From Candidatus Levyibacteriota bacterium (GTDB lineage Bacteria; Patescibacteriota; Microgenomatia; Levybacterales; UBA12049): a stretch of DNA of 64,000 nucleotides. The position numbers were made by a program, and so were the translations under genes. Shown piece after piece: positions 1 to 64,000 of this stretch; within the stretch, counting starts at the first letter, position 1, and every line of letters starts with the position of its first letter. Location: positions 19,578 through 83,577 of the forward strand of contig DAIDHL010000006.1 in NCBI GenBank assembly GCA_027459745.1, given 5' to 3'. The notes under the pieces are model-generated. The model worked only from the letters and a program-made list of their open reading frames with translations. It did no database searches and was not told the origin of the DNA.

Positions 1-750
1 AATCTTTCTTTTTGAACTCTTGTCCAATATAAAAAATCTGCCTCTTTGGGCAGATCGTTAATATTACTAACTTCAATTAATTTAATGTTTCTTTGGCTAA
101 ATAAGTTAAAATCATCTTTGGATAATTTTAACTCTTTAGGAGAGAGTAAATAAATAATATTATTCTTAAATAAACTTAAACCCCTAATTAAAGAATGGAT
201 TGTTCTTCCATTTAATAAATCACCTGCCATAATGCCGGTGAGATTATTTAATCTTTTATGTTTGTCATAGATGGTCATTAAGTCAAGTAGAGCCTGTGTA
301 GGATGTTCACCAATACCATCTCCGGCATTAAAAACAGGCACAAACTCTGCCGCATCAGCCGCCTTTTGCACGCTTCCTTGTTCATTATGTCTAATTACAA
401 TAGCATCAGTGTATGCTTCTAAAACACGAATGGTATCTTCCAGAGTTTCTCCTTTGGAAACCGAAGAAAAAGTCTTGGGATCATGTACTTCTAAAGTTTG
501 TCCTCCCAGTTGTTTTACAGCTGCCGCAAAGGAATTAAAAGTACGACTGGAAGGTTCATAGAAAATGATTGCCACAATTTTGCCGGCCAGATTTTTGGCT
601 GGTTTGGCACCAAGCGCAATTCTTTTCATTTGTTGAGTCTTTTTATATAGAGCTAATATGTCTTTAGAAGTAAACTGATCGAGGGATAGAATATCTTTAC
701 CTTTATATTTTCCGTTTATCTTTATTAATCCAGAGTCGTGATTTGACATA
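1..750 (-). CDS. pyrB: Aspartate carbamoyltransferase catalytic subunit, partial (C-terminus lies outside the window)
   Basis: Minus-strand translation starts MSNHDSGLIKINGKYKGKDILSL...; contains the SSRT(F) carbamoyl-phosphate motif and the HPTQALLD motif typical of ATCase rather than OTCase; ATG at 748-750. Confidence 0.75.
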
Positions 751-838
751 ATATTTGACTTCTGGGATTTAAGTCTATAGATAATAAAATCTTTTGTCAA
801 TGTCCAATTTGGTTTTTTGTTTTATAATATTAAAACAT

Positions 839-1846
839 ATGAATTACAAATATGATAAATCATTTATTGGTGGGAGCTTCGATCATTTACATATTGGTCA
901 TCACAAACTAATACACAAAGCTTTTAAAGATAGTTATTTTGTTACGATTGGTTTAACTTCTGATGAAATGATAGCAAATAAAAAATTTGCTAAATCTTTA
1001 GAGAATTACGATCTCAGATATAGAACGTTATTTAATTATCTAAACCAATATGAATATTCTCATCGGTTTAAAATAATTAAACTTACAGATATTTATGGAA
1101 CTACACTACGTGATAAAGATAGTCAGGCAATATTTGTTACTGAACAAACGAAGTTTAATGCGCAATTAATCAATAAACAAAGAAATAAATTAGGTATGCA
1201 GGAGTTACTGATTGTTGAAGTAGAATTTGTAAGAGGAGATGATGATAAAGTTGTATCATCAGAAAGAATTAGAAGTGGAGAAATTAATACTAGAGGTGAG
1301 TCGTACATTGAATTTTATAAAAAATTCAATGTAGATTTATTTTTACCGGATAATTTAAGACATGAATTAATAAATCCTTTTGGTGAAATTGTTAAAGATT
1401 TCGCTACTTTTAAGCAGAGTATTGAAAAAGTAGACTTTCTGGTAACAGTAGGTGATATTGTCTCTGCAGACTTTATTAAAAACAATTTTCAAGCATCAAT
1501 AAGTGTTATCGACCTAAAGACAAGAAGACAAAATATATATAAGAGTTATTTTGAAAAATACTTTACTATTTTACCCAAGATTAAGTTGTCTAATCCAGCC
1601 GGCGTGATTAAATTTTCTACCGCTTTGAGTATCCAAAGATATATTCAGAATTTCTTAAATAATAAAATAAAGAAAATAATCGTAATTAACGGTGAAGAAG
1701 ACTTATTGGCTTTGCCATTTATACTTTTTTCTCCATTAGAAAGCATAATAATTTATGGTATTCATGATAAAGGGATGGCCATTGTGGAAGTCAACGTTGA
1801 CACGAAGGAAAAGGTTAAACAACTCCTGGCCAGATTTTACAGGTAA
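839..1846 (+). CDS. Archaeal/eukaryotic-type phosphopantetheine adenylyltransferase (cytidylyltransferase fold, GGSFDHLHIGH) fused to a roughly 190-aa C-terminal domain, possibly a DUF359-type dephospho-CoA kinase
   Basis: G-x-F-D-x-x-H-x-G-H nucleotidyltransferase signature 10 aa after the ATG at 839 (the ORF track starts at the TTG at 794); C-terminal half has VGDIVS and INGEEDLLALP motifs. Confidence 0.55.
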   Translation: MNYKYDKSFIGGSFDHLHIGHHKLIHKAFKDSYFVTIGLTSDEMIANKKFAKSLENYDLRYRTLFNYLNQYEYSHRFKIIKLTDIYGTTLRDKDSQAIFVTEQTKFNAQLINKQRNKLGMQELLIVEVEFVRGDDDKVVSSERIRSGEINTRGESYIEFYKKFNVDLFLPDNLRHELINPFGEIVKDFATFKQSIEKVDFLVTVGDIVSADFIKNNFQASISVIDLKTRRQNIYKSYFEKYFTILPKIKLSNPAGVIKFSTALSIQRYIQNFLNNKIKKIIVINGEEDLLALPFILFSPLESIIIYGIHDKGMAIVEVNVDTKEKVKQLLARFYR

Positions 1847-1904
1847 TATTTAATTCGATATGCCTCTTGACAGTAGAGTAAATACTGTTCTAATCTGGTA
1901 ATAG

Positions 1905-2342
1905 ATGAAGAAGAAATCTGTGAAAAAACCAAATAAATCAGTAAGGACTCCTACAAAAAACAAAGGTTTAAATTGGAGTTGGCAACGCATAACAGTTGTC
2001 ATATCAGGAATTGCCTTGTTTTTAGTTATTCTTACTCCCCTACATCGTCCTGTGGTTAATAGCGTGTTAGGAGTAAGTATTGTTAAGGGTATGTATCAGG
2101 AATCGGTTGTTCCTTTACCCAAAGTTTCTGGAGCGGTAAAGTATAATATTTATTATAAGTCCTCAGCAGATTCAACCTTTGTCAATGCAGTTCGAAATGT
2201 TAACCCTCGATTGGTAGATTACACAATTACATATCTTAAAATGAATACTGGTTACCAATATAAGATCTCCGCGGTAAATAATAAAGGCGCAGAGTTTTGG
2301 TGGTCCCCTACCACCAATATGACAAATCTTCAGTCGATGTAG
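1905..2342 (+). CDS. Hypothetical membrane-anchored protein (basic N-terminus, one TM)
   Basis: ORF with a Lys-rich N-terminus followed by a hydrophobic helix; no recognisable motif. Confidence 0.35.
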   Translation: MKKKSVKKPNKSVRTPTKNKGLNWSWQRITVVISGIALFLVILTPLHRPVVNSVLGVSIVKGMYQESVVPLPKVSGAVKYNIYYKSSADSTFVNAVRNVNPRLVDYTITYLKMNTGYQYKISAVNNKGAEFWWSPTTNMTNLQSM

Positions 2343-2390
2343 CTTTAATGATGGGCTTGCAAATTTTTATATATTCCCTACACTAATCTA

Positions 2391-2762
2391 GTGAAAATAA
2401 AAGAACTAAGTACTTTAGAAAAAGAAATAATGTCTTATATTTGGCAATATAAAAGCTGTACAGTTGCGCAAATTCATCAGAACCTTAAAGATAAGTATGC
2501 ATATACAACAATTGCTACAATTACCAATCGATTGCTTGACAAAGGAGTCTTAATCCGCCGTAAACATGAGCGTGGATTTAAATACTTACCTAAAGTTTCT
2601 GAAGTACAGTATGCAAAAAAAATCGCTCGGTCCTTGATCTCGTCTTTTTTATCAACTTACGGTGAATCTGCTTTTGTGTCCTTTGCCGAAGGAATTGATG
2701 AATTGCCCCAAAAACAAAAAAAACATTTACTATCCATTCTAAAGTTAAAAAATAAAAAATAA
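2391..2762 (+). CDS. blaI: BlaI/MecI/CopY-family transcriptional repressor
   Basis: 123 aa, GTG start; LSTLEKEIMSYIW...CTVAQIHQNL...TIATITNRLLDKGVLIRRK winged-helix pattern typical of penicillinase repressors; followed 2 nt later by a BlaR1-like gene. Confidence 0.7.
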   Translation: MKIKELSTLEKEIMSYIWQYKSCTVAQIHQNLKDKYAYTTIATITNRLLDKGVLIRRKHERGFKYLPKVSEVQYAKKIARSLISSFLSTYGESAFVSFAEGIDELPQKQKKHLLSILKLKNKK

Positions 2763-2763
2763 T

Positions 2764-3705
2764 ATGCTTTTACTTATTATTGTGCTTGCATTATTAGCAG
2801 GTATAATTGTCTATTTTATCTCAACCAATTTGCTTTCATTGATTTTTTATCATGCTGTTTATTATTGTGCGAACGTAATCCATAATTTTATTATTCCATT
2901 TCCAAATATTATGACATTAACCATCGTTTTTATTATAGGATTGTATTTTTTGTGGATTATCGTTAACTTACTTTTATTTTCATTTAACACATTAAATCTT
3001 GTAGTATTTTCTACAAGAAATATTAATACTGAATTAAGTTACGTTAAAAAGTTAGAATTATATGGAATTGATAAAAATACCATATTATTAAACAGTAATA
3101 GTCTTCAAGCTTTTTGTTTTGGTTTTTTTAATCCTAAAATATACATATCAACAAAAATCTTAGATACTTTTAACAGATCGGAAATAATGGCGATCTGGTT
3201 TCACGAAAATTATCACAGAACTAACTATCATTCATTTAAGAGAGTTATTCGTAATTTTGCAATTTTATTTACGCCTGTTTTTCCATTAATAAAAGATTTA
3301 GCCAAAGAGCAGATGATTAAAGATGAGATTTTAGCAGATAAAGCAGTACTTAAGCATTTAAAAAAAGACTATTTGATATCTTCACTGAAAAAATTAATAA
3401 TCTCAGTTGATTATCCTACTTCAGTTACTTTTTTTGCAGCCTATGATACTTTGTTGCAAAGGATTAATTCAATTAACGAAGTTAAAATTTCTAAAACAGA
3501 TTACGTGAAGTCAACTATTTTTAGCGTTGTTAGCTTATTTGTTTTATTGACTATATGTACTTCTTTAGTTCAGGCGAAAACGATTAATAGTTTTAAATGT
3601 ACAAATAAAGAGTGTTTAACAGTCTGTAAAAATTCCAATTTAAAAATACCTTATTTAAATAATGTTTCTCTACCTATTTCGATACTATACTCTCCCAAGA
3701 GTTGA
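2764..3705 (+). CDS. BlaR1/MecR1-like M56 family membrane metallopeptidase (signal transducer / antirepressor)
   Basis: Multi-TM N-terminal region, HExxH zinc motif (WFHENYH), operon partner of the blaI-like gene. Confidence 0.5.
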   Translation: MLLLIIVLALLAGIIVYFISTNLLSLIFYHAVYYCANVIHNFIIPFPNIMTLTIVFIIGLYFLWIIVNLLLFSFNTLNLVVFSTRNINTELSYVKKLELYGIDKNTILLNSNSLQAFCFGFFNPKIYISTKILDTFNRSEIMAIWFHENYHRTNYHSFKRVIRNFAILFTPVFPLIKDLAKEQMIKDEILADKAVLKHLKKDYLISSLKKLIISVDYPTSVTFFAAYDTLLQRINSINEVKISKTDYVKSTIFSVVSLFVLLTICTSLVQAKTINSFKCTNKECLTVCKNSNLKIPYLNNVSLPISILYSPKS

Positions 3706-3740
3706 TACACTTTGATAGATTGACACATCTTCAAATTATT

Positions 3741-3757
3741 TACTACACTATGTAGTA
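3741..3757. promoter_or_regulatory. Perfect palindrome TACTACActaTGTAGTA (TACA/TGTA dyad, BlaI/MecI-operator-like) abutting the dsbA-like start codon; a TTGACA -35-like hexamer lies at 3720-3725
   Basis: Read directly from the sequence; 7-bp perfect inverted repeat arms. Confidence 0.4.
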
Positions 3758-4521
3758 TGCCAAGAGTAAATAAAGAAATTAACTTAGTTGAGGAACCAAA
3801 ATTGAAACAGCCTCTGTTACCTAAATTTGGCTACACACAAATTTTAGTAGTATTGCTAGTTATCTCTTCATATTTTCTGGGTGTATATTCCACTCAATTA
3901 AAAGATGTACAAGCTAATCCTTCTGCAGTGCAAGGTGCCACTGCACAAGCTGCGGTTGTTTCTCCTACTCCCGGCAAAGTAAATGTTGGTTTAGGATATT
4001 ATCCAATTAAAGGTAACAAAAATGCAAAGGTGACGTTGGTAGAATTTGGTGATTTGCGTTGTCCATTTTGCGAACAATGGTACACGAGTGTTGAGAGTCA
4101 GTTGATGAAAGATTATGTGGATACAGGTAAAGTTAAATTTGCCTTTAGAGATTATGCGTTTTTAGGACCGGCATCTGATACTGCCGCAAATGCAGTTGCA
4201 TGTGCAAATGAGCAAGGAAAGTTTTGGGAAATGGAAGATTATTTCTATAAAAATCAACCTCCAGAAACTGATACGTCCATGTATACAGTCGATAATTTAA
4301 CTCAAGTAGCTGGTACATTGGGAATGGATACAAATCAATTTCAATCCTGCTTGAGCTCTACCAAATATAGCTCTCAGATTGCAAGTGATTTGTCTGATGG
4401 GCAGAAAGCAGGAGTAAGTGGTACTCCCACAATATTTATTGATGGAATCCCAATCGTGGGAGCTCAGCCTTATTCAGCTTTTAAAACAGTTATTGATCAG
4501 GAGCTCGCCAAAAAATCATAG
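3757..4521 (+). CDS. DsbA-family thiol:disulfide oxidoreductase, membrane anchored
   Basis: N-terminal TM helix; thioredoxin-fold active site CPFC (GDLRCPFCEQW); 254 aa. Confidence 0.75.
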   Translation: MPRVNKEINLVEEPKLKQPLLPKFGYTQILVVLLVISSYFLGVYSTQLKDVQANPSAVQGATAQAAVVSPTPGKVNVGLGYYPIKGNKNAKVTLVEFGDLRCPFCEQWYTSVESQLMKDYVDTGKVKFAFRDYAFLGPASDTAANAVACANEQGKFWEMEDYFYKNQPPETDTSMYTVDNLTQVAGTLGMDTNQFQSCLSSTKYSSQIASDLSDGQKAGVSGTPTIFIDGIPIVGAQPYSAFKTVIDQELAKKS

Positions 4522-4548
4522 TCCTCCTAAGGTTTAAAGTACTGAAAC

Positions 4549-5115
4549 ATGCGTGAGATATTTTTACGAAAATCATTCATCTTTTCTACAAGTATTATTA
4601 CTTTTATATATTTAGTCATAACTGTTTGGCTGATGAATTTGCAGTTAGTAGGATTTACACTAACAGCCAGCTATCCTTTAAGCGCAAAATTTCTAATATT
4701 GTATTCATTGCTAGGTGGTCTATTTACTTCTATGACTCCATTTAGTTTGTTTTTATTATTTTTGTCTGCTTTGCTTACGGGAGCGAATTTAACATTAATT
4801 TATCAAAAGATCAGTTTTTTACGCCAGTTAGGAAATCTTAAACTTACAGTAGGAGGAGGATTGGTCCTGGGAATAGTTGGATCTGGATGTAGTGCATGTG
4901 GTTTACCAGTACTCTCTCTCTTTGGTTTAACGGGTAGCGTGGCATTTTTACCCTTGCAAGGAGGAGAACTAGCCTTTATATCTGTGATAATGTTAGCAGT
5001 CTCACTTTATTTTCTTGCTAAAAGTGTCAACAAGATGAGCTGTGATCTTTCCCAAGCTATTACACCCCTGCCATCCTCGAGAAAAAAGCCTACTTATAAG
5101 ACAAAGCAAACATAA
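4549..5115 (+). CDS. Polytopic membrane protein with an intramembrane CxxC (GSGCSACGLP); candidate DsbA re-oxidant (VKOR/DsbB functional analogue)
   Basis: 4-5 predicted TM helices, CSAC motif, positioned immediately downstream of the DsbA-like gene. Confidence 0.4.
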   Translation: MREIFLRKSFIFSTSIITFIYLVITVWLMNLQLVGFTLTASYPLSAKFLILYSLLGGLFTSMTPFSLFLLFLSALLTGANLTLIYQKISFLRQLGNLKLTVGGGLVLGIVGSGCSACGLPVLSLFGLTGSVAFLPLQGGELAFISVIMLAVSLYFLAKSVNKMSCDLSQAITPLPSSRKKPTYKTKQT

Positions 5116-5143
5116 TATGCTACTATTTATTTAGCTAGATATT

Positions 5144-5698
5144 ATGCGCAAAAGTTTCTTTTATTTATTCTTTTGTGAAGCGTTTTTAGTAAGCATCTTA
5201 TATCTTACTATTTATATTGTTGTTCAACAGGTGGTACGTCAATCAGCCAATAGTCCTCAGATCCAAATGGCTGAAGATACTGCGTATGGACTTTCCAATG
5301 GACAGAGTCCAGAAATTTTACTAAATACACCCAGAATCAATCCACTTCAATCTTTGGCACCTTTTACGATTGTGTATGACATTAAAGGTAATGTTTTATC
5401 AACTACGCTTTCGTCTAGTGTGTATTTGCCTGAAATACCCAAGGGAGTGTTGGAGTATGTTCAAGCAAGAGCTGAAGATAGATTTACTTGGCAACCAAAA
5501 TCGAATCTAAGAATAGCAGCTGTAATGACGGAATATGTTAGCAAAAATGGTGGAGGATTCGTGTTAGTTGGAAGGTCTTTAAGAGAAGTAGAAAATTTAG
5601 AGTCATATTTAGAGAATATTGTGGGCACGACCTGGATTATGTCCCTGATTTTGATATTCATATTTACAAGAATTTATTTTGGTAAAAAAAATAATTAA
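5144..5698 (+). CDS. Hypothetical protein with N- and C-terminal TM helices
   Basis: ORF only. Confidence 0.3.
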   Translation: MRKSFFYLFFCEAFLVSILYLTIYIVVQQVVRQSANSPQIQMAEDTAYGLSNGQSPEILLNTPRINPLQSLAPFTIVYDIKGNVLSTTLSSSVYLPEIPKGVLEYVQARAEDRFTWQPKSNLRIAAVMTEYVSKNGGGFVLVGRSLREVENLESYLENIVGTTWIMSLILIFIFTRIYFGKKNN

Positions 5699-5700
5699 CT

Positions 5701-6384
5701 ATGGAAGAAGACCAATCTCCTTTTAAAATTGAACTAGAAAACGTAATTTCTCAAGTTAAAGTCTTTTTGAAGAAGCCTATTTTTATAGGTCTGTCAATTC
5801 TTTTTATCATATCTTTAGCTTCAACTTATTATATTCTCTTTATGTGGAATGCTAAACCTTCTATGTCCAAGACTAATAGCGCTAATTTTGTCTTACCATC
5901 TGTGCCAGATGTCTCCCCTTCATTATCACCAAGTTTTACTCCTACACCAACAGCTTCAGCTACACCAACCCCAGTTTCTGCTTCAGATCCAACGAGTAAG
6001 TGGAGTACTTTTACCAATTCGGTATATCGTTATTCCATAAAATATCCGCCTGGATGGGTTGCTGGTTATATTAATTCTACTGACCCCTTAATTCCAAACT
6101 TTGTGAGTATTAACCCATCGACTGCATCGGCCAGCTTAAACTCGATTACTATTTCTTATACAACTAGAACAGCAGCCCAATTAGCTGCAATATATGGAAC
6201 TAGTTCCGCGACTCTTACTATCGCAACTCAATCGGCGAGTGAGTATGATCAGCAGGACTCAAGTGGCAATAAATCTGTTTCTATAATCTTGGAAGAACCC
6301 ACTTATGCTTACGTGTTTTACGCTATGGATCAATATAAGACTCTATTGCTACAAATGCTTTCAACCTTGATACTTAATCCCTAA
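5701..6384 (+). CDS. Hypothetical membrane-anchored secreted protein with a Pro/Ser/Thr-rich linker
   Basis: TM helix, then SPSLSPSFTPTPTASATPTPVSASDPT linker, then a globular domain. Confidence 0.3.
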   Translation: MEEDQSPFKIELENVISQVKVFLKKPIFIGLSILFIISLASTYYILFMWNAKPSMSKTNSANFVLPSVPDVSPSLSPSFTPTPTASATPTPVSASDPTSKWSTFTNSVYRYSIKYPPGWVAGYINSTDPLIPNFVSINPSTASASLNSITISYTTRTAAQLAAIYGTSSATLTIATQSASEYDQQDSSGNKSVSIILEEPTYAYVFYAMDQYKTLLLQMLSTLILNP

Positions 6385-6386
6385 TT

Positions 6387-7136
6387 CTATACAAAACGAG
6401 TAACAATAAAAATAAAAATTACTCCTGTCAAAGTTAACGCTATCATTTTGTATGAATTGTTCTGACTATACGCTTCTGGCAACAAGTCACTTGCTCCTAT
6501 ATAGAGTAAAAATCCAGCAAAAAAGCCAAGATATAGCTGTAACCAGTCACTAGGAATTGTGAAAAGAAAAGTTGAAGCTACTCCTAATATTGGAGTTATT
6601 GCGTCTGCCAACAAAAATTTAAATGCACTTCTGACGTTATTTTTGTTTGATAGCATTAAGGTTACAGTATTTAAACCGTCTGAAAAATCATGAGCAACTA
6701 CGGCAATAGCAATTAAAAATCCGATATGTGGACTTACCTGGAAACCCAAACCAATTCCTACCCCATCTAAAAAGCTATGAAAGGATAATCCTGATGCACC
6801 TAAGATACCAATTGTGGGATGTTTGTGATCAATATGTTGATGCTCACAGTAACCATCTTCTTGATGAATATGTGTATGATGCAGCAAAACAGTTTTTTCC
6901 AAAATGTGGAAAAATAAAAACCCAAATACTAAAGCAATAAATGCGTTGATTACAGCTAAATTCTTTTCTGCACTTATAGAAACAATTTCTGGCATAATGT
7001 CAAAAAAACATACTGCAATTAACACGCCAGCAGTAAAGCTCATAATCAAATACAGTCTGTCTTTATGTCTTATACCGAAAAGTCCTCCCGACATGGTCGA
7101 TATAAATGTAAACATAGAGAGTAAAATTGCTTCCAT
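6387..7136 (-). CDS. zupT: ZIP-family zinc transporter
   Basis: HHTHIHQEDGYCEHQHIDHKHP His-rich loop, GLSFHSFLDGVGIG and VAHDFSDGLN ZIP signatures. Confidence 0.8.
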   Translation of the reverse strand: MEAILLSMFTFISTMSGGLFGIRHKDRLYLIMSFTAGVLIAVCFFDIMPEIVSISAEKNLAVINAFIALVFGFLFFHILEKTVLLHHTHIHQEDGYCEHQHIDHKHPTIGILGASGLSFHSFLDGVGIGLGFQVSPHIGFLIAIAVVAHDFSDGLNTVTLMLSNKNNVRSAFKFLLADAITPILGVASTFLFTIPSDWLQLYLGFFAGFLLYIGASDLLPEAYSQNNSYKMIALTLTGVIFIFIVTRFV

Positions 7137-7138
7137 AG

Positions 7139-7561
7139 TTATTTTTGACAGTTGTTACAAGTCCCGTAAAATTCTAAGGCATGGCTTTTAATAACAAACT
7201 TTTTCTTTTTGGAAATTTCATCTTGAAAATCTTCAATTTTACAGTCCGAAATATCTTCAATCTTTCCACAAACGTTGCAAATTAAGTGGTGATGTTCTCC
7301 CCGAGCAGCAAGTTCATAACGAAATTTATTTTCATGTAACTGAATTTGTCTTGTTAGACCTTTTTGTGTAAAAGCATTTACAATACGAAATACAGTGGCA
7401 TTATCTGCTGTAATATTTCTCTTTTGCAGATAATCGATCATAGTTTGTACATCCAGAGGTTCTAAGGAATTTTCAAATAGCTCCATTAAAGCGATACGGG
7501 CAGGTGTGGCACGCAGTTGAGCATCATTTAACTCTGATTTACAATCGTGTTTGTTTAACAT
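7139..7561 (-). CDS. zur: Fur-family metalloregulator, probably Zur (zinc uptake regulator)
   Basis: 140 aa; ARIALMELF DNA-binding helix; HHHLICNVCGK...C..C metal sites; operonic with zupT. Confidence 0.75.
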   Translation of the reverse strand: MLNKHDCKSELNDAQLRATPARIALMELFENSLEPLDVQTMIDYLQKRNITADNATVFRIVNAFTQKGLTRQIQLHENKFRYELAARGEHHHLICNVCGKIEDISDCKIEDFQDEISKKKKFVIKSHALEFYGTCNNCQK

Positions 7562-7584
7562 AGTATTTGCGATAGACTTGCGTT

Positions 7585-7613
7585 AGTATATGCGATCAGA
7601 TTGCATTTGTCAA
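7585..7613 (-). promoter_or_regulatory. Sigma70-like promoter (TTGACA-N17-TATACT) for zur-zupT, with an imperfect palindrome ATGCAATC-t-GATCGCAT across spacer and -10 (candidate Zur box)
   Basis: Read on the minus strand immediately upstream of the zur ATG. Confidence 0.45.
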
Positions 7614-7619
7614 CGTGTA

Positions 7620-9656
7620 TTATTGTCCTGCTACATGTGGTTCACGTAAGAAAAGGTTTAAATCAGCATAATTTACCTTGCCGTCGTCATTTAAATCAGC
7701 ACTTGTTAAGTTTGATCCAGAACATTTGGAATTTGTGAAATCACTATAACAATTTAATAGTAAGTTATAGTCTTGTAAGTCTATAACATTATCCCCGTTA
7801 ATGTCTCCTGCGATTAGATTAACAATAGGTAGAGTAGATGCTTGACCATCTGTAATGTTTAAATCATTGCTGGCTATCTTTTGTAAATATCGATCTGTTT
7901 TAACCTTTATTTCGTAATTTCCTGTCGCAATATTACCCATATCACACGGGGCTTGAGGTGAAGTAGTAAATGTTCCGCTAATCGAGTCATAATGAACTAG
8001 ACAGGTTGTGGTATTAATTATTGTTTGACCTTGTAAAACTGTTACTTTTAAATCTCGTGTATTTGTGACTGGATTTTTATTGCTGAAATTATAGCTATTT
8101 GGGTTTGCGTTATCTCCGGCGGATCCAATGCCGTCTAAGAGTATTTTGAGGTTAATGTACGCATCAGTACTTTTTATGCTAACTGTAGGAATAGGAGTTA
8201 TAGTAGGCGACAAACCTGAACTAGGAGAGGGAGAACATGCCTGTAAAGCCTTATAGGCATTAACACGAGGCCCAATGGGATATTGAGAAGAAGTATTTAC
8301 TGGGTCTGCATTATTTACCAAGCAATTTCTTATTTGCTGGATCGACAAACTAGGGTTGTTGGCTAGTAATAGCGCTGCGACACCGGCAACATGCGGAGCT
8401 GCCATAGAAGTGCCTTGTGAAAAAAGATAGTTAGTTTTATAAACCAGGTTAGCTGGGCATACTTCGCCAGTAGGGCTGCATTGAGAGGCCTTTAAGGATA
8501 ATATGCCATCAGCGGCATTCAGGGTAGATGAGATATCTCCTCCAGGGGCTGAGATTACTACATTGCTGCCGTAATCAGAATAACTTGCTCGGCTGTCAGT
8601 TTTGCTAGTAGCACCAACAGTTAAAACATTATTACATGAAGCTGGAGAAACATTAGCTGAATTAGATAATACTACCTGATTTGTTTGCTGGTTATATGTT
8701 CCATTTCCTGCTGCCGCAATAACCAAAATTCCCGCCTGAGCAGCTGTGTTTATGGTATCTTGCAAGACCTGGTCAGAACTACAAGGATTAGGGGAGGCAT
8801 CAGAGCCTTCGCCTAAACTTAAGTTAATAATATTTGCACCGTCTGCTACTGCTTGCTGTATACCGGCAATGACATTCGATGTTGAACCTTGTCCACTGCT
8901 GTCAATTACTTTAATGGCTAATAATTTTACCTTCCAGTCAATACCACTGATGCCTAAATTGTTGTTACTTGAAGCAGCAATAATTCCCGCTACGTGAGTG
9001 CCATGGCCAAAATCGTCCATAGGATCCATGGTGCCAGTTATAAAGTTCTTCCCCTTAATTATATTCGTCCCAGCAAAATCGGGGTTATTGTAGTCAATAC
9101 CCGAGTCAATTACAGCGACTGTTACATTTGTCGAGCCTTCAGTAATACCCCATGCATCAGGCATATCAATTTTTTGTAAATTCCATTGTAAACTTGAATA
9201 ATATGGATCATTGGGAGTAACAGAAAAACTATGCATATAATAATTAGGTTGTACTGCCTTTATGATGCTTGATTGTTGTTTTAAATCCTGAATAGCTTGG
9301 TTGATATCAGATCCTTGTTTTAAGGTAACAACATAATGGGTTTGCCATTTTGAATTACTGGATAACGGCGTGACAGATAATGCTCCTATTTTTTGATTAA
9401 GTGAATTTATTTGTGATTGTATCTTATATGCACTCTCTAAAGATGTTTCCTGGAAAGCTGATTGAGTTGAGTTTTGGGATTGATTATTAATAACCTGTTG
9501 TACCTGTTGAGGGGCGGAACCATCTTGGTATTCAACCAGGACCTGATTAGGTACATATGGGGTTTGTGCATAAACGGATTGAGAAGTAGCCGAGAATAAA
9601 AAAAACACTAATAAACCCGCAAGTATCTTAACTTGATTAAAAAAAAGCTTTCTCAT
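7620..9656 (-). CDS. Secreted subtilisin-like (S8) serine protease with a C-terminal dockerin-type-I-like module
   Basis: Signal peptide; D/H/S catalytic blocks VAVIDSGID, HGTHVAGIIAA, GTSMAAPHVAGVAALL; C-terminal DINGDNVIDLQD ... DLNDDGKVNYAD calcium-binding repeats. Confidence 0.85.
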   Translation of the reverse strand: MRKLFFNQVKILAGLLVFFLFSATSQSVYAQTPYVPNQVLVEYQDGSAPQQVQQVINNQSQNSTQSAFQETSLESAYKIQSQINSLNQKIGALSVTPLSSNSKWQTHYVVTLKQGSDINQAIQDLKQQSSIIKAVQPNYYMHSFSVTPNDPYYSSLQWNLQKIDMPDAWGITEGSTNVTVAVIDSGIDYNNPDFAGTNIIKGKNFITGTMDPMDDFGHGTHVAGIIAASSNNNLGISGIDWKVKLLAIKVIDSSGQGSTSNVIAGIQQAVADGANIINLSLGEGSDASPNPCSSDQVLQDTINTAAQAGILVIAAAGNGTYNQQTNQVVLSNSANVSPASCNNVLTVGATSKTDSRASYSDYGSNVVISAPGGDISSTLNAADGILSLKASQCSPTGEVCPANLVYKTNYLFSQGTSMAAPHVAGVAALLLANNPSLSIQQIRNCLVNNADPVNTSSQYPIGPRVNAYKALQACSPSPSSGLSPTITPIPTVSIKSTDAYINLKILLDGIGSAGDNANPNSYNFSNKNPVTNTRDLKVTVLQGQTIINTTTCLVHYDSISGTFTTSPQAPCDMGNIATGNYEIKVKTDRYLQKIASNDLNITDGQASTLPIVNLIAGDINGDNVIDLQDYNLLLNCYSDFTNSKCSGSNLTSADLNDDGKVNYADLNLFLREPHVAGQ

Positions 9657-9707
9657 AGGCTAATTCTAGTCTAGTGGGAAGACGAATGCTTTGCAAGGCA
9701 TCTAGGC

Positions 9708-10679
9708 TTAAAACTTTAGTTTGTTAACTCGATTTACTAGTTTATTTGAATAAGTCCATTGAATAATTAAAGTTAAGCCTAAGATTAGGGTAAAGAAAAT
9801 GTACCAGGTGAGGTGAACTCTGTTTAAAAATGATGCGAAGAAAATAAGTAAAGAATAATGGACGAAATAAATGGAGTAAGAGTGTGAGCTGATAAATGAA
9901 AGAGGTCCGAGAAGATAATTGAACACTCCCCTTTCAGCAAGATAATACAAGCCCAGGCAGGTAATTAATCCATATGAAATTATAAATAGATTTGGAGGAT
10001 ATTTGTTATTAATAAATGATAAATCGTGATGTAAAACTAGCCCTTGAATAAACAGTCCAACGAAAATTAAAAACGCTAAAATTAAAATTGCGTTTCTTAA
10101 TTTAGGTTTTATATCAGGTAGTATTAACATACTGGAAATTCCAGACAAACCCCAAAAATACCACATGATTAGTTTATAATTGACATTGAAATGAATGTAA
10201 AAGATAGCCAAGGCCAATAAAATATTAAGTACTATATATACTTTGAACAGAAAGAGGTTTTTGTTTTGTAGATATTTAATTACAGGTAATAAAACAGCTA
10301 ATTCAATCATCAATAATACCAGCCAATCGATATCAATACCACCTATTACCACCACACTTTGCCAAATATAATTAAAGCTTAAGGCGTGATTTACAGCCCA
10401 GTAGATTGCAAAGAAAAATAACATGAAAATCCAATAAGGTATTAGCAACCTTGGCAGGCGTTTCTTTAAGTAGACAGAAAAGTCATTTAGAGTCTTAATT
10501 CTATCTTTGATGAAGAACACATATCCTGCACAAAAAACGAACATTGGTACTGCAAATTGACTCCAGTTCCAGATGAAAAGTGCGATTTTATCACCACCAA
10601 TAAAATAGTAGCTAGTATGAATTAGAATCATGGCAACAGTGGCTATACCTCTTAACAAATCTATTGATTGATTGCGCAT
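9708..10679 (-). CDS. Acyltransferase-3 family (OafA-like) integral membrane protein
   Basis: Start MRNQSIDLLRGIATVAMILIHT typical of the Acyl_transf_3 N-terminus; about 10 TM helices. Confidence 0.45.
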   Translation of the reverse strand: MRNQSIDLLRGIATVAMILIHTSYYFIGGDKIALFIWNWSQFAVPMFVFCAGYVFFIKDRIKTLNDFSVYLKKRLPRLLIPYWIFMLFFFAIYWAVNHALSFNYIWQSVVVIGGIDIDWLVLLMIELAVLLPVIKYLQNKNLFLFKVYIVLNILLALAIFYIHFNVNYKLIMWYFWGLSGISSMLILPDIKPKLRNAILILAFLIFVGLFIQGLVLHHDLSFINNKYPPNLFIISYGLITCLGLYYLAERGVFNYLLGPLSFISSHSYSIYFVHYSLLIFFASFLNRVHLTWYIFFTLILGLTLIIQWTYSNKLVNRVNKLKF

Positions 10680-10777
10680 TATAGTAAGTATAATGTATTT
10701 GTGAGAGAGTATAAAGTTTGTAATAACATTAAATACACACTTGATTTTATAATTGTTTTTGCTGTATAGTATTTTTT

Positions 10778-11239
10778 ATGGATGATACACAAAACATTCA
10801 AGACGGTGAGATAATAGAAGAAAGTTCAAGTACTCCTGCAACTCCTGAACAAATTGATCAGAGTCAAGTTCTCCTTAGTCTGGAAGAAATGATTAAAAGT
10901 AATCTAGCAAGTTTGGAAAAATTGCGTACAGAACTGCGCCAAACTAAAGAGCAGTTTGATGACAGTTTTAACAATAATCCTACTTTTCGCGAAAATTCAG
11001 AACAAGCTAAAAATGCTGCAAAGAAAAAACAAGAAACCCGTCAGAATATAATGAAACAGCCTGCTGTAGCTCAGCTGTCCGATAAGATGAAAAGTATGCG
11101 TTTGGATCTGAAGGAAAAAGTCGCTGCCTTATCTGATTACCTACTCGAATATCAGCGTCTAACCCAGTCAATGACTTTTGAAAATGATGGTGAAGTGCTG
11201 GAGATTATTAACAGTGCCAAGCTCGTCAAACGCTCCTAG
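10778..11239 (+). CDS. Hypothetical acidic coiled-coil protein
   Basis: ORF only. Confidence 0.3.
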   Translation: MDDTQNIQDGEIIEESSSTPATPEQIDQSQVLLSLEEMIKSNLASLEKLRTELRQTKEQFDDSFNNNPTFRENSEQAKNAAKKKQETRQNIMKQPAVAQLSDKMKSMRLDLKEKVAALSDYLLEYQRLTQSMTFENDGEVLEIINSAKLVKRS

Positions 11240-11329
11240 AAATAGTAATTGTTAAACCTCTTTCAAATAAACTACAATAATTAAATAGCTTGATTTGACA
11301 CAGTCGTTTATATCCTATAGAATGCAGAA

Positions 11330-11707
11330 ATGAAAAATCCAGAAGAATTCAATATTCCTTTTGTTTCAGTTGATGATGCAAAACAAGAAACTCCTGAAGT
11401 GTTGCAAAGCCGTGCAGATTTTTTACGCTCAGGATTAGCTAAAGAGATAGGTATCTCTGCAGGCTCCGCTTTTTTAGCCTTAACAGCAGGTTTATACATG
11501 TTAAATACTGACCAGATATACTCTTCCGTAGTCGCAGGAACGATAGCGCTATTAGGCGTGTTTTCTGCACAGACGGCAGGTATTTTCGCTTTAAGGGATC
11601 GAGAAGAGCTGAATATTGTAAATATAGCCATGCGTACAGAGAAAGTTGATTCGAATTCTCAAAAACCTAAGCCAAAAAATGTATTTCGTAGATTACGAAC
11701 CAGATAA
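11330..11707 (+). CDS. Hypothetical small membrane protein
   Basis: Preferred over the overlapping antisense ORF 11308-11631 because of its TM helices and upstream context. Confidence 0.3.
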   Translation: MKNPEEFNIPFVSVDDAKQETPEVLQSRADFLRSGLAKEIGISAGSAFLALTAGLYMLNTDQIYSSVVAGTIALLGVFSAQTAGIFALRDREELNIVNIAMRTEKVDSNSQKPKPKNVFRRLRTR

Positions 11708-11757
11708 ATGTTCAAATACTTGTTACTTTGCTTCAATAATTGAGTGGTGCTCGTTGT

Positions 11758-13275
11758 TCAATCTAGCACTAAACTTTTCCCTGTCATTTCAGCAGGTACT
11801 TGTAATCCTAATAATGTTAACACAGTTGGTGCTATATCTGCTAATGTCCCATTATCTCTAATTTTCTCATTGTCTACGGTTACTATAGCTGGAACAGGAT
11901 TAAGGGTATGTGATGTTTTGGGATGTCCGTTGGCATCCACCATCTCTTCCGCATTGCCGTGATCAGCAGTAATAACTGCTACTCCTCCTTTAGACAATAC
12001 TTCTTTGACTACTCTTTCAATTTGTTGGCTCTCAAATTTGACTGCCTCTACGGCTGGTTCCCATTTGCCCGTATGACCTACCATATCAGCATTAGCAAAA
12101 TTGAGAACTATTAAATTAGCACTTTGATCGATAGCCTCAACTGCTTTGTCGGCAATTTGTTCGGCCATCATGTGTGGAGCTAAGTCAAAAGTGGGAACAT
12201 CTTTACGACTAGGTACTAAGACAAAATTTTCGTGTGGATGTCTATTTTCATTCCCACCATTTAAAAAATAAGTAACGTGGGCATACTTTTCCGTTTCGGC
12301 TATATGCGTTTGTTTCATGCCAGCTTTAGCAACAATATCGGCTAAAGTAACTGCTATTCTTTCAGGGGGAAAAGCAATATTTTCTGTAATACCCTTTTCA
12401 TATTCGGTCATAGTACCAAATGTTAGAGACAAAGGTTGAACATGCTCGGCTATTTTTTTACTTAATTGTCGGGCGCGATCCGGGCGAAAATTGAAGAAAA
12501 ACACACTATCATGGACATTGAAGTGCCCATCTACTGTTTTATGAGGATCATTCAGAAACGCAAAAGGTTGAATAAATTCATCCCCAGTGCCATTATCGTA
12601 CTCTTGTTTAATCAAATCAGAAGCATCGCCTTTTTTTATTGTACAATCAGCCGAAAGTAAAACATCAAGCTCTTTTTCTATGCGATCCCAATTGTTGTCT
12701 CGATCCATTGCGTAGTAGCGACCAGCAACTGATGCGATATAACCTACTCCTAAATTCTGAATAAAGTTTTCTAATTCTTTCACGTATTCGGCTCCGCTTT
12801 GTGGAGGAGTATCTCTACCGTCAGTAATCACATGAATTGCAATATTTTTTAGTCCATAGTCTTTTGCGGATTTCAAGATGGCATATAAATGATCTTGGTG
12901 ACTATGTACTCCTCCAGGACTGACTAAGCCAATTAAATGTAGGGTTGAATTGTGATTTTTTGCGTTCAAAAACAATTTAACTAAAACACTATTATCCTTT
13001 AGAGTATTATTGGTAATAGATTTATTGATTCTTACAATATCAGTATCCAGAATTTTGCCTGCACCAATAATGCTATGTCCAATTTCGCTGGTACCTATAA
13101 TTCCTTTGGGCAATCCTACTGCTTCACCACTAGCTGGCACTAACGTATGTGGATAGTGCGACCACAGGTAATTGAAATATTCTGGGTGAGATTGGTAGAT
13201 AGCATTGTATTCAGTCTGTTCACTATATCCCCAACCATCTAGGATCATTAAAACGACTTGTTTATATATATTCAT
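11758..13275 (-). CDS. gpmI: 2,3-bisphosphoglycerate-independent phosphoglycerate mutase
   Basis: 505 aa; N-terminus VVLMILDGWGY; iPGM length and motifs. Confidence 0.9.
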   Translation of the reverse strand: MNIYKQVVLMILDGWGYSEQTEYNAIYQSHPEYFNYLWSHYPHTLVPASGEAVGLPKGIIGTSEIGHSIIGAGKILDTDIVRINKSITNNTLKDNSVLVKLFLNAKNHNSTLHLIGLVSPGGVHSHQDHLYAILKSAKDYGLKNIAIHVITDGRDTPPQSGAEYVKELENFIQNLGVGYIASVAGRYYAMDRDNNWDRIEKELDVLLSADCTIKKGDASDLIKQEYDNGTGDEFIQPFAFLNDPHKTVDGHFNVHDSVFFFNFRPDRARQLSKKIAEHVQPLSLTFGTMTEYEKGITENIAFPPERIAVTLADIVAKAGMKQTHIAETEKYAHVTYFLNGGNENRHPHENFVLVPSRKDVPTFDLAPHMMAEQIADKAVEAIDQSANLIVLNFANADMVGHTGKWEPAVEAVKFESQQIERVVKEVLSKGGVAVITADHGNAEEMVDANGHPKTSHTLNPVPAIVTVDNEKIRDNGTLADIAPTVLTLLGLQVPAEMTGKSLVLD

Positions 13276-13279
13276 TGAT

Positions 13280-14809
<1,530 letters not shown>

Positions 14810-14894
14810 TTATAAAGTTGAAAGTTTATAAAGTTATAAATAATCAGAATATGGGGATCTTGCAAAAAATGATGAGATTGAGTATGCTCATTTT

Positions 14895-15242
14895 ATGGTA
14901 GAAATTTTAATTAACTGGATAATTAGCGCACTGGTCATTGTTATTGCGGCTTATTTACTGCCAGGAGTGCATGTGGTAAGTTTTGCAGTGGCTCTGTGGA
15001 CAGCTTTAGTTTTAGGAGTTATTAATGCTGTTCTTAAGCCAATTTTAATTATATTAACTCTTCCAATTAATATACTTACGCTTGGCTTGTTTACTTTTAT
15101 TATTAATGCCTTTTTAATTATGATTGTGGGTAATGGCAAAATTGTGCATGGATTTACAGTCGATAGTTTTTGGTGGGCATTACTTTTTAGTTTAGTACTA
15201 TCTATTTTACGTAATATACTTAATCTGGTATTTAAAAAATAA
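14895..15242 (+). CDS. Phage-holin-4_2 / DUF360 family small membrane protein
   Basis: 115 aa, 4 TM helices, WIISALVIVIAAYLLPGVHV...LKPILIILTLPINILTLGLF pattern characteristic of PF04020. Confidence 0.5.
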   Translation: MVEILINWIISALVIVIAAYLLPGVHVVSFAVALWTALVLGVINAVLKPILIILTLPINILTLGLFTFIINAFLIMIVGNGKIVHGFTVDSFWWALLFSLVLSILRNILNLVFKK

Positions 15243-15334
15243 CCAGCTTTAAGTATTAGTTTATAAATTAAAATTATTTCTCTTTTTAATCTATCCTGTG
15301 TGACAAATTTTGTAATATAGCTTATAATATCTCT

Positions 15335-16366
15335 ATGGAACATATAGTTAAAACAGTTTGTACAATTGGACCTGCTTCGGAGAAACCAGAAGTTTTGGAA
15401 GAACTGGTTAAAAATGGCATGGATATTGCACGTATGAATTTCTCTCATGCCACTTATGAAGAATTTAATAATCGAAAAAAATTAATTACACAGTTTAATA
15501 AAAAATATAACAAGGACGTTAAAATTCTTTTAGACTTACAAGGACCACGTATGCGAGTAGGGGTATTACCAGGAGATGGAATAGTCTTAGTCGAAGGTGA
15601 GACTAAGGTCTTTACTACTAATAAAGATAACACTGATGCCATTTTTATTAACGATCCATATCTACATAATGATATTCAAATTAATCACCCTATATTTCTT
15701 ACCAACGGTGAAATGGAATTATTAGTTACTGATATAAAAGGTACTGAGATTACTGCTAAAGTAATTCGCGGTGGTACTTTATACTCAAGAAAAGGTGTAA
15801 ATATCCCAGAGACTAATTTGACTACTAGAGGTTTGACTGATAAAGATAAAAGAGACGTATTATTTGGTGTCGAGCAGGAAGTGGATATGATTGCCATGTC
15901 GTTTGTTAAAGATGCAGAGGATATTGAGAATTTGCGATCGTTAATTAACAATCCAAAGATTAAAATCTGTTCCAAAATTGAGATTAAACAAGCCATTAAT
16001 CATCTAGATGAATTGATCCAGGCTTCCGATACTGTAATGGTCGCACGTGGAGATTTGGGAATTGAATTGCCGATTGAAGAATTGCCAATTTTGCAAAAAG
16101 AAATTATAAACTTGTGCAAAAGATATAATACCCCAAGCATTGTAGCCACACAAATGTTGATGTCAATGGTAAATCAGTCACGCCCGACTAGAGCAGAAGT
16201 CTCAGATGTTGCTAATGCAGTATTCGATGGAGCAAGCGCTGTTATGTTATCAGATGAATCTGCTTTTGGAAAATATCCTGTTGAGTCATTTAAAACTTTG
16301 CAAAAGATTGCTTACAGAGCAGAAGAGTATATAGAAAATCAGAACCGTAGAATTCCGCTAGTTTAA
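15335..16366 (+). CDS. pyk: Pyruvate kinase, short form lacking the C-terminal allosteric domain
   Basis: CTIGPAS, MDIARMNFSH, LLDLQGPRMRVG, MVARGDLGIELP motifs; 343 aa versus about 470 for canonical PK. Confidence 0.85.
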   Translation: MEHIVKTVCTIGPASEKPEVLEELVKNGMDIARMNFSHATYEEFNNRKKLITQFNKKYNKDVKILLDLQGPRMRVGVLPGDGIVLVEGETKVFTTNKDNTDAIFINDPYLHNDIQINHPIFLTNGEMELLVTDIKGTEITAKVIRGGTLYSRKGVNIPETNLTTRGLTDKDKRDVLFGVEQEVDMIAMSFVKDAEDIENLRSLINNPKIKICSKIEIKQAINHLDELIQASDTVMVARGDLGIELPIEELPILQKEIINLCKRYNTPSIVATQMLMSMVNQSRPTRAEVSDVANAVFDGASAVMLSDESAFGKYPVESFKTLQKIAYRAEEYIENQNRRIPLV

Positions 16367-16421
16367 TGAGTAGTAAGTAGATAGTAGTAAGGATATAACA
16401 CTTTATCTTTCTCACTTACAT

Positions 16422-18257
16422 CTAATTTTGGCCTCTTTCAGCGCGGACTCTGTCAATTTTGGTGAGATATTTTTTTCGTAGTCTTAAATTTTCTGGGGTT
16501 ACTTCGAGTAACTCGTCTTCTTCCAGAAAATCCAAGCATTGTTCAAGACTCATAATTACCGGTGGAATTAAAGCAATTTTTACCCCTTCACCTTTGGAGC
16601 GCATATTAGACTGTTTTTTCTCCTTGGTTACATTTACTTCAATATCTTCTGGACGGGCATGCAAACCAATAATCATACCTTCATATACTTGAATACCGGG
16701 TTCAATGAAAGTGGTGCCTCTTTCCTGAGCGTTTCTAATACCGTATCCAAGCGCGACCCCTGATTCAGAGGCAATAAGAGCGCCGTTACGAATTTTAGCC
16801 ACTGGCGGAGTTAAAGGTGCATATTTTTCAAACATTGTGTTGATAACTATTGAGCCTTTTGTTCTAGTCAAAAGCATACTGCGAAGTCCAATTAAAGCTT
16901 TGGAAGGAATATGGTATTCCAAACGAGTGTTGCCTTTACCGTCTGATTCCATATTGGTCATGTTACCTTTTCTTCTACCGATTTCTTCAGTTACTACACC
17001 CACAAACTCCTCAGGAACATCTATGATAAGATTTTCAATTGGCTCCATCTCAACTCCATCGATGGTTTTGATAATAACTTCCGGTTTGCCTACTTGCAAT
17101 TCATAACCTTCACGGCGCATAGTTTCAATCAAAACTGATAAATGTAGTTCTCCTCTACCTGAAACTACAAATTTGTCACCTTGTATATCAAGTTTTAGTC
17201 CCACATTGGATTCAAGTTCTTTTTCTAAGCGCTCAAGTAGCTGGCGTGAATTGGAAAACTTACCTTCTCGCCCTGAGAAGGGTGAAGTATTTGCACCTAC
17301 AGCCATCTTAATAGTTGGTTCTTCGACATAAATACGAGGTAAGGCTTCAGTTACTTTAGGATCAGCGATAGTATCACCGATTTCTGAGTCTTTAATACCT
17401 GTAATATCGATGATGTCCCCGCGTACGGCTTGATTGACTGATGTTTTTTTCAAACCAATGGTAGTTGATAAACTGTCAATTTTTGCGCTAATACGGGATC
17501 CATCCTCTTTCATCAAAACCACCGACATATTAACCTGAGGTTCGCCAGCTGTTACTCTTCCGATGACATGTTTTCCTTTGTGGGTATCATAATCCAAAGA
17601 AGTAACCAGCATTCTAAATTCACCATCAAGTACTTTAGGAGCTGGTACTGTGTCAATAATTGATTGCATAATAGGGTCAAGGTTTGAAGAAGCGTTAACC
17701 TCGTCGGGCTTGTTAGCTGCTTTTCCTTCTCTACCTATAGCATAAAAAACTGGAAATTCCAGATGTTCAGGATCATTGGCTAACTCTAAAAACAAGTCGT
17801 TGATGTGTTCTAGGGTTTTTGGAATGTCTGCTAACGCTTTATCCACTTTATTAATTACCACAATTATTTTTAAATTTAACTGTAAGGCTTTTTTCAAAAC
17901 AAATTTAGTTTGAGGCATGGGTCCTTCTTGTGCATCCACAATTAAAAGTGCACCATCGGCCATATTTAGCGTACGTTCTACTTCGCCTGAAAAATCAGCG
18001 TGACCGGGAGTGTCAATAATATTAATCTTATAGTCTTTATAGAAAACTGCTGTATTTTTAGCTAAAATAGTAATGCCACGTTCACGTTCTAAAGGATTGG
18101 AATCCAGTATGGTAGTTTGTGTCATTTCAGCCTCATTGGTGCGGAAAGTGTGGGTCTGTTTGAGCATGAAATCCACTAAAGTGGTCTTACCATGGTCAAC
18201 GTGTGCGATAACCGCGATATTTCTGATATGTTGTGAATCGTGTTGAATTGCATCCAT
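16422..18257 (-). CDS. typA: Translational GTPase TypA/BipA
   Basis: IRNIAVIAHVDHGKTTLVD G1 motif, 611 aa, EF-G-like domain order. Confidence 0.9.
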   Translation of the reverse strand: MDAIQHDSQHIRNIAVIAHVDHGKTTLVDFMLKQTHTFRTNEAEMTQTTILDSNPLERERGITILAKNTAVFYKDYKINIIDTPGHADFSGEVERTLNMADGALLIVDAQEGPMPQTKFVLKKALQLNLKIIVVINKVDKALADIPKTLEHINDLFLELANDPEHLEFPVFYAIGREGKAANKPDEVNASSNLDPIMQSIIDTVPAPKVLDGEFRMLVTSLDYDTHKGKHVIGRVTAGEPQVNMSVVLMKEDGSRISAKIDSLSTTIGLKKTSVNQAVRGDIIDITGIKDSEIGDTIADPKVTEALPRIYVEEPTIKMAVGANTSPFSGREGKFSNSRQLLERLEKELESNVGLKLDIQGDKFVVSGRGELHLSVLIETMRREGYELQVGKPEVIIKTIDGVEMEPIENLIIDVPEEFVGVVTEEIGRRKGNMTNMESDGKGNTRLEYHIPSKALIGLRSMLLTRTKGSIVINTMFEKYAPLTPPVAKIRNGALIASESGVALGYGIRNAQERGTTFIEPGIQVYEGMIIGLHARPEDIEVNVTKEKKQSNMRSKGEGVKIALIPPVIMSLEQCLDFLEEDELLEVTPENLRLRKKYLTKIDRVRAERGQN

Positions 18258-18426
18258 AATTTCGTGCCTGAGAAACCATAAGAAAGGTTAAACGTAGTCT
18301 TATTATACCATATCCTATATTTGCATGCTTAAGGGTAAATAATCAGCCATATAAAACTCGGAATGTAAGAATATGTTCCCAACTATTGACAATAAATAAT
18401 AGTAGATATATTATACGGCAAGTTAA

Positions 18427-18449
18427 CTGCCCTGTTGGCAGTTTTTTTT
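18427..18449 (+). promoter_or_regulatory. Leader hairpin CTGCC-ctgtt-GGCAG followed by T8 immediately abutting the ATG at 18450 (terminator/attenuator-like); a TTGACA-N17-TATATT promoter sits about 40 nt upstream
   Basis: Read directly from the sequence. Confidence 0.35.
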
Positions 18450-19031
18450 ATGGAAAATCATATAAAACAATTTATTGCTCCATCAGTATTAGCTCTTATA
18501 GCCCTAGTTTTCATTTCTAATGCGGTGTTTGCTGATAATACCGTAACAACCGGTAATATCTGCAGTAACACCGATGTACAAAATTGGGTAAATTCAAATT
18601 CCAATATTTCTCTGGATTGGAATCTTCCTGGGCATCACCCTGATTGTAATCCAAGTCCCACACCAACTTCCACAAATGTTACATATACACCTACTCCATC
18701 AACCAAACCAAGTCCTTCTTGTACACCTTCTGTAAGTCCATCAGTTTCACCCACTCCTACGCCAACTACAGCTTTGACCCCCACTCCAACAACAGGTAGT
18801 AATGGAGGAGGAACTACAGGAGGACCAGGTGACGGCAAATCAGATGGGAAATCCGATGGTAAGTCAGACGGTAAATCTGATGGTAAATCATCTTCTGCTG
18901 CGGGACCTACACAAGCAGTGTTAGGTTTGTCTTATACTGCAGGCAATAACACCTTGCCTTTGGTTTTACAAACAATTGTTGCCTTAATATGTGGAAGTAT
19001 TGGCGTAAAGTTTTTAAGAAAAAGTTATTAA
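18450..19031 (+). CDS. Secreted Pro/Thr-rich protein with a (GKSD)4 tandem repeat and a C-terminal hydrophobic segment plus basic tail (sorting-signal-like)
   Basis: Signal peptide MENHIKQFIAPSVLALIALVFISNAVFA; C-terminus ...LSYTAGNNTLPLVLQTIVALICGSIGVKFLRKSY; the ORF track start at 18435 lies inside the leader hairpin. Confidence 0.45.
   Translation: MENHIKQFIAPSVLALIALVFISNAVFADNTVTTGNICSNTDVQNWVNSNSNISLDWNLPGHHPDCNPSPTPTSTNVTYTPTPSTKPSPSCTPSVSPSVSPTPTPTTALTPTPTTGSNGGGTTGGPGDGKSDGKSDGKSDGKSDGKSSSAAGPTQAVLGLSYTAGNNTLPLVLQTIVALICGSIGVKFLRKSY
18834..18890. repeat. Tandem 12-bp repeat (ggY aaR tcN gaY) x4.75 encoding GKSDGKSDGKSDGKSDGKS
   Basis: Read directly from the sequence. Confidence 0.8.
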
Positions 19032-19675
19032 AACCTCTTTTATTCCTCCTGCGTAAGAAAAAATTCGGTAAGAAAAAAAAGAAGTGGAGATTCTTTAGTG
19101 GAAAAAGGAAACTTAATATTAGAAATTTAGCTATTGGTTGCTTACTGCTGGTTTTAGCTCTAGTTATATTGTTTTATTCTCCTGCTTATTTTCAGCCTGT
19201 GTCTAAAAGTCCTATTCGTATAAATACAAGTTTATATAAATCTAATTTAAGTGACGATATTCCAGTTAAAATCTCAATCCCGGCAGTAGAAATAAATAAT
19301 TTGAACGTGGTCAAGGCTAGAGTGGTGAATGGATATTGGGAATTATCTGATAGTAGCGCTTCGTATGGGATGGGGAGTGGTCACCCTGGTACACCAGGAA
19401 ATACAGTGATTTTTGCTCATGCCAGAACCGGGCTGTTTTATAATTTAAAGAACATTCAAGCAGGAAATGTAATTTATATTTACACCAAAGATAGAATATA
19501 TATATACAAAGTAACCAATATAACTGCTGTCTATCCTTCGGAAACTAAAGTTATAGAACCTACTAAAACAGATACCTTAACTCTTTATACCTGTACGGGT
19601 TTTTATGATGAGAAAAGATTGGTGGTCATCGCTACACCGGCCAAAACAGCTTCTTTTAATCTGAAGTCTAGATAA
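18989..19675 (+). CDS. Sortase-family transpeptidase
   Basis: Poly-Lys cytoplasmic N-terminus plus TM; IPAVEIN, GHPGTPGNTVIFAH, TLYTCTG (catalytic Cys) and conserved R in RLVVIA; overlaps the preceding gene by 43 nt. Confidence 0.75.
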   Translation: MWKYWRKVFKKKLLKPLLFLLRKKKFGKKKKKWRFFSGKRKLNIRNLAIGCLLLVLALVILFYSPAYFQPVSKSPIRINTSLYKSNLSDDIPVKISIPAVEINNLNVVKARVVNGYWELSDSSASYGMGSGHPGTPGNTVIFAHARTGLFYNLKNIQAGNVIYIYTKDRIYIYKVTNITAVYPSETKVIEPTKTDTLTLYTCTGFYDEKRLVVIATPAKTASFNLKSR

Positions 19676-19794
19676 CTCTAAATTAATTAACCTACTAAAT
19701 TTCTACTTCGACTAGGGATATGACGTTGAGGTGTGATTTTTATATAAACTAAGTGAGTGGGGATGTTTATGTATTGCCTCTAAAATAATATTTT

Positions 19795-22029
19795 CTATTC
19801 AAATACAACTCTTTTTTCAATTTCATTCCAGACGGCCAGAAGTTTTGTCTTATTACGAGTAACTTTCATTAATAAAAATAATACAACTGATAATAATAAG
19901 TAGCCTAATAAATATGAGTCATTGCGGGTAGAGTTATTAATGGTCGATTTACCCAAAACTAAGGTTTGCAAGGCTTTATGCTTTGTTGGTGTTATAGTAG
20001 GATCGTTGTTAGTATAAGCTGAAGCAAGATTTGTACCTCCATAGATAACAAAACTTGTATCAGCGGTTGTGGTGACTGGTGTATCACTATTACCAGTTGT
20101 CCCTGTAAGTTCAGCATGCAAAGTATAGGTACCAGGTTGGGCGTTGGCAGAAAGCTGTAGTCCCGTAGTCAATTTAAAACCCTTACCAGCAGGAATATCT
20201 CCAATAGAATACGAAGGGTCTCCTAGATCAACTCCGTTATGTATCAAATGTACAGTCAAGTTACTGCCGTAAACTTTACCCGTTCCGATATTCTTGCCAG
20301 TCAAGAAAACTGTCAAAGTATCTCCAGGTAAAATATATGCTCCTGTATTGGAAGATTCTTGCAGTGAAAGAGCTCCGCCATCTTCTTTATTATTACTATT
20401 GTTTGTGGCCGTTGACACATCAGTGGCAATGCTATTGTCCTGCTTGGTAGGAGTGGGAGTAACAAACTCACTTAATCCTCCAATATTTCCTTTCCAATTA
20501 GTAAAAATGTTAATAAAGCCAAAGAATCCCCAAGAGTTAATGATATTGGTATTGACTAGATTGATAAGAGAAACAGCAGAGAAAGCATTACCGGTATGGA
20601 TAGATCCTGAGCCGGAGTTAATTGTATTACCTCCGCTATTGGCATTTGAGGTAATATTATTATTTACTACCGCATAGTTATTAACTGTCGCGCCGGAGTC
20701 ATAGGCAGTGGCTGTTTGATTGGAGCTAAGATCAGTCAACACCAAACTGTTACCACCATTTTGTGCGTTTAATCCATTCCAGCCTAAGAAATTACCATTC
20801 CAGTTGCCTAAAATAGTTATATATACTCCACCAAAATCTACCCCATAAATATTTGTATTTACCAGATTCAACTCGTTAACAGCAGAGCCTGCGTTTCCAG
20901 TCGTCAATGTACTGCTCGCTGTTGCGTCATTGGATGTTAATGAATTACCACCTGTATTGGTGTTCGTTTCAATATTGTTGTTAACTTCTGCCGTGTTATT
21001 GATATTGGTACTTACTCCACAACTTGGACAGTTGGCTGGATTTGAATTAGCTGGTGAGATATCTTCAGGTAAGATGATATTCCCATTTAAATTTCCAAAT
21101 ACATTGATAGTAACGATGTGAACAACAGAATTAATGACAGTCAAATTTACTCTGTTAAGCAACGAAACTAATGAGCAGGCTGCCCCAGTAGAGATAGAAG
21201 CTGAGCCATCAGTATTGACCTGATTGTTGCCTGTATCAGCAGTTGAAACAATGACATTATTTAAATATGTATAATTATTTGCACTGGTCATAGCTACGTT
21301 GATTTGAGGGTCAGATGGATGTTGAGATATTAAATCTCCTGTAAAAGTAGCAGGATCTGAAAGGTTTAGGTCACCATTGTAGTCGACAAAAATATTGATG
21401 GTTTGGGTAATGACTTGGGAGTTTACTTCATTGGTATTCACAGTATTAGAACTATCCACTTTGGAAGTGGCATCACCAGTAGAAATACTAGAACTAGATT
21501 TTGAACTACTGTTGTTGGATGAAGAATTATTTGATCCATCGTTGCCGTTTGAGTTATTGTTGTTACCGGTGCTGCTACTTTGGGTTTGTTGAGTAGTCGG
21601 GGTAGCAGAGTCAGTCGCACTGATAGTATTGTCTCCTGTTGTGGCTGAACTTGAAGCAACGTTATTAACGTTTGCACCGTTATTTATACTCGTATCAGTT
21701 GGAGTTGGTGTAACTGATACCAGAGAACTGGCTTGTGGACTTACACTAGGTGTAGTTGCATCACTAGGAGTAGGAGTATCGGTTGTGGTGGGAGTAATTG
21801 TGGTATTTGGGTCATTAGTCGGACTGGGTGTATCTGTAGTCGAGGGCGTTGGACTGTCCGTAGTAACCGCTGCATTCGTCGGTGTAGTTTGGGTTTGAGT
21901 GACTGTGGGACTATCCGATGGTGTAGGTGTATCTGCCAATGCCCTTATTGGAGTCGAATAAGAGATGACAATAATTACAATTGATAATAATGATAATAAT
22001 TTTTTAAATTTTTCGTTAATTAAAAACAT
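19795..22029 (-). CDS. Large secreted surface protein: signal peptide, Thr/Pro/Ser-rich region, repeated Asn/Gly/Thr-rich modules of about 50 aa, C-terminal hydrophobic anchor with basic tail
   Basis: Internal repeats NNNIETNTNTGGNSLTSNDATASSTLTTGNAGSAVNELNLVNTN and NNNITSNANSGGNTINSGSGSIHTGNAFSAVSLINLVNTN; C-terminus ...YLLGYLLLSVVLFLLMKVTRNK. Confidence 0.5.
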   Translation of the reverse strand: MFLINEKFKKLLSLLSIVIIVISYSTPIRALADTPTPSDSPTVTQTQTTPTNAAVTTDSPTPSTTDTPSPTNDPNTTITPTTTDTPTPSDATTPSVSPQASSLVSVTPTPTDTSINNGANVNNVASSSATTGDNTISATDSATPTTQQTQSSSTGNNNNSNGNDGSNNSSSNNSSSKSSSSISTGDATSKVDSSNTVNTNEVNSQVITQTINIFVDYNGDLNLSDPATFTGDLISQHPSDPQINVAMTSANNYTYLNNVIVSTADTGNNQVNTDGSASISTGAACSLVSLLNRVNLTVINSVVHIVTINVFGNLNGNIILPEDISPANSNPANCPSCGVSTNINNTAEVNNNIETNTNTGGNSLTSNDATASSTLTTGNAGSAVNELNLVNTNIYGVDFGGVYITILGNWNGNFLGWNGLNAQNGGNSLVLTDLSSNQTATAYDSGATVNNYAVVNNNITSNANSGGNTINSGSGSIHTGNAFSAVSLINLVNTNIINSWGFFGFINIFTNWKGNIGGLSEFVTPTPTKQDNSIATDVSTATNNSNNKEDGGALSLQESSNTGAYILPGDTLTVFLTGKNIGTGKVYGSNLTVHLIHNGVDLGDPSYSIGDIPAGKGFKLTTGLQLSANAQPGTYTLHAELTGTTGNSDTPVTTTADTSFVIYGGTNLASAYTNNDPTITPTKHKALQTLVLGKSTINNSTRNDSYLLGYLLLSVVLFLLMKVTRNKTKLLAVWNEIEKRVVFE

Positions 22030-22149
22030 TAAAACTTCTTTCTGGGCAATTTTTTGTTATAAAATATATTTATTCCTCCTGGGGGAAGAGCAGAAAGCTT
22101 TTCCCCCCAGGTCCAAACTTCAATGAAGATCATTCAATCTCAGCTGAGA

Positions 22150-22584
22150 TTAACGTCCCCATGAGAAATTTGTATTTACAACTGTATAAACTCCAGTTGA
22201 GGAGTTAGCGTTACCAGTTTTAACGGAATTTGATCCTTTTTCACTTCCTTGGAAGGACAAATTCTGTCCGGTAACATTATTTGAAGTAACATGATTGCCA
22301 ACTAAAGCACCGTTAACACTATTTGTGTTACCGACGTTGGTGTTAGCAACTGTTACGACAGTGGTGTCAGATTTAGCATTACCTGTGGTAACAGAATTGT
22401 TACTATTTTTTCCACCACTAAATTGCATACTAGCATTTTGGCCAGTTACGTTATTTGAAGTAACGTAATTAGATACACCGGCAAAATTCATTGATCCCAT
22501 ATCCCAGCCACGGTCTTTAGCTAAGGCTGGTGTGGCAGCCATGACTAAAGCGGCTGCTGCTCCTACGATTGCGTATTTGTTCAT
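22150..22584 (-). CDS. Small secreted protein built from two copies of the same Asn/Gly/Thr-rich module found in the 744-aa protein
   Basis: Signal peptide MNKYAIVGAAAALVMAATPALA; VTSNNVTGQN...GG.NS..TGNA...V.NTN repeated twice; strong SD (GGGGGTG) upstream. Confidence 0.5.
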   Translation of the reverse strand: MNKYAIVGAAAALVMAATPALAKDRGWDMGSMNFAGVSNYVTSNNVTGQNASMQFSGGKNSNNSVTTGNAKSDTTVVTVANTNVGNTNSVNGALVGNHVTSNNVTGQNLSFQGSEKGSNSVKTGNANSSTGVYTVVNTNFSWGR

Positions 22585-23036
22585 TTATTTATTCACCCCC
22601 TTTCTTTAAAAAATAAAAAATCCAATCACTTATATCGATTGCTCGAAATAATAGATTGGATTACCAATGAAGAATAATTATGACTGAATGTTTTTGATTT
22701 TTGCATGCAAAAATTGAGTATCATACTAAAAATAGTACAATAAAATTAATCTCTTGCAAGTTTGGGCAAAAACTTCAATGTGTGAATCAAGATATTTTGC
22801 AGTTATAGAAACAAATTTCTGCAAACGCCTGAAATGTCTTGATTAAGCTGAGTATATGCCGGGGTATTTTGTTTGTCAATATATCAGAAGAGCTTTATTG
22901 CTATTTTCTTACAATATTTTAAAAAGCAGGCGTGAGAGTTTATAGGTGACAAATAAACAAAAAAATTCCCAAATAAAAATGATTGATTAAAACCATCATA
23001 TCTTATTTGAGAATAATTTTAGAGTTTAGATTAAAC

Positions 23037-23270
23037 TTAGGCTGCATAGTGCATCCAAAGAACATAACCCAAAACAACTGCTACCAAAATTAACACTCCG
23101 TAACCAACATAGTGGTTCACAGTATCATCTAGTGAATTTGGTACCAAAGATGTCTTTTTATGACTAACTTTTTTCACTGCTTTCTTTTTTGCCATATGTC
23201 TCCTTTCTCTACCCTTTTGGATAAATAAATACAATTTTAAAACGGGCAGTGTTTTAAACTCTAATTTCAT
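23037..23270 (-). CDS. Hypothetical small basic single-TM protein (probably starts at the internal MAKKKAVKK)
   Basis: ORF only. Confidence 0.25.
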   Translation of the reverse strand: MKLEFKTLPVLKLYLFIQKGRERRHMAKKKAVKKVSHKKTSLVPNSLDDTVNHYVGYGVLILVAVVLGYVLWMHYAA

Positions 23271-23329
23271 TTTGCGATAAATTTGCAGAGGTTGTCAATA
23301 TAACAAAGGATATCGGAGTATAATTTTGC

Positions 23330-26300
23330 TTAGCTTTTAAGGCTTAAGACAATAGAGTTGTCATTGCGAAACCAGTAATAGTAAACTACTGGGATAAAAA
23401 ATAACATGATTGTTCCGGAAAAAGCTAAACCTGCAATTATGGCTCCTCCTAATCCTTGCCATAAAGGATCAGACAGTGTGATGGGTATTAAACCGACGAT
23501 AGTAGCAAAAGAAGTTAAAGCGATAGGTTCCAGTCTGCTGGAAGCAGCATCTGAGACTGCTTCTATATGATTCATGCCAATGCGATAATTCTGGTTAATT
23601 TTGTCTACAATAAGAATGGAATTTTTAACTACTATACCAAACAAAGCCAAAACTCCAATCAGTGCAGGGAAAGACAAAGGAGTATGAGTTATAGCAAAGA
23701 TAATAAACACTCCCGCAATAGACAATGGAATGACCAACATAACAATTAAGGCTTTACGGAAGGAACCGAACTGTACAACCATCGTGATAATAATGAGTAA
23801 AAAGGATAACAACATAGCTTCTAAAATTGAAGTAACTGAATCTTGATTAGTTTGATTAACCCCGCCTGTTGACCAAGAATAACCTGTTGGTAAATCCAAG
23901 CCATTATTGGCATAATCCGACAATTTCTGATTGGCTTCACTAACAGAGTATCCTGCCTGCACTGAAGCTGTGACTGAAATTGTTCGTTGCCCACCTTCTC
24001 GAGTAATTAACGTAGGATTAGTTTGCAAAGTTAAATGACCCAGTGAGAGTAAAGGTACATCCCCTTTTGAAGTTGGAATATTTATACTACTAATTTGGTC
24101 CACGAACTCTTCATTATTCGTCATGCGAAGAGTAATATCCATTGTATTGTTCCCTCCCACATCAGAGAGACGGATATCATTGGCTTTCATACCGCTGGAA
24201 AACAAACGGATCCACATACCCAGCTGATCAATGGTCAAATTATAGTTTGCCATCTTAGCCTGATCTGGAACAAAAACAATTTTACTGGTGCCTGGCTTAA
24301 TTGATTTATCAATATTAGTTAAACCCGGCTGTTTATGAAGAAATGACTCAACTTTGTTAGCATACGCATCTAAAACAGTTAAGTCATCCCCAAATAATTT
24401 AATCTGCACATCAGCTCCCGCAGGGGGACCACTGCTTTCTTCTACCACTTGTAAGGTTCCAGCTGTATAGTGAGCGAACTTATCACGCATTTGTTGAGCT
24501 AATTGTATTGATCCTATTTTCCTTTCTGATTTGGGAGGTAGAACTAATGAAAAAGAGGCGTAATTACTCCCAGACCCTCCGCCACCAAAGCCTCCACTGG
24601 CTTGTGTGCCCACGTCCAGAGTGACATATTCAAGACCTTTAGTTTGCTTAAGCTGGTTTAATATTTTTAATGCCTCTTTGGTAGTTGTTTGCTGGTTTGT
24701 ACCGGCTGGCATTTCCAGGTTCATAAAGAAAGCATCCTGATCAGTGTTAGGAAAAAACTCATTGCGTACAAAACCAAGAGGTAAAAGAATATACGAAAAC
24801 AGAGAGAAGATAATAACCATAATTAAAATTCTTTTTCTCAATTTGGCCGAGGCTAAAATATCATGCATCAGTCCTTTATATCGCTCAGATATTTCATCAA
24901 TGCGGAAAACACCATGGTTGAAATATTCAGGCAGACGAGAGACAAACTTATGATCCTTAAGGCGTTTTTTGATCGCCAGTTTAGATTTTACGAAGATGAG
25001 TGTCCAGGTAAGATAAGCAACTAATAAAAAAGCAACCAACGCTATAAACTCAAATATAAATATTTTTCCTTTGGGGAGTATGGAGAATAATATAAGAACC
25101 ACTATTACTGTGGCTATGATCTTGGTGGCCATTTTCACCCGGTTTGGTATGTCGGGCTTGAATATTATTATTAATAAAGGGAGAGTAATAAAAATAGCTA
25201 CTAAATAAGAACCAAGTAAAGTAGATGAAACTACAATTGGAATAGCCTTAATAAAATCACCAATAATTCCTGTGGCCAATAATAATGGCAAAAAAGCCCA
25301 TACGGTTGTGATGGTAGTGGTAGTAATTGCCGAGAGAAAGTCTCTCCAAACCAGTAGCGCTGTTTGGTGGGGAGTGAATCTCCCAGTTCGATAATAGACC
25401 GACATAGCAGATATGACTACAATAGTGTCGTCAACCAACAGTCCCAAAGATAGCAATAAAGAAAAGATAGCAATAAAAGATAGGGGAATACCCGTAATAT
25501 TCATCATGATAAAGGTGAATAAAAAAGTTAAGGGAGTTGATAATAAAGCGATTATGGCCTGGCGTAATCCGACAAAAATAAACAAAGTGATAAAAACCAG
25601 TAAAACAGTAATTGAAAAATCACGATAAAGATCACTAAATTGCTGGTCAATCATCTCAGAAGTATTCATTTCACTGGTTACACTAAATTCATTGTTATAT
25701 TGTTTGACTGTGTCATTTACTACTTTCTGTACATCACCAACTGACTGATCAATACTGGCGGCGTCTGTCTTGTAAACATTAAAAGTCACTCCACGCCGGG
25801 GTGTTGAATTGCTTTGAGCAAAAAATGATTGATATTGGTTAGGTTGTGAGCGCTGATAAGCATTCGCTATGCTTGCTAGTGGTACTGGTTTGTTATTGAT
25901 GTTAAGCATCAAATTTCTCACAGTATCTACATTGGTAATTTCAGAATTGATAGTAAACGAAAATACAGATTTGTCTGTTTGAACCGTGCCGGCTGGATAG
26001 GAGCTGACGGCGCTATTTATAAGCTGGGAGATTTGAGCTGGGTTCAGACCATAAGTAGTAATCGCGGTAGGTTTAATTACCACTTGTATACCTTGGGTAT
26101 CTAGTCCGGAAGTACTTACTTTACTAACAGTTGAAACATTCTTGATGTTATTGCTTAGAATTTGGGCAAATCGACTCAGACTAGCATCATCTGTTTTAGT
26201 AGTTACAACAAATGTCCACACAGGAACATTTTGGAAGTCAACTTTCTGCACGCTAGACTTTTGAACAGCTGATGGTAAGCCTGACACATTGTTTACAGCT

Positions 26301-26686
26301 GACTGAACATCAGTCTGAGCTTTATCAGGGTCTACACCATCGTTAAATTGGACTTCAACTACAGATGAAGAGTCCTGTGAAGAAGAAGTGACTGTTTTTA
26401 CATTAGCTAATCCCATAACCGCATTTTCAACCGGGATGGTAACCAGTGATTCTACGTCTTGAGGGCCAGCACCAGGATAAACTGTAGAAATAATAACAAT
26501 AGGAATATTAATATTAGGATTAAGAACACGAGGAATACTCAGTAAACTAAAAATTCCACCTAATAAAAGTAGCAAAATTGTCATGACCACCAAACGAGGA
26601 TTGTTGTAGTATTTAGCTACTAACATTTTGTCCAATCGAGGATCAAATTTAAGTTGTGAAATGTAAGATGCTAGTTTTCTGGCCAT
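23330..26686 (-). CDS. RND-superfamily efflux permease (AcrB/HAE1-like)
   Basis: 1118 aa, 12-TM architecture with two large periplasmic loops; N-terminal PIVIISTVYPGAGPQDVESLVTIPVEN block. Confidence 0.8.
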   Translation of the reverse strand: MARKLASYISQLKFDPRLDKMLVAKYYNNPRLVVMTILLLLLGGIFSLLSIPRVLNPNINIPIVIISTVYPGAGPQDVESLVTIPVENAVMGLANVKTVTSSSQDSSSVVEVQFNDGVDPDKAQTDVQSAVNNVSGLPSAVQKSSVQKVDFQNVPVWTFVVTTKTDDASLSRFAQILSNNIKNVSTVSKVSTSGLDTQGIQVVIKPTAITTYGLNPAQISQLINSAVSSYPAGTVQTDKSVFSFTINSEITNVDTVRNLMLNINNKPVPLASIANAYQRSQPNQYQSFFAQSNSTPRRGVTFNVYKTDAASIDQSVGDVQKVVNDTVKQYNNEFSVTSEMNTSEMIDQQFSDLYRDFSITVLLVFITLFIFVGLRQAIIALLSTPLTFLFTFIMMNITGIPLSFIAIFSLLLSLGLLVDDTIVVISAMSVYYRTGRFTPHQTALLVWRDFLSAITTTTITTVWAFLPLLLATGIIGDFIKAIPIVVSSTLLGSYLVAIFITLPLLIIIFKPDIPNRVKMATKIIATVIVVLILFSILPKGKIFIFEFIALVAFLLVAYLTWTLIFVKSKLAIKKRLKDHKFVSRLPEYFNHGVFRIDEISERYKGLMHDILASAKLRKRILIMVIIFSLFSYILLPLGFVRNEFFPNTDQDAFFMNLEMPAGTNQQTTTKEALKILNQLKQTKGLEYVTLDVGTQASGGFGGGGSGSNYASFSLVLPPKSERKIGSIQLAQQMRDKFAHYTAGTLQVVEESSGPPAGADVQIKLFGDDLTVLDAYANKVESFLHKQPGLTNIDKSIKPGTSKIVFVPDQAKMANYNLTIDQLGMWIRLFSSGMKANDIRLSDVGGNNTMDITLRMTNNEEFVDQISSINIPTSKGDVPLLSLGHLTLQTNPTLITREGGQRTISVTASVQAGYSVSEANQKLSDYANNGLDLPTGYSWSTGGVNQTNQDSVTSILEAMLLSFLLIIITMVVQFGSFRKALIVMLVIPLSIAGVFIIFAITHTPLSFPALIGVLALFGIVVKNSILIVDKINQNYRIGMNHIEAVSDAASSRLEPIALTSFATIVGLIPITLSDPLWQGLGGAIIAGLAFSGTIMLFFIPVVYYYWFRNDNSIVLSLKS

Positions 26687-26761
26687 ATTGTTACTAAGGA
26701 AGCATTAAGTTAAATTATTAATTTCTAATAAGACTTGCAGGATTACCAATTTATTAGATAC

Positions 26762-28201
26762 TCATTTACTCACGCTCACTCTGTCTCCATTGACAACATT
26801 GCGATTTAGGATGACAGTATCACCATCATTTAGTCCACTTTGAACGCTGACAAATCTGCCATAAACATCCCCTAACTGGACATTTACGCTTTGTGCTTTT
26901 CCATCCACAATTCTAAAAACATATGCGCTGTTTTCTGTTTGATATATAGCATCCAGAGGCACATAAGGATCAACCGAACTTGTATTGGGAATACCAATCG
27001 GTACATCAACTGTAATGTAGGAGGAATTGCTTAAATAATACGACGAGCTGGCAGGCAATACATACATTACGCTATATAGATTGCCGTCAGTTGCATCACG
27101 GGAAATGTAGTCAGGGGTTTGTTTTAGAGTTTGGTTATTTACATGAATAATCGAAGGTTGGACTCGTGAGATGGTAGAGGCAAGGTTAGATGGTACCTGA
27201 ACAATGGCTTTGACTGATTGTTCATTGCACGATATAGAAGCTAAAGGCGTACCTGAATTCACCTGTTGTCCAAAGGTAACATATATTTTATCAACTACTC
27301 CACTACAAGGAGAAGCCGGATACATCAATGATTGATTTACATATGCTAATTGAAGTTGCAATTCGCTAATTTCTTTATTTATATCCAATGTTTTGGCTTG
27401 AATATCTAATTGTTTTAAAGTAATGTCACGTTGATTATATTGTAGCTGAGAGTATGGTTGATTAGCATCTGCCTGGTAGGCTAGTTGTCTTTGCTGGCTA
27501 TTGAGTTGATTAATAGTTCCCTGGTATTGTGCCTGTAGTTGCTGTGTCTGTAAGATAGCAGCGGAGTTTGTGGCATCATATGTCTGTAGATTTTGCAGGT
27601 TTTGATTAATAGTATTAAGAATTGATTGATTCTGATTAATTAAGTTAGCAGATTCAGTGGCTGAATCAGCTGCTAAAGTACGGAGTTGATCATTGTTGGA
27701 CTGGGTATTATTGGCCAGATCAACCTGCTTGGCTATTAGATCTTTTTGTTCTTGGTAAGTATCCTGGGTAATTTCATTCTGTTTTTGGGCAATTTGAGTT
27801 TGAATATCAGCTGAGCTTCCTCCCTGATAATTTGAGGACAAATAGATTAGATTGGTGCCTTTGCTTACTGATTGGCCTTCGGTTACATTAATTGTTTGTA
27901 CAATACCATTTGCCTGAGCGTTGATAGATACGACGCCTGATTTTTGAATTTGTCCCTGTAACTGTTCCAATGGCGCAGCGCCAATTTGATAGGTTTGTAC
28001 CTGTATAAGAGGGGTGTTCTGTTGAGTAACTTTTGCTGGTGTGGTGAGAATATCGCCTATAAAAATAAGCAAAAACAAGACAAAAAGTGTTAAAAAGAAA
28101 GCACGAAAAGGATACTTTTTGATTAGTCTCGATGTTTTTCTGTATGGCAATTTTTTTACCCATGAAAAACCTCTTTTTTGTAACTGGCTGAAAAATGGCA
28201 T
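26762..28201 (-). CDS. Efflux adaptor / membrane-fusion protein (HlyD-like) partnering the RND pump
   Basis: N-terminal TM, long Gln-rich coiled-coil, C-terminal beta-barrel-like region; directly upstream of the RND gene. Confidence 0.6.
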   Translation of the reverse strand: MPFFSQLQKRGFSWVKKLPYRKTSRLIKKYPFRAFFLTLFVLFLLIFIGDILTTPAKVTQQNTPLIQVQTYQIGAAPLEQLQGQIQKSGVVSINAQANGIVQTINVTEGQSVSKGTNLIYLSSNYQGGSSADIQTQIAQKQNEITQDTYQEQKDLIAKQVDLANNTQSNNDQLRTLAADSATESANLINQNQSILNTINQNLQNLQTYDATNSAAILQTQQLQAQYQGTINQLNSQQRQLAYQADANQPYSQLQYNQRDITLKQLDIQAKTLDINKEISELQLQLAYVNQSLMYPASPCSGVVDKIYVTFGQQVNSGTPLASISCNEQSVKAIVQVPSNLASTISRVQPSIIHVNNQTLKQTPDYISRDATDGNLYSVMYVLPASSSYYLSNSSYITVDVPIGIPNTSSVDPYVPLDAIYQTENSAYVFRIVDGKAQSVNVQLGDVYGRFVSVQSGLNDGDTVILNRNVVNGDRVSVSK

Positions 28202-28281
28202 ATATTAAGAGGCAGGAAAAAGGCAGAGTCTATACCTAAGATATTAACACATGCTCTAGGTTAATAGCAAACATGTTTGAG

Positions 28282-29151
28282 TTAATTTTTAATATCCAAT
28301 TTAGCATACAAACCAATATGATCTGAAAGATAACTTTCTTTTCCATTAAATAAGGTTATTTTCTCATCAAATAAATGCTTGGTCTCTTTGATGGCTACCT
28401 TATTACTCTGGTCAACTACAAAAATATAATCAACCCTGCCCGATTCTTTGGCATTAAAGACAAAAAATTTGTCAATAAACTTTACTCGCCATAGGAATTT
28501 TAAAGACTTTCTCCCTTTCAAATAAGTGGGAAGTGAAAAATTTTCAAAAATATCCTTAGCTTTATTTGTTTTGACGAATCTTTCATATTGTGCTGATGTT
28601 TTGAGAAAATTAAAATCACCTGCGATAATAGCCATTAAACCTTTATCTTTTATATTCTCAAGTGCTGTATTAATATCGGTAATTTGGGATTCTTGTATGG
28701 TTTTGAATATGCCTTCTGAATCCCAGGTTTTGTTGGGATTGGTGGTTAGATAGGTGTTAATTATAGCTAAGGGTAAGTCTTTAAAACGGCAAATAAGTAT
28801 GCCATTCATAATAAATTTGCCGTAAAAAGTGCTGTTTTTGAAAGTTCCTCGTTTAGAAAAACGATTAAAGCTTTCCAGCTCGAGGGGGAATTTAGAAAAA
28901 ACCACCAAACCACCTTGTGGACCATAAATAAATTTTTTATAACAAAGATAGGGAAACTCCTTATGTAAAAGCTTCTTTAGAATATGTAAGTGAACATAGG
29001 TATGCACTTCCTGGAAAGCAAGCACATTAGCATCTGTATTGTTTATGGTGTCCGCCAAGGCTACATATCGTTCACTTAGGTTGGTAGAAATTACCGGGAC
29101 GCCCAAAGTATTGAAACTGATTAGTGAAAGCTGAGTATTTGAATTTTGCAT
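28282..29151 (-). CDS. Endonuclease/exonuclease/phosphatase (EEP) family protein
   Basis: ISFNTLG and LAFQEV motifs at the N-terminus, SDH near the C-terminus. Confidence 0.55.
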   Translation of the reverse strand: MQNSNTQLSLISFNTLGVPVISTNLSERYVALADTINNTDANVLAFQEVHTYVHLHILKKLLHKEFPYLCYKKFIYGPQGGLVVFSKFPLELESFNRFSKRGTFKNSTFYGKFIMNGILICRFKDLPLAIINTYLTTNPNKTWDSEGIFKTIQESQITDINTALENIKDKGLMAIIAGDFNFLKTSAQYERFVKTNKAKDIFENFSLPTYLKGRKSLKFLWRVKFIDKFFVFNAKESGRVDYIFVVDQSNKVAIKETKHLFDEKITLFNGKESYLSDHIGLYAKLDIKN

Positions 29152-29219
29152 GAGTAAATTATAGCATGCTTCGATTGAGTCTACAGTAATTTTTTAAATT
29201 TACATGTTAAAATAAAATA

Positions 29220-30179
29220 ATGCGTCATTTTTTCTATATTTTATGTCTTGCTCTAACTGTGGCTATTTTTTCCGCCATAGTTTGGTACTTTTTGCCTGAA
29301 GGGAAATTAACCTTAAATAGATACATCTCCCCCCTACCTTCTTTTTTAACAATTACTCACAATGATCAGGTAAGAATGTTAGATTTGTGGCTGCCAGATC
29401 TGGAAAATAAGCAAGCTTCTGCTGCCGACAAATATACCGCTCAATCAATTCTAATGTATGATTTATCAGACAATAAGACATTGATGACCAAGAATATAAA
29501 TTTAAAATTACCTATGGCGTCTTTAACCAAGTTGATGACAGTTATAATTGCCTTAGAAAATCCCAAAGCAGATGATAGGTATATTGTTGCCCAGTCTGAT
29601 TTAGTTGGCGAAGATAGTATGGGTTTGAGCTCTGGTGAGGTTGTATCTTTAAATGATTTGTTAGAAGGTATTTTCTTAACTTCTGCCAATGATGCGGCAG
29701 AAACAATAGCCAGTAATTACCCTGGGGGCAGAAGCGCATTTATTATAGCCATGAATAAAAAAGCACAAGCCTTAGGCTTAACAGATACGAATTTTACTAA
29801 TCCTACTGGTCTGGAAGGAGACGGGAATCAATATACTACTGCTTATGATTTGCTAGTGATTAGTAAATATTTGTTACAAAATCATCCGCAGATTTTATCT
29901 ATTTCCTCTCAATCTTCTTACACAATTCCTGCTACCAGTGAACATAAGGAATTTGATTTAAACAATGAAGTTAATCTGATTACGTCTTATCCGGGGGTTG
30001 AGGGACTTAAGGATGGGTATACTCCTCAAGCAGGCTGGTGTTTAATTACCTATTTAAAATATGATAATCAGCAAATCTTGGGTATTATATTAAATAGTCA
30101 GGATAGGCGTGGGGAAATGAGAAAGTTATTAGACTACTCACTGGAAAAACTTAATATCACTCCCCCTCTTCATGGGTAA
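29220..30179 (+). CDS. D-alanyl-D-alanine carboxypeptidase (S11, PBP5/DacA-like)
   Basis: SxxK (ASLTKLMT), SxN (LTSANDAAE) and KTG-like blocks; N-terminal TM. Confidence 0.75.
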   Translation: MRHFFYILCLALTVAIFSAIVWYFLPEGKLTLNRYISPLPSFLTITHNDQVRMLDLWLPDLENKQASAADKYTAQSILMYDLSDNKTLMTKNINLKLPMASLTKLMTVIIALENPKADDRYIVAQSDLVGEDSMGLSSGEVVSLNDLLEGIFLTSANDAAETIASNYPGGRSAFIIAMNKKAQALGLTDTNFTNPTGLEGDGNQYTTAYDLLVISKYLLQNHPQILSISSQSSYTIPATSEHKEFDLNNEVNLITSYPGVEGLKDGYTPQAGWCLITYLKYDNQQILGIILNSQDRRGEMRKLLDYSLEKLNITPPLHG

Positions 30180-30276
30180 AAACTTGAAAAGTAGGAATAA
30201 TTATTTTCATATTTTAGTAAATATTATTAAGAGATTGCCCAAAGTAAGATTATGCGGTAAAATATGCAGTGTACAT

Positions 30277-30361
30277 GCCGCGGTGGTGGAATGGTAGACA
30301 CAAGGGCCTTAAGAGCCCTCGACTATAATGGTTGTGAGAGTTCGAGTCTCTCCCGCGGCAC
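30277..30361 (+). tRNA. tRNA-Leu (anticodon TAA), long variable arm
   Basis: Hand-folded cloverleaf: acceptor GCCGCGG/CCGCGGC, anticodon stem AGGGC/GCCCT with loop CTTAAGA, T-arm GAGAG-TTCGAGT-CTCTC. Confidence 0.8.
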
Positions 30362-30424
30362 CCCACACATGTTCCTCAGCTACAAGCTCGTAATCGCTCA
30401 TAAATATTGCTATAATATGCCTAT

Positions 30425-30498
30425 CGGGGACTAGCTCAGTTGGCTAGAGCGCGCGGTTTGGGACCGTGAGGTCGAAGGTTCAAGTCCTTTGTCCCCGA
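30425..30498 (+). tRNA. tRNA-Pro (anticodon TGG)
   Basis: Acceptor CGGGGAC/GTCCCCG, D-arm GCTC-AGTTGGCTA-GAGC, anticodon loop TTTGGGA, T-loop TTCAAGT. Confidence 0.8.
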
Positions 30499-30618
30499 CA
30501 CAATTTCAAAAAATCTTAGCATCAAGAGATGTACTAAGATTTAAAATTATTTATCAAATACAAAATATAAGGTATAAAATTTCGTGGGAGATAAATTAAA
30601 AAAATTTGAAATTACAAT

Positions 30619-31284
30619 CTAATTAGTCTTTCCAGTTTTTATAATTTCGAAAAATTCACAATAAGTTCCTTTTCCACTCATTGCTCCGCGATAACGATTG
30701 AGACCTTTGATGGCTTCGTCATAAGCTATGTTTGCTAATTGCGAACTGTGTTTTCTTAATGCTTCAAGTTTGGTTTCGATCACCTCTGATATATCCTCAA
30801 CATAATTAAAAGTTGTTAACGGTGTCCATACTTCATAAGATAAAACCGTGGATACATTCCAAGGTTGTCCTTTAACTTCTTGATAGCTATTCCTTCCTGC
30901 TCGGTCTATTGCTTCTTTAACCAGCTCAAATGTTTTGGAATGATCACGGTGCGTTTCGTTTTGGTGAGGTAAGTAAACTATATCCGGTTTTTTCTCACGG
31001 ATTATCTCCATCAATTTATTTACAGTTCTGGTTTCATATTCAATATAACCATCAGCTAATTCGAGATATATTGTTTCATGTATACCAAGAACACTTTTGG
31101 CATCATTAATCTCCCTTTTACGTATATCTGACATTTGCTGTTTGGTATATTTCAAGTCTCCTGCATCGCCAAAAGTTAAATATACAACATTAACTATATG
31201 TCCCTTCTTAACATGATTAGCTATACTGCCGCCGCAGCCAATAATATCGTCATCAGGATGTGGAGCAAAGATTAGAATATTCAT
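30619..31284 (-). CDS. PIG-L / LmbE-family N-acetylglucosaminyl deacetylase (MshB/BshB-like)
   Basis: IFAPHPDDDIIGCGG (AHPDDE motif) and HRDH motif; 221 aa. Confidence 0.8.
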   Translation of the reverse strand: MNILIFAPHPDDDIIGCGGSIANHVKKGHIVNVVYLTFGDAGDLKYTKQQMSDIRKREINDAKSVLGIHETIYLELADGYIEYETRTVNKLMEIIREKKPDIVYLPHQNETHRDHSKTFELVKEAIDRAGRNSYQEVKGQPWNVSTVLSYEVWTPLTTFNYVEDISEVIETKLEALRKHSSQLANIAYDEAIKGLNRYRGAMSGKGTYCEFFEIIKTGKTN

Positions 31285-31326
31285 ACTATTTTTATGGATA
31301 AGCCTTATTCCTAAATACTTGTACCT

Positions 31327-32559
31327 TTAACCTAAACTTTTATATAATCTTATCATTTTATTGGCTGTGTTGGTCCATGTCAAATCTGCAACTTTATTTC
31401 TGATTCCCTCGCTGACTTTTTGATGGGCTTGTTCATCAATTAGCAAATGCTCGATTTGAGATGCTAAAAGTAAGGGGTTGTTCACAGTGGTAATTAATTT
31501 CTCCCTCTGTTTGTCTATTATACTAGCAATTCCGGCAACGTTTGAGGTTATAACGGGCGTACCGCATGCCATCGCTTCCAAAGCAGCTATGCCGAAAGAT
31601 TCATAATGAGATGGCATAATCACTACTTCTGCTGCGTTGTAATAATAAGGTAGTTCGTCTTGTGTTTTTTGTCCGACAAATTCTACAATGTTGGGAATAT
31701 GTAGTATATGACGGAGTTTGTTTAGTTTTGCCATTTCAGTTTTAATGGGTATATTTTTTTGTGTTATGTCTCCCCCGGCAATTAACAGCTTTACAGGTAA
31801 GTTTGGGTTTTTGCTCACCATAATCTTCATGGCATAAATCAATGCATCGATTCCCTTAAGTGGTTCAATTCGTCCTACAAATAATACAATTTTTTTCACA
31901 TGTTCATGGATTTTATCCTTGGCAACCTGTTGATCAATAGGATGGAAATGTTCGACATCAATTCCAGGAGGAATGACAACCAATTTTTCTTTTGGACAAT
32001 CATATAGATATTGTGTGTATAAGGCGTCACTAATGCTGGAGGTTATAACTTTATCAACATCTTGAATCAACTTAAATTCTGCTGTTATGCGCTCCACATT
32101 TTCTTCTTCTCTTTCGCTTCTGGCAACTAGATTTTTCATCAGAGCCAATGTGTGAAAGGACATGAAGATGGGAAGCTTTTTGTCAGCGTTGATTTTTAAG
32201 CCGATTAAACCTGATAGATAATAATGGCAATGGAGAATATTGTAGGATAGGTTTTCTTGCTCTATAAATTTCTTATAACTGTCAACAAATTCATCGATGT
32301 AGTTTAACAACAGTTTTTTATCAATTTGTTTTTCTTCACCAGCAGTTAGATGAATAACTCGTAAATTCGGGTTTAATTGTACGATTCTTTCATCGTTTTC
32401 GCCCTGACAACGTGTGAAGATATCAACTTGGCATCCTTTTTGTGTTAGTTCTTTTGCTAGCTCTAAAACATACACGTTCATTCCACCTGTTTCCTTGCCT
32501 TCTTGCGAAGCTAGTGGACAAGTATGATAAGAGATCATGGCAATACGTTTTTGTTTCAT
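31327..32559 (-). CDS. GT4 retaining glycosyltransferase with an MshA-type N-terminal signature
   Basis: MISYHTCPLASQEGKETGGMNVYVLELAKEL matches the SxHTSPL...GGMNVYV block of MshA (UDP-GlcNAc: inositol-phosphate GlcNAc transferase); C-terminal GT-B E...E motifs. Confidence 0.7.
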   Translation of the reverse strand: MKQKRIAMISYHTCPLASQEGKETGGMNVYVLELAKELTQKGCQVDIFTRCQGENDERIVQLNPNLRVIHLTAGEEKQIDKKLLLNYIDEFVDSYKKFIEQENLSYNILHCHYYLSGLIGLKINADKKLPIFMSFHTLALMKNLVARSEREEENVERITAEFKLIQDVDKVITSSISDALYTQYLYDCPKEKLVVIPPGIDVEHFHPIDQQVAKDKIHEHVKKIVLFVGRIEPLKGIDALIYAMKIMVSKNPNLPVKLLIAGGDITQKNIPIKTEMAKLNKLRHILHIPNIVEFVGQKTQDELPYYYNAAEVVIMPSHYESFGIAALEAMACGTPVITSNVAGIASIIDKQREKLITTVNNPLLLASQIEHLLIDEQAHQKVSEGIRNKVADLTWTNTANKMIRLYKSLG

Positions 32560-32595
32560 AACTTACAGATTATAGCACGAGGCTTGTAGAATGTT

Positions 32596-32625
32596 GTCAT
32601 TCCAACGAAAGTTGGAATCCAGACA
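32596..32625. promoter_or_regulatory. Stable intercistronic stem-loop TGTC-ATTCCAAC-gaaa-GTTGGAAT-ccAGACA (GNRA tetraloop) between the phosphatase and GT4 genes; shares the TTGTCATTCC motif with the enolase leader
   Basis: Read directly from the sequence. Confidence 0.5.
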
Positions 32626-32658
32626 TAGCAAACTAATTGATCAAATTTTTTGCAAGTA

Positions 32659-33288
32659 TTAAATGTTTGGTTTAAAGACGCCTATGACCGATTGAATTTG
32701 TTCGTGTTCATAAATTACTTTATATACTTCACAATGATGGACGTATTCGCCTGTTTTATTAAGTAGATTGTCTAAATTTAATTCTAGTTGGTTATGTAAT
32801 AATTTTAAACTCATAATTGGGTCGCCATGTGAAACAGCAATAATGTTTTCACCATTGTGATCTTGATGTTGCTGCTGAAGAAAACTATTTATTCTATTGC
32901 CTACTTCGTCTAAAGATTCTGCATCGAGTCGATTATTTCCATTAGCAAAAATTTCGAAATTAATTGAGTTTATATAAGCAAATGTTTGGCCTTGTAATTC
33001 CGATCGTACTTCCAAAAGGTTATCTGAGTAGATAGTTGGTAAATTTAATTTCTGTCCAATAATACGTGCGGTTTGTTTAGTTCTTTCTAAGGGACTCGAA
33101 TAAATTGCATTGATGTTTTGAGTTTGTAAAAAATCAGCAGCTTGTTCTGCTTGTTGTTTACCTAAATCTGAAAGTGGATAACCTGGCATTCTGCCGTACC
33201 AGATCTGTTCAGGATTTTGCACATCTCCATGACGGATAAAGTAAAATACTGTCGGCATACTTTTAGTATACAGCATTAAATAGAACAA
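32659..33288 (-). CDS. Histidine-phosphatase superfamily (phosphoglycerate-mutase-like) phosphatase
   Basis: FIRHGD catalytic RHG motif; downstream SHG; 209 aa. Confidence 0.65.
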   Translation of the reverse strand: MFYLMLYTKSMPTVFYFIRHGDVQNPEQIWYGRMPGYPLSDLGKQQAEQAADFLQTQNINAIYSSPLERTKQTARIIGQKLNLPTIYSDNLLEVRSELQGQTFAYINSINFEIFANGNNRLDAESLDEVGNRINSFLQQQHQDHNGENIIAVSHGDPIMSLKLLHNQLELNLDNLLNKTGEYVHHCEVYKVIYEHEQIQSVIGVFKPNI

Positions 33289-33325
33289 AAATCAAATGAT
33301 CTACTTCTTTTGGAGATTGCCAGAA

Positions 33326-35095
33326 TCAATAGATATCAAATTTTTCCAAGAGTTTTTTATTTCCCTCGATTTGGTAATGTAAGAGTTCAGAATAAACACC
33401 AGGTTTGTTGGCTAACTTTTGTGGTGTGCCGCTTTCCATAATCTTTCCTTCATCGACAACCAAAATTTTATCTACATTTTGAATAGTGGAAAAACGATGG
33501 GCAATTATGATTACTAGTTTATTCTTCATCAAATTTTCCAAAGCATCCTGAACTTCCTTCTCTGATTTTGCATCGAGAGAAGAAGTTGCCTCATCTAAAA
33601 TTAATATAGGAGCATTTTTCAGTATAGCTCTAGCTATTTGAATTCTTTGTTTTTGTCCTCCTGATAATCTGATCCCTCTTTCCCCCACTTCGCTTTCGAT
33701 GCCTTTTGGTAATTTCATGACAAAATCATATGCATAAGCAGATTTTAAAGCATTGATAATCTCTTCTTCCGTGGAGTCTGGTCTGCCATAAGCCACATTC
33801 TCCCGGATAGATGTTGAAAATAATTCATTTTCCTGAAAAACTAAAGATATATTTTGCCTTACAAATTTATGGTCCAGATCCTTGTAGTTCTTATTATTTA
33901 TATACACACTCCCTCCGGTTGGTTGATAAAATTTTAGAATTAAATTAACAATTGTTGATTTGCCAGCGCCGCTATGTCCCACCAAGGCCACTGATTCATG
34001 TGAATCAATTTTAAAGGAAACGTCTTTCAGTACATTCTCGTTTTCATTGTAGCTAAAGTCAACATTCTTGAATTCAATTTGCGGTTTTGTAACTTTGTTA
34101 TATTTCTCTTTTTTGTCGTAGAATTCTACTGATTTTAAATTCAATATTTCCAGGTATTCTTTAGATCCAGCTTCGGCCATTTGTAATTGAGTTAAAATAA
34201 AAGACATGGCAAATAAGGGAATTCTGGCTTGGTTTACAAGCTGTAAAATTAACACCATTTCACCTATGGTTAATTTGGAAACATAAGTCTCATAGAAAAC
34301 TATTATATTAATAATAAAAAGAATGATATTGAGAGATAAACCCCGACAAAAATCAAATATATGAAAAGTCCTGCTTTGTCTGGCATAGATCTTATTTAAT
34401 TCGCTTAATTGACCTGAAACTGTTTCATACTCGGCCTTTTCACTGGTAAAACTCTTTACCAAACGGATATTACTGATTACTTCCTGTATCCTTCCCCGGC
34501 TGCGGTCGTCAATAGCGTTTTTTTGTACTTCTAATTTGCCCCACCTGATTGTCGAGTAATAAGAGATTCCCAGATAAATTGGGAAAAGAATGAAAGTAAA
34601 AAAAGCTATTGGTAGGTTATAATAACCAAGGACTAAGACAGTAAAAATGCTTTGTAAAAGAGTTGGCAAGATAAAATTGGTTAAAGAATTGGAAAAGCCC
34701 TGTGTGGCGACGATTCCCCGCGTTAACTGATTGACAATCTTACCGGAAATTTCCGAATCAAAATATGATTGAGGTAAAGTTAAAACTTTATCGTAGAATT
34801 TTTCGGTTAAGAATTGACGCAATCGTCCGGCGAAATGATCACCCAAACGATCAGAGATTACCTGGGCAATGAGACTGAGTAGATTTATTCCAAAAGCGAT
34901 GACTACTAAAGTAATTAGCAACGAGAGATTACCTCCTTGATGGGTAATTTTTAAAGTAATTTGATCGACTATGAATTTTGATAGGATAGGTCCCACCAAA
35001 GCTAAAGCTGCAGAGGTTAAAATAAGTAAAGCAATAGTGATGACCAGCTTGTGCAAAGGCTTGGACAAACGAACTATAGAAAAAAGATTTTTCAT
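33326..35095 (-). CDS. ABC exporter, fused permease-ATPase (MsbA/ABCB-like)
   Basis: 6-TM N-terminal domain; Walker A GHSGAGKST, signature LSGGQKQRIQIARA, Walker B ILILDEATSSLD. Confidence 0.85.
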   Translation of the reverse strand: MKNLFSIVRLSKPLHKLVITIALLILTSAALALVGPILSKFIVDQITLKITHQGGNLSLLITLVVIAFGINLLSLIAQVISDRLGDHFAGRLRQFLTEKFYDKVLTLPQSYFDSEISGKIVNQLTRGIVATQGFSNSLTNFILPTLLQSIFTVLVLGYYNLPIAFFTFILFPIYLGISYYSTIRWGKLEVQKNAIDDRSRGRIQEVISNIRLVKSFTSEKAEYETVSGQLSELNKIYARQSRTFHIFDFCRGLSLNIILFIINIIVFYETYVSKLTIGEMVLILQLVNQARIPLFAMSFILTQLQMAEAGSKEYLEILNLKSVEFYDKKEKYNKVTKPQIEFKNVDFSYNENENVLKDVSFKIDSHESVALVGHSGAGKSTIVNLILKFYQPTGGSVYINNKNYKDLDHKFVRQNISLVFQENELFSTSIRENVAYGRPDSTEEEIINALKSAYAYDFVMKLPKGIESEVGERGIRLSGGQKQRIQIARAILKNAPILILDEATSSLDAKSEKEVQDALENLMKNKLVIIIAHRFSTIQNVDKILVVDEGKIMESGTPQKLANKPGVYSELLHYQIEGNKKLLEKFDIY

Positions 35096-35152
35096 TATGT
35101 TTATTTTACACTACAATAGTGATTTTAGTCACAATGGAATTGATATTTAAGA

Positions 35153-35887
35153 TTATTTCAGAGCAGAAAGATCTTTTTTATCATGCCATAACAGATGCTT
35201 TATCTCTCCAATAATAGTATTGGCCCAAATGGCATAACCAAAATCTGAAGGATGAAACCCATCTTCTGATAAAACTTCCGGATAAGATCGAGTGAAAATT
35301 CTACTTGTTTCATAAAGATCAACTAGTCTTACGTCACAAGCTTTTGCTTGTTTACGGATTATGTTATTCACTCTTGATAATATAACCTTTCCTGCCAGTC
35401 GCATGTGTCTGGGTACTACAGGTGCATTTGTAAGATCAGGAATAGTATTTATGACAATATCGGCGGTAGTATTGGTTTTTAAATTAGAAAGTAAGTGAAA
35501 TAATTCCTTTTCAAATTCTTTAAAAGATGTTTTTTTGATAATATCATTTGTTCCGACTGAGATAGTGATCAAATCAGGTTTCAAGGCAATTGTTTTGTCG
35601 AGCTGATTTTCAATAACATCATTAACTTTGGCAAAAGCCTTGCCCAGGTTGTGATATTGGGTATTCTTTAATGTTAATTTTAGTTGTTGATAGATTATGC
35701 CAGTATACGAACGATCAGGATGGCTAGCTCCTAATCCTTCCACTGAACTGTCCCCTATTGCTACATAAACAAAATTTTTACCTCTATGACGAGAAAAAAT
35801 AAATGAAAATAGCTTATTAAATCCCTGTATAGATTTAAAAACAATATTTTGCATTTTTACTAAGTTTAAGCTAGAATATTTTTTCAT
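35153..35887 (-). CDS. SGNH/GDSL-family hydrolase
   Basis: Block I GDSS (VAIGDSSVEG), block III GTND, block V DGFHP. Confidence 0.7.
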   Translation of the reverse strand: MKKYSSLNLVKMQNIVFKSIQGFNKLFSFIFSRHRGKNFVYVAIGDSSVEGLGASHPDRSYTGIIYQQLKLTLKNTQYHNLGKAFAKVNDVIENQLDKTIALKPDLITISVGTNDIIKKTSFKEFEKELFHLLSNLKTNTTADIVINTIPDLTNAPVVPRHMRLAGKVILSRVNNIIRKQAKACDVRLVDLYETSRIFTRSYPEVLSEDGFHPSDFGYAIWANTIIGEIKHLLWHDKKDLSALK

Positions 35888-35959
35888 ATAGGTATATTAT
35901 AGCTTAAGTAGGCAATAATAAGTTTAATTTGCCTAGGAGATTATGCTTATAAATTTCAA

Positions 35960-36031
35960 GCGGTGGTAGTTCAGTGGTAGAACGCTAGCTTTCCAAGCTG
36001 GATGTCGCCAGTTCGAGTCTGGTCCGCCGCT
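35960..36031 (+). tRNA. tRNA-Gly (anticodon TCC)
   Basis: Acceptor GCGGTGG/CCGCCGC, anticodon stem CTAGC/GCTGG with loop TTTCCAA, T-loop TTCGAGT. Confidence 0.8.
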
Positions 36032-36129
36032 CATTAACATTGTGTGAGCTAAATTTTACTAAATGAGTAATAAGCTTTTTTAGGACAAATTTATTATATT
36101 GACAACAGCATTTTAGTTATTGTAATGTA

Positions 36130-37071
36130 TTGATACCAGCTATTTTTGTGAAAAAGAAATCTGCCCATCGTTCTCATATAAAACACCATAAATCCGGAGT
36201 AAAACTTCCAAAGTACTCTATTATATCTATTCATTATGTTTTTATTGTAACAGTTATACTTTTGGTGGCTGCTGTTGGTTTGTTTTATAATAACTGGCGC
36301 AACACTGGGAATGTACTAGGTGCATCAATTTATTTAGCAGACAATGGTGGTAGTGATGGAGGAGATAAAACAAATTCAACAGATAATTCAAATTCAACAG
36401 ATAGCCTATCTTCTCAATCCGAAAAGCCACAAGTCGTAGAGCCGACTGATGTGCCTGAGATTAAGCAACAAGTAGAACAAGTTCAACAAGAAATACAAAA
36501 CAAAATCGAAAAGTCTCAGCTTCAGAGTATTGAAGTTCAGCCGACAAGTGACGGATCTAGCTCGGGTAGGGTTATCCTCCAACAAAATGATAAATCCACT
36601 CAGCAGATAGGTTTGACTGCTTCACAAACGGCATCACTAACACAGATCAGCACACCACAGGCGGGGACATTAAGCGTACAGGTTAACGCTGCTAATTCCG
36701 TAACTATTACCAATGGGCCTTATACCATTACCACACAATATCCAGTGGTCGTAGATCCTACTAGCCAGACGATGGCAATCAGAACGCCAAGTGGTGTTAC
36801 TGTGATCAAGACATTTCCAGTTCAAGCTTTACAGTCGCTTCCTACGCAAAATAAACTAAGTTCAGTTAGTTCTATTAATTTGACTGATCAGCAAGGTACA
36901 CCTGTGTATCAAACAAGCGGTGTTCAGATTAGAAAGTTTTTAGGTCTGATCCCAGTATCGGGAAATGTTAGTGAACAAATAAATGCACAAACAGGTCAAG
37001 CTACAATTACATCACTTCCCTGGTATTTTTCTGTATTGAATTTTGCTTTCCAATCACCTCAGTCGACATAG
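36130..37071 (+). CDS. Hypothetical membrane-anchored secreted Ser/Thr/Gln-rich protein
   Basis: ORF (TTG start in the track), one TM helix, low-complexity linker. Confidence 0.3.
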   Translation: MIPAIFVKKKSAHRSHIKHHKSGVKLPKYSIISIHYVFIVTVILLVAAVGLFYNNWRNTGNVLGASIYLADNGGSDGGDKTNSTDNSNSTDSLSSQSEKPQVVEPTDVPEIKQQVEQVQQEIQNKIEKSQLQSIEVQPTSDGSSSGRVILQQNDKSTQQIGLTASQTASLTQISTPQAGTLSVQVNAANSVTITNGPYTITTQYPVVVDPTSQTMAIRTPSGVTVIKTFPVQALQSLPTQNKLSSVSSINLTDQQGTPVYQTSGVQIRKFLGLIPVSGNVSEQINAQTGQATITSLPWYFSVLNFAFQSPQST

Positions 37072-37094
37072 TGAGATAATTATAAATGTAACAT

Positions 37095-38246
37095 TTAGGA
37101 GTTAATTTTTCTATAAACATAAAAAAAGTCTTTGTTATATCCATGTAGATAAGCGTAACCTCCATTTTGCATAGCTTTAAGAAGTGGATAATAATCATAT
37201 TTACCTCCCCCCATACTATCGTAAATTATGTAACGTACCCAAAATGGATTAATATCTAGCTGAATAGCATTTACAGCACCAGCTGATTGTAATGCTTTGG
37301 CAAGTGTAGCAGGAACCAACGAATTGCCAACTGCATATATAAGGTTCCCATCATTGGTAATACCTATCCCCGATCTCCAGGTATACATAGTATCTGTGGT
37401 TGTTCTGCCCCACGTATCAGTATTGGCATTATCAAACGAAGTTATATGGCCTGCTTGAATCAAAAAAGGGCCGTTTTGTCTGGCAGCAATAATGTCTTTG
37501 GGCAGAGTTTGTCCTGTGTAGTTTATAATTTGTGCTTGTCCGTTAGAGTGAATCAATAAAGTAGCCATGTTTTTTTTCAAGGGAACATAAGTTTTGCCAT
37601 CTAATATCATTCCATAATGACCATCCGCAGCCATAAATCCCCCATTAAAAACTGCAACTAAAGTGTTGCCTTGCTGTATATTAGATGGAACATAGCCTTT
37701 GCCATAAATCCCATAAACCCCACCTGGGTAATATGTACCTGCTTGCAAACCCAAAGCTAATTCTTTCATATTCATTTTAACGAGTGAGACGATGGCGTAG
37801 TTTCGTGAATTGTCTGGTCGGATAAATGTTCTGGCAATTACTACTTTTTGAGGTACAGTCGATGTTTGAATTGGCTCCCAGTTTCCTTCTGCTGGTAATG
37901 GTGAAAAACTTGCTGTGGGCGTTATAGGCGAGAGTTTCATTCCATTCTGATCAAGAGCTATAGTTGGTGCCAATAAAGCATTTTCAAATGCTGGGTTAAA
38001 AATATTCGCAGAAGGTTTTTGGTAACTTGATTCTATTTTATTAAGATTGTCGCTACTATTAAAATACCATGACTCCAGTGCTAATGTTTGTGAGTTTCCT
38101 ATCAGTGGACGCAAAATATTATCTGCCATTTGAGCAGCAAAGCCATTATTGAAATTGCTCAAAAGTATATACCCGACAATAAAAAGAGTAACAGCGACAG
38201 CGATTAGCGTTAATCGTTTATTTTGAATTCGATTATTTAAGAACAT
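37095..38246 (-). CDS. Membrane-anchored protein with a possible phosphodiester-glycosidase (NAGPA/DUF2233)-like C-terminal domain
   Basis: N-terminal TM; C-terminal NGGFM...GPFLIQAGH...IGITNDGNLIYAVG pattern; tentative. Confidence 0.35.
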   Translation of the reverse strand: MFLNNRIQNKRLTLIAVAVTLFIVGYILLSNFNNGFAAQMADNILRPLIGNSQTLALESWYFNSSDNLNKIESSYQKPSANIFNPAFENALLAPTIALDQNGMKLSPITPTASFSPLPAEGNWEPIQTSTVPQKVVIARTFIRPDNSRNYAIVSLVKMNMKELALGLQAGTYYPGGVYGIYGKGYVPSNIQQGNTLVAVFNGGFMAADGHYGMILDGKTYVPLKKNMATLLIHSNGQAQIINYTGQTLPKDIIAARQNGPFLIQAGHITSFDNANTDTWGRTTTDTMYTWRSGIGITNDGNLIYAVGNSLVPATLAKALQSAGAVNAIQLDINPFWVRYIIYDSMGGGKYDYYPLLKAMQNGGYAYLHGYNKDFFYVYRKINS

Positions 38247-38344
38247 GCAGTTTTATATTTTACTACGTTTTTTTAAAAAATGAAGCGGTAAATTAGCAAT
38301 TTTCAGGTTTTATTAAACATTATTTTCCTTTATACTAAAAGTAT

Positions 38345-39022
38345 ATGTCACTAATAACAAATTTATTAACTAATATTCTAGAATCTAATAGAATTGATCC
38401 TTATGTTGATTGGCTGGCCTCATTTATAGTTCATAATGGAATTTATGCTCCTTCTCTACTCTTATTAATTGAAGAGTCAGGTATTCCTCTCCCTATTCCT
38501 GGGGACGTATACGTGGCTTATACCGGCTATTTAATCTCCAAACATACGATTACTTTTCAATTTGGATTTATTTCTCTTTTGACTGCGGTTTTAATCGGGG
38601 CGTCGATTCTTTACTATTTATCCTCTCATTATGGACAGGTGATTGTCTTGAGATTTGGAAAATATTTGCATTTGAATGAAAAACGATTGTTGACAGTAGA
38701 AGGATGGTTCAAAAAATATGGATTTTGGGTCATCATCTTTGGCAGACATATTCCAGGGTTTAGAGTCCCAATCACATTTTTCGCAGGTATCTCAGGAGTT
38801 CCATATCCTGTTTTTATTGCCAGTACTTTTGTGTCTGTTATTTTTTGGATTTTGTTTTATATTTCAGTAGGTGAAAAGTTAGGAAATAATATTAAAAATT
38901 TTTTACATGTTCATAATTATTTGTTTTATTTATTTATCTGTCTTTTTATTCTATTCGTTGGATCTATTATCTATATAGTTTTGCATAAAAAGAAGAAAAA
39001 ACAAAAAGCTAATAAAAGCTAG
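38345..39022 (+). CDS. DedA / VTT-domain membrane protein
   Basis: LLLLIEESGIPLPIPGDVYVAYTGY matches the DedA E-x-G-x-PxPG block; 5-6 TM helices. Confidence 0.6.
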   Translation: MSLITNLLTNILESNRIDPYVDWLASFIVHNGIYAPSLLLLIEESGIPLPIPGDVYVAYTGYLISKHTITFQFGFISLLTAVLIGASILYYLSSHYGQVIVLRFGKYLHLNEKRLLTVEGWFKKYGFWVIIFGRHIPGFRVPITFFAGISGVPYPVFIASTFVSVIFWILFYISVGEKLGNNIKNFLHVHNYLFYLFICLFILFVGSIIYIVLHKKKKKQKANKS

Positions 39023-39026
39023 AGTG

Positions 39027-40034
39027 TTAATCGTTACTACCGTCAATAGCTTGAATACCTTTTATTAATACTGCTAGGAAAGAGATAAAAGGTACAGCCA
39101 GTAGAGCTCCGGGAATACCCATCAAATTAGCTCCAATGCCAATACCAATAATTACTAATACAGGATTAAGTCCAACGGCCTTTTGCATGATATTGGGTAC
39201 CAATATATGATTTTCCAAAAATTGAATACAGATATATAAAATTACAACTGTAATAGCTGTACTGAATGAAATGGTTAAAGCTACTAAAATAGATGGAATA
39301 GCAGCTATTGTGGGACCTAGTGTAGGAATGAATTCGAGTAATCCAGCCATTATTCCCAATGGTACTGCATAAGGAATACCCAGTATACTTAAAGCGATAA
39401 TAATTGAGACACTAATACAAAACGACAATAAAAGTTGTCCTCTTGCCCAGGCTCCAAGACGGTCGTCTATTTGTTGCATCAAATGTTCGACTTCCTGCTT
39501 TTTATTCTTTTCAAATAATCCAGCTACCCAGTCACGAAACATTTGGTGATACCACAATAAATAAAAACTGACGAAAAGAACAGTAATGACTGAGAAAAAT
39601 CCTCCAAATACTCTGGTAGTAACATCGAACGCATTTTTGCCCACTGAAGTTGCATCTGAAGATAAATAATTTTGTATAGTTTTAGTGTCAATAGGATAAC
39701 CTACACTACGGCTTGACTCAGCTACGATTTTAGGAAAGCTTGTAACAAATTTTTCAATTTCAGGTACAAAAGAGTTAATCATTATACTTACCAATAATAC
39801 GATAGTTACTAGGCCAAAAAGGTAAGGGATTAAAATAGATAAAACCTTTGGAAAGTTACGCTTTTGTAAATACTTAACAAAAGGAATTAAGGCGGAAGTA
39901 ACGATATATGACAAGAAAAAAGAAACCCAGATACTGTGGGTTTGAATGACAAACCATGTCATGACAATAAGCACTAAAGCCATGATCACTTGATTTTTGA
40001 TTAGATATTGATAAAGTCTATAGCGATGAGACAT
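39027..40034 (-). CDS. AI-2E (YdiK/PerM) family membrane transporter
   Basis: 335 aa, 7-8 TM helices, typical AI-2E topology; no sharp motif. Confidence 0.5.
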   Translation of the reverse strand: MSHRYRLYQYLIKNQVIMALVLIVMTWFVIQTHSIWVSFFLSYIVTSALIPFVKYLQKRNFPKVLSILIPYLFGLVTIVLLVSIMINSFVPEIEKFVTSFPKIVAESSRSVGYPIDTKTIQNYLSSDATSVGKNAFDVTTRVFGGFFSVITVLFVSFYLLWYHQMFRDWVAGLFEKNKKQEVEHLMQQIDDRLGAWARGQLLLSFCISVSIIIALSILGIPYAVPLGIMAGLLEFIPTLGPTIAAIPSILVALTISFSTAITVVILYICIQFLENHILVPNIMQKAVGLNPVLVIIGIGIGANLMGIPGALLAVPFISFLAVLIKGIQAIDGSND

Positions 40035-40156
40035 ATTAATCTAACTATATCATGACTGAGCGTAAATATCCAATTTATGAGGTTTAATAGTAAGTTTGCA
40101 GGATAAGTTCAAAGTTGATAAAATAGGTTTGGTTTGAAGTGGTTTTAAAGTAATTT

Positions 40157-40230
40157 GCGCCTGTAGCTCAGCTGGATAGAGCACGTCGGTTCTAACGACA
40201 TGGTCGGAGGTTCGAATCCTCTCAGGCGTA
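40157..40230 (+). tRNA. tRNA-Arg (anticodon TCT)
   Basis: Acceptor GCGCCTG/CAGGCGT, D-arm GCTC-AGCTGGATA-GAGC, anticodon loop GTTCTAA, T-loop TTCGAAT. Confidence 0.75.
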
Positions 40231-40297
40231 CAAAAGAGATGTTCCTCCGTATAATATTAAAACTAAATTTAAATTAGATAAATTCAGGGGGTAAAAT

Positions 40298-40681
40298 TTA
40301 CTTATTTTTGGAGTAAACTGAAGTTGCATGTAGCTTTCCTATTTTGACTCCCCTATCAAAGATGGTTTGTAAATTTTCATTGATTAACTCCGTAGTTTCT
40401 TGTATAGCTGCTTTCTTTTTAGCTGGTGCAATCTGAGCTGCCAATTTCTGTGAAGTTTTCTCAATAGCCTTTTTTTCCATAGTAATATCTAGCTGAGTTT
40501 GAGAAGTCTTTAACATAATATTTGATAATCCACGTTCAAAGGCTTCAACAATAATAATAAATAATAAACTTATGAACAGGGTTGTGATGGCATAAGGATA
40601 TTGTTTATTTACCAAAAAATATATTTCATTTATCATTAAAACCAAAAAAAGTAGGACTTTAAAATAGTAATTTATACGCAT
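40298..40681 (-). CDS. Hypothetical small membrane protein
   Basis: ORF, 2 TM helices at the N-terminus. Confidence 0.3.
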   Translation of the reverse strand: MRINYYFKVLLFLVLMINEIYFLVNKQYPYAITTLFISLLFIIIVEAFERGLSNIMLKTSQTQLDITMEKKAIEKTSQKLAAQIAPAKKKAAIQETTELINENLQTIFDRGVKIGKLHATSVYSKNK

Positions 40682-40768
40682 ATTCCTGAAATTTTAGCTT
40701 GTTTAGTAAAAATAAACAAGCTAAATTGTATGTGATAAATATCACAATTTTATAGTAAAATTGTTCCA

Positions 40769-41713
40769 ATGGCAGGTTTAATCGAGTCTCAAAAAGGGCT
40801 ATCATTTGCTGTAAATCGGGGTATTAAAAAAACAGCCTTTATGGCGAGTAGAACACTAGAACATTTTGGTGTCCATCCTCTAGTACCTCCAAGTGTAAAA
40901 ACTTTAAGCGAAATTCCATTTCGCAACATCAAATTACCAGGTCATAACACACAGATTGAAATATTTGGTGATAGTATGCTCAGACCAGGTGGTAAAAAGC
41001 CCTGGGAAACTACCGAAAAATCAGTGAGTGATTATATAGAAGAATTTACCCATGGCAAAGTATGTGCTAGAAATAACTCAATACCAGGATCCACAACCGA
41101 ACAGATTTATGAAACTTTACTTGATGAATATCCTAGGATAGTTGAATTGCCTTCGGATGTGGTAGTCGGTTTAAAACCTGAATCACTTAATGATGCTCGT
41201 TCATTGATAAGATCAGATTCAGATTTAGTTGGAGATAATCATTTACTTCCTATCCCTACTCATGTATTACGCTTATATCCGGAGTTCTTACTACTTATGA
41301 AAGAGACTTCATTAAATACAGGAAAACTTCTAGATTTATATGAAAACTTAGCCCAGGATCGTCTAAAAAGATGGGGTGATAAATATAATACTGCGCTTTT
41401 ATACCTAACCGAACCACCTTTTTTTAAAGCAAAAACAATGGTCTTTGAGCCAACGGACGGAAGCATGGCAAATCCTTCGCTATTTAAAATTCAGGGTCAT
41501 CCCGTTAATGAAAGAGTTGCCTATCTTATGACAGCGGCATTTATTAAAATTTGTGTTGAGAATATTCTCAAATTAACAAGGAGGAATCGTAATATCATTA
41601 TTTCTGGACTATCCCTTCTGCATCATAATTTATTTGATTCAACCGGACATCTGCCCCAAAAAGAACAACGCAACATCGGAGAGGAAATAGTAAATAAATT
41701 AGAGCTTGATTAG
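40769..41713 (+). CDS. Putative SGNH-like hydrolase
   Basis: IEIFGDSM (GDS block), VGDNH (GxND block), FDSTGHL (DxxH block); weak. Confidence 0.35.
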   Translation: MAGLIESQKGLSFAVNRGIKKTAFMASRTLEHFGVHPLVPPSVKTLSEIPFRNIKLPGHNTQIEIFGDSMLRPGGKKPWETTEKSVSDYIEEFTHGKVCARNNSIPGSTTEQIYETLLDEYPRIVELPSDVVVGLKPESLNDARSLIRSDSDLVGDNHLLPIPTHVLRLYPEFLLLMKETSLNTGKLLDLYENLAQDRLKRWGDKYNTALLYLTEPPFFKAKTMVFEPTDGSMANPSLFKIQGHPVNERVAYLMTAAFIKICVENILKLTRRNRNIIISGLSLLHHNLFDSTGHLPQKEQRNIGEEIVNKLELD

Positions 41714-41726
41714 TATTATCTAATTC

Positions 41727-42551
41727 TCAATTTTTTTTATTTCCACCTTTTTCCCAGCGTACATTATTTAATAGTGAAGAGTACACATCGTCTCCGATCG
41801 ATATTTTAGTACTATCAAGTTCTTCTTGATTGGGATTGCGATCCTGAAATGATACATAATTTGCATCCTCTATTATGGCAAGCGGTTGCTGCTCATCCCC
41901 TTCTCCCATTACTCCTACTGCTGTAGTAGCTAATGTATCAGCCACATTTACTTTTTCTGCATGCATTAGTTTGCCAAAAATATCCGGTTTTCCAATATAG
42001 CTATTAATAGCTGCAAAACCACTATACGCCAGCGCTACGCCAGTTACGCCCCAACGTAAAGGTGAGGTTCGACTATCTGTCATTACTACACCAACATATC
42101 TTAGCTTAAACTTTTGACAAAGATACTCTCTAATCTTATTTACACTTGCCTGAGGATCTTTAGGCCACAACGTATAAAAACCATTACTGTTTGATTCATC
42201 GACTCCAGCAGAAGCAACCAGAATGTTCTGATTTATCGTGATCATAAAGCCATATTGATTAAACTCCCGAGGTAAATATAATTCGGCCTCTTGTTTGGCC
42301 AAAGAATCTTTATCAATGCCAGGTTCAGGTTTTACCATTCGTCCTTCACAAATTGCAACAATTTTTGAAGCTATGGCGACAACTGAATTCTCTTTTAACT
42401 GTGAAATATATTTATCCAGAATGAGGTTTATATCTTTATCTTCCTGCGTGATTTTGTGGGTTTTTATGGCTGTGACTATCATAAAAGCATTATATACAAG
42501 AAGCTGCAGATTAACAAATAGATGCTCGTTTGCTATAATGAGCATGTCCAA
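41727..42551 (-). CDS. F420-0:gamma-glutamyl ligase (CofE)-family protein
   Basis: VAIASKIVAICEGR, ASAGVDESN, VVMTDSRTSPLRWGVTGVALAYSG blocks characteristic of PF01996. Confidence 0.5.
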   Translation of the reverse strand: MDMLIIANEHLFVNLQLLVYNAFMIVTAIKTHKITQEDKDINLILDKYISQLKENSVVAIASKIVAICEGRMVKPEPGIDKDSLAKQEAELYLPREFNQYGFMITINQNILVASAGVDESNSNGFYTLWPKDPQASVNKIREYLCQKFKLRYVGVVMTDSRTSPLRWGVTGVALAYSGFAAINSYIGKPDIFGKLMHAEKVNVADTLATTAVGVMGEGDEQQPLAIIEDANYVSFQDRNPNQEELDSTKISIGDDVYSSLLNNVRWEKGGNKKN

Positions 42552-42581
42552 ATCTGATAGTCCACGTAAACCTTTGTTTAT

Positions 42582-44333
42582 TTAATATGGTGGCCATAGC
42601 TCAATGGTTAGAGCACTAGATTGTGGATCTAGCGGTTGCGGGTTCGACTCCCGTTGGCCACCCCAAATAGGATTTGAAGGGTCAAACGTAGTAGTTTGGG
42701 TTGATTTTGCAGTCTTTTCCTCCGGTTCGAAAGTGTTTGGTTGTTGAACCATAATAGCCTTAGCTTCTTGTATCTTTTCAATGGGCTTTAGTAGGTCTAC
42801 GCTCAGTTTTTTATCCTTTAAGACGAAGTTAATTCCAAGTGCAGAAACAATTGCTCGTTTTTCGTCTGCTGAACCTTTTTCAAACCACCCTCTCGCTTGT
42901 TTAGCAAAATTAAATAATTTTTCCGAATTATCCAGCCATTCATCTTGGGTATCTCCGAGAGCCTTTATTTTTTCTTCAATCTGTTTTCTCTCTAAAATAT
43001 ACTGATTTTTCAGTTTAATATATTCATCATCACTTAAAATTTCTCCATCTTTGTTGGCTTCACTAAAGTATTTTTTGGAAAGATTGTCGAGTCTTCGTGA
43101 AGCCGCTGATATTGCAAATTTTAGATTTTTTAGCATATCAGCTCGAACATTGATATCATCTTGTCGATCTTTACGAAGGATATCCATTGTCCAGTCAATA
43201 AATTCCTGAGGTATGGTAAGGGTAGTAAGTAACTCGTCTATTTGGCGCTCTAAATCGTTTCCAGAAATGCCTGATTGAGTGCATTTAGGATTAAGGTATT
43301 TATCACAGTTGTAATGGATAAGATGTGTTACCTTTTGAGGTGCGATTGTCCCACATTTTGGGCACTTGTCATAGTTTTGAGCGTTAAATCTCTTATGACA
43401 ATTAGTGCAAGTTTTACGGAATCGTTCAGTTCCAGTAATTGATGAAGCACACATACATTTAATAAGATTAGTAAGTGGAAATTCGTGAGCCCTAACCCGT
43501 GGTTTCCCTTTGCGACCAAGAATTATTTGTGCTTTGTCAAATTCTTCTAGTGTAATCATTTGTTTATGTGCTCCTTGTAGTATTTCACCTCGGTACTTAT
43601 ACATTCCAGTATAGAATATGTTTCCAAACATTGCATACATTTGCGAGTCAGAAAGAGGTCTTCCATTCCTTCTGCGAAGTCCCCATTCGTTAGTTGCTAT
43701 TTCAAGTATTTTTGGTGGGCTGTACTGCATATCAAGAAGTAAATCCCACATTTTCCTAATTAAATTGAAACGTCTCTTATCAATAATAATATCGCGTAAT
43801 CCTTGAGGTTTTGCGGTGTTATTCAAATAACCAATAGGAGCAAGGATAGGTGCGTGTCCTGCAAGTATTTTTTCATCCATACCTCTTTTAGTAGCTTTTT
43901 GTAGATCAGTAATAAATTTATTGCTCATTCCAAACTCAACATACATAAGAAGAATATCGTCAATTCCATAGGTTTGAGTAGGCGTAACAATTTTTACGCC
44001 AAAATTTTGTACAAGCCAAATAATACGTCCTCCGTCAACAGGATTGCGAGCCAGACGATTGAGAGCCCAGCACACTATAATCTTAGCTTTTCCCTGTTCA
44101 AGTAGCTGGCACATTTCATTAAATTTAGGTCTGCCCGGTGCTTTTGCAGACTGTTCTTCTTCATAATCGGCAACTGGTTCTTGCGTATTTGTGAAGGAAA
44201 TAGTCTCATGGAATGTACGTTCCTGCGAAGAAATACTCGCCACTTGCTTATTTTTATCCTCTTGAGATTTACGTTTGTATTTTACATAAAGCTCAAGTTT
44301 ATTTCCTGCTAGGTAATATGAGTCATTATTCAT
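42582..44333 (-). CDS. Large serine recombinase (integrase): resolvase-type catalytic domain plus recombinase domain, zinc ribbon and coiled-coil
   Basis: 583 aa; LYVKYKRKSQEDKNKQ N-terminal S-containing block; CxxC...CxxC ribbon (CTNCHKRF...CPKCG); last about 28 codons are the antisense of tRNA-His (..GGQRESNPQPLDPQSSALTIELWPP). Confidence 0.75.
   Translation of the reverse strand: MNNDSYYLAGNKLELYVKYKRKSQEDKNKQVASISSQERTFHETISFTNTQEPVADYEEEQSAKAPGRPKFNEMCQLLEQGKAKIIVCWALNRLARNPVDGGRIIWLVQNFGVKIVTPTQTYGIDDILLMYVEFGMSNKFITDLQKATKRGMDEKILAGHAPILAPIGYLNNTAKPQGLRDIIIDKRRFNLIRKMWDLLLDMQYSPPKILEIATNEWGLRRRNGRPLSDSQMYAMFGNIFYTGMYKYRGEILQGAHKQMITLEEFDKAQIILGRKGKPRVRAHEFPLTNLIKCMCASSITGTERFRKTCTNCHKRFNAQNYDKCPKCGTIAPQKVTHLIHYNCDKYLNPKCTQSGISGNDLERQIDELLTTLTIPQEFIDWTMDILRKDRQDDINVRADMLKNLKFAISAASRRLDNLSKKYFSEANKDGEILSDDEYIKLKNQYILERKQIEEKIKALGDTQDEWLDNSEKLFNFAKQARGWFEKGSADEKRAIVSALGINFVLKDKKLSVDLLKPIEKIQEAKAIMVQQPNTFEPEEKTAKSTQTTTFDPSNPIWGGQRESNPQPLDPQSSALTIELWPPY
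42589..42665 (+). tRNA. tRNA-His (anticodon GTG) with G-1 and encoded CCA
   Basis: G-1 plus acceptor GTGGCCA/TGGCCAC, anticodon stem CTAGA/TCTAG with loop TTGTGGA, T-loop TTCGACT, 3' CCA. Confidence 0.85.
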
Positions 44334-44335
44334 AA

Positions 44336-44485
44336 TTAATTTTCTGGCATTTTTTTGCCAATTACACGAAAAATATTTATTAATCTTCTTGCAAGTTCTT
44401 GAACTTCTTCATCAGTAAGTACTACCCCATATCGCTTGGAATAAAGCTGTTTTAGGGTGGCAAGGTCTTCTGCTAATACGTTCAC
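44336..44485 (-). CDS. Unannotated 49-aa ORF (GTG start, SD AGGGGGTG 7 nt upstream) ending 2 nt before the integrase ATG; candidate recombination-directionality/regulatory protein
   Basis: Translation VNVLAEDLATLKQLYSKRYGVVLTDEEVQELARRLINIFRVIGKKMPEN; strong RBS; too short for the ORF track. Confidence 0.3.
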   Translation of the reverse strand: MNVLAEDLATLKQLYSKRYGVVLTDEEVQELARRLINIFRVIGKKMPEN

Positions 44486-44856
44486 AGATTGCCACCCCCT
44501 AGCTTCCCTATTTGGTAGGTATGTTTTAAGTGTATTGTCTTGAATTTGCCTAAATCAACCTTCGATAGCCACATAAGATTACACAAAAAAACAGCCCTGA
44601 AAAGGCTGTCTAAAAACAAAAAACTCAAACTTTTGTCGAACCTTTTCAGTAAACTGAATGGGTTAACGACCTTGTTTGAGTGTAATCTCTATCTCTGTAA
44701 CTCTGTTAGGTAACCTTATTTGTGTCAATTCGGTCAAGCCGAAAAGATATTCCTCAAAGAGCCTTCTAACGTCTTTGCTACTTCGATATCAGCATCGAAA
44801 CCTGATATTTAATTGTATCTTTACTGTACCACTATATGTATAAAAAAGCAAGATAT

Positions 44857-45432
44857 TTAGCCTTCTGATCTCTTATCAACTTCAAATTCAGCTTCACCAT
44901 TTTTTATTCCTAGTTTAGTTGTAATATAGCCGACAAAAGATGGTTGAGGACAATCAGCGTTAAGACGGCTCTGTTCCTCTGAAAACTCTTTAAGCTTATT
45001 TGTTAACACAAGCTCAGAATCTTTTCCCCAGCAATCAAGAGTTCTAAAAATTCGTACTCTATTATCTAAGGAGTCATAGCTACTTCCTGCTTTGTGGTGA
45101 ATTGCTGATTTTTGATTTGGGTTTAGAAATGTCATTAAACCACTGAGTGCAGCTACAATTAATGCAATAATGCCTGAAATGTTATGGGAGCCATCAAACT
45201 GAGCGAATGACTTCACAGCTACGATTCCTGAAAGGACTGTTGTAGGAACGCCCAGTAGTAGATGGAAGAAACCCCACATTGAGCTATCATTATAATGGCT
45301 TTTAGCACTGAATCGAGCAGATTCTTCAATTCTTAATGCCTCTTTTATAATTTCAGTCTTTGTTTTTGAAACTACTACTTCTGTTGCAGTTGTTTTTTTT
45401 CTTTTAGCCATATGCAGGAAAATAGTCTCCAA
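44857..45432 (-). CDS. 2-TM effector-like protein (SLATT-like), downstream partner of the nucleotidyltransferase
   Basis: 191 aa; two TM helices (FFHLLLGVPTTVLSGIVAV, ISGIIALIVAALSGLMTFL) followed by a charged C-terminal domain; 29-nt overlap with the upstream gene. Confidence 0.4.
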   Translation of the reverse strand: METIFLHMAKRKKTTATEVVVSKTKTEIIKEALRIEESARFSAKSHYNDSSMWGFFHLLLGVPTTVLSGIVAVKSFAQFDGSHNISGIIALIVAALSGLMTFLNPNQKSAIHHKAGSSYDSLDNRVRIFRTLDCWGKDSELVLTNKLKEFSEEQSRLNADCPQPSFVGYITTKLGIKNGEAEFEVDKRSEG

Positions 45433-46288
45433 ATATTAATCTCCATTGTTCTATTGCTTGCCTAATATACCCTCTATTAGCAAAATCCTCTGCTCTTATT
45501 GCTCTATTATATGCAGTTTCAAATTTTGTTACTGCATTATCTATTTTTTCAGGGGAATCTATGTAGTAGCCTATATCGCCACCATATCCAGCAGGATCAG
45601 GATTTTGTTTAGAAATGAGGGTTCTTCCTTTATCAAAGAAATATCTTGTGCCAGTGGAAAAATCACTTATGACAACATATTTCATTATTTCTAAAGCAAG
45701 TGCTTCTAAATGAAATGAATGAAAAAAACTTCCCTTTGTTCTATTCCATGCTTTTATCATTTTTATTAGTGGAACTAATTTATATTCATGTGAAGCATTG
45801 GATTCGGATATAAGCTCGACGTGTTTCGTGGGATCGGTAGCTATCCAGTTCTGTTTGATAGAGTTAGGAATTAAATATCCGCCTCCCTGGCGATGAAATC
45901 CCGGCACAACATCTATCAAAAAGTCATTAAAATGTATTGTTACTGCTTGTCCATCTCTTGATATGTGAGGCGTTCTGGTGTACGTACGTAATAGAGTACG
46001 TTTTACTAAATCCAATAGTCCAGCTTGCCCACCATTTTTACCGTTGTCATAGTTATAGAAGTATTTATTATCCAGTACTACAAAAACGTCTATATCTGCT
46101 TCTTGGAGTGGTGCAATCATTGTATGACGCTTATACGATCCTGTAAGAAAGGAGTCTTGTACGTCCATATTTGCTTCAATTGCTTCTCTAACATTGCTTT
46201 GTCTTGTTGAGACTATAGAAGATTGTGGTTCTGTTATTTCTAAATTTCTCTTAAATTGGAGGAATGATTCGTTTATAGTAATAGCCAT
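45404..46288 (-). CDS. SMODS / CD-NTase-like nucleotidyltransferase (pol-beta superfamily)
   Basis: TGSYKRHTMIAPLQEADIDVFVVLD (GS-x9-DxD) and a downstream acidic residue in DFLIDVVPG; start taken at MAITINES (46288); the ORF track extends to 46321. Confidence 0.55.
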   Translation of the reverse strand: MAITINESFLQFKRNLEITEPQSSIVSTRQSNVREAIEANMDVQDSFLTGSYKRHTMIAPLQEADIDVFVVLDNKYFYNYDNGKNGGQAGLLDLVKRTLLRTYTRTPHISRDGQAVTIHFNDFLIDVVPGFHRQGGGYLIPNSIKQNWIATDPTKHVELISESNASHEYKLVPLIKMIKAWNRTKGSFFHSFHLEALALEIMKYVVISDFSTGTRYFFDKGRTLISKQNPDPAGYGGDIGYYIDSPEKIDNAVTKFETAYNRAIRAEDFANRGYIRQAIEQWRLIFGDYFPAYG

Positions 46289-46321
46289 TTGGCAATGATT
46301 GTAGCACCATAAGATATGCAA

Positions 46322-46954
46322 CTACAATGGTTGTGATTGCCAATCACGTTTTTTTATCCAATGATATAAATTTGCTTCCGTTGTCCCATATCGTTTTGCA
46401 ATAAATCGTTGTGTGCTTCCGTTTGCCAACAAGGCTTTGATTTCCACTTCATATTGATCTAGCTTGCTTTTCCCTACGCCTTTTGGACGTCCCAGCTTGA
46501 TTCCAGCGAGTTTCTTTGCTTGCAGTGCCTCAATAGTGCGCTTGCTGATTAAATCGCGTTCAATTTCGCTTGCCATTGAGAAACACATTGCCACAAGTTT
46601 GCTTTGAATAGAGTTATTCAGCTCCCAACTCCCTTTTATAGCAAAAACATTTATTTGCTTTTGTGTAGCCACAGATAAAATTTCCATAATTTCAAGCATA
46701 GACCTTCCCAGCCTTGAGAGTTCGGAGACAATAAGATTATCTCCCTTTTGCATAGTTTCCAGCAATTCTGCAATCTTCCGCTTTCGCCACGACACTTTCC
46801 CTGATATTTGTTCAGAAACAAACTCCACATGTCCGAGTTGCTTTGTATTTGCCAGTTCCAAAATAGCTGATTTATTCTTCTCTAAGTCTTGCAAGGCAGT
46901 TGAAACTCGAAGGTAAGCATAGGTTTTAGGCTGTGAATTAAATAAAAACGTCAT
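46322..46954 (-). CDS. Small serine recombinase (resolvase/invertase, Hin/Gin-like) with a C-terminal HTH
   Basis: YAYLRVSTALQD catalytic-Ser block, SRLGRS, GRPKG plus HTH (GSTQRFIAKRYGTTEANLYHWIKK). Confidence 0.85.
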   Translation of the reverse strand: MTFLFNSQPKTYAYLRVSTALQDLEKNKSAILELANTKQLGHVEFVSEQISGKVSWRKRKIAELLETMQKGDNLIVSELSRLGRSMLEIMEILSVATQKQINVFAIKGSWELNNSIQSKLVAMCFSMASEIERDLISKRTIEALQAKKLAGIKLGRPKGVGKSKLDQYEVEIKALLANGSTQRFIAKRYGTTEANLYHWIKKRDWQSQPL

Positions 46955-47073
46955 GTTTATAATTTTATTATTATCATCCTTATAACAAAATCAAGCCTTT
47001 TCTTTTGTGGTTTCTTTTTAGGATAAATGAACGTTTTTGCTATAGAGAGCAATGCTATAATTATTCCAATATA

Positions 47074-48291
47074 ATGAAGGACTATTTCCATATCAATGAA
47101 GTTAGACCACAGGAGTTAATGCGGATATTGTTGATGCATTTCAACCAAGCTCAAAACATTAGTGATTTCACATATAGATATAAAAATCCAAGTTCAAGTA
47201 ACTATATCGATGTCTTTTGTAACGAAGATGGAAGTATAAAAAATATAGTTATATCTAAAGATTTCCCAGAAGAAGAACTTATGCAACTGAAGCAGAAAAT
47301 TCAAGATAATTTGATTACAGATAATGGCGAAATGGTTGGACAGATTATTGGTTTCTGTACAGAAAAAATATCAGGGTATTTTAAGTACAAAGATTTATTT
47401 CAAATATTTCCAGTCCCAGACAGTTCGCCAAAGCCTGATGTTGCTATTGCAGACCATCCTTTTGTTTTTGAGGTTAAGTTCAAAAAAAGTCCAGATTTTA
47501 CTATTAACAACAGTAGAAAAATGGAAAAAGCTATAATTTATTCCCGTTTATTAAATCAGTTGGTAAATCAGCACATTTGGTTAGGTAATAGGTACGGTCA
47601 ATTTGCATGGGCATACATTAATGTGGAAGATGTGGCTAATTTAACGAGCAAATGGGTTCAGTTGGGGTATATCCCAAAGGGCTTAGAAGATAACGGAGGA
47701 CGATTTTCATCACTAGATGCATTAAAACCAATAGAAAGAGAAGAATTCAATAAATACTATTCTTCTATGGGTAGGTCTACTGCAGATTTTAAGCTGCCAG
47801 ATAATTTGGAAGCCTCTTTAGACAAGGCTTTCTCTCTTGGTAGTTCCAAATGGAAGAAGTTCTTCATGGCTTGTAGCTGGTATGCTCAACATCCTTTTAC
47901 TTGGCAAGAATCACATTCATCTGCCTTTATAGAGTTAGTAACAGCTCTTGAATGCCTTGCTCAGGACAAGGATGTTTGTAAGTGCTGCAATCAACCCCTC
48001 TTGGAGAATGAAGACATCTGTAAATGCTGTGGACAGCCGCGTTATAGAGTAACAAAGCATTTCCAGCAATTCTTGAAGGAGTATGTACCAAGTATAGATC
48101 ACTATCCTCTAGCGAAAAAGACAATTTATCAAATTAGGTCGCAGCTTGCACATGGTATGGATTTATTACAGGCAGATTTAGAACCTTGGCATTTTATGAT
48201 GGATGCAAGGCAGGATGATCAGAGAAAACTACAATCTGACCTATACTTTATAACGCGTACTGCTATTTACAATTGGCTTCATAAGGCTTAA
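47074..48291 (+). CDS. Uncharacterised protein with a twin CKCC Zn-ribbon and an R-x4-H (HEPN-like) motif; defence-island cargo
   Basis: Start at ATG 47074 after a TATAAT; C-terminus CKCCNQPLLENEDICKCCGQP ... IRSQLAHG. Confidence 0.4.
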   Translation: MKDYFHINEVRPQELMRILLMHFNQAQNISDFTYRYKNPSSSNYIDVFCNEDGSIKNIVISKDFPEEELMQLKQKIQDNLITDNGEMVGQIIGFCTEKISGYFKYKDLFQIFPVPDSSPKPDVAIADHPFVFEVKFKKSPDFTINNSRKMEKAIIYSRLLNQLVNQHIWLGNRYGQFAWAYINVEDVANLTSKWVQLGYIPKGLEDNGGRFSSLDALKPIEREEFNKYYSSMGRSTADFKLPDNLEASLDKAFSLGSSKWKKFFMACSWYAQHPFTWQESHSSAFIELVTALECLAQDKDVCKCCNQPLLENEDICKCCGQPRYRVTKHFQQFLKEYVPSIDHYPLAKKTIYQIRSQLAHGMDLLQADLEPWHFMMDARQDDQRKLQSDLYFITRTAIYNWLHKA

Positions 48292-48300
48292 TGTATAAGC

Positions 48301-49044
48301 ATGAAAAAGCAAAAAATTAAAGCTAGCAAATTACGAAACACCTCTGATCCTACTTTAGCAAAACCACACGCAAAAGGAGCAAATGTAGCTCTTGTTCAGC
48401 CGTCAAAAGACAATGTATGGGGAAGATTTTACTTTGTTCAATATCATAGGTATCCGCTGTTGCTTTCCAAAAGCGCAAATTACTACAAGGACGTAATTGA
48501 TTTACTGACAAAAGCAAGAGCTTTACCCGTAGGAAAAGATAATACTCGATTATTAGATGACCAGTTGCGCGATGAACTTGAATTTGCCTCTATGCAGTTT
48601 CTGATTTTTACCAAACTTGCATTTGAATATATGACTACAGAAATGCTAACAATGATAAACAACATCCATCTCCACAAAGGCGGTAAAGTTGAAGTTCCTT
48701 GGGAGAACTTTTCAATTACTGAACGCTTGACCATACTTCTTAAAAATTTGAATCTTAAATTTATTGTTCCTGATTGTCTCAATAAAATTCTTACTAATAG
48801 AGATTTAGTTGAACATCCTTCAAAAGATCGTCTTTACTCCCCGACAGAAGACGAGTGGAAAAATGTGCATCTTGCATGGGTACTTAGTGGAGAGATAGAA
48901 GGTTGCTTAGATAAACTTGTGAACTTTGTTAATCCAATCATTGAAGCATTTGATAAATTTGTTGATGCAAATCAAATTCCTGGACAATTAACGGGTCTGC
49001 AAAGAGGATTAAAATCGATAGATAATTTCAAAAAGTCAAAGTAA
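48301..49044 (+). CDS. Uncharacterised protein with an R-x4-H motif (TNRDLVEHPS); likely operon partner of the 47074 gene
   Basis: 9-nt intergenic gap; no recognisable family. Confidence 0.35.
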   Translation: MKKQKIKASKLRNTSDPTLAKPHAKGANVALVQPSKDNVWGRFYFVQYHRYPLLLSKSANYYKDVIDLLTKARALPVGKDNTRLLDDQLRDELEFASMQFLIFTKLAFEYMTTEMLTMINNIHLHKGGKVEVPWENFSITERLTILLKNLNLKFIVPDCLNKILTNRDLVEHPSKDRLYSPTEDEWKNVHLAWVLSGEIEGCLDKLVNFVNPIIEAFDKFVDANQIPGQLTGLQRGLKSIDNFKKSK

Positions 49045-49053
49045 AAGTGGTAA

Positions 49054-49779
49054 TTATAAAGAATCTGCGTAAGCTTGAATTAGAAGTTTTGCTCGTTCTT
49101 TACATTCGTTTTCTGTTAATCTCCTATTTGCAGGAGTAACGGCATGTCTTTGAAGTTGAGTCGTTTGTCTAACATCTGTTGCAAATGACTCATTTTGTCC
49201 AGCGAGTGCTGCGAGTTGTCTCCAACCACCTACATGATGGGCAATTATTTCAAGTGCCTTATAGATGCCATAAAGAGGTTTGTCGTCATCAATAATTTCT
49301 TCATTAAAATAATGTAATGCGTGTTTTAAGGTATCATCATTAAGCGCTTTATTTACTATTAAAGTATCATTTATAGGGCTAGCGCTATCGTGCATTTCCT
49401 GCGTTACTATGAGTGCTGTGCCTTGTATAGTTACTTGGTGAGTTGTTGTCTGAATCTGAACGCGTTCTACTGCCTTTGCAGCATCATGTATTCCTAAGAA
49501 GTGATCTTTGTGTCCTTCAGCATTTGTTTTCCATGTATGGTTGAAATTAACACTTACTTTTATATTTTGCCGGAAAGCCCATGCATCTAAGTATAATTCT
49601 GCAATATTTTTTGCTTCTTCAAGTTGATTCTCGTCATCTACACCAACGTACAAAATTCCATCTCTTATTTCTATTTCAGTACCATCGGGATTATAAAAAA
49701 CTTCACAAACATCCTTAAAGGGAAAATTGATAATCTCGCCTTGAATTCCGTAGGGTTTGTTCATAAATGATAACTTCAA
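49054..49779 (-). CDS. Uncharacterised 241-aa protein translationally coupled to the Type III res gene
   Basis: TTG start overlapping the res TGA (TTGA overlap); alternative ATG 15 nt downstream (49762-49764). Confidence 0.35.
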   Translation of the reverse strand: MKLSFMNKPYGIQGEIINFPFKDVCEVFYNPDGTEIEIRDGILYVGVDDENQLEEAKNIAELYLDAWAFRQNIKVSVNFNHTWKTNAEGHKDHFLGIHDAAKAVERVQIQTTTHQVTIQGTALIVTQEMHDSASPINDTLIVNKALNDDTLKHALHYFNEEIIDDDKPLYGIYKALEIIAHHVGGWRQLAALAGQNESFATDVRQTTQLQRHAVTPANRRLTENECKERAKLLIQAYADSL

Positions 49780-52085
49780 AGAAATGTTATTTGTTTCAAT
49801 ACATCATCTAAGTTTGTTTTGCTAACAAGATAAAATTTATTTCCATTACCATTTAACTTCTCCCATAATTCACCAAGTTTAACTTTATAGGCAGTATCTT
49901 CATTAGAAAGTCTGTCTTCACCTTTATATTCTAATAACAAATAATCACCGTTTTTTGTTTTTACAATGATATCAGGATAGAATTTTCCTGACTGCCAACC
50001 TTGAAGGTAAAAATCTTCTTTTTCTCTGTTTCTATACCACCATTCAATGTTATCAATAATATCTAGTCTTGAAGCCAACTCAGTTTCTTCTCCATTCAAA
50101 TTTCCTGCCTTTTCAAATAAATGTTTATTGAAGTGTTCTTGAGAAACTCTTGCTAGAGAAATTTCTTTTTCTGGAGTAAAGTAAGCAGAATCAACAGTTA
50201 TTTCTCCTTTGTTCAATAATCCGTCAAACCGCTTTGTCGCATACTCTTGTATTATTTTTGATACTTCTTCTGCTATTCGTTCCTTTAGCCTAAATCTGTT
50301 TAGACTTAATTCTTCTACGCTATGCGTCTTGGATAAATCCTTCATAAGAAGATCAATATATCTTGCCATTTCTTCAGAAGCTATTATTGGTTTCCTCACA
50401 TTTCTTTTAAGCCAGTTAGTTACTTCTTCAAGTGAAAAATCCTCTGGGTAAAGAATTAAAGATAATTTCCCCTGTGTAATTTTGAAAAGTCCATTCTTCT
50501 CGTCAATATCAATTACAGCTTTTCTATTTTGATCTTCGTGGAAGTTGATATCAAACGGTTTGTAATATTCGTCAAGCATAAACTCATTTCCAATTAAATC
50601 TCTATTAAAGGCAAGACTGTCTGTTCTTCCTTTCAATCCAAACATAGGAATGTTAATGTTGTCATCTTTAATTACTTGTTTGTATTCTTCCTTTTCAACA
50701 ACAATTTTTCCTTTGTTTTCCTTTAAGTCCTCTCTAGAGTAGCCATGCTGTTCAAGCCCTTTAATTATTGCGTCTGAGGCTTTCCTAAAATTCTCTGAGG
50801 ATGTAAATACATAGGAGTTGTTGAGTTCTAAGTTTTTCTTTTCTACAGCATTAGGAAGACGCATAATACGTCCTATGGTTTGTTCTACCGCTATTGTAGA
50901 ACCAATGTTAGCTACTGATACTAACACGTAAGCAAATGGACAGTCCCAGCCTTCTTTTAGCGCATTAACTGTAATGATGTAGCGTATATTACATTTAGGT
51001 GATAAAAGATCAATATTACTTATTTCGTCTTGTTTGGAAGTTTTGATTGCAATTTCATTTTCTGAAATTTTAAGCTCGGAAATTAAGAATTCCTTAATTT
51101 GATCAACATAAATTTTACTCTCACTTTCCTTTTCTTGTTCTGCCTGTAGCAACATAATGGGTCTTATGTATTCTTTTGTCTCACGCTTTTCTTTTTGAGC
51201 CAGTTTTTCTAGTTCTTTTAATTGGTTTATTCCATCTCTGATTGTTTCTTGCCATTGAGAAACATTAGATAGCCAAATAGGAATCTTTACCATTTTTTGT
51301 GCTTTTAATTCTGAAGCTGAAATTTCAACTAACACATTGCTTTCTTGCCTTGGTGTGGCAGTGTATTCAATGATAAAGGAGGGGTTAAGATTTTGAAGCA
51401 TCTCAAAAGAAAGTGGGGTTTGAGCATTGTGTCCTTCATCTAATACTACAATAGGCGAATTGATTTTAATAACATTGGCAAGAGAGTAATAAATTCCTCC
51501 TTCTTCGTCTTTATCCAAAAAGTTAGTATCCTCAACAAGATTTTCAAAATGAGAAAGTAAAGCTCCATTACTCTGGAATACTTTTAGCCACAATTTGTCA
51601 TTTCTTCTGAAAGCTGCAAGACTAGAGACAACAATACAAAGGTTATTTTGTATATCTGATTTTTGAATAGAAAGAGCTTCTTCTACGGTAAAAATTTTTA
51701 TATTGTTACCAAACTGAGAATCCAGTGCTTCTCGGTATGGATGGTTTCTGTCTTTTAATGCCTTGAGTGTTTGATTACGAATTGCATCGGATGGGACAAA
51801 CCACATGACAAGTCCTGTTCCATTTTTCTCTTGTAAGTAATTATCAAGGATAACTGATAAGCTATGACAAGCAACGACTGTTTTCCCTCCACCTGTAGGA
51901 ATTTTGATACAAACAAATGGAGTTTCTTCAAGTTGTGGGATAGGTTTATATGCCTTTCCTTCTTCTCCTGCTTTATCTAAAAATGCTAGTCTTATACCTC
52001 TTGAGCCTTTAAGCGTAGAAGCGTCATTAAGGAATTGTTTTAATTCATCAAGTGCTGTTTGTTGGTAAGGTTTTAATTGGAACAT
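49776..52085 (-). CDS. res: Type III restriction enzyme Res subunit (SF2 helicase plus C-terminal PD-(D/E)xK nuclease)
   Basis: Walker A KIPTGGGKTVVA, DEGH box (VVLDEGHNAQT), C-terminal YPDIIV...LLEYKG nuclease motif. Confidence 0.8.
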   Translation of the reverse strand: MFQLKPYQQTALDELKQFLNDASTLKGSRGIRLAFLDKAGEEGKAYKPIPQLEETPFVCIKIPTGGGKTVVACHSLSVILDNYLQEKNGTGLVMWFVPSDAIRNQTLKALKDRNHPYREALDSQFGNNIKIFTVEEALSIQKSDIQNNLCIVVSSLAAFRRNDKLWLKVFQSNGALLSHFENLVEDTNFLDKDEEGGIYYSLANVIKINSPIVVLDEGHNAQTPLSFEMLQNLNPSFIIEYTATPRQESNVLVEISASELKAQKMVKIPIWLSNVSQWQETIRDGINQLKELEKLAQKEKRETKEYIRPIMLLQAEQEKESESKIYVDQIKEFLISELKISENEIAIKTSKQDEISNIDLLSPKCNIRYIITVNALKEGWDCPFAYVLVSVANIGSTIAVEQTIGRIMRLPNAVEKKNLELNNSYVFTSSENFRKASDAIIKGLEQHGYSREDLKENKGKIVVEKEEYKQVIKDDNINIPMFGLKGRTDSLAFNRDLIGNEFMLDEYYKPFDINFHEDQNRKAVIDIDEKNGLFKITQGKLSLILYPEDFSLEEVTNWLKRNVRKPIIASEEMARYIDLLMKDLSKTHSVEELSLNRFRLKERIAEEVSKIIQEYATKRFDGLLNKGEITVDSAYFTPEKEISLARVSQEHFNKHLFEKAGNLNGEETELASRLDIIDNIEWWYRNREKEDFYLQGWQSGKFYPDIIVKTKNGDYLLLEYKGEDRLSNEDTAYKVKLGELWEKLNGNGNKFYLVSKTNLDDVLKQITFL

Positions 52086-52086
52086 A

Positions 52087-53715
52087 TTAGAATTTCTTTA
52101 GCTCGTAAGGAATTTGCTTAAAGATAATATTGTTTTTCAAGCAAAATTCTTCATCCAATAGGCACTTATCTGCATAAATTACTTTAATCCCATCTTGAGC
52201 AAGCATAGGTTTCACTGATTTATCATCCAAGACATTTTTACCATTACTTGAGAATAAGAGAAAGTAATGACTTTGTCCCATACTCCCAAGATATGGATTT
52301 TTAATAGAGGTTAAATCAAGGTAGTCATGAGTCTCGGTAAAGTAAATGTATGAGGCTAAATCTTCATATTGAGAGTTTGGATTAATAAAACCACTATTAT
52401 CAAAAAGTTCTCCATTTAATTCAAGATATTGAAAACCTTGTCCTGTTCCATCTGGATATTTTGCTCCTTCATAACCTTCAATGACTTTTTGCAATCTCTT
52501 TGCGGTGACGTTTCTCGCGATATTCTTTTCAAGCTCAATAAGAATAAATCTTCTGTTACCACCATCCTCATTATTTGATTCAAGAACAGCTTGACCTGTT
52601 GTGCCAGAGCCAGCAAAAGAGTCTAAGTATATTCCATCCGGATCCCCCATGAGTTGAATAACTTTGTTTATCAATCCTACTGGTTTGGGAAATGGAAATT
52701 GTTCTCTTAAACCCATGAACCGAAGTTGTGTAGTTCCTTGCTCAGTTATTACCTCCGTTTCATCCCATATAGTCTTAGCACTTACATTAGCATTTCTATA
52801 TTTCTCAAATATTCTCCACTCTCCCGTTTGTTTTTGCTTAGCATAGATAACATCTGTTGACTCATTTTTAGTATTTTCATTTAATTTTTTACCACTCCAC
52901 CTCCAGCAACTTTCTTCATTTCTACTATTAAGTGGTAAAACTTCAACGCTAAACTCCTTACTCTTTTCATTAGATACTGGTGAAAATCCATTTTCATCTT
53001 TCTTTTGAGGGTTTACATAGATTGGATAATAGAGATTGGGTCGGTTAAATCGTCCAAATTTTGGATTACGATTTCTTAACTCTCTACTAGAAAAATCCCC
53101 GATCCTATCTTTTTCAGGCAAATGCCCTTCATCTGCATTTAATTGGTATAATTTTGTCTTGTTAGTTTTTGAATAACAAAGGAGATATTCATGTGTTTTT
53201 GCTAATTGCTTAAAGGTATGACCACGTTTATTTGATTGAACAATTATTTGAGCTTGGAAATTATTTTCTCCGAAAATTTCATCCAAAATTAATCTTAGAT
53301 AATGAACCTCATTGTCATCAATTGAAACAAAAATTGCTCCATCATCAGAGAGAAGTTCATATAGAAGTTTTAGACGTGGATACATCATGCAAAGCCATTT
53401 ATCATGTCTACACAAATCTTCACCTTCTGCGCCAACGACCTCATTAAGCCATGCTCTAATTTGAGGTGAATTTACCTTGTCATTGTAAACCCATTCTTCA
53501 TTTCCAGTATTGTAGGGGGGATCAATATAAACGCATTTGACTTTGTTGTAATAAAAGGGCATCAATGCTTTGAGAGCCTCAAGGTTATCTCCTTCAATTA
53601 GGAGATTCTCAGAACCATCAACAGATAACGCTTTATTTGGTTTTAACACTCTAAATGGCAGGTCTTTATCGTGGTTTTCTACCTTATCTTTTCCAATCCA
53701 TGTAAATTGTGGCAT
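52087..53715 (-). CDS. mod: Type III Mod DNA methyltransferase (beta-class amino-MTase)
   Basis: Motif IV VYIDPPYNTGN precedes motif I DSFAGSGTTGQA; 1-nt gap to res. Confidence 0.8.
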   Translation of the reverse strand: MPQFTWIGKDKVENHDKDLPFRVLKPNKALSVDGSENLLIEGDNLEALKALMPFYYNKVKCVYIDPPYNTGNEEWVYNDKVNSPQIRAWLNEVVGAEGEDLCRHDKWLCMMYPRLKLLYELLSDDGAIFVSIDDNEVHYLRLILDEIFGENNFQAQIIVQSNKRGHTFKQLAKTHEYLLCYSKTNKTKLYQLNADEGHLPEKDRIGDFSSRELRNRNPKFGRFNRPNLYYPIYVNPQKKDENGFSPVSNEKSKEFSVEVLPLNSRNEESCWRWSGKKLNENTKNESTDVIYAKQKQTGEWRIFEKYRNANVSAKTIWDETEVITEQGTTQLRFMGLREQFPFPKPVGLINKVIQLMGDPDGIYLDSFAGSGTTGQAVLESNNEDGGNRRFILIELEKNIARNVTAKRLQKVIEGYEGAKYPDGTGQGFQYLELNGELFDNSGFINPNSQYEDLASYIYFTETHDYLDLTSIKNPYLGSMGQSHYFLLFSSNGKNVLDDKSVKPMLAQDGIKVIYADKCLLDEEFCLKNNIIFKQIPYELKKF

Positions 53716-53760
53716 AATTACCTTTTCATCTTACCACAGGAATAATTATCTTCAAAGAGG

Positions 53761-53779
53761 AAACTCTAAGGTCTTAGAC
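53761..53779. repeat. 19-bp motif AAACTCTAAGGTCTTAGAC (palindromic core CTAAG-gt-CTTAG), copy 1, 46 nt upstream of mod
   Basis: Exact inverted copy at 56129-56147. Confidence 0.7.
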
Positions 53780-54034
53780 TGTCGAAGGGTAAAGAGCATC
53801 AACAGGTACTTCCAAAGCCTTGGCTATACGATATAGCGTATAACTGGAAGGAGTACGCTTGGCTACTTCAATCAAGTTGATATATGTGCGGTAGAATTGG
53901 CATTTACTTGCCAGTTCTTCTTGTGACAACCCTTTTTTTGTTCGAGCTTTCTTGATGTTATCTCCAATAATCTCTGTGAACTTCTGTTTGCTAAGCATGC
54001 TTCCATTGTCAGAAATAATCGCACTATTGTACAA
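53774..54034 (-). CDS. XRE-family HTH transcriptional regulator (candidate controller/C-protein or satellite repressor)
   Basis: IKKARTKKGLSQEELASKCQFYRTYINLIEVAKRTPSSYTLYRIAKALEV HTH_3 pattern; 86 aa. Confidence 0.7.
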   Translation of the reverse strand: MYNSAIISDNGSMLSKQKFTEIIGDNIKKARTKKGLSQEELASKCQFYRTYINLIEVAKRTPSSYTLYRIAKALEVPVDALYPSTV

Positions 54035-54100
54035 CGCACTATTAGTCAGTTTGTATCTTGATTTTCTTGTTAAACCAATTTATTATGAAAAGTAAGAGGT

Positions 54101-54718
54101 ATGAGACCTGAATCAATTTATAGACCGATTTATCTTTGGTTAAGCAATCAGCCAAAGTGGTTGCAGATTGGTGTTCCCCTAGTTGTTTTAGTATTATCGT
54201 TTATTGTTCTTCAATGGTTTGGATTGATAGTCATGGCTGCTGTTTTAGTCTTTACGTTTGTCTATGGACGCAAAGACCCTGATGTCAGTAGGCGCTTTAC
54301 GATTAAATACATCACAGGTTTGTCAAAGTTTTCAAAACCAATGAGCAATATGGCTCTATATATTGATGAAGATGGATTACGCTTCAAATATCCATTACGA
54401 GGCGAGGTAAAAGTTGCTTACGACACAATCAGTAAGATGGAAGCTGAAACAAAAACACAAATTACCAGAACCGCAAGTATGCTCAAGGGTGCAGTTGGAT
54501 TAGCTCTTGCTGGTCCCTTGGGAGCCATGATAGGTATGGGCATAGGTAGTAAACATGACGATTCACAATATTTTGTTACGGTGGTTTACAAAGATGAACT
54601 AGGAGAAGATAACCTTATTGTTTTGCAACAAAGTGGGATGATGTCCGCAAATGCGTATGAGGTTGTATCCGCTATGAAAGAGGCAAGGAAAAGGTATATA
54701 CTCTCACATAAAAATTAG
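54101..54718 (+). CDS. Hypothetical membrane protein (2 N-terminal TM helices, a C-terminal Gly-rich helix)
   Basis: ORF; 2-nt gap to the FtsK-gamma-like gene. Confidence 0.3.
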   Translation: MRPESIYRPIYLWLSNQPKWLQIGVPLVVLVLSFIVLQWFGLIVMAAVLVFTFVYGRKDPDVSRRFTIKYITGLSKFSKPMSNMALYIDEDGLRFKYPLRGEVKVAYDTISKMEAETKTQITRTASMLKGAVGLALAGPLGAMIGMGIGSKHDDSQYFVTVVYKDELGEDNLIVLQQSGMMSANAYEVVSAMKEARKRYILSHKN

Positions 54719-54719
54719 T

Positions 54720-54923
54720 TTGCTTATGGATAGTGCTTTGTATTTGGCTGCAAAAAATATATTCAAAGATGAAGTTTCTATTAGCACCGCTACACTTCAA
54801 CGATATTTCCAGGTTCCATATTACCAAGCCCGAGTAGTTTTAGATAGCCTCATTCGAATTGGATTTTGTGAGGAACAAGTTGGAAGTAAGCCTTGTCGGG
54901 TTATATCAAATGAAAAAAACTAA
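54720..54923 (+). CDS. Standalone FtsK-gamma (winged-helix, KOPS-binding-like) domain protein
   Basis: SISTATLQRYFQVPYYQARVVLDSLIRIGFCEEQVGSKPCRVI resembles the FtsK gamma consensus ...ASTS.LQRRL.IGYNRAAR..D.ME..G.V...GSKPREVL. Confidence 0.5.
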   Translation: MLMDSALYLAAKNIFKDEVSISTATLQRYFQVPYYQARVVLDSLIRIGFCEEQVGSKPCRVISNEKN

Positions 54924-55006
54924 GAAAGAAGTAGATAAAGAGGTTGATTTGTTTGCAGAACAATTCGCAAGGTTGCTTATCGAACAAGTTAGGTGGAAAA
55001 GAAACA

Positions 55007-55306
55007 ATGGATTGGCTAACACCACAACTAAGAAAAAAAGTAAGGGAAGTCTTTGAGCCACGGTATAAACGGAAGTTAACTGAAGCTGAGGTTGAAGAAA
55101 TCGCAGATAATTTAAGCGAAGTGGTTGAAGTTATTCTCAATTCAAATGGAGGCAAAAATATAGCAATGACAATACTGGAGGCAAGAAAGAAGCTAGGGGA
55201 AAAAGCAGATAAGTACACAGATGTCCAGCTTCAGAAAATAATAAATATGCTTACAATTTTGTGTAGTAAAACAATTGATTTAGTTATAGAAAAAACAGAA
55301 AAATAA
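55007..55306 (+). CDS. Hypothetical 99-aa acidic protein
   Basis: ATG at 55007 in frame within the ORF that the track starts at 54944. Confidence 0.3.
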   Translation: MDWLTPQLRKKVREVFEPRYKRKLTEAEVEEIADNLSEVVEVILNSNGGKNIAMTILEARKKLGEKADKYTDVQLQKIINMLTILCSKTIDLVIEKTEK

Positions 55307-55373
55307 CAGGGTTCTCATAAAACTTGTGTCCTTACGTAGGTATTCATGCAAGGAAGTGAACTCACCCGCAAAG

Positions 55374-55406
55374 AAAACCGAGGTTCTAGCCGATCTCGGT
55401 TTTTTG
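55374..55406. terminator. Bidirectional rho-independent terminator AAAACCGAG-gttctagccgat-CTCGGTTTTTT between convergent genes
   Basis: GC stem with A-run upstream and T-run downstream. Confidence 0.6.
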
Positions 55407-55511
55407 TTTGAGTACCCTCTTAAAAATACGAACGCCTTGGATTCTGGTTGCTCCGTAGAAGTACGTTTTAGCAATTAGGATAATATGAGTGGTTTGAGGA
55501 TAAAAAGGCTT

Positions 55512-56096
55512 TTACAAGCTATCCTGAGCTGTTTGGCTACTTTGTCTTTTCGCTTCTTGCTCTTTCAACCATTCTGCTTCTTCCTCCGCAGTTTGAATAA
55601 TCCTGTATGGAGGTAAGGGCTGCCCATTAGCCCAAGTCATGTGAACTGGTGGTTTTGGTTGTGTGCCTATGTTTACAACAGTATTTTGAACTTGTTCTGG
55701 TTTATCAAATGGAATTCCAAGTCCAAGCGCTTCTAAGCGTAACCCTTCTACTAAGTAGCTGAGAACATCTTTTGCGCTTTGGGGTTCTAGTCCTTCCTCT
55801 GCGAGTAGACGCAGGGCTTTGCTTGAAATTAGCCTACCTACATCCAATTGTTTTTTGCGGTAAATGGTTACATCATTAATAGCTTCTTTTTGTATGCGCT
55901 TATATATTCCTTGAAGCACCTCCGCACGTTTTCGTGGCCATCCGTCCCTGTACCCCTTGTACTCAATTAGCCTCAATTGAATATTGTGCTTTTCTGCGAG
56001 TTTCTGGTAAGACATTTTCTCGTCCGTAACGTAATCATAAAAGATTTGATTCCAGTCAATTTGTTGTTCGGTGGTAGAATTTTCCATTCTACCCAT
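55512..56096 (-). CDS. Possible terminase small subunit-like / HTH DNA-binding protein
   Basis: N-terminal SYQKLAEKHNIQLRLIEYKGYRDGWPRKRAEVL HTH-like segment; about 190 aa; weak. Confidence 0.3.
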   Translation of the reverse strand: MGRMENSTTEQQIDWNQIFYDYVTDEKMSYQKLAEKHNIQLRLIEYKGYRDGWPRKRAEVLQGIYKRIQKEAINDVTIYRKKQLDVGRLISSKALRLLAEEGLEPQSAKDVLSYLVEGLRLEALGLGIPFDKPEQVQNTVVNIGTQPKPPVHMTWANGQPLPPYRIIQTAEEEAEWLKEQEAKRQSSQTAQDSL

Positions 56097-56128
56097 ATTT
56101 TACCCCTAAGTTGTCAAGTTTTTTTAAT

Positions 56129-56147
56129 GTCTAAGACCTTAGAGTTT
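56129..56147. repeat. 19-bp motif copy 2 (GTCTAAGACCTTAGAGTTT, the reverse complement of copy 1) in the promoter region of the 55512-56096 gene
   Basis: Exact match to 53761-53779 in inverted orientation. Confidence 0.7.
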
Positions 56148-56219
56148 TTATATACCAGACATATAAATTAAACTTTTCATCACTGGCTCCTAATTGTGAT
56201 TAAGAACCAGAGTCAAAAG

Positions 56220-56534
56220 CTAATTTTTAGAATTAACTTTGAGACTGTAAATGTCTAGTTCATCAGTCTCGATATCATGTTTTTTATTCATTTCATCCCA
56301 TGCTTGTTCAACCTCTTGGGATAGAGCTTCTGCCACCCTTACTTCAAGAATTAGCATTTGGTAATCAAATAGTGTATCTGTACTGACTTTGTGTGCCTCC
56401 GTTTTTTTCAGTTCTTTTATGAGAGCGAGCTTTGCTTCATGACAATATGCTTTGTGATTTTTGACATATTCGTTTAATGCATCATCAACTGTTTCTAGCT
56501 CACATTCGTCAAGATTGCTAAATTTGTTTTGCAT
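56220..56534 (-). CDS. Hypothetical acidic 104-aa protein
   Basis: ORF only. Confidence 0.3.
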   Translation of the reverse strand: MQNKFSNLDECELETVDDALNEYVKNHKAYCHEAKLALIKELKKTEAHKVSTDTLFDYQMLILEVRVAEALSQEVEQAWDEMNKKHDIETDELDIYSLKVNSKN

Positions 56535-57704
56535 TGTTTCTCACCCCCTTTCTCAGAATTTTGAATTTGTGTATTTTCATGCGAGGTTACATAACCCATT
56601 GCAGTCTTTGTTTTTATTTCAGGTTCAAGATTGTCGTAATATCTAATCATTTCTGTTCGAAAATCATCACCTCTACCTAATTCATTACGAGTTTTCTCAA
56701 GATTACGAAGAAACAATTCTTTTGATCCAGTTTTTATGCAACGTCTAGCAACTCCTTTTAATTGACGTATTTTGTATTCTTCTTCAACCTTACGTTTACT
56801 CTCCCACCATTTCTTAATTCCTTCGGGAGTATTTTCAACCTTACCATTATCAATAGCCCACTGTAGTTGAATTTCTGCTGTTGATTTTTGGTGTATGATT
56901 TTTTCAACCTCTCCGTTTTGAATACCAGTTTTCACGAATGATTCAATCGCTGCTTTATAATCTGAATACTTTTTGCCATTTGCCCGACAATATAATTCCA
57001 GTTCATCCTTCTTTTTTATCACTGCATTTAATGAGACACTAAGCCTTGTAGCAATTTCTTCTAAATCGTCCTCCTGTATTTGTTCAAGTTGTGAATATTT
57101 TCTGATACCCCTCACTACTTTTGATGTATTAATTACTTTAGCTTTTGGGTTTACTTCTGAGGTTGGTTTCACTCCAATGCTAGGAATGACATTACTTATA
57201 GGATGGTTATCAGTAAAAAAATTATTTGGCTTTTTTGTATTTAAGTTACTATCTTTAGTATTTGTATTCGGAAACTCCATGCTCTGGTTATCAGGGGTAT
57301 TGGATTGTAAATCACCACTATCCGGATTTTCAGGTGTATGGTTTTGATTAGGGTAAAAATAATTGACCTTAATGTAATGTCCCACTATTCTCCCATGTTT
57401 GTCCTTTCTGGTCACAGACTCTATAAATCCTTCTTTCAAAAGAACTTCTTTTGCCAAGCCAAATTTGTCTTTTCCCCATCCAAGTCCTTTTCGACAGTAT
57501 GTATCGGTTGCATGGATATTGTCTCTGTGTCCATATTTTTGTGATTGCCATAATGCAGTAAGGTAATAGTGGTTGTACAACTGTGTAGCATTAGCGCCAA
57601 GTTTGTGGAGCCGAATGAAAGTAGCCATAGGTATGGATACAGTATTTTGGTTAATTACATTAAATTGTTCAATAATGTCATCATTCTGTTTCATATAGAG
57701 CCTC
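56495..57704 (-). CDS. Putative replication initiator / replisome-organiser-like protein
   Basis: Start at ATG 57704 with SD GAAGGGAGG; N-terminal winged-helix-like segment (ATFIRLHKLGANATQLYNHYYLTALWQ); adjacent AT-rich, repeat-containing non-coding region. Confidence 0.3.
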
Positions 57705-58189
57705 CCTTCATACAAAAAAAGCGATACCAACTACTTCAGTTGATACCGCCGGGCGATTACTCGCTTCATCGGATTTGTGTTGTATTAGCTTGCCATAAAA
57801 AAATCCGCTTTGTGCTAGCTCTTAGGGAAGGCTCTGTGGTTAGCCAAGAGCAAGCACGAAACGGACTTTTACCACAGCTATTACCCTAATCTATTTATAA
57901 ATTAAATTTATTCGAATGTCAACGATTAGATTGATATAGCAACATAATCGTTAATAATATTATTAACTAAAATTATGAATCGAAATTATATATTGAAATA
58001 TAATTGGTAACGCAGTAGTATGATTTGATAGTAGGGGTTTCATAATACAGGTATGGCGTATTGGAAATTCGTTTCCTTTACAGCGGTTCTAAAATCCTGT
58101 ATCCAAGTACCCACTTTTTTAAATATTATCGGATCAATTATCTTCATTTCTTACACGTTTTTGGTACAATTTGTATTAATATTAGCCTG

Positions 58190-58756
58190 ATGAAGATTGC
58201 TTTGTTTGGTGGACGTTTTGATCCAGTTCACAATGGTCATATTGCTGTTGCAAAAGAAATTTTGAAGTTACAAATTGCCGATCAGGTTTGGCTCCTTCCT
58301 GACGCAGCTCATCAGTGGAATCCTATTGTCGCTAGTTCTGCTGACCGGGTTGAAATGTTAAAATTAGCGATTAAAAATGAAAAAAACCTCAAGGTTAATT
58401 TAACAGCAATTGATTTAGGTGGATCAACGGAAACGATTAAAGTTCTACATGCCTTAAAAAATAAATACGATCACGAATTTGTTTTCGTTGGAGGTTCTGA
58501 TCAGTTGCCTAGTTTGCATAAATGGACACATTGGGAGCAGCTAGAAAAAGAATTACCTTTTATCATCGTCAATCGAAAAAATTACCCTATTCAACATAAC
58601 TTCACTAACGTTCAAGTTATTAACGATATTGACTATGAGCCGTTAGAAGATTCCTCTACGAGAATAAGATCATTGTTGAGTCATCATCAATCAATTAAGG
58701 GTTTGGTTAATCCAGAGGTGGAAGAATATATTGCACAGAAAAAATTATATGTGTAA
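58190..58756 (+). CDS. nadD: Nicotinate-nucleotide adenylyltransferase
   Basis: MKIALFGGRFDPVHNGHIAVAKEI (HxGH), later ISSTRIR-type block (SSTRIRS); start at the internal ATG 58190. Confidence 0.8.
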   Translation: MKIALFGGRFDPVHNGHIAVAKEILKLQIADQVWLLPDAAHQWNPIVASSADRVEMLKLAIKNEKNLKVNLTAIDLGGSTETIKVLHALKNKYDHEFVFVGGSDQLPSLHKWTHWEQLEKELPFIIVNRKNYPIQHNFTNVQVINDIDYEPLEDSSTRIRSLLSHHQSIKGLVNPEVEEYIAQKKLYV

Positions 58757-58771
58757 TATTAAAGATTAAAT

Positions 58772-59542
58772 ATGTTTGATTTGAATTATCAGAATAAAGT
58801 AACAGAAATCACTTCATTTATCGCTGATGAGTTTAAATCTTCTGGTATGGATAAAATCGTGATTGCCTTGTCTGGTGGAATTGATAGTGCACTTAGTGCG
58901 ACTTTAGCGGTAAAAGCAGTAGGAGTGGAAAAAGTAAATGTTTTGATGCTTCCATATGGTAAATTAAATATTGAAGGTGTGAAAGATGCTCGGCTGGTTG
59001 CAAAGTCTTTGTCTATGCCTGAAAAACAAATTAAAATTATAGATATTAAGCCAACCGTCGATGAAGTAATTAAAGCTCTACCTAATGTGAATAATTTGCG
59101 CAAGGGCAATATTATGGCGAGAGTTAGGATGATTTATTTGTATGATAAAGCCAAAGAACTAAATGCCTTAGTGTGCGGGACTGAAAATAAATCAGAATAT
59201 TATCTAGGCTATTTTACACGTTTTGGTGATGAAGCATCAGACCTGGAGCCGATTCAAGGTCTATATAAAACACAAGTCTGGTCTCTAGCAAAATATTTAA
59301 ACATACCAGAGAAGATTATCAGTAAATCTCCTAGTGCAGGATTATGGGAGGGGCAGACGGATGAGTCAGAACTTGGCTTTAGCTATAGTCAAGCTGATGA
59401 AATTCTATATTACACATTTCAGGATGAATTGTCTGCTTCAGAAATTGCCCAAAAAGGATTGGATATAAAAATAATTAACCAGGTTTTGCTCAGAGTAAAA
59501 CAAAATAAATTTAAACACCATCTTCCTCGTATTCTCAAATGA
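58772..59542 (+). CDS. nadE: NH3-dependent NAD+ synthetase
   Basis: ALSGGIDSAL PP-loop, 256 aa. Confidence 0.85.
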   Translation: MFDLNYQNKVTEITSFIADEFKSSGMDKIVIALSGGIDSALSATLAVKAVGVEKVNVLMLPYGKLNIEGVKDARLVAKSLSMPEKQIKIIDIKPTVDEVIKALPNVNNLRKGNIMARVRMIYLYDKAKELNALVCGTENKSEYYLGYFTRFGDEASDLEPIQGLYKTQVWSLAKYLNIPEKIISKSPSAGLWEGQTDESELGFSYSQADEILYYTFQDELSASEIAQKGLDIKIINQVLLRVKQNKFKHHLPRILK

Positions 59543-59553
59543 ACTAGACTGTT

Positions 59554-60624
59554 TTGCTCTGCACGAGTCTTTTTTGCTACAATTGTTGTATGGGTGCTAA
59601 GACAAAAAGCATAAATAAAACTAGTACAATCATAAAAAAAGTTAATCTAAATGAAAAAAAATCTCTTCTTGAGTCGTTATATTTTTATTTGGGAATATTA
59701 ATCTTAATGATCCTATCTGTTACATATGGTTTGACTCTACAACAAAATAACGCTGGTTCGAAACAACAAGTGAAATTGAATAATATTTATGCAAAAAAAG
59801 CTGCGGCACAGATTCTAAAAATACCATTACTGCGGCCGACTATTTCTTCTTCTCCATCAGCGACTCCTACTATAGTCACTTCACATACTGCCTCGCCAAG
59901 TTCTGCATTATCAGATGACGGAGCTACAGTTACAGGTTCTAGAGTTAATGGTATTGGTTATTGTTTATATGTTCCAGTATTTATGTACCACCACATAGAA
60001 CCCATGGCTCAGGCTAACGAAGAGGGACATGGTCAGTTAACAGTTGATAGTAATTTGTTTGATCAACAAATGGGGTATATGATAGCACATGGTTATAACT
60101 TTATTTCATTGTCTACTTTAGTTAATGCGATAGTAAATCATCAGTCTTTACCTGCTAAAACCGTAGTCTTAACAGCTGATGATGGATATATAGATATTTA
60201 TCAATATGCTTATCCTATTATTCAAAAATATCATATAATCATGAATTTATTTATCCCTACGGGACTAATCGATAATTCGGACTATATGACCTGGAATCAA
60301 ATAAAACAGATGCAAGGTAGCGGTTTAGTAAATATATATAACCATACTTGGTCTCATTATCCATTAGGCCAAGGAGACAAAACTAAGATTACCTTTGAAA
60401 TGCAAACATCACAAAATGAACTCAAGCAGAATTTAGGACTTACTCCTAATATTATGGCTTATCCATATGGATCTTTTAGTCCGCTGTCCATTCAAGTTTT
60501 ACAGTCAGAAGGGTTTACGGCTGCCTTCTCGACTCTGCCAGGAACTGATGAATGTACCTCAAACTTGATGACTGAACCCAGATACCGCATTGGTAATGCC
60601 CCCATGTCCTACTACGGGTTTTAA
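59554..60624 (+). CDS. Polysaccharide deacetylase (CE4/NodB-like), membrane anchored
   Basis: LTADDGY (TFDDG-like), HTWSH His motif; N-terminal TM. Confidence 0.6.
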   Translation: MLCTSLFCYNCCMGAKTKSINKTSTIIKKVNLNEKKSLLESLYFYLGILILMILSVTYGLTLQQNNAGSKQQVKLNNIYAKKAAAQILKIPLLRPTISSSPSATPTIVTSHTASPSSALSDDGATVTGSRVNGIGYCLYVPVFMYHHIEPMAQANEEGHGQLTVDSNLFDQQMGYMIAHGYNFISLSTLVNAIVNHQSLPAKTVVLTADDGYIDIYQYAYPIIQKYHIIMNLFIPTGLIDNSDYMTWNQIKQMQGSGLVNIYNHTWSHYPLGQGDKTKITFEMQTSQNELKQNLGLTPNIMAYPYGSFSPLSIQVLQSEGFTAAFSTLPGTDECTSNLMTEPRYRIGNAPMSYYGF

Positions 60625-60709
60625 ATATAAAGTTATCGAAGGTAATAATAGGTAAAAAGATTTATAAAGAAAAATTTAGTAAATCCCAAATAAAAATTAA
60701 CGTAGAAAA

Positions 60710-63172
60710 TTACTTATTAAGACTGTCTTCCAACTTTTTTAAGTCTAGAGAGGTTTTTAACACACTGTCAGGCTGCAAACTTATAGAATCAATACCTTCT
60801 TTAACTAAGAATTCTGCAAAATCAGGAAAATCTGAGGGGGCTTGTCCGCAAATTCCAACTGGCATAGCCATTGCATGGGCATTAGCAATTAAGGTTTTAA
60901 TTAGCTTTTTAACAGCTTTATTATTTTCATTCCCAACATGGGCTATTAATTTAGAGTCTCGATCCAAACCGAGTGTTAGTTGAGTTAAATCATTAGAGCC
61001 AATAGAAAATCCGTCAAATAAAGCAGCAAAGTCTTCTACGAGCAAAATGTTGGATGGAATCTCTGCCATAACCCAGACTCTTAGTCTTTCATCTATTTCA
61101 TCACTAGCTGCTACCTCGAGAGGATTTGCTATTTTTTGGTGAGGTAAACCATTTTTTGCCATAACATCCAAAACTTTTTGTCCTTCTTCTGGTGTTCGAC
61201 AAAAAGGAATCATTACTTGCAAGTTATATAACCCCATTTCTTCTCTGACTCTTTTTACAGCTTGGCATTCAAGCGAGAATGCTTGTTCAAAGTTAGGATC
61301 ATAGTAGCGACTGGCACCTCTCCAGCCGATCATAGGATTTTCTTCATTTGGTTCATACTGATTGCCTCCTATTAAGGTGGCATATTCGTTGGATTTAAAA
61401 TCGCTAAATCTTAAGAGTACTTCATGAGGATAAAACGCTGAGGCTATGATACTGATGCCATAAGCTAATTTTTCTACATAAAACTTGACCTTGTCTGTAT
61501 AACCGCTGGTAAGATGATCAATAGTTTCTTTCACAGCAGGATCTGTTATTTTGTCGTAATTGAGTAAAGCATTGGGATGTATTTTTATAAAATTGTTTAT
61601 TACGAATTCCTCTCTAGCCAGCCCGACACCATGATTTGGAATAAAAGAATAATTAAAAACCAAATCAGGATCAGCCACAATCATTTTAATTTTGGTCTTT
61701 GGTGCCACAAAGTTTTTCAAATCTGTTTTTTTAATTTCAAACTTTAATTTTCCTTCGTAAACTTTACCATCTTCTCCACTTGCACAACTTACAGTGATAT
61801 CGGTACCTGTTTTAATGGTCAATGTTGCATCACCACAACCGACAATAGCCGGAATGCCTAATTCACGGGAAACAATAGCCGCATGAGATGTTCTGCCACC
61901 TGCATCTGTAACTATGGCGCTGGCTTTTTTCATGATTGGTTCCCAGTCAGGATCTGTTATTTCTGCAATTAAAACTTCACCGGCCTGAAAATCATTTAAT
62001 TCACTAGGATGTTTAATATACCTGGCTTTGCCACTACCGATTTTCTCTCCTACAGAAGTGCCAGTAACCAAGACTTTTCCTTCCTCCAAAAGTTTGTATT
62101 CCTCCAAGACGGTCATATCTCTTCTAGCTTGAACTGTCTCCGGTCTGGCTTGCACTATATATAACTGCTCTCCATCAAAAGCCCATTCCATATCCATAGG
62201 TTTTTGATAATGATCTTCAATGATCATTCCCCACCGCGAAAGCTGCAAGATTTGTTCGTCATTTAATACAAACCTATCTCGATCGTTTTGTTCTACTGAA
62301 ATTTCTTGAGTGGGGTTTTTGAGATCATCTGAATAGATAAGTTTTTTCTCTTTACTTCCTATTCTTTTGTTAATAATCGCATTTTTACCTTTAGCAAGTG
62401 TTGGTTTGAAGACCATATATTCATCCGGTGTCACTATGCCCTTGACAATAAATTCACCCAATCCCCAAGAAGCATTGATCAAAATAACATTACGAAAACC
62501 ACTTTCAGTATCCAAAGAGAACATTACACCACTGCAACCCTGATCGCTACGAACCATCTTTTGCACTGCACAAGATAAGGCTATTGCGAGATGATCAAAG
62601 TGTTGATCAGCACGATATGAGATAGCGCGGTTAGTAAAAAGAGAAGAAAATGCCTCCTTAATAGAATATAAAAGATTCTCAATGCCTTTTACATTTAAGT
62701 AGGATTCTTGTTGACCTGCAAAAGAGGCATTTGCCAAATCTTCTGCGGTAGCTGAGGATCTAACAGCCACATCTAGTTTCTCCAATGGAAGATCAAGTTT
62801 TTTAGCTAAATTTTCATAAGCATCTGTAATTGCGTGTTGTAAGTCTGGAGGGAAAGAGGAATTTAATATTAATTCTCTTACTTCACTGCCTGCTTTATCC
62901 AAGGCATGCATATCAGATGTATTTAAATTGGCCAGAATTGTTTTAATTTTTTCATCTAAACCGTTCTTCTGTAAAAAAATTCTATACGCATAAGCGGTAA
63001 CAGAAAAACCAAATGGAACTTTGACTTGCTCATGGGGGAAAAGTTGGCTTTTGGATTTGGTAATATTCTGATACATTTCGCCCAGATTGGCATTTTTACC
63101 CCCTACCAATGGGATATCTCTTTTATCTATTTCGTCAAACCATAAAATATATTGTTCTTCGCGGTTGGGCAT
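60710..63172 (-). CDS. ppsA: Phosphoenolpyruvate synthase (pyruvate, water dikinase)
   Basis: 820 aa; PLVGGKNANLGEM N-terminus, phosphohistidine region GGRTSHAAIVSRELGIPAIVGC, C-terminal PEP-utilising TIM-barrel. Confidence 0.85.
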   Translation of the reverse strand: MPNREEQYILWFDEIDKRDIPLVGGKNANLGEMYQNITKSKSQLFPHEQVKVPFGFSVTAYAYRIFLQKNGLDEKIKTILANLNTSDMHALDKAGSEVRELILNSSFPPDLQHAITDAYENLAKKLDLPLEKLDVAVRSSATAEDLANASFAGQQESYLNVKGIENLLYSIKEAFSSLFTNRAISYRADQHFDHLAIALSCAVQKMVRSDQGCSGVMFSLDTESGFRNVILINASWGLGEFIVKGIVTPDEYMVFKPTLAKGKNAIINKRIGSKEKKLIYSDDLKNPTQEISVEQNDRDRFVLNDEQILQLSRWGMIIEDHYQKPMDMEWAFDGEQLYIVQARPETVQARRDMTVLEEYKLLEEGKVLVTGTSVGEKIGSGKARYIKHPSELNDFQAGEVLIAEITDPDWEPIMKKASAIVTDAGGRTSHAAIVSRELGIPAIVGCGDATLTIKTGTDITVSCASGEDGKVYEGKLKFEIKKTDLKNFVAPKTKIKMIVADPDLVFNYSFIPNHGVGLAREEFVINNFIKIHPNALLNYDKITDPAVKETIDHLTSGYTDKVKFYVEKLAYGISIIASAFYPHEVLLRFSDFKSNEYATLIGGNQYEPNEENPMIGWRGASRYYDPNFEQAFSLECQAVKRVREEMGLYNLQVMIPFCRTPEEGQKVLDVMAKNGLPHQKIANPLEVAASDEIDERLRVWVMAEIPSNILLVEDFAALFDGFSIGSNDLTQLTLGLDRDSKLIAHVGNENNKAVKKLIKTLIANAHAMAMPVGICGQAPSDFPDFAEFLVKEGIDSISLQPDSVLKTSLDLKKLEDSLNK

Positions 63173-63445
63173 GATTTTATCTTAACAACCAATTGCTCAG
63201 TTAAGCAAGTAGTATATTAATACACCTATATTATTAGTCTTAAATCAAAGAAGAGGCAGTGAGCTACGTCACACTATTAAAATAAGATTCAAGTTATCAC
63301 TGTCGTTCGAATCATACTTTCTGAATTAAATAAGAAGATTACAAAACTAAGAGAGTTATAATCCTCCACTAGCTACTTTAGTTTATCGTCCTCCAAAAAG
63401 TAAACGAATGTTTACTTTTTGTTTCTAAAGGTATATATTACTCTT

Positions 63446-64000
63446 GTGCAAAAAACAATTCTTCATATAGATTTTGATTCATTTTTTGCCAGTGTAGAGC
63501 AACAAGACAATCCTAAATTACGTAATCGACCTATCGGTGTAACTGCTCATAATAGCGGAACTGCGATCATTGCGGCCAGCAGAGAGGCAAAAAAATTAGG
63601 TATCAGTGCTTCCTTTAATACTAGAGAAGCTTTCGCTATTTGTCCCCACTTAATATTAACAGGGGCTAATTTTGAACGCTATTTCGAGATTTCTAAAGCC
63701 TTTATCAAAATATGTAAAGACTTTTCCCCACAGATTGAGGTTTTTTCTATCGATGAGCTATTTATGGATGTGACACTTACACAAAAATTGTTTGGCGACG
63801 TGAATGATCTAATTGCCCAACTAAAACGACGTATAAAAGAAGAAATCGGTGAATACATTACTGTTTCGGTGGGAGTCTCTTACAATAAATTATTGGCCAA
63901 ATTGGGTTCCGGTTTGGACAAACCCAACGGCGTTACATATATTACACCACAAAACCTACCACAAATTTACGCGAGAGCTAAATTAACTGATATTTGCGGT
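63446..64000 (+). CDS. dinB: DNA polymerase IV (DinB), partial (N-terminal fragment; continues beyond the window)
   Basis: GTG start; (M)QKTILHIDFDSFFASVEQQDNPKLRNRPIGV classic Y-family N-terminus. Confidence 0.75.
   Translation, partial: MQKTILHIDFDSFFASVEQQDNPKLRNRPIGVTAHNSGTAIIAASREAKKLGISASFNTREAFAICPHLILTGANFERYFEISKAFIKICKDFSPQIEVFSIDELFMDVTLTQKLFGDVNDLIAQLKRRIKEEIGEYITVSVGVSYNKLLAKLGSGLDKPNGVTYITPQNLPQIYARAKLTDICG

Follow-up and report, generated by a model that had tools for sequence, protein, structure and literature searches.

The window, by which we mean the whole 64-kb stretch of DNA analysed here, comes from an ultra-small Patescibacteria-type bacterium and carries a three-gene set for a GT4 glycosyltransferase, a histidine phosphatase (HP) and a PIG-L/LmbE-family deacetylase (DAC). 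Together with an ABC exporter, these are four minus-strand ORFs at 30619-35095, all in one direction and separated by gaps of 37-99 nt; the cluster of these four genes, described in an earlier note on this DNA, was confirmed. A GDSL hydrolase is first in the co-directional run, which is closed by a pair of tRNA genes on the opposite strand. The features are as follows.

35153-35887, minus strand: GDSL/SGNH hydrolase (Lipase_GDSL_2, 85.4 bits)
33326-35095, minus strand: ABCB-type half-transporter exporter, 589 aa (ABC_membrane, 97.4 bits; ABC_tran, 121.3 bits)
32659-33288, minus strand: HP, histidine phosphatase, 209 aa from TTG (His_Phos_1, PF00300, 114.9 bits)
31327-32559, minus strand: GT4 retaining glycosyltransferase, 410 aa (Glycos_transf_1, 127.6 bits; Glyco_transf_4, 77.1 bits)
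30619-31284, minus strand: DAC, PIG-L/LmbE-family zinc deacetylase, 221 aa (Pfam PF02585, 113.7 bits)
30276-30499, plus strand: tRNA-Leu(TAA) and tRNA-Pro(TGG), found with ARAGORN; boundary of the gene run

The domain calls are far above the Pfam cutoffs (28.2 bits for PIG-L and 21.7 bits for His_Phos_1), and inspection of the sequences found the catalytic motifs of HP, DAC and GT4 all intact. The order HP-GT4-DAC recurs in L081, a relative with 85% identity, more distant genomes carry rearranged versions, and the clustering of the genes is beyond chance expectation.

The GT4 enzyme between MshA and sucrose-phosphate synthase

The earlier note took a peptide near the N-terminus of GT4 (residues 10-31, SYHTCPLASQEGKETGGMNVYV) as the signature of MshA. 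The same region of TeSPS, a biochemically proven sucrose-phosphate synthase (SPS) from a cyanobacterium (Tll1590, PDB 6KIH), reads SVHGDPAADVGHESAGGQNIYV, and the peptide, being common to a proven SPS, is not specific to MshA. On the NCBIfam MshA model (TIGR03449), which is the best match of both proteins, the window GT4 scored 298 bits and TeSPS 288, compared with 718.9 for a true MshA (CgMshA) and a cutoff of 462.5. The window GT4 is thus below the threshold for a true MshA equivalog, and it is also far below that for BshA (TIGR03999; 95.2 bits vs. 273.7).

Neither phylogeny nor fold settles whether the enzyme is closer to MshA or to SPS. Its sequence matches in the PDB were CgMshA at 207 bits and TeSPS at 184 bits, and its AlphaFold model (pLDDT 84) gave TM scores of 0.84 to 3C4Q (MshA) and 0.86 to 6KIH. 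In a distance-based neighbor-joining tree of 172 sequences, anchored by one MshA and two SPS, the 300 bootstraps were split among the window GT4 with CgMshA (110, 37%), CgMshA with TeSPS (118, 39%) and the window GT4 with TeSPS (72, 24%), a split that places GT4 firmly with neither MshA nor SPS, the choice on which the earlier note had let its interpretation stand or fall. GT4 forms a Patescibacteria-specific clade within a superclade of MshA/TeSPS-like enzymes with phosphorylated acceptors. The donor-binding half of GT4 is slightly nearer TeSPS, which it resembles in 11 informative columns as opposed to 6 for MshA, and we can therefore only infer that UDP-GlcNAc is the donor.

GT4 contains the motifs G229-RIEPLK-G236 and E320-x7-E328, and it has the GT-B fold of GT4 enzymes with the UDP-binding Arg/Lys and E-x7-E residues (R230, K235, E320 and E328). 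The acceptor phosphate was reportedly found by Vetting et al. in 2008 to be bound in CgMshA by K78, Y110, T134 and R154, whose equivalents in the window GT4 are K81, Y113, T137 and R157. Among the 23 members of the Patescibacteria clade, the lysine is present in 22 and the other three residues in all 23; TeSPS has the same Tyr and Arg, but R replaces the lysine and S the threonine. On the donor side, R230, K235, E320, G323 and E328 are invariant or nearly so across the 23 members; for R230, G262 (G263 in CgMshA), G323 and E328, the roles of the corresponding CgMshA residues have been described (PMC2628429). In TeSPS, Gln51 in the GGQ loop contacts fructose and Pro332 in the E-P-F-G loop contacts the glucose ring (PMC7264703). 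The window clade has Met, Ile, Ala or Leu at the first position (Gln in 0/23; M27 in the window) and, as in MshA, Ser at the second (22/23, Pro in 0/23; S321 in the window), whereas the TeSPS clade has the Gln in 3/4 and the Pro in 4/4, and HoSPS has both. The window clade thus lacks the contact Gln and Pro of an SPS of the TeSPS/HoSPS type. These comparisons indicate that GT4 keeps a predicted phospho-acceptor site and is in the MshA state rather than the SPS state at the SPS contacts.

The phosphatase, the deacetylase and their conservation

The true start of HP is likely the ATG at 33258, which gives MPTVFYFIRHG, rather than the TTG. HP contains the catalytic motifs R19-H20-G21 and S153-H154-G155, and its PF00300 domain, the RHG histidine and the second histidine (H154) place it in branch 1 of the histidine phosphatase superfamily. 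It reached no NCBIfam equivalog cutoff, the best model being archaeal dPGM (87.8 bits vs. 225), and no GpgP-like structure was among its PDB matches at E below 0.001. GpgP (Rv2419c), which acts with GpgS in glucosylglycerate synthesis, is itself an enzyme of the histidine phosphatase superfamily and a precedent for this fold dephosphorylating a glycosyl-phospho-acceptor intermediate; GpgS is of family GT81, other than GT4.

In 20 of the 33 Patescibacteria-type loci, the GT4 orthologue has an HP-family gene within 1 kb, as it also does in L081-L083. In L001-L014, L023 and L075 this HP gene follows GT4 and the two frames overlap; in the window, L081 and L082 it precedes GT4 on the same strand; and in L018-L025 it is divergent. 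It comes in two subtypes, one of about 165 aa and the other of about 205 aa. The HP-GT4 adjacency is kept across a whole clade of Patescibacteria despite rearrangement. A DAC-family gene was near GT4 in 7 of 35 loci; L009, L012, L017, L023, L027 and L081 have one there. In L009 and L023 the frames overlap in the order GT4-HP-DAC, in L081 DAC shares 4 nt with GT4, and these trios belong to different subclades of the GT4 tree. The six closest metagenome orthologues of DAC had neither an MshA-like GT4 nor an HP within 6 kb. Deacetylation may therefore be an optional step, have its gene elsewhere or be unrelated to the other two. Conservation in relatives, which the earlier note had proposed to check, was found for HP and GT4 and for the trios; that of the exporter is confined to close relatives. 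In five loci, a NagB-like gene next after GlmS abuts or overlaps GT4; GlmS catalyzes the first step toward UDP-GlcNAc.

DAC has the catalytic motifs H9-P-D11-D12 and H112-R-D114-H115. The LmbE-like/PIG-L superfamily is defined by HXD1D2 and a His separated by a spacer of 97-148 residues (PMC4101496), and DAC conforms to it with a spacer of 102 residues between H9-P-D11-D12 and H115, a metal motif that is invariant in five orthologues. All LmbE enzymes characterised so far act on GlcNAc-containing substrates (PMC4101496). The best NCBIfam model of DAC is BshB1 (TIGR04001; 130.5 bits), yet the score is below the 182.5 cutoff; R55 is the equivalent of BshB Arg53, which contacts GlcNAc-malate, and the position of the malate-binding Arg109 is T111 in DAC and Ala in the family consensus. 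MshB (TIGR03445) was rejected at 52.7 bits vs. 224.35. When the family profile was compared with PDB sequences, chitobiose deacetylase (Dac) scored 120 bits, BshB 103 and MshB 46, so that DAC is closest to the chitobiose deacetylases and BshB and not to MshB. The LmbE-type deacetylase of MshA chemistry that the earlier note had seen here stands as to family, but it is not MshB-like. The pairing of a GT4 with an LmbE enzyme recalls BshA and BshB of bacillithiol synthesis; BshA uses malate, a non-phosphorylated acceptor for which a phosphatase is unnecessary.

A proposed route to a GlcN-X compound and its alternatives

We propose that HP, GT4 and DAC form a short cytoplasmic route from glycosyl transfer through dephosphorylation to deacetylation that yields a soluble GlcN-X compound, and we give this proposal about an even chance of being correct. 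In the first step, GT4 as a retaining enzyme would attach a hexosamine to a hydroxyl group of a small phosphorylated molecule (X-P), the acceptor, which the predicted Lys/Tyr/Thr/Arg phosphate site would hold; the hexosamine is most likely GlcNAc, with UDP-GlcNAc as its donor. HP would then strip the acceptor phosphate, as the conserved gene pairing suggests, and this removal may make the synthesis irreversible by analogy with that of sucrose, trehalose, glucosylglycerate and mycothiol. In part of the clade, DAC as an LmbE-type zinc deacetylase would convert GlcNAc-X to GlcN-X. Since the acceptor-side residues match MshA, 1L-myo-inositol-1-phosphate is the leading acceptor candidate; hexose or hexosamine 6-phosphate and 3-phosphoglycerate may also serve. 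The proposal is supported by the GT4-HP pairing, retained through three arrangements and two HP subtypes, by the frame-overlapping trios, the phosphate-site residues, the replaced SPS contacts and the GlmS linkage. The sequential logic drawn in the earlier note thus gained from the pairing, the trios and the phospho-acceptor site and lost from the scarcity of DAC near GT4.

The three-reaction logic is the same as that of steps 1-3 of mycothiol synthesis in Actinobacteria (MshA, MshA2 and MshB), namely a GT4 acting on a phospho-acceptor, a phosphatase and an LmbE deacetylase, although none of the three is a mycothiol enzyme proper. GT4 resembles MshA in fold, best NCBIfam model, donor-side and phosphate-site residues and the positions separating MshA from SPS; it differs in its separate clade and in its identity to CgMshA of about 31%. 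The phosphatase here has a gene of its own, for a histidine phosphatase, whereas the mycothiol papers of 2008-2026 consulted here name no gene for the MshA2 phosphatase.

Alternatively, GT4 and HP may make a neutral glycoside from UDP-glucose and a sugar phosphate as a compatible solute or storage sugar, such as a sucrose-like compound or a glucosyl-polyol. HP would take the place of the usual HAD phosphatase, and DAC would be a separate enzyme, e.g. for GlcNAc or chitobiose salvage, adjacent in few genomes only. This is possible but rather unlikely. TeSPS and MshA are equally near the window GT4 by sequence, fold and phylogeny, TeSPS also grips a phosphorylated acceptor with basic residues ahead of a dedicated phosphatase, and the donor domain of GT4 leans toward TeSPS; on the other hand, the GT4 clade has the MshA state in place of the contacts with Gln51 and Pro332, and its partner is a histidine phosphatase, not an HAD-type SPP, sometimes with a deacetylase too. 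Similarly, the rarity of DAC at these loci and its catabolic chitobiose deacetylase relatives would fit a separate enzyme, but its frame overlaps that of HP or GT4 in L009, L023 and L081, and the GlmS linkage suggests amino-sugar chemistry.

It is quite improbable that the locus makes a low-molecular-weight thiol like mycothiol or bacillithiol, with GlcN-X and cysteine joined by a truncated CysRS-like protein. A CysRS homologue of about 390 aa without the anticodon-binding domain adjoins HP and GT4 in L018, L019, L021, L022, L024 and L025; its architecture is MshC-like, and its family is named MshC by JGI. It passed the cysS cutoff (439 bits vs. 340) but failed that of MshC (397 vs. 485), and it is nearer the structures of real CysRS (351, 340 and 317 bits) than that of MshC (308). 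Because this short form of CysRS is the usual one in Patescibacteria, it is probably a housekeeping enzyme, and because the six loci share a wider gene order, the adjacency is not independent evidence. The window has no CysRS-like gene, and MshC, MshD, BshC and inositol-phosphate synthase were found neither in it nor in 80 related loci, the last of these negatives being weak since the query sequence was approximate and only local DNA was covered. The mycothiol genes (inositol-phosphate synthase, MshB, MshC and MshD) did not co-occur in the window and the 80 loci, and no evidence emerged for the thiol or GlcN-phosphatidylinositol glycolipid product suggested earlier.

Patescibacteria are generally regarded as making hardly any small molecules themselves. 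There is a small chance that many of them make a GlcN-inositol-like pseudo-disaccharide with an MshA-like GT4, a dedicated HP and an LmbE deacetylase, and that some lineages go on to a mycothiol-like thiol by way of the CysRS-like ligase. If so, HP would be the first enzyme for an MshA2 type of step to be tied to a gene, and the truncated CysRS-like protein would be an MshC-like ligase in the synthesis of a mycothiol-like thiol outside the Actinobacteria.

A chance neighbourhood of unrelated genes in a compact genome is likewise quite improbable, and for GT4 and HP it is already disfavoured. Genes are packed densely in Patescibacteria, with little space between them, and the neighbours of the locus other than HP vary widely; even so, the HP adjacency is far above expectation when a genome of roughly 1000 genes has just one or a few members of the family, and the DAC frames overlap in independent subclades.

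We consider least probable a PIG-A/PIG-L-type membrane glycolipid (GlcN-phosphatidylinositol or GlcN-phosphatidylglycerol) flipped by an MsbA-like ABC transporter: although the logic of GPI anchors is a GT4 with PIG-L and an exporter of lipid-flippase-like architecture is adjacent, the route has no place for a soluble phosphatase, the nearest GT4 relatives act on soluble sugar or cyclitol phosphates, and GT4 scored 64 bits on the NCBIfam GlcNAc-PG synthase model vs. a cutoff of 480. The exporter itself scored 375.8 bits on the MsbA lipid A exporter model (TIGR02203) vs. 602 and appears to be a generic ABCB-type exporter. Only three loci have it beside the GT4 module: the window and L081, in the same order, and L006, where it is divergent. 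The GDSL hydrolase is at the same position only in L081, and both genes are probably mere neighbours of the pathway genes.

The gene cluster and its proposed pathway

Five co-directional genes with gaps of 37-99 nt occupy 30619-35887 on the minus strand of the window, with two tRNA genes at the end of the run.

35153-35887, minus strand: GDSL hydrolase
33326-35095, minus strand: ABCB-type exporter
32659-33288, minus strand: histidine phosphatase (HP); its start is likely the ATG at 33258
31327-32559, minus strand: glycosyltransferase (GT4)
30619-31284, minus strand: PIG-L/LmbE deacetylase (DAC)
30276-30499, plus strand: tRNA Leu-TAA and tRNA Pro-TGG

The reported cluster is real, as its ORFs, Pfam assignments and catalytic motifs were all verified; the Pfam calls were unambiguous and every catalytic motif was intact. 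We consider a three-step logic of glycosyl transfer, dephosphorylation and deacetylation to be the best explanation of these genes, with about even odds of being right. It is strongest for GT4 and HP and weaker for DAC, and the putative product would be GlcN-X or GlcNAc-X. Should the proposed pathway operate, it would give a defined biosynthetic product to ultra-small bacteria of mostly unknown metabolism. Literature searches on Patescibacteria or Chloroflexota for the GT4-HP-DAC module, for mycothiol or for inositol-phosphate synthase returned nothing relevant, and no description of the module was found in the searchable literature.

The G+C content of the window is about 35%. The nearest relatives of its GT4, at 52-85% identity, came from assemblies of Levyibacteriota, Microgenomates and other Patescibacteria, which makes the "CPR-like" host of the earlier note reasonable. 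Two closed or near-closed genomes, BOKX01000001.1 (1.15 Mb) and CAZDOJ010000001.1 (1.32 Mb), carry this GT4 as well. An exact-protein lookup of GT4 gave no record. A promoter and terminator scan was near background and not informative. A perfect extended -10 element, TGCTATAAT, is present at 32560-32600 on the minus strand; it ends 12 nt 5' of the GT4 start codon and is inside the 99-nt HP-GT4 gap. The best full promoter-like match of the region (11/12, 31383-31355) lies within the 3' end of GT4, just upstream of DAC.

Affiliation and acceptor pocket of the glycosyltransferase

The N-terminus of GT4 had been read in the earlier note as a signature of MshA. On the NCBIfam MshA model, which has a curated cutoff of 462.5 bits, the window GT4 scored 298 bits over its full length, by far its best match, and the next was a sucrose-phosphate synthase (SPS) model at 124 bits. 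Against solved structures it scored 207 bits with CgMshA, a true MshA (PDB 3C4Q), and 184 bits with TeSPS, the Thermosynechococcus enzyme Tll1590 (PDB 6KIH). As controls, CgMshA reached 719 bits on the MshA model, while TeSPS, a proven SPS (PMC7264703), also had the MshA model as its best match (288 bits) and scored just 145 bits on the SPS model; a member of the TeSPS clade scored 267 bits on the MshA model. Since TeSPS scores about as the window GT4 does, a best match to the MshA model at about 300 bits, like the N-terminal motif, marks a wider superclade of GT4 enzymes with phosphorylated acceptors and not MshA. Automated pipelines, that of JGI among them, label many superclade proteins "D-inositol-3-phosphate glycosyltransferase"; this name is unreliable because the MshA model is the best match of a proven SPS as well. 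This label should not count as evidence for mycothiol or inositol chemistry.

Phylogeny and fold were compared using the same anchors. A neighbour-joining tree was built from 172 sequences; besides the window GT4 and 28 locus sequences, it took in 139 full-length cluster representatives (of 150 returned) and three PDB anchors. In 300 bootstraps, the quartet of window, CgMshA and TeSPS, rooted on a second SPS anchor (HoSPS), split 37/39/24%. The phylogeny that the earlier note had proposed was thus carried out, and it placed GT4 clearly with neither MshA nor SPS. An earlier tree of 33 sequences with three anchors joined the family to MshA with a bootstrap of just 52%, and in it the Patescibacteria GT4 clade was monophyletic in 200/200 bootstraps. 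The AlphaFold model of the window GT4 (pLDDT 84) superposed on closed MshA with a TM of 0.84 at 2.9 Å and on TeSPS with a TM of 0.86 at 2.8 Å, such that the predicted fold fits both equally well. The window GT4 belongs to none of MshA, SPS and BshA.

We take the roles of the acceptor residues from MshA structure work, reportedly that of Vetting in 2008, and from secondary papers. The phosphate-anchoring K81, Y113 and R157 are invariant or nearly so across the 23 members of the Patescibacteria clade, and T137, beside the catalytic H136, likewise. In TeSPS, Gln51 contacts fructose and the Pro of the E-P-F-G loop packs on the glucose ring (PMC7264703), and both SPS references carry Gln and Pro at these positions. 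The clade has Met, Ile, Ala or Leu at the first (Gln in 0/23) and Ser at the second (22/23); the clade containing MshA has M in 103/108 and S in 99/108. On the donor side, R231, G319 and E324 of MshA (PMC2628429) are kept as R230, G323 and E328. Informative columns lean to MshA over TeSPS in the acceptor domain (13:6) and to TeSPS over MshA in the donor domain (11:6). These residues suggest that the acceptor of GT4 is phosphorylated, with fructose-6-phosphate improbable, and that its pocket resembles that of MshA; at the level of predicted active-site residues, the window GT4 is MshA-like.

The GT4 proteins of Anaerolineae and Thermoflexus (L032-L080 among the compared loci, e.g. L035:5007-6218 and L050:5518-6738) form a group distinct from those of Patescibacteria. 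On the MshA model the Anaerolineae group reached 365-413 bits, and it joined CgMshA in 74-79% of bootstraps. Judged from these comparisons, the Chloroflexota group may consist of genuine MshA-like enzymes outside Actinobacteria. Its gene neighbours, an NYN-domain protein, uridine kinase and unknown secreted proteins, gave no pathway clue.

Linkage of the phosphatase and the deacetylase to GT4

The comparison drew on 80 related loci of species-representative genomes; 33 of these loci fall in the high-identity, Patescibacteria-type group of the window. An HP-family ORF is the commonest neighbour of GT4 and lies within 1 kb of it in 20 of these 33 loci. The pairing, for which the earlier note proposed a check of operon conservation, is kept in several arrangements: HP may follow GT4 with overlapping frames, precede it on the same strand or be divergent. 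HP is also immediately upstream in L081 and L082, the 85% and 63% identical relatives. There are two HP subtypes, of about 165 and 205 aa, and representatives of both have the RHG motif. That the pairing survives rearrangement is a good argument for HP as the cognate phosphatase of GT4. The GT4-DAC gap of locus L017 contained no decayed HP. If the pathway works as proposed, small histidine phosphatases would be a concrete enzyme family for dephosphorylation after MshA-type glycosyl transfer. No gene was named for the MshA2 phosphatase step in the mycothiol papers of 2008-2026 that we consulted, and this makes the family a candidate that can be sought and tested in Actinobacteria. In Mycobacterium and Corynebacterium, gpm1/gpmA lies near mshA.

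DAC carries the HXDD+H residues that define the LmbE superfamily (PMC4101496) as H9/D11/D12 and H115. It scored 52.7 bits on the MshB model against a cutoff of 224 and 130.5 bits on the BshB1 model against a cutoff of 182.5, and is an orthologue of neither. Its family profile matched archaeal diacetylchitobiose deacetylases best (120 bits), ahead of BshB (103 and 91) and MshB (46), and Thr or Ala is found where BshB carries the malate-binding Arg109. DAC is best described as a putative GlcNAc-glycoside deacetylase.

A DAC-family gene is near GT4 in the window, L081, L009, L012, L017, L023 and L027. Two of these loci, L009 and L023, have the three genes ordered GT4-HP-DAC and their reading frames overlap. 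Viewed from the DAC side the linkage is weak. None of its six closest orthologues on metagenome contigs has such a GT4 or an HP within 6 kb, and two of them adjoin other GT4 genes. On a 630-kb metagenome contig (L085:5980-8571), an inositol-monophosphatase-family gene and a gene for a ROK-family kinase or regulator are each about 1 kb away from a close DAC orthologue (51% identical).

Candidate chemistries and other genes of the window

Five loci (L029:3157-7242, L030, L031, L039 and L040) have the order GlmS, NagB-like gene, GT4, with the NagB-like gene abutting or overlapping the start of GT4, and this ties GT4 to amino-sugar metabolism; the NagB-like protein of these loci is divergent (130 bits against a cutoff of 326). 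Other GT4 neighbours are mostly cell-envelope or housekeeping genes. The exporter that the earlier note placed next door does adjoin the module in the window, and elsewhere it does so only in L081 and, divergently, in L006.

A thiol pathway, as suggested earlier, could be favoured by a CysRS homologue of roughly 390 aa, without the anticodon-binding domain, beside HP and GT4 in L018 (4109-5308, minus strand), L019, L021, L022, L024 and L025. Its name is cysS at NCBI and MshC at JGI. The protein passes the cysS cutoff, fails the MshC cutoff and is nearer to real CysRS structures than to MshC. The MshC label is further doubted because this short form, of about 370-400 aa, is the common one in Patescibacteria and because the six loci share broader synteny. 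We treat the protein as housekeeping and leave an MshC-like role a small residual probability. For inositol, an M. tuberculosis Ino1 sequence used as probe found no inositol-phosphate synthase in the window and loci, a weak negative, and there was none among seven window ORFs of 335-430 aa scanned with Pfam. Nothing was found to favour a lipid acceptor for GT4, and the glycolipid reading of the earlier note is very unlikely.

Genes that modify the envelope or glycans are also present in the window.

37095-38246, minus strand: NAGPA phosphodiester glycosidase
59554-60624, plus strand: Polysacc_deac_1 deacetylase
9708-10679, minus strand: Acyl_transf_3 acyltransferase
29220-30179, plus strand: S11 D-Ala-D-Ala carboxypeptidase

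Synteny with L081 includes the NAGPA, DedA and AI-2E genes. Upstream of the cluster region (23330-28201, minus strand), two ORFs, one large and RND-type transporter-like (1118 aa), the other membrane-fusion-like (479 aa), were recognized by eye from translations. The pyruvate kinase at 15335-16366 (plus strand) has just 343 aa, of which the barrel domain alone was matched (341 bits), and the usual C-terminal domain appears to be missing. At 44857-46954 on the minus strand, a SMODS-domain nucleotidyltransferase (45404-46321, 96 bits) lies between small ORFs at 44857-45432 and 46322-46954, and the three could be a CBASS-like defence module.

Follow-up and report, generated by a model that had tools for sequence, protein, structure and literature searches.

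We propose that positions 42664–58112 (15,449 bp) of the 64-kb stretch of Candidatus Levyibacteriota DNA analysed here, hereafter the window, are very likely a site-specific integrative element that entered the genome at the 3′ end of a tRNA-His gene. It probably represents a family of elements that had not been catalogued before and whose hosts are small, probably CPR, genomes. A preliminary description of this DNA had already recognized an integrative element in a CPR genome, and that reading is upheld by the large serine recombinase (LSR) at tRNA-His, the repeats found in relatives, an independent contig (L070) and the core ACCC shared by both ends. Between tRNA-His (42590–42665) and nadD (58190) lie the LSR gene, a 49-aa ORF, CBASS genes, three genes without family matches, a Type III restriction–modification (R-M) pair, an XRE regulator, a TerS-like gene and a ‘Rep’ gene, all listed in that description and all intact; what it overlooked is a 210-aa Mpi-family invertase. 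The features are as follows.

42582–44333, minus strand: LSR, 583 aa when integrated (Pfam Resolvase and Recombinase; 863 homologues)
42590–42665, plus strand: tRNA-His (GUG), the integration target (ARAGORN; Rfam tRNA, 71 bits; native and occupied 3′ ends compared)
42660–42663, plus strand: attL common core ACCC (tRNA nt 71–74), same core as in attR
44336–44485, minus strand: 49-aa ORF 2 nt upstream of the LSR gene, with homologues beside the LSR in relatives
44857–45432, minus strand: CBASS 2TM membrane effector (PADLOC PDLC00712, E 1.4e-52)
45404–46321, minus strand: CBASS CD-NTase, an oligonucleotide cyclase (Pfam SMODS, E 2.8e-27; PADLOC cyclase, E 4.4e-102)
46322–46954, minus strand: small serine recombinase, Mpi-family DNA invertase-like, 210 aa (Pfam Resolvase; NCBIfam PRK13413)
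47005–48291, plus strand: cargo ORF, 428 aa, with a Cys-rich segment; no family match
48301–49044, plus strand: cargo ORF, 247 aa; no family match
49054–49779, minus strand: cargo ORF, 241 aa, overlapping the res stop by 4 nt; no family match
49776–52085, minus strand: Type III restriction subunit, Res (Pfam ResIII; PADLOC REase_III, E 2.7e-94)
52087–53715, minus strand: Type III methyltransferase, Mod (Pfam N6_N4_Mtase, E 5e-36; PADLOC MTase_III, E 2.6e-158, full length)
53761–53779: 19-nt inverted repeat, left copy (AAACTCTAAG GT CTTAGAC), between the XRE stop and the mod start
53774–54034, minus strand: XRE-family HTH regulator belonging to the backbone of the element family (Pfam HTH_3, E 4.5e-13)
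54101–54718, plus strand: membrane protein of 205 aa, transcribed divergently from XRE (phrog_17658, function unknown, E 9e-7)
54944–55306, plus strand: 120-aa ORF, marginal matches only
55512–56096, minus strand: TerS-like protein with an N-terminal HTH and, after it, long helices (phrog_1206, E 2.8e-5)
56129–56147: 19-nt inverted repeat, right copy, 33–51 nt upstream of the TerS-like start
56220–56534, minus strand: 104-aa ORF between Rep and the TerS-like gene, also gene-called in L070
56495–57694, minus strand: DnaD-like ‘Rep’, 399 aa (phrog_186 DnaD-like helicase loader, E 4.2e-6, residues 41–171)
57750–57720 and 57868–57795, minus strand: two hairpin and U-run structures upstream of Rep (fold z-score −3.95; terminator scan)
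57900–58050: AT-rich patch, GC 0.18–0.22
58109–58112, plus strand: attR common core ACCC and right end of the element (L070 divergence point; native-like trailer)

The LSR has the domain order of its class. A Resolvase catalytic domain (PF00239, E 6.3e-15, residues 18–122) carries the YKRKS motif, with S23 invariant across 22 homologues, and is followed by a C-terminal extension containing a recombinase domain (PF07508, E 1.3e-5); eight Cys residues are invariant in the family alignment. The preliminary description had placed the element next to tRNA-His, and the tRNA is indeed there, but the relationship is closer than adjacency: the LSR ORF crosses the whole tRNA gene antisense, so that its final 30 residues are read-through and the protein minus this tail measures about 550 aa. 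The same arrangement recurs throughout the clade. C-termini of the form ...WG(G/D/E), which corresponds to the tRNA-His acceptor/CCA end read antisense, are found in 38 of the 49 full-length top matches, and all six homologues whose contigs were retrieved (P0004, P0005, P0010, P0015, P0034 and P0038; 48–57% identity; nine loci in at least four host contexts) terminate antisense within tRNA-His. All clade members looked up are thus located at this gene. Outside the clade, the best identity to any GenBank phage integrase is 22–25%, NCBIfam similarity to XisF and CcrA/B/C is weak, and no related solved structure was found beyond the catalytic domain.

Crossover maps inside the ACCC core at nt 71–74 of tRNA-His, where the LSR would recombine the attP of the element with the 3′ end of the gene. 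A short core at both attL and attR is what serine integrases leave, yet at 4 bp it persuades only when L070 and the native tRNA trailers are taken into account. L070, a Logan contig assembled independently, reproduces 55139–58112 of the window (2,974 nt) at 100% identity and departs from it at 58113, directly past the right core; its tail beyond that point is 26 nt without explanation, and an assembly artefact is possible in principle. The rebuilt attB (...GGCCACCCACT) equals the native tRNA-His ends of two relatives (L020 and L021), and the native tRNA-His of a third (L001) likewise terminates CCACC-CAC. On the host side of attR, CAC TTTTTT resembles native tRNA-His trailers. The boundaries 42664–58112 therefore follow from the L070 divergence, the ACCC at both ends and the rebuilt empty site, and the right end moves to 58112 from the 57900 given previously. 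The predicted attP contains ...CCTGTATCCAAGTACCCCAAATAGGATTTGAAGG... and the predicted attB contains ...CCCGTTGGCCACCCACTTTTTTAAATATT.... Set beside native 3′ ends, the occupied ones indicate that the last bases of tRNA-His, including the encoded CCA, are contributed by the element, which is why the tRNA remains intact. Because the LSR ORF spans the crossover point, its predicted tail is 24 aa in the excised form and 30 aa in the integrated form. Neither an empty-site (attB) junction of the window element nor the excision (attP) junction that the preliminary description had proposed to look for was found.

It could be argued that the region is not mobile at all, being either a vertically inherited variable region or the product of a chimeric contig, misjoined at the tRNA or at position 58112. 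Its base composition is not distinct from that of the flanks, synteny past tRNA-His varies in all relatives, and the L070 divergence at 58113 could mark a misjoin. We regard this explanation as highly improbable: the LSR/tRNA-His antisense junction is present in nine of nine retrieved loci, from independent assemblies that include contigs of 0.8–1 Mb, three relatives have terminal repeats, and on the host side of attR stands the native CAC trailer that an uninterrupted tRNA-His should have. The refuting observation named in the preliminary description, one gene order shared by all relatives with no empty site, did not materialize: relatives that have the same left flank (cofE-like gene and tRNA-His) continue beyond the tRNA with different genes and lack the element. 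The cofE-like gene is 61–77% identical to genes of Levyibacteriota and Roizmanbacteria MAGs, and the relatives compared, with a flank identity of at most 77%, offer no truly isogenic empty site; L020 and L021, in which it is 70% identical, carry unrelated genes 3′ of tRNA-His and lack the element.

Related elements lie between differing host flanks, namely a tRNA array (L067), tRNA-Thr/DnaB (L064), Cas4/rhodanese (L063) and ATPase/DinB (L061). Their terminal repeats are 7–20 bp long, and copies of the tRNA-His 3′ end are found at the far end in L067 (17/17), L064 (19/20) and L063 (15/19), which bounds these three at about 8–8.7 kb, each with different cargo. The common backbone consists of a small ORF beside the LSR together with XRE. 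Homologues of the 49-aa ORF (33–54% identity) adjoin the LSR in L060, L062, L063, L064 and L067, and also in L059 (tblastn), so that the ORF is conserved at this place in every related element compared; no family in Pfam, PHROGs or NCBIfam matches it, and its position suggests a candidate recombination directionality factor or accessory factor, one that would set the direction of the LSR reaction. XRE homologues in L060, L062 and L063 are 30–47% identical, and Rep-type genes are represented by phrog_1408 in L064 (E 5e-10) and PriCT in L059. These relatives also bear on whether the element is a decayed prophage whose structural and lysis genes were lost and which was then colonized by defence genes, as its XRE, DnaD-like, TerS-like and LSR modules without virion genes might suggest. 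Decay of this kind seems very unlikely to us, since no ORF is broken, both att junctions can be recognized, and a segment identical over 2,974 nt appears in another assembly with a different junction. Moreover, every related element whose terminal repeats are exact or near-exact measures about 8–8.7 kb and lacks structural genes; small size is therefore a property of the family and not the outcome of random decay.

The XRE protein could hold the integrated element silent, and once the element is excised the DnaD-like protein may fire an origin in the adjoining AT-rich patch, a candidate origin; the AT-rich repeat region reported earlier is real as a patch, but its repeats, a 13-nt unit × 2.7 and a single 9+9 palindrome, are weak. 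The ‘Rep’ start at ATG 57694 is preceded by a GGAGG Shine-Dalgarno sequence, and L070 encodes the same 399-aa product. Profile searches left ‘Rep’ with a single weak PHROG match, the protein being otherwise an orphan in further family and homologue searches, and neither a primase nor a helicase domain turned up; the Rep assignment, made from sequence, is a weak one. The hairpin pair at 57720–57868 matches no Rfam family and is possibly a small RNA or an attenuator.

The preliminary description had drawn attention to a PICI-like layout of integrase, regulator, replication gene, TerS and cargo without structural genes, and this layout is real: profile scans (Pfam, PHROGs, NCBIfam) detected no capsid, portal, large terminase, tail or lysis gene in any ORF, and at 15,449 bp the element falls within the satellite range of about 8–18 kb. 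In a satellite lifestyle, the TerS-like protein would steer the terminase and capsids of a helper phage to package the element. The TerS assignment is moderately supported, by PHROG membership of the homologues and a borderline fold match. The protein has 96 homologues, a family that matches three PHROG small-terminase groups; phrog_1206 is matched by 39 of 60 (best E 2.5e-23). The AF2 model (pLDDT 87) predicts an HTH and a long helical hairpin, the architecture of TerS, and a structural search of BFVD ranks a small terminase first (E 5e-4, borderline). The gene is co-oriented with and downstream of Rep, and a different TerS-like gene is independently present in L067 (phrog_51, E 1.5e-7).

The same protein can also be read as an HTH/coiled-coil DNA-binding regulator or a partition-type protein. 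The element would then be an integrative defence island or an integrated plasmid-like replicon, moved in and out of tRNA-His by the LSR, maintained episomally through Rep and passed between cells by routes such as natural transformation or generalized transduction. The query's own PHROG match is limited to the N-terminal HTH, phrog_4151 ‘DNA binding protein’ is likewise matched by 39 of the 60 homologues, and the best PDB fold match (2ao9, E 0.45) is not significant. Most related LSR elements have Rep-type genes without a TerS-like gene, and the LSR clade is nearly absent from IMG/VR viral contigs. We give this explanation somewhat less than an even chance. Packaging by a helper phage, for which the small-terminase matches, predicted architecture and gene order argue, we hold tentatively, at about the same probability or slightly below it. 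The L067 TerS-like gene is not related to that of the window and none occurs in the other related elements compared; packaging is therefore not a family-wide trait. Of the co-occurring helper-phage sequences that the preliminary description had proposed to look for, none was found within the 64-kb window, and searches of IMG/VR and GenBank phages gave neither relatives nor matches to the TerS-like protein. As neither a helper phage nor a pac/cos site nor an excision junction was found, a phage-satellite way of life is plausible yet not proven. Pfam and NCBIfam scans of the ORFs gave no relaxase or T4SS family, which sets the element apart from ICEs and IMEs.

With PICIs and SaPIs the element shares a size of about 15 kb, an integrase at one end, accessory (defence) cargo, an HTH regulator with a divergently transcribed neighbour, a putative replication gene adjoining an AT-rich putative origin, and a small-terminase-like gene without capsid, large-terminase or lysis genes. 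No element gene, however, has detectable homology to PICI markers. Whereas PICIs use a tyrosine recombinase with Stl or AlpA, the element has a serine integrase and a generic XRE without an AlpA or Stl homologue; it also lacks a Pri-Rep/D5-type primase-helicase and ppi/cpm genes, its host is a CPR bacterium, and neither a helper phage nor induction is known for it. Insertion into the 3′ end of a conserved gene is also a trait of serine-integrase elements such as SCCmec, whose CcrAB acts at rlmH/orfX, and those with phiC31, Bxb1 and A118 integrases. The element resembles these in its resolvase catalytic domain, recombinase domain and Cys-rich zinc module, its short common core and its small adjacent gene, a candidate directionality factor, but differs in that its recombinase ORF overlaps the crossover site. 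In archaea, SSV-type integrases are tyrosine recombinases whose integration splits the gene into two halves. There, as here, the recombinase gene contains attP and a tRNA gene serves as target, so that integration alters the recombinase ORF; here, however, only the final codons and stop are predicted to change. P4-like satellite and PICI defence hotspots and Prochlorococcus tycheposons are small tRNA-associated elements with variable, often anti-phage cargo. They too place variable cargo in one fixed slot, with conserved backbone modules on either side, but differ in recombinase class, backbone genes and phylum. Targeting of a tRNA gene by the window LSR departs from the serine-integrase elements named above and is the habit of tyrosine integrases; PMC8092301 reports tRNA genes as the location of 10 of 15 Int-Y attB sites.

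The cargo occupies the interval between the 49-aa ORF–LSR module and XRE, where relatives have other genes, and the CBASS, R-M, invertase and three genes without family matches would benefit the host. The CD-NTase and 2TM effector, in overlapping genes, constitute a type I CBASS, with none of the ancillary genes Cap2/Cap3 or HORMA/TRIP13 beside them. In the Type III R-M system, mod precedes res with 1 nt between the genes, and the 241-aa ORF may be part of this operon. For the 428-aa ORF, searches of Pfam, PHROGs, PADLOC, NCBIfam and PDB sequences gave nothing significant. The Mpi-like protein is a small serine recombinase with a C-terminal HTH (PF00239, E 2.4e-27) and matches PRK13413 over residues 12–204 (E 9e-54; 182 bits, under the 272-bit equivalog cut-off). 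No flipped form of the 2.35-kb segment between the 19-nt inverted repeats was seen in the window or in L070, the sole independent contig, which runs in the same order and orientation as the window through the right copy. The repeats form a perfect pair with palindromic half-sites about a GT/AC centre, and exact copies of their core 14-mer occur at only these two positions in the window.

The tRNA-His gene has at its 3' end an inserted element that is bounded by a large serine recombinase (LSR) gene; the core is short, the integration module conserved, the cargo variable, and the ORFs are intact. The integrative element named in the preliminary description is real, and its support is stronger than could have been known at first reading. 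The source genome belongs to the CPR (Patescibacteria), and the cofE-like gene to the left of the element is closest to genes of Levyibacteriota and Roizmanbacteria MAGs (61-77% identity). Seventeen ORFs lie between tRNA-His and nadD/nadE, each compared with the families of Pfam, PHROGs, PADLOC and NCBIfam. These family searches agree with the earlier gene-by-gene reading, and every gene then listed is present; an Mpi-family invertase had been overlooked, and the right end had been placed about 200 nt short.

Features of the element and its borders, in window coordinates, with the strand where assigned
42590-42665, +, tRNA-His(GUG), found by ARAGORN and Rfam
42582-44333, -, LSR with Resolvase and Recombinase domains
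44336-44485, -, orf49, a 49-aa ORF just upstream of the LSR gene, no family match
44857-45432, 2TM CBASS effector, E 1e-52
45404-46321, CD-NTase, E 4e-102
46322-46954, small serine recombinase of the Mpi invertase family, E 9e-54, below the curated cut-off
47005-48291, 48301-49044 and 49054-49779, three ORFs without a match
49776-52085, Type III Res, E 3e-94
52087-53715, Type III Mod, E 3e-158
53774-54034, XRE HTH protein, HTH_3
+ strand, 205-aa membrane protein and 120-aa ORF, marginal matches only
55512-56096, TerS-like protein, from the PHROG families of its homologues and its predicted fold
56220-56534, 104-aa ORF, no match
56495-57694, DnaD-like 'Rep', match to a DnaD-like helicase loader
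58190, true ATG of nadD (Pfam CTP_transf_like), with nadE beyond

None of the element's ORFs matches a capsid, portal, large-terminase, tail, lysis, relaxase or secretion family in these four libraries. Rfam finds only tRNAs in the window, and GC content does not contrast between the element region and its flanks.

The window recombinase is a true member of the large serine recombinases. Its ORF crosses the tRNA-His gene entirely in antisense, such that the last 30 residues (GQRESNPQPLDPQSSALTIELWPPY) are the tRNA in reverse. We found 863 homologues at E <= 1e-10, many of them about 550 aa long, without this 30-residue tail. Contigs were fetched for six homologues (48-57% identity), and in all six the antisense LSR gene ends inside a tRNA-His gene, which ARAGORN identifies in L061/L062, L063, L064-L066 and L067 and alignment identifies in L059 and L060, two contigs that break off in the tRNA T-arm. 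The host genes 5' of tRNA-His vary among these loci (a Leu-Pro-Gly-Lys-His tRNA array in L067, tRNA-Thr and DnaB in L064, Cas4-like and rhodanese genes in L063, a P-type ATPase and DinB in L061), and the association therefore reflects targeting, not inherited synteny. Among full-length LSR matches with at least 45% identity, 38 of 49 have the C-terminus ...NPxWG(G/D/E), which is the antisense CCA/discriminator/acceptor end. More distant homologues carry 'DSNP/DSNL' tails typical of antisense T-arms, sequence motifs suggesting that other tRNAs may be targeted deeper in the clade.

tRNA genes are classic targets of tyrosine integrases (PMC8092301). In the literature searched, no serine integrase is described with an ORF that overlaps its crossover site inside a tRNA gene. 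Identity of the LSR to GenBank phage integrases is only 22-25%, no solved structure matches it outside the catalytic domain, and its clade is nearly missing from IMG/VR, where the LSR profile gave one match (24% identity). Across the clade (P0001-P0120; 42582-42672 in the window) the LSR ORF overlaps the att core, so the tRNA sequence sets both stop codon and C-terminal tail. In some homologues a TGA within the acceptor stem (...WGG*) ends the ORF, and others, the window's among them, extend 30-45 aa across the tRNA.

Three related elements end in a repeat of the tRNA-His 3' end, namely L067 (17/17; 8.7 kb, abutting tRNA-Arg), L064 (19/20; 8.0 kb) and L063 (15/19; about 8.1 kb, bordered by copper-resistance genes). 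No long direct repeat of the tRNA occurs at the far end of the window element when up to 5 mismatches per 20 nt are allowed, and local alignment of its two ends is no better than shuffles (p 0.08 and 0.52). The right end was located through L070, an independent Logan contig (run SRR34502217, 3,000 nt) that matches window 55139-58112 at 100% identity before running on into 26 unrelated bases, and all junctions were then lined up in the tRNA sense. Whereas the native tRNA-His genes of three relatives sharing a flank gene (L001, L020 and L021) end ...CCACC-CAC-..., every occupied site reads ...CCACC-CCA-A(A/T)(A/T)(A/G)GGAT... leading into the LSR gene. The right junction of the window element is ...CCAAGTACC-CAC-TTTTTT, and a 4-bp core, ACCC, is common to both ends (42660-42663 and 58109-58112). 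Joining the left and right host arms rebuilds ...GTTGGCCACCCACT..., the shared part of which is identical to the native L020/L021 sequence. The element is therefore 42664-58112, 15,449 bp.

Junction sequences of the window element
attL, observed: ...GGCCACCCCAAATAGGATTT...
attR, observed: ...CCAAGTACCCACTTTTTTAAAT...
attB (empty host site), predicted: ...CCCGTTGGCCACCCACTTTTTTAAATATT...
attP (excised element), predicted: ...CCTGTATCCAAGTACCCCAAATAGGATTTGAAGG...

At this junction the element swaps the CAC trailer of tRNA-His, whose CCA is untemplated, for an encoded CCA at 42663-42665. Because the native genes lack CCA and all occupied sites carry CCACC-CCA, the element makes tRNA-His CCA-encoding. 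In the excised state the LSR ORF is predicted to end in a different tail of 24 aa (...WGTWIQDFRTAVKETNFQYAIPVL), as opposed to 30 aa when integrated. A non-mobile region or a misassembly is very unlikely, as the same junction recurs in independent long contigs. The L070 tail (positions 1-26) is CAATTGGGATAGTACACGAACGGAAA in window orientation (CAATTGGGATAG...) and lies beyond the element's right end. It is missing from the window, all fetched loci and IMG/VR, and it resembles both the element-side arm of occupied sites and a native trailer; its 26 nt could come from an attP or tandem junction involving a different LSR allele, or from another host setting.

The preliminary description called for comparison with element-free relatives, and these do have the same left flank without the element. 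In L020/L021 (70% identical flank gene), tRNA-His is followed by unrelated genes. In L001, the closest relative (77%), an ORF whose N-terminus is an IS-type zinc ribbon comes next, and there the contig ends (1-294), which suggests a hotspot that takes up other mobile DNA too. The distant relative L010 has nadD-nadE 3.5 kb from a cofE-like gene, without tRNA-His, and gives weak support for an empty site. An isogenic empty site was not obtained from the collections, where flank relatives reach 77% identity at best, and exact-protein matches for nadE, LSR and orf49 returned nothing on record.

An all-against-all comparison separates a shared backbone from what differs. Each related element examined has an orf49 homologue, and the XRE regulator is common to the window element and three related elements; all other genes differ. 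Between orf49 and XRE the window element carries 9 kb (CBASS, invertase, matchless genes and the R-M system) and L062 and L063 only a few genes, and this interval therefore behaves as a cargo slot. The three matchless ORFs (47005-49779; 428, 247 and 241 aa), intact and lying between the invertase and res, match nothing in any library searched, and the 241-aa ORF has a 4-nt overlap with the res stop; their neighbourhood makes the three candidates for new defence genes. Upstream of related LSR genes we see differing defence-like or accessory genes: a TIR-domain protein, a KAP NTPase, a second recombinase and Fic in L061/L062 (894-6185); an AAA_15 ATPase inside the repeats of L064 (3098-6629), with a MazE-Fic pair just outside the far-end repeat; and a tyrosine integrase and Amidase_3 in L060 (3628-6758). 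We also considered XRE as the controller (C) protein of the R-M system, which is unlikely: related elements with a homologous XRE gene show no R-M annotation next to it, and the palindromic site lies elsewhere than upstream of XRE itself.

Replication and packaging functions vary as well. L064 encodes a phrog_1408 Rep (E 5e-10) with a 49%-identical homologue in L063, L059 a PriCT primase-type protein, and L067 a TerS-like gene (phrog_51, E 1.5e-7) that has no homology to that of the window. Structural genes were not found in the related elements. A prophage remnant is unlikely, since the related elements with intact ends are all small.

The preliminary TerS-like and Rep calls fare differently in profile searches. 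By itself the TerS-like protein matches phrog_1206 weakly (E 3e-5, HTH region only). An exhaustive HMMER search gave 96 homologues, 140-190 aa long. Among the best 60, phrog_1206 is matched by 39 (best E 2.5e-23), phrog_51 by 19 and phrog_2606 by 19, and all three families are annotated small terminase. The AlphaFold model built on the homologue alignment (pLDDT 87) has a three-helix HTH, a 47-residue helix and a return helix, and its best Foldseek matches are a small terminase in BFVD (E 5e-4) and phage protein 2ao9 in the PDB (E 0.45). By profile and predicted fold, the small-terminase assignment is probable. A 'DNA binding protein' PHROG is also matched by 39 of the best 60 of the 96 homologues, and a non-satellite integrative defence island or integrated plasmid, with the TerS-like protein a mere DNA-binding regulator, is nearly equal in likelihood to a satellite. 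The identity of Rep comes from a single match, to a DnaD-like helicase loader (E 4e-6). A word-index search with TerS-like and Rep returned only the proteins themselves, and the closest TerS homologues sit on 1.5-kb contigs only. The viral and phage collections gave no match for Rep, TerS-like, LSR, one TerS homologue or the L070 tail, nor did tblastn searches of GenBank phages with TerS-like, Rep and two TerS homologues.

Rep adjoins a patch of GC 0.18-0.22 with weak repeats. Between this AT-rich patch and the Rep start codon (57720-57868, -) are two stable hairpins, each followed by a U-run (fold z-score -3.95), without an Rfam family; they could be a small regulatory RNA or a Rep attenuator.

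The PICI-like satellite claim stands as far as layout goes: the functional order matches that of PICI-type satellites, as does the 'defence hotspot' organisation. Satellite status itself is unproven; of the features that define PICIs, the element lacks a tyrosine integrase and AlpA/Stl-type regulators, and a Pri-Rep module and helper dependence are at most putative. As the most likely mechanism, we propose that orf49 would act as the directionality factor and XRE would repress the element; after excision the LSR would carry the alternative 24-aa tail, and the DnaD-like protein may start replication at the AT-rich patch. In what is the weakest step, the TerS-like protein might divert the packaging machinery of a helper phage.

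We hold only with low confidence that these elements are the first phage-satellite-like family described in CPR bacteria, consisting of 8-15 kb replicons mobilised by a divergent LSR clade targeting tRNA 3' ends (tRNA-His, and probably other tRNAs deeper in the clade), an LSR C-terminus and stop written by the attachment site, and a defence-gene hotspot. The literature searched describes no CPR satellites, no tRNA-dedicated serine integrases and no such element family; the library is limited, and its silence does not prove novelty. If such a family is real, the LSR differs between integrated and excised states, which could provide a built-in integration-state sensor or directionality control. 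The genomes of CPR bacteria are tiny, few mobile elements have been described in them, and genetic tools are almost lacking. A site-specific integration system that is native to these bacteria and directed at the 3' end of tRNA-His, with predicted attP/attB and a candidate directionality factor, may be a tool for CPR engineering, and the LSR a new serine-integrase specificity. The element also brings CBASS and Type III R-M into a reduced genome on a small integrative element, and it offers a concrete candidate with which to ask if satellites accompany CPR phages.

A perfect 19-nt inverted repeat pair (53761-53779 and 56129-56147; AAACTCTAAG-GT-CTTAGAC and its complement) encloses a 2.35-kb segment with XRE, the TerS-like gene and, between them, the ORFs of 205 aa and 120 aa. 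Each repeat has palindromic half-sites around a non-palindromic GT/AC centre, a layout similar to that of hix/gix crossover sites, and the Mpi-family invertase gene (46322-46954) is encoded 7 kb away. The segment could be an invertible switch uncoupling mod-res from XRE and TerS from Rep; alternatively, the repeats could be a repressor operator at two promoters, with TCTAAGGTCTTAGA as the candidate XRE site.

Follow-up and report, generated by a model that had tools for sequence, protein, structure and literature searches.

A probable Type I CBASS pair with a SLATT_4-type effector in a tRNA-His-adjoining island of a Candidatus Levyibacteriota bacterium

Type I CBASS is the minimal, two-gene form of the system, consisting of a cyclase and an effector without ancillary genes, and more than 80% of Type I operons combine clade D, E or F cyclases with 2TM or 4TM effectors (bioRxiv 10.1101/2023.05.21.541620). 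A CdnF-SLATT6 operon of this kind protects E. coli (bioRxiv 10.1101/2023.05.21.541620), and SLATT4 is counted among the CBASS effector classes (PMC12480259). The closest solved relative of the cyclase described here, CdnD of P. aeruginosa ATCC27853 (PaCdnD; PDB 6P82/6P8J/6P8U), belongs to group D5 of clade D (6P82; PMC8096243) and to a Type III CBASS. Its product is mainly cAAA; it is activated by HORMA2, opposed by the Pch2/TRIP13 ATPase, and signals to the nuclease NucC via cAAA (10.1101/694695).

In the 64-kb stretch of DNA analysed here (the window), which comes from an uncultured host of low GC content (about 36%), we found a locus that we read, with a probability of about 0.9, as an anti-phage system of the two-gene kind, Type I CBASS, forming part of the cargo of a mobile defence island adjoining tRNA-His. 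Its two genes and the recombinase gene next to them are all present as co-directional open reading frames on the minus strand:

44857..45411, minus strand: SLATT_4-type two-transmembrane CBASS effector, 184 aa, likely start ATG at 45411
45404..46288, minus strand: CD-NTase (CBASS oligonucleotide cyclase), 294 aa, clade-D-like, from ATG
46322..46954, minus strand: small serine recombinase, 210 aa, carrying the catalytic motif YLRVST and a DNA-binding region at its C terminus (Pfam Resolvase 2.4e-27)

The evidence for CBASS consists of the family memberships of the two proteins, the intact catalytic residues, the two transmembrane segments, the conservation of both gene pairing and gene overlap in many phyla, and the lack of ancillary Cap genes; the anti-phage activity of the locus is predicted from these features. 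The order of the genes, a CD-NTase and then a membrane effector, is the same as in the Type I systems EcCdnD12-4TM and EcCdnF04-SLATT6 (bioRxiv 10.1101/2023.05.21.541620), and the pair resembles Type I systems with transmembrane effectors in having neither a separate sensor domain nor ancillary Cap genes. Unlike those two systems, it has an effector of the SLATT_4 class rather than a SLATT6 or 4TM protein. The cyclase is similar to PaCdnD in size (about 300 aa) and has its GS/DxD/D active site; it differs from PaCdnD in its setting, in which there are no HORMA, TRIP13 or NucC genes and a membrane protein serves as the effector. A point against the Type I reading is that PaCdnD requires a HORMA partner for activity (10.1101/694695), while none is encoded here.

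No ancillary regulators (Cap2/Cap3, HORMA, TRIP13 or QueC/TGT/OGG-like proteins) were found with Pfam, PADLOC or NCBIfam in the region from 42.6 to 53.7 kb, where these scans returned only recombinases, three proteins without matches and a Type III restriction-modification pair. The original prediction that Cap2 and Cap3 are missing thus stands, no neighbour having a PADLOC or Pfam match to them. Its suggestion of a new minimal variant, on the other hand, does not, because the commonest form of Type I CBASS joins a cyclase of clade D, E or F to a 2TM or 4TM effector, with SLATT4 and SLATT6 also counted among the most frequent effector forms (bioRxiv 10.1101/2023.05.21.541620; PMC12480259); a cyclase and an effector without ancillary genes make up the published Type I arrangement, and both proteins match curated models strongly. 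A CD-NTase, an adjoining co-oriented effector and the lack of ancillary genes, which together define Type I, are all found here, and the locus is a further member of a class that is large and covered by existing models, the Type I CBASS systems whose effector is a SLATT/2TM protein.

The cyclase and its membrane partner

The catalytic residues of the cyclase are intact (G50-S51, D65-I-D67 and D126, the last lying within LIDVVP), and G50-S51, D65, D67 and D126 are invariant or nearly so across 38 homologues. The protein matches the Pfam SMODS model (2.8e-27), the PADLOC model Cyclase PDLC00823 over its whole length (4.4e-102) and the NCBIfam model CBASS_cyclase_b (208.3 bits; cutoff 200). Its best PDB match by phmmer is PaCdnD 6p82 (1.8e-29), the next ones being 20 orders of magnitude weaker, and it is at most ~27% identical to any solved CD-NTase. 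An AF2 model (pLDDT 83.9) has CD-NTases throughout its top 50 Foldseek matches, with TM scores of 0.77-0.79 to 6p82. The cyclase is a bona fide CD-NTase, and both the family models and the predicted structure agree with its first description as a SMODS-type CBASS enzyme. We call it clade-D-like on its best PDB sequence and fold matches, rather than on a phylogeny. That it might instead be an antitoxin of the MNT/KNTase type, or a pol-beta enzyme with a housekeeping role, with the 2-TM protein unrelated, was the scenario under which the original prediction itself was to be abandoned. We put its likelihood close to nil, and the MNT/KNTase identity is ruled out by the CBASS cyclase models and the fold matches. 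A generic NTP_transf_2 match does point that way, yet it is weak (0.0095) and below cutoff, whereas the curated cyclase models match the full length of the protein, no other fold appears among the 50 best matches, and the partner is a SLATT/2TM CBASS effector with which the pairing is kept across phyla.

No relatives of the cyclase were found among viral contigs. A protease-sensing activation loop (PMC12991175) is not indicated in the enzyme because its AF2 model has no long low-confidence loop.

The effector contains two hydrophobic segments by hydropathy, at about residues 47-67 and 77-97, and its AF2 model (pLDDT 82) is all-helical, with helices H18-70 and H76-96 covering the hydropathy peaks. 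It matches the PADLOC model 2TM Effector PDLC00712 (1.4e-52) and the NCBIfam SLATT_4 model NF033632 (97.7 bits; cutoff 55), in agreement with its original assignment as a SLATT-type protein. The picture from model searches is divided to the extent that the Pfam SLATT models stay below threshold on this protein, SLATT_5 alone appearing (0.063); PF18186 is present in its homologues P0255, P0260, P0261 and P0263. A curated model above threshold, a two-transmembrane hairpin and association with a SMODS nucleotidyltransferase, by which SLATT proteins are recognized, were all observed.

The gene limits deserve a closer description. The longest effector frame, 44857-45432, encodes 191 aa from a TTG start and overlaps the cyclase gene by 29 nt, as originally noted. 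Translation more likely begins at the ATG at 45411, a start shared by most homologues and gives the 184-aa product recorded in a public collection; with this start, the real overlap with the cyclase would be the 8-nt ATGGCTAA, which is kept in the closest relative (L003). Similarly, the reported lack of any gap between the cyclase and the recombinase holds for the longest cyclase frame, which begins at a TTG at 46321, but the cyclase ATG itself is separated from the recombinase gene by 33 nt.

By homology to characterized CBASS, the CD-NTase (45404-46288) would be inactive before phage infection and, in the infected cell, would cyclize NTPs through its GS/DxD/D pol-beta active site, the product presumably being a cyclic di- or trinucleotide. 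The SLATT_4 protein (44857-45411), whose translation may be coupled to that of the cyclase, would be held in the inner membrane by its two-helix hairpin and could bind the cyclic nucleotide directly through the conserved cytoplasmic N- and C-terminal helices. It would then oligomerize and permeabilize the membrane, so that the infection is aborted. The infection trigger, the direct binding of the nucleotide and the formation of a pore are proposed steps of this scheme. The last two draw solely on the genomic association of the family, because no solved structure resembles the effector: there is no PDB sequence match at E<=10, and the best Foldseek match has E=0.69. The effector family nevertheless comprises 3006 clusters at 50% identity (E<=1e-3). 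The SLATT_4 class as a whole thus runs to thousands of such clusters, yet has no solved structure or fold relative, and how so small a protein would read a nucleotide is a mechanistic question for the entire SLATT_4 field rather than for this locus.

Pairing across genomes and the limits of the cassette

The gene that immediately follows the cyclase is a SLATT gene in 10 of the 20 related genome loci, whose hosts belong to Acidobacteriota, Atribacteria, the Verrucomicrobiota-group, Patescibacteria, Margulisbacteria, Planctomycetota and others. At least five further related loci have a 4TM effector as the downstream gene (from a PADLOC scan of L008, L013, L016 and L022, the proteins of L014 and L017 being near-identical to that of L016). 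Relatives of the cyclase therefore swap between 2TM(SLATT) and 4TM effectors, as do the cyclase families of described Type I systems (bioRxiv 10.1101/2023.05.21.541620).

Homology of the window to L003 is confined to 46307..44875, and the flanks outside this interval share none. Two candidate signals were recognized, one upstream and one downstream of the pair:

46298..46306, minus strand: extended -10-like element TGCTACAAT, read from the sequence, 9 nt before the cyclase ATG
44589..44611, minus strand: intrinsic-terminator-like hairpin and T-run, a consensus match only (10-pair stem, then TTTTTGTGT)

At the position of the upstream element, GTGCTACAATCA is kept in L003, and TGCTACAAT is a candidate promoter of the CBASS cassette itself, from which a short-leader or leaderless mRNA might be made. 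The terminator-like hairpin is situated ~250 nt downstream of the SLATT stop. An Rfam scan for small RNAs from 40 to 53 kb returned tRNAs only, with nothing in the 250 nt between the SLATT stop and the terminator.

The island and its small serine recombinase

The wider surroundings of the pair contain the following features:

42582..44333, minus strand: large serine recombinase, 583-aa open reading frame, left edge of the island (Pfam Resolvase 6.3e-15, Recombinase 1.3e-5)
42590-42665, plus strand: tRNA-His (ARAGORN, Rfam)
49776..53715, minus strand: Type III restriction-modification pair of the same island, res at 49776-52085 and mod at 52087-53715

The last ~28 codons of the large serine recombinase run antisense across the tRNA-His, and a search for a direct repeat of the tRNA-His sequence to the right, between 53.7 and 58.1 kb, gave none. 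The restriction-modification pair is recognized by PADLOC REase_III (2.7e-94) and by Pfam ResIII (4e-14) and N6_N4_Mtase (5e-36). The neighbouring proteins of 405/428 aa, 247 aa and 241 aa have no Pfam, NCBIfam, PADLOC, PHROG or PDB match.

The small serine recombinase shares with Gin/Hin, the Tn3 and gamma-delta resolvases, Sin and Bacteroides Mpi a resolvase domain with the nucleophile serine motif and a C-terminal helix-turn-helix. Its best PDB match is the Gin invertase (3.2e-12), aligned over Gin residues 4-176 with the DNA-binding domain included; resolvases follow at 1e-8, and PHROG gives DNA invertase (6.9e-40). The best NCBIfam model, the Mpi master invertase family NF009949, reaches 182.2 bits, below its cutoff of 272. 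The original description as a Hin/Gin-like serine recombinase with a helix-turn-helix is hence right in that the protein is a small serine recombinase and has a DNA-binding region at its C terminus, but the likeness to Hin and Gin is distant (Gin 3e-12), as is that to the resolvases. The catalytic serine and C-terminal helix-turn-helix of Hin/Gin-type invertases are present, whereas inverted sites bounding an invertible segment with regulated genes, which also characterize them, were not found.

Nor is the recombinase a regular companion of the cyclase: in the fetched flanks of the 20 related cyclase loci tblastn detected no homologue at E<=1e-5. The recombinase has more than 7,900 homologues and belongs to a family that is 72-95% identical across distant phyla; homologues at 75-95% identity are found next to unrelated cargo in further integrative islands. 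One such locus, L025, has the recombinase, the mod-res genes and the genes for 247 and 405 aa in common with the window and lacks the CBASS pair, the homology ending ~25 nt before the recombinase stop codon, with different genes beyond. The cargo differs again in five other recombinase contexts, four of which have a tyrosine integrase close by. Relatives among viral contigs number only five, at 53-60% identity. Such comparisons indicate that the recombinase is a conserved backbone gene of integrative islands and not a conserved CBASS partner, and that the CBASS pair fills a slot immediately after it in which the cargo varies.

Candidate recombination sites and alternative readings

Conserved and repeated sequences around the recombinase gene are as follows:

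46955..47050, minus strand: region upstream of the recombinase, conserved between recombinase loci of different assemblies (nucleotide alignment)
47044..47025, minus strand: upstream motif TATAGCAAAAACGTTCATTT, 90 nt before the recombinase ATG
46994..46967, minus strand: promoter-like TTGATT-16-AATAAT from a promoter scan, downstream of the motif
46637..46656, plus strand: inverted copy of the motif (18/20) in recombinase codons about 100-106, significance uncertain

The motif TATAGCAAAAACGTTCATTT has 0-1 mismatches in two other recombinase loci, L024 and L027, and 4 in L025. The region 46955..47050 is probably the binding or res-like site of the recombinase itself together with its promoter. 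A candidate site right upstream of the recombinase's own gene is a further likeness to the small serine invertases and resolvases, among which res likewise precedes tnpR. Most simply, the recombinase would be a resolvase- or invertase-type protein acting on its own upstream site.

It is very improbable that this family, whose upstream site and promoter (~100 nt) are as well conserved as the protein, is instead the engine of an undescribed defence-island platform, working either by promoter flipping or by cassette exchange after its stop. Flipping would make the CBASS phase-variable, in line with the original idea that the invertase could mobilize or phase-vary the module: the recombinase would invert a promoter-bearing segment, 46637-47044, between the upstream site and the in-gene copy, and transcription would be directed by turns towards the recombinase and CBASS and towards the divergent genes for 405 and 247 aa. 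Such a reading can appeal to the geometry, since the two 20-nt copies are inverted and lie 368 nt apart around the recombinase promoter, and to their rarity, as no other match at <=3 mismatches exists in the 64 kb (0.03 expected by chance) and 1% of local shuffles reach this level. The upstream copy is also kept across loci, and its A-tract half-site presumably resembles hix/gix half-sites. Yet the inversion would interrupt the recombinase gene at codon ~100, leaving no intact enzyme to flip the segment back. The in-gene copy is not kept in L024 or L027 in spite of their near-perfect upstream sites, and in L025 and L026 the in-gene match tracks the coding sequence QINVF(A/S)(I/V)KG. A second, independent assembly is collinear with the window and in the same orientation, no inverted repeats flank the CBASS pair, and neither a second res copy nor a demonstrable invertible segment was found. 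The cassette seems, moreover, to have a -10-like element of its own, and none of the 20 related cyclase loci has, within its fetched flanks, a homologue of the recombinase, which elsewhere sits beside unrelated cargo. We therefore regard phase variation of this CBASS, and with it the proposed role of the invertase, as very improbable.

An integron-like defence platform, in which the 3' flank of the recombinase is a capture site and the CBASS was inserted by recombinase-mediated cassette exchange, is to our mind extremely improbable. The sequence just after the recombinase does differ in every context examined, and the end of the homology between the window and L025 shortly before the recombinase stop codon would suit such an exchange. 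However, a seven-locus alignment has no conserved sequence at or after the stop codon, the sole conserved site being upstream of the recombinase gene; the orientation of the cargo varies, and ordinary island mosaicism accounts for the pattern. The recombinase and its conserved upstream site mark a backbone that recurs among small integrative defence islands, and this marker could help to find cargo genes that are new, for instance the unannotated pair of 405 and 247 aa.

The cyclase and its membrane effector

On our ORF reading of the window, positions 44857–46954 are filled by three co-directional ORFs on the minus strand:

46322–46954, minus strand: small serine recombinase, 210 aa
45404–46288, minus strand: cyclase (nucleotidyltransferase), 294 aa from the ATG at 46288; the longest ORF runs from a TTG at 46321
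44857–45432, minus strand: ORF of a small two-transmembrane (2TM) protein, the effector, 184 aa from the ATG at 45411

Homologues of the cyclase start with the ATG at 46288, not with the TTG at 46321, as do the alignments to profiles; this start leaves a spacer of 33 nt behind the recombinase. The effector start at 45411 is the one used by the product on record in a public collection and by most homologues. With this start, the cyclase gene runs 8 nt into the effector gene (ATGGCTAA), as it also does in the closest relative; the overlap noted in the original prediction is thus present, but not at the 29 nt given there. Beyond the effector stop, about 250 nt of apparently non-coding DNA (44612–44856) lead to a terminator-like hairpin; this stretch matches nothing in Rfam and shares no homology with the closest CBASS relative.

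The pol-beta/CD-NTase signature previously read in 45404–46288 is real: G50-S51, D65-I-D67 and D126 are all present and are invariant or nearly so among 38 homologues. The SMODS profile search that had been proposed as a check was run, and Pfam SMODS matches the nucleotidyltransferase at 2.8e-27; the PADLOC CBASS cyclase model covers it over its whole length (4.4e-102), and it scores above the curated cutoff of the NCBIfam ‘CBASS oligonucleotide cyclase’ model (CBASS_cyclase_b). Its best solved relatives, 6P82, 6P8J and 6P8U (1.8e-29), are CdnD of P. aeruginosa, a clade D enzyme (PMC8096243). The top 50 PDB fold matches of its AlphaFold2 model (pLDDT 83.9) are exclusively CD-NTases, PaCdnD being the best of them (TM 0.77–0.79). 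A KNTase/MNT-type or housekeeping pol-beta enzyme, the identity that would have spoken against a CBASS assignment, is therefore ruled out.

In the small protein, residues ~47–67 and ~77–97 form two hydrophobic segments. In the SLATT model search, likewise proposed beforehand, it matches the PADLOC ‘2TM’ CBASS effector model at 1.4e-52 and exceeds the cutoff of NCBIfam SLATT_4; with the Pfam SLATT models it stays below threshold, and several of its homologues carry PF18186. The predicted model is all-helical (pLDDT 82), and no PDB relative was found by sequence or by fold. The family is a large one: searched against representatives clustered at 50% identity, a profile of 25 homologues gathers 3006 clusters (E<=1e-3). 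Candidates for nucleotide sensing are two parts of the protein, a conserved helix at the N-terminus (SKTKxEIIKEAxRIEE) and the C-terminal helical region of ~85 residues.

With curated cyclase and 2TM/SLATT_4 models matched, a CBASS cyclase with a SLATT effector is the correct core reading of the pair. The further suggestion that it is a new minimal variant does not hold, since Type I CBASS is by definition a cyclase and an effector without ancillary genes, exactly as in the window. Searches of the neighbouring genes with Pfam, PADLOC and NCBIfam gave no match to Cap2/Cap3, HORMA/TRIP13 or other ancillary proteins; the reported lack of Cap2/Cap3 is accordingly confirmed, and to have no recognizable signal-binding domain is the norm for the class and not a mark of novelty. 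Minimal two-gene operons suffice for defence, >80% of Type I operons combine a cyclase of clade D, E or F with an effector that has two or four transmembrane segments, and different effectors adjoin closely related cyclases (bioRxiv 10.1101/2023.05.21.541620). SLATT4 and SLATT6 are among the membrane effector classes that together account for >40% of CBASS effectors (PMC12480259).

A mobile cassette beside a conserved recombinase

The cyclase has >2,400 homologues, many of them 65–67% identical, and some are named ‘CBASS oligonucleotide cyclase’ by their sources in CPR bacteria, Acidobacteriota and an archaeon. A SLATT homologue lies directly 3' of the cyclase in 10 of 20 related loci from species-representative genomes, and in at least five other loci (L008, L013, L014, L016/L017 and L022) the same downstream slot is taken by a CBASS ‘4TM’ effector. 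In two related loci, a second, divergent CD-NTase paralogue (~25% identity) stands in tandem with the cyclase homologue (L009, 1628–2482; L012, 9034–9897). Nucleotide homology to the closest relative (75% protein identity) spans only 46307..44875: both genes and, ahead of them, 19 nt that hold a conserved extended −10-like element, TGCTACAAT. These limits mark the two-gene cassette as the moving unit, which, judging from TGCTACAAT, probably carries its own promoter.

The small recombinase has a Pfam Resolvase catalytic domain; Gin invertase is its closest solved relative (3e-12), followed by the Sin, Tn3 and gamma-delta resolvases (~1e-8), and among NCBIfam models the Mpi invertase family scores best, although below cutoff. 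It has thousands of homologues at 72–95% identity in very different lineages, and the flanking genes differ among the seven contexts that we read in detail: an ABC-three-component-like system with M48/zinc-ribbon genes in L024, unknown genes in L026, L027 and L028, and a Type I R-M fragment in L030, with tyrosine integrases 1–5 kb away in four of these. Most informative is a related island, L025, which shares with the window the Type III mod-res genes, genes for a 247-aa and a 405-aa protein and the recombinase (77–85% nucleotide identity). This homology stops ~25 nt ahead of the recombinase stop codon, after which L025 has DUF488 and other genes and no CBASS. This arrangement places the recombinase in the island backbone and makes the CBASS pair swappable cargo. 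None of the 20 related cyclase loci has a homologue of the recombinase within its fetched flanks. The proposal that the recombinase mobilizes the module thus finds no support, the recombinase occurring elsewhere without CBASS and CBASS without it.

The site upstream of the recombinase

A stretch of ~100 nt just ahead of the recombinase gene (46955–47050, minus strand) is conserved at the nucleotide level across unrelated assemblies (L024 at 5786, L025 at 5911, L027 at 1739), with a 20-nt motif, TATAGCAAAAACGTTCATTT, followed by a −35/−10-like promoter. In the window the motif lies at 47044..47025, 90 nt 5' of the recombinase ATG, and is probably a binding or res-like site of the recombinase itself; gene and upstream region together look like a widely mobile module of recombinase plus cognate site.

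An inverted copy (18/20) lies within the recombinase gene at 46637–46656, and an inversion switch acting through the two copies was considered. Besides these two there is no match in the 64 kb, and chance would give 0.03, so that the inverted copy is statistically surprising; 1% of local shuffles reach as much. Yet recombination between them would cut the recombinase gene, and the internal copy is absent in L024 and L027 despite near-perfect upstream sites and decays in step with the coding sequence in L025 and L026. Moreover, in a comparison of consensus assemblies, a second, independent one (Logan, SRR34502217; 12,252 nt at 99.4% identity) runs collinear with the window throughout. We therefore regard such a switch as unlikely. 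Phase variation of the CBASS module by an invertase, as originally envisaged, finds no support, given this collinearity and the lack of inverted repeats bracketing the pair.

The integrative element and its other genes

Housekeeping genes on the left run up to tRNA-His (42590–42665) and resume at ~58 kb; in between lie, in order, a large serine recombinase (42582–44333, minus strand), the CBASS pair, the small recombinase, three proteins that matched no library, the Type III R-M pair and the right-end genes. Over its last ~28 codons (WGGQRESNPQPLDPQSSALTIELWPPY, within 42582–42665), the ORF of the large recombinase is the antisense of tRNA-His, which puts the gene next to, or partly over, the probable site of integration. 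No tRNA-derived direct repeat was found at the other side of the island. The Logan contig starts at 42637, inside tRNA-His, and ends at 54888, and these assembly breaks may be island borders or strain-variable junctions. Faint PHROG matches among the right-end genes (54101–57730) to a small terminase subunit (55512–56096, 2.8e-5) and a DnaD-like helicase loader (56495–57730, 4.2e-6) hint at an integrative element of a phage-satellite-like or replicative kind. The locus amounts to a defence island carried by an integrative element, possibly a satellite-like one.

What still merits attention is the conserved backbone of recombinase and upstream site, along with the neighbouring genes that lack annotation. 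The three proteins between the small recombinase and the Type III R-M genes have no detectable relatives in any library. Two of them, the 405-aa protein with CxxC...CxxC motifs and the 247-aa protein (47071–49044, plus strand; 3910–5880 in L025), are without match in Pfam, NCBIfam, PADLOC, PHROGs and PDB; a second genome keeps their genes alongside the recombinase and the Type III R-M (76–85% identity), and they are a candidate uncharacterized defence pair. Between res and the 247-aa gene, an unannotated 241-aa gene in the window (49054–49779) stands where L025 has a DUF5655 protein (2908–3861); this position is a second variable slot of the island.

What the first reader, a model, noticed from the sequence alone, without database searches (positions are those of the whole stretch)
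47074..49779. Three uncharacterised genes wedged between a resolvase/CBASS-like module and a Type III R-M on the integrative element: candidate novel defence module
The tandem pair 47074-48291 and 48301-49044 (9-nt gap, same strand) has no family I can name. Protein 1 ends with a twin Zn-ribbon CKCCNQPLLENEDICKCCGQP followed by an R-x4-H motif (IRSQLAHG). Protein 2 carries another R-x4-H (NRDLVEHPS). R-x4-6-H is the catalytic signature of HEPN RNases, which are common abortive-infection effectors. Gene 3 (49054-49779, opposite strand) is coupled to res by a TTGA start/stop overlap. Being flanked on both sides by recognisable defence genes is the classic guilt-by-association signature of undescribed defence systems.
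Basis: partly seen in the sequence, partly recalled or inferred. Interest (0 to 1): 0.72.

Follow-up and report, generated by a model that had tools for sequence, protein, structure and literature searches.

The report
Three independent defence-island genes, two HEPN
The three unnamed genes are real, but they are three separately mobile cargo genes in the defence region of an integrated element rather than one module; two of them are new families of HEPN-type predicted RNases, a well-known kind of anti-phage suicide or toxin effector.

Summary
All three ORFs exist as described. They sit between a type I CBASS (cyclase plus 2TM effector) with a resolvase on one side and a Type III R-M on the other, on a roughly 15 kb element integrated at tRNA-His in a CPR/Patescibacteria-like genome.

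None of the three matches Pfam, PADLOC, NCBIfam, PHROGs or PDB by sequence.

- **P3**: no Rx4H motif and no fold assigned. Its C-terminal domain recurs fused to a retron-type reverse transcriptase. Its real start is the ATG at 49764, not the TTG of the "TTGA overlap".

The three are not a unit. A 76%-identical P1 sits beside the same resolvase with no P2, P3 or R-M. All other P1, P2 and P3 homologues occur alone. In a sister element a different gene replaces P3.

Verdict: new members of a known kind (HEPN Abi/toxin-like genes stacked beside R-M). Function is untested.

The parts
47074..48291 (+). P1, 405 aa. A new stand-alone HEPN-type protein family with about 56 clusters in 5.8 billion proteins.
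   Evidence: ORF. Homologues, alignment A1. AF2 model pLDDT 84.4, pTM 0.82. No Pfam, PADLOC, NCBIfam, PHROG or PDB sequence hit.
47074..47793 (+). P1 N-terminal α/β domain (residues about 1-240). It contains the near-invariant GYF(R/K)YKDxFQI motif at 47374-47403. Presumed sensor or regulatory domain.
   Evidence: Secondary structure of the model. Conservation. No significant structural match; the best Foldseek hits are RnlA at E 0.056-0.29.
47806..48288 (+). P1 C-terminal helical HEPN-like domain (residues about 245-405), with invariant E293 (47950-47952).
47977..48030 (+). Cys-rich insert (CKCC...CKCC, residues 302-319) between the E293 helix and the next HEPN helix. Only the second CxxC (C316, C319) is invariant.
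   Evidence: Weak zinc-ribbon Pfam hits in 14 of 30 members. Low-confidence region of the model.
48136..48153 (+). P1 Rx4H motif, R355-S-Q-L-A-H360 (followed by G361).
   Evidence: Invariant in 30/30. Kept in Nitrospirota, Asticcacaulis and Bacteroidota relatives.
48301..49044 (+). P2, 247 aa. A HepT-like minimal HEPN core (residues about 50-223) with a conserved 47-residue N-terminal extension and a conserved C-terminal tail. A very small family (9 clusters).
48799..48816 (+). P2 Rx4H motif, R167-D-L-V-E-H172 (followed by P173).
   Evidence: R167, D168, E171, H172 and P173 are invariant in 9/9. This loop is low-confidence in the model.
49054..49764 (-). P3, 236 aa from ATG 49764 (the ORF can be extended to TTG 49779). 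A two-domain protein of an undescribed family with about 137 clusters at 50% identity.
   Evidence: No family or PDB hit.
49057..49377 (-). P3 C-terminal domain (residues about 135-241 in ORF numbering). Invariant residues: K144, PLxG(I)YK 168-174, T206, R211-H212 (49144-49149) and R229. A portable module.
   Evidence: Alignment A3. The same domain is fused after a retron-type RT in P0214 and to other N-terminal domains in P0195, P0221 and P0223.
46955..47073 (.). Divergent resolvase/P1 control region. It is conserved in three elements and has an extended -10 (TGCTATAAT, 47053-47061) 12 nt before the P1 ATG.
   Evidence: Alignment of window, L001 and L066 intergenic regions. Coordinates.
46322..46954 (-). 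Small serine recombinase (resolvase), divergent from P1. The only neighbour of P1 that is kept in all three related elements.
   Evidence: Pfam Resolvase 2e-27. 83% identity in L001 and 60% in L066.
44857..46321 (-). Type I CBASS: CD-NTase (45404-46321) and 2TM effector (44857-45432). Variable cargo, absent from L001 and L066.
   Evidence: PADLOC..
49776..53715 (-). Type III R-M: res (49776-52085) and mod (52087-53715). With P2 and the slot gene (P3) it forms a block that is absent between P1 and the XRE gene in L066.
42582..44333 (-). Large serine recombinase of the element. Its 3' end overlaps tRNA-His (42590-42665, + strand), which marks the left end of the element.

Best explanation
The interval holds three separate single-gene cargo genes stacked in the variable 'defence' region of a roughly 15 kb element. 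The element is integrated at tRNA-His in a CPR/Patescibacteria-type genome.

**P1** is a stand-alone HEPN protein.
- It has an α/β N-terminal domain, inferred to be a sensor or regulator.
- Its C-terminal HEPN domain carries an invariant acidic residue (E293), a Cys-rich insert in the usual helix-2/helix-3 insertion site, and an invariant R-S-x3-H-G motif.
- Inferred mechanism: like other HEPN Abi or toxin proteins, it dimerises to form a composite, metal-independent RNase site. It is held inactive until an infection cue acts on the N-terminal domain. It then cleaves cellular and/or phage RNA and stops growth (abortive infection).

**P2** is an unrelated, HepT-like minimal HEPN protein.
- It has an invariant R-D-x2-E-H-P motif.
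- It lacks an MNT antitoxin partner and the HepT tyrosine.
- It entered this element with the Type III R-M block.
- Inferred role: a second-line RNase backing up restriction. This is the 'HEPN next to R-M' layout described for at least 16 HEPN clades.

**P3** is a third independent gene placed in a swap-in slot just downstream of res.
- It is probably co-transcribed with res.
- Its C-terminal domain is a portable module also found after a retron-type RT.
- It most likely acts as a small stand-alone defence or toxin-type protein. Its biochemical activity cannot be named.

Shown: gene models, conservation, folds, and independence of the three genes. Inferred: RNase activity, dimerisation, activation by phage, and any anti-phage effect.
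For: Fold and motif:
- The Rx4H motifs are invariant, and they are the only conserved Rx4-6H motifs in each protein.
- A polar residue follows R (S in P1, D in P2), there is an upstream invariant acidic residue, and the insert lies between helices 2 and 3. These are the HEPN hallmarks listed in PMC3710099.

Independence:
- L066 has resolvase plus P1 (76% identity) followed directly by the XRE gene, with no P2, P3 or R-M.
- L002-L010 and L055-L061 have P1 relatives alone.
- L050-L054 have P2 relatives alone.
- L001 has a different 317-aa gene in the P3 slot.
- 39 P3 loci show a solitary gene.
- hhalign finds no relation among the three families.

Defence context:
- Window: CBASS and Type III R-M.
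- P1 relatives lie next to Hachiman HamA/HamB, an HKD+Snf2 candidate, and an MTase plus Mrr nuclease.
- P2 relatives lie next to a BglII-type R-M and an Abi_C gene.
- P3 relatives lie next to CBASS, Type III R-M, VapBC/MazF-like ORFs (read by eye from the translations) and large serine recombinases.
- The P3 C-terminal domain is fused to a retron-type RT (PADLOC 4e-119), a gene present on 20 contigs.
- No relatives were found in phage, plasmid or IMG/VR collections, so these are cell or integrative-element genes, not phage genes.
Against: - No activity has been tested.
- The P2 model is only moderate (pLDDT 69), and its Rx4H loop is modelled with low confidence.
- No sequence profile links either protein to any HEPN Pfam family.
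- Several P1 relatives sit among housekeeping genes such as GroEL, trigger factor and ClpP. The defence-island association is therefore partial, and it was not compared with a background rate.
- How stand-alone HEPN toxins without a visible antitoxin are kept silent is unexplained.
- For P3 there is no structure, no known fold and no catalytic motif. Its assignment rests on context and one convincing fusion.
- The conserved 9-nt P1-P2 spacing in two elements leaves room for a local functional pairing.
Confidence: 0.55

Rival explanations
1. P1 and P2 form a two-gene HEPN/HEPN system in this element. They would act either as a heteromeric RNase or as a toxin plus a HEPN-like regulator, co-transcribed from the conserved promoter upstream of P1.
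For: - Same strand with a 9-nt gap, and the identical spacing in sister element L001.
- No terminator-like site between them.
- HEPN-HEPN operons have precedent: Bxe_C0808 with AbiU2 (PMC3710099).
- A P2 relative lies directly downstream of an Abi_C (HEPN-type) gene in L051. Another lies beside a 203-aa protein containing RNHIRH in L054.
Against: - L066 carries a 76%-identical P1 with the same resolvase and promoter but no P2.
- None of about 16 other P1 loci has a P2 relative, and none of 5 other P2 loci has a P1 relative.
- The window and L001 are close relatives, so their shared spacing counts as one observation.
- Family sizes differ: 56 clusters for P1 against 9 for P2.
Confidence: 0.15
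2. All three genes, with or without the resolvase, make up one new multi-gene defence system.
For: Tight packing with 9-nt and 11-nt gaps, and flanking by CBASS and R-M. One short contig (L012) has a P3 relative followed by the start of a P1 relative.
Against: - P3 is on the opposite strand and is replaced by an unrelated gene in L001.
- L066 has P1 only.
- No locus other than the window carries all three.
- In L012, P2 is absent and the gene order differs.
Confidence: 0.03
3. P1 and/or P2 are maintenance or addiction toxins, or competitor-exclusion factors, of the integrative element rather than anti-phage effectors.
For: - P1 is kept next to the element's resolvase in three elements that share no other cargo.
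- The closest structural matches of P2 are HepT toxins of toxin-antitoxin modules.
- All close relatives are on integrative elements.
Against: - No antitoxin-like partner is conserved with either gene: no MNT, no RnlB-like gene and no small upstream ORF.
- More distant P1 relatives are chromosomal singletons without recombinases.
- Neighbouring cargo is anti-phage.
- The distinction from abortive infection is partly semantic.
Confidence: 0.15
4. P3 is an accessory or regulator of the Type III R-M, or of the element's recombination (for example a DNA-binding or directionality factor), not a defence effector.
For: - P3 is co-directional with res and 11 nt downstream of it, with no terminator between them.
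- A P3 relative lies about 3 kb from a Type III res/mod in L029.
- Five P3 loci carry a large serine recombinase nearby.
- The segment G-R-x2-L-A-x-L-A-G-x4-Y-V-x-D-V resembles a helix-turn-helix by eye (inference).
Against: - The same slot in L001 holds an unrelated gene even though res is 93% identical.
- Most P3 relatives have no R-M nearby.
- No HTH family hit appears even at E<=1 in 25 members.
- The distance to the recombinase and its orientation vary.
Confidence: 0.1

Closest known systems
HepT toxins of HEPN/MNT (MntA-HepT) toxin-antitoxin systems, e.g. Shewanella SO_3166 (PDB 5yep) and Aphanizomenon HEPN toxin (7ae2)
   Different: - P2 is about 100 residues longer, with a conserved 47-residue N-terminal extension and a conserved C-terminal tail.
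- No MNT gene lies next to P2 in any of the 7 loci examined.
- The HepT Rx4HxY tyrosine is absent (P2 has RDxxEHPS/T).
- There is no sequence-level hit.
Stand-alone multidomain HEPN defence or toxin proteins: RnlA/LsoA, ApeA, AbiV, RAZR (PD-T7-4)
   Different: - No Pfam or PADLOC hit to RnlA, HEPN_Apea, AbiV, DUF4145 or PD-T7-4.
- In RAZR the zinc ribbon is an N-terminal domain. In P1 the Cys motif is an insert inside the HEPN domain, and only half of it is conserved.
- No RnlB-like antitoxin is present.
- The N-terminal domain, with its GYFRYKDxFQI motif, has no identified relative.
HEPN genes embedded in R-M neighbourhoods (PrrC-PrrI paradigm; at least 16 HEPN clades, Anantharaman et al. 2013)
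   Same: P2 (window and L001: Type III R-M; L050: BglII-type R-M) and P1 (L055: MTase plus Mrr-type nuclease) sit beside R-M genes. The literature description is in PMC3710099.
   Different: The association is not obligatory for either family. No ABC-ATPase or anticodon-nuclease-type N-terminal domain is present. Regulation by the R-M has not been tested.
Retron RT-effector fusions (PADLOC RT-Protease_XI, RT-TIR_XII, RT-Toprim_I-C)
   Same: P0214 has a retron-type RT (residues 12-343, E 4e-119). It is followed at residues 348-435 by the P3 C-terminal domain, in the place where those retron types carry protease, TIR or Toprim.
   Different: The window has no RT and no ncRNA. P3 itself pairs this domain with a different N-terminal domain. 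The domain has not been shown to be an effector.
AbiU / AIPR (PF10592)
   Same: P0094 joins the P3 C-terminal domain to the C-terminal 200 residues of an AbiU/AIPR protein.
   Different: P3 and 24 other family members give no AIPR or AbiU hit even at E<=1. P0094 lacks the P3 N-terminal domain and the first 330 positions of AbiU, so it looks like a deletion chimera of two adjacent genes rather than a designed fusion.

Membership tests
HEPN superfamily (P1 C-terminal domain) | Four-helix up-down bundle fold matching solved HEPN domains | tested here: met
HEPN superfamily (P1 C-terminal domain) | Conserved Rx4-6H with a polar residue after R, plus an upstream conserved acidic residue | tested here: met
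   R355, S356, H360, G361 and E293 are invariant in 30/30 and kept at 24-31% identity. Criteria taken from PMC3710099. The residue-level structural equivalence of the motif could not be inspected.
HEPN superfamily (P1 and P2) | Dimerisation forming a composite active site; metal-independent RNase activity | not testable with these tools
   Needs biochemistry or multimer modelling.
HEPN superfamily (P2) | HEPN fold | tested here: met
HEPN superfamily (P2) | Conserved Rx4-6H with a polar residue after R | tested here: met
   R167, D168, E171, H172 and P173 are invariant in 9/9. There are only 9 homologues, and the loop is modelled with low confidence.
HepT/MntA (HEPN-MNT) toxin-antitoxin | Adjacent MNT nucleotidyltransferase antitoxin gene | tested here: not met
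   No NTP_transf_2/MNT gene lies adjacent to P2 in the window, L001 or L050-L054.
HepT/MntA (HEPN-MNT) toxin-antitoxin | Rx4HxY motif with the AMPylated tyrosine (from my own knowledge of PMC7641770; I did not read the paper) | tested here: not met
   P2 has RDxxEHP(S/T), with no Y at position H+2 in any of the 9 sequences.
RnlA/LsoA toxins | Sequence or structural match to RnlA domains (TBP-like NTD and NRD plus HEPN DBD) | tested here: inconclusive
   The four best Foldseek PDB hits are RnlA, but with E 0.056-0.29 and TM about 0.15. No Pfam hit.
RnlA/LsoA toxins | Cognate RnlB/LsoB antitoxin gene adjacent | tested here: not met
   No conserved small partner gene in about 16 P1 loci.
RAZR / PD-T7-4 (N-terminal zinc ribbon plus DUF4145 HEPN) | DUF4145 or PD-T7-4 profile match and an N-terminal Cys4 zinc-finger domain | tested here: not met
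   No PADLOC or Pfam hit. The P1 Cys motif is internal to the HEPN domain and only one CxxC is conserved. Architecture of RAZR taken from PMC13017515.
ApeA (HEPN_Apea plus ApeA_NTD1) | Pfam HEPN_Apea or ApeA_NTD1 match | tested here: not met
   No such hit for any of 30 P1 family members at E<=1.
CBASS accessory gene (Cap) | Conserved linkage to a CD-NTase operon | tested here: not met
   The resolvase separates CBASS from P1. L001 and L066 carry P1 without CBASS. Only one P3 locus group (L017-19) has a CD-NTase nearby.
Type III R-M accessory subunit (P3) | Conserved linkage to res/mod | tested here: not met
   L001 has res at 93% identity but an unrelated gene in the slot. Only one P3 element (seen in L029, with the overlapping contig L025 too short to show the R-M) among 18 P3 loci with usable flanks has res/mod nearby.
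AbiU / AIPR (P3) | PF10592 or PADLOC AbiU profile match | tested here: not met
   Only the chimeric P0094 matches, and it does so through its non-P3 half.
Retron (P3) | Reverse transcriptase and msr/msd ncRNA in the locus | tested here: not met
   No RT domain and no Rfam hit other than tRNA in 42000-58500. The link is only through the P0214 fusion.

The most novel reading that the evidence does not exclude
The P3 family may define a new stand-alone defence protein. Its roughly 100-residue C-terminal domain (PLYGIYKA ... TTQxxRH ... ECxxRA) would be a previously unrecognised effector or trigger-binding module. The same module would then serve as the fused effector of a new retron type (P0214).

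In parallel, the P1 N-terminal domain (GYFRYKDxFQI) would be a new infection-sensing domain driving a HEPN RNase. The conserved resolvase-P1 cassette would be a mobile unit that seeds defence hotspots in CPR integrative elements.
Probability: 0.2. Interest if true: 0.6.

Novelty: new member of a known kind. Interest (0 to 1): 0.4.

Why it matters
If the predictions hold, P1 and P2 add two HEPN RNase families that no current library recognises (Pfam, PADLOC 2.0, NCBIfam, PHROGs). They come from CPR/Patescibacteria, organisms with tiny genomes whose anti-phage repertoire is poorly known.

The comparison of three sister elements also shows how a defence hotspot is assembled on tRNA-integrating elements. 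A fixed resolvase-P1 core is present in all three, with interchangeable CBASS, R-M, P2 and slot genes.

The P3 domain is a lead to a possible new retron-associated module.

None of this changes the established picture that HEPN Abi- or toxin-like genes cluster with R-M. It extends the catalogue and supplies clear mutational targets.

Tried and rejected
- **Sequence-family searches.** All three proteins, and all members of their alignments, were searched in Pfam, PADLOC, NCBIfam and PHROGs. The only results were weak zinc-ribbon hits for P1.
- **PDB sequence searches.** Single-sequence and profile searches gave nothing below E 0.09.
- **Profile-profile comparison.** Pairwise hhalign of the three families, and of P1 against the L051 Abi_C protein, showed no relation.
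- **Foldseek of P1 against PDB.** Nothing significant. The RnlA hits are a lead only.
- **AFDB50 search.** The library was unavailable.
- **Shared partner of P2 homologues.** I compared the genes next to the P2 homologues in L051-L054 (12 proteins) by BLASTP. None is related to another or to any window gene.
- **Phase-variable promoter.** I looked for an invertible promoter between the resolvase and P1. A 20-nt inverted repeat (46637-46656 / 47025-47044) is not conserved in L001 or L066, so I treat it as chance.
- **Element ends.** A search for att-type direct repeats found none longer than chance.
- **ncRNA or tandem repeats** (type III TA or retron): none.
- **Relatives in phages, plasmids and IMG/VR:** none.
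- **P3 structure.** No prediction was made for P3 because the prediction quota went to P1 and P2.
Full report
**1. What is in the sequence**

The three ORFs are present as described: 47074-48291(+), 48301-49044(+) and 49054-49779(-). The P1 stop and the P2 start are 9 nt apart, and P2 and P3 converge with 9 nt between their stop codons.

- A CD-NTase (PADLOC cyclase 4e-102; Pfam SMODS) overlaps a 2TM effector (1e-52), which makes a type I CBASS.
- Next comes a small serine recombinase (resolvase), then the three unknown genes.
- After them lie Type III res (PADLOC 3e-94) and mod (3e-158), then an XRE-type HTH gene.
- The array starts at a large serine recombinase gene whose 3' end overlaps tRNA-His.
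- It runs to about 58 kb, where what look by eye like NadD- and NadE-type housekeeping genes resume.

This is a roughly 15 kb integrative element. The closest relatives are in Candidatus Levyibacteriota and Patescibacteria MAGs. An independent gene caller on a Logan contig carrying the identical element gives P1 405 aa, P2 247 aa and P3 236 aa.

**2. Checking the motifs**

CKCC...CKCC (P1 residues 302-319), RSQLAH (P1 355-360) and RDLVEH (P2 167-172) are all there. By composition about one Rx4-6H is expected per protein, and P1 has three and P2 two, so the motif alone means nothing.

Conservation is what matters.
- In an alignment of 30 P1 homologues (34-76% identity), only R355/H360 is invariant. 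S356, G361, E293, D368 and the second CxxC (C316, C319) are invariant with it. The other two Rx4-6H strings are not conserved.
- Relatives from Nitrospirota, Asticcacaulis and Bacteroidota at 24-31% identity keep RSxxxH, the upstream glutamate and the second CxxC. They lack the first CxxC.
- The 'twin zinc ribbon' is therefore a clade-specific elaboration, not a family feature.
- In the nine P2 homologues (42-85% identity), R167, D168, E171, H172 and P173 are invariant.
- P3 has no Rx4-6H at all.

The TTGA string at the res/P3 junction exists. However, every aligned P3 homologue begins at MNKP, which is the sixth codon of the ORF, and the independent gene call starts there too. P3 most probably starts at ATG 49764, 11 nt after the res stop codon.

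**3. What the proteins are**

None of the three matches any model in Pfam, PADLOC 2.0, NCBIfam or PHROGs, or any PDB sequence. This holds for single sequences, for profiles, and when every member of each alignment is scanned at E<=1. The only result is weak zinc-ribbon hits for P1. Identification therefore rests on fold.

*P1.* The AlphaFold2 model is good (pLDDT 84.4, pTM 0.82). It shows an α/β N-terminal part (about 1-240) and a helical C-terminal part (about 245-405). The Cys-rich insert between them is poorly defined.
- Some unrelated helical proteins are mixed in, and TatC ranks first.
- The motif pattern agrees with the HEPN hallmarks in Anantharaman et al. 2013 (PMC3710099). There is a polar residue after the arginine, an invariant acidic residue upstream, and an insert exactly where HEPN domains usually carry inserts, between helices 2 and 3.
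- I therefore regard the P1 C-terminal domain as a HEPN domain.
- The N-terminal domain has no convincing structural relative. The best Foldseek hits are four RnlA entries at E 0.056-0.29. That is a lead towards an RnlA-like layout, not a result.
- The N-terminal domain contains a near-invariant GYF(R/K)YKDxFQI motif. A functional site of its own is therefore likely.

*P2.* The model is moderate overall (pLDDT 69), but its helical core (50-165, 189-223) scores 80-94.
- Together with the invariant RDxxEH, this makes P2 a HepT-like minimal HEPN.
- It also has a strongly conserved 47-residue N-terminal extension and a conserved C-terminal tail. Both are modelled poorly.

- The family is small, with 137 clusters at 50% identity in 1.84 billion representatives.
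- The invariant residues are concentrated in the C-terminal 100 residues: K144, PLxGxYK, T206, R211-H212 and R229.
- That domain is portable. In P0214 (441 aa, found on 20 contigs) it follows a retron-type reverse transcriptase (PADLOC RT-Protease_XI 4e-119 over residues 12-343). It occupies the position where related single-gene retrons carry protease, TIR or Toprim.
- P0195, P0221 and P0223 combine it with other N-terminal regions.
- P0094 joins it to the C-terminal 200 residues of an AbiU/AIPR protein. Both halves are truncated there, so this looks like a deletion chimera of two neighbouring genes.

hhalign finds no relationship among the three families.

**4. Are they a module? Comparative context says no**

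*Sister element L001* (Candidatus Levyibacteriota) has resolvase (83% identity), P1 (76%), P2 (85%), then an unrelated 317-aa gene in the position of P3, then res (93%) and mod (66%). It has no CBASS.

*A third element, L066,* has a tyrosine integrase, the resolvase (60%) and P1 (76%), followed immediately by the XRE gene. It has no P2, no P3, no R-M and no CBASS.

The divergent resolvase/P1 intergenic region is conserved in all three. It includes an extended -10 element, TGCTATAAT at 47053-47061 in the window (TGGTATAAT in L001 and L066), which lies 12 nt before the P1 ATG in the window.

So the conserved unit is resolvase plus P1. The block P2 / slot gene / res / mod is an insertion between P1 and the XRE gene.

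*Further afield:*
- P1 relatives in Patescibacteria, Nitrospirota, Asticcacaulis, Bacteroidota and metagenomes are singletons with no P2 or P3 next to them.
- Five P2 relatives have no P1 relative beside them. Their neighbours are unrelated to each other.
- The 39 P3 loci show a solitary gene in ever-changing surroundings.
- The only other co-occurrence is a 1.9 kb contig (L012), where a P3 relative is followed by the first 77 residues of a P1 relative, in a different order and without P2.

**5. Defence association**

The association is real but partial.
- P1 relatives lie next to Hachiman HamA/HamB, an HKD+Snf2 candidate, and an MTase plus an Mrr-type nuclease. Others lie next to GroEL, or to trigger factor and ClpP.
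- P2 relatives lie next to a BglII-type R-M and directly downstream of an Abi_C gene.
- P3 relatives lie next to CBASS (cyclase plus 2TM), Type III res/mod, VapBC/MazF-like genes (judged by eye from the ORF translations), DNA methyltransferases and, repeatedly, large serine recombinases.
- No relative of any of the three is found in 50,697 phage records, 72,556 plasmids or IMG/VR. This argues against phage anti-defence genes.
- I did not compute a background rate, so enrichment is qualitative.

**6. Most likely mechanism**

*P1 (inferred).* It is a single-protein HEPN RNase. It dimerises to build the composite Rx4H active site and is controlled by its N-terminal domain, with the Cys insert possibly playing a part. 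Infection triggers it to cleave RNA and arrest the cell. This is the logic of RnlA, ApeA, AbiV and RAZR (PMC3710099; PMC13017515).

*P2 (inferred).* It is a HepT-like RNase without the MNT antitoxin or the AMPylated tyrosine. It travels with R-M systems as a second line of defence, which is the arrangement described for at least 16 HEPN clades.

*P3 (weakly inferred).* It is a separate small defence or toxin-type protein in a swap-in slot downstream of res, and its activity is unknown.

*Unexplained:* what keeps two antitoxin-less HEPN proteins silent.

*Rivals, with my probabilities:*
- a local P1-P2 pair, supported by the conserved 9-nt spacing, the HEPN-HEPN operon precedent and the Abi_C gene upstream of a P2 relative: about 0.15;
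- addiction or exclusion functions for the element: about 0.15;
- P3 as an R-M or recombination accessory: about 0.1;
- a three-gene system: about 0.03.

**7. Comparison with known families, and novelty**

P1 and P2 meet the fold and motif criteria of the HEPN superfamily. They fail the defining features of the following families:
- HepT/MntA: no MNT neighbour and no Rx4HxY tyrosine;
- RnlA/RnlB: no antitoxin, and the fold match is inconclusive;
- RAZR/PD-T7-4: no DUF4145 match and a different zinc-ribbon position;
- ApeA: no profile match.

P3 is not an AbiU/AIPR member, not a retron component and not an R-M subunit.

Overall these are new members of a known kind. They are previously unmodelled HEPN families, plus one orphan family, in a defence hotspot of CPR integrative elements.

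Interest is moderate (0.4). The HEPN call is sound, and the dissection of the hotspot is informative. But a specialist would expect to find HEPN genes next to R-M, and no function has been shown.

Noticed in passing
window 42582-42665; L001 3247-3319; L045 2068-2141: The large serine recombinase ORF runs antisense through the whole tRNA gene at the integration site. This is tRNA-His in the window, tRNA-Lys in L001 and tRNA-Gln in L045. The last roughly 25-28 codons of the recombinase are therefore encoded by the complement of the tRNA, and the C-terminal tail would differ between the integrated and excised forms.
   Followed up: partly
window 46955-47073; L001 7881-8000; L066 8884-9000: The divergent resolvase/P1 intergenic region is conserved across three elements whose resolvases are only 60% identical. 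It has an extended -10 (TGCTATAAT at 47053-47061) only 12 nt before the P1 ATG, so the mRNA is nearly leaderless. The motif ACGTTTTT occurs in inverted orientation at the resolvase start and in the P1 promoter, which may be a resolvase binding or autoregulation site.
   Followed up: partly
L001 10020-10973 (-) versus window 49054-49764 (-): The slot immediately downstream of Type III res is a swap-in position. L001 carries an unrelated 317-aa gene there, which looks by eye like a PD-(D/E)xK or DUF5655-like protein. In the same comparison res is 93% identical but mod only 66%, suggesting a change of specificity subunit.
   Followed up: partly
L062 5001-6326 (P0214); also L063 and L064: A solitary retron-type RT fused to the P3 C-terminal domain is present on 20 contigs. 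It is inserted between a PDDEXK_1 gene and a 1002-aa UvrD-helicase/PDDEXK gene (an AddAB-like pair). The 220-nt upstream gap could hold an msr/msd RNA but was not examined.
   Followed up: no
L045 4835-5854 (P0094): A 339-aa ORF joins the P3 C-terminal domain to the C-terminal 200 residues of AbiU/AIPR. It is probably a deletion chimera of two adjacent defence genes. It lies beside a large serine recombinase, a Vsr-like gene and a cytosine methyltransferase.
   Followed up: partly
L012 700-1419 and 1655-1873: A P3 relative (64% identity) is followed on the same strand by the first 77 residues of a P1 relative (41% identity), where the contig ends. This is the only other place where two of the three families meet.
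   Followed up: partly
L051 2657-3727 and 3890-4627; L054 97-708: One P2 relative lies directly downstream of a 356-aa Abi_C (PF14355) protein whose sequence contains RNLYGDSH. Another lies next to a divergent 203-aa protein containing RNHIRH. P2-type genes may therefore tend to sit beside other HEPN-like genes.
   Followed up: partly
L005 6288-7490; L009 7245-8258; L010 6293-8282: Several P1 relatives are decayed. There is a frameshift split in a Nitrospirota MAG, and apparent IS or transposase insertions split the gene in two Bacteroidota MAGs. This fits a dispensable and possibly costly gene.
   Followed up: no
window 45404-45432: By the longest-ORF gene models, the CBASS cyclase and the 2TM effector overlap by 29 nt. 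The independent gene call shortens both, to 294 aa and 184 aa.
   Followed up: no
L066 7116-8147 and 13389-14828: The third sister element uses a tyrosine integrase next to tRNA-Ile, instead of a large serine recombinase, and carries a D5-type primase. The resolvase-P1 cassette is therefore shared between elements with different integration machinery.
   Followed up: no
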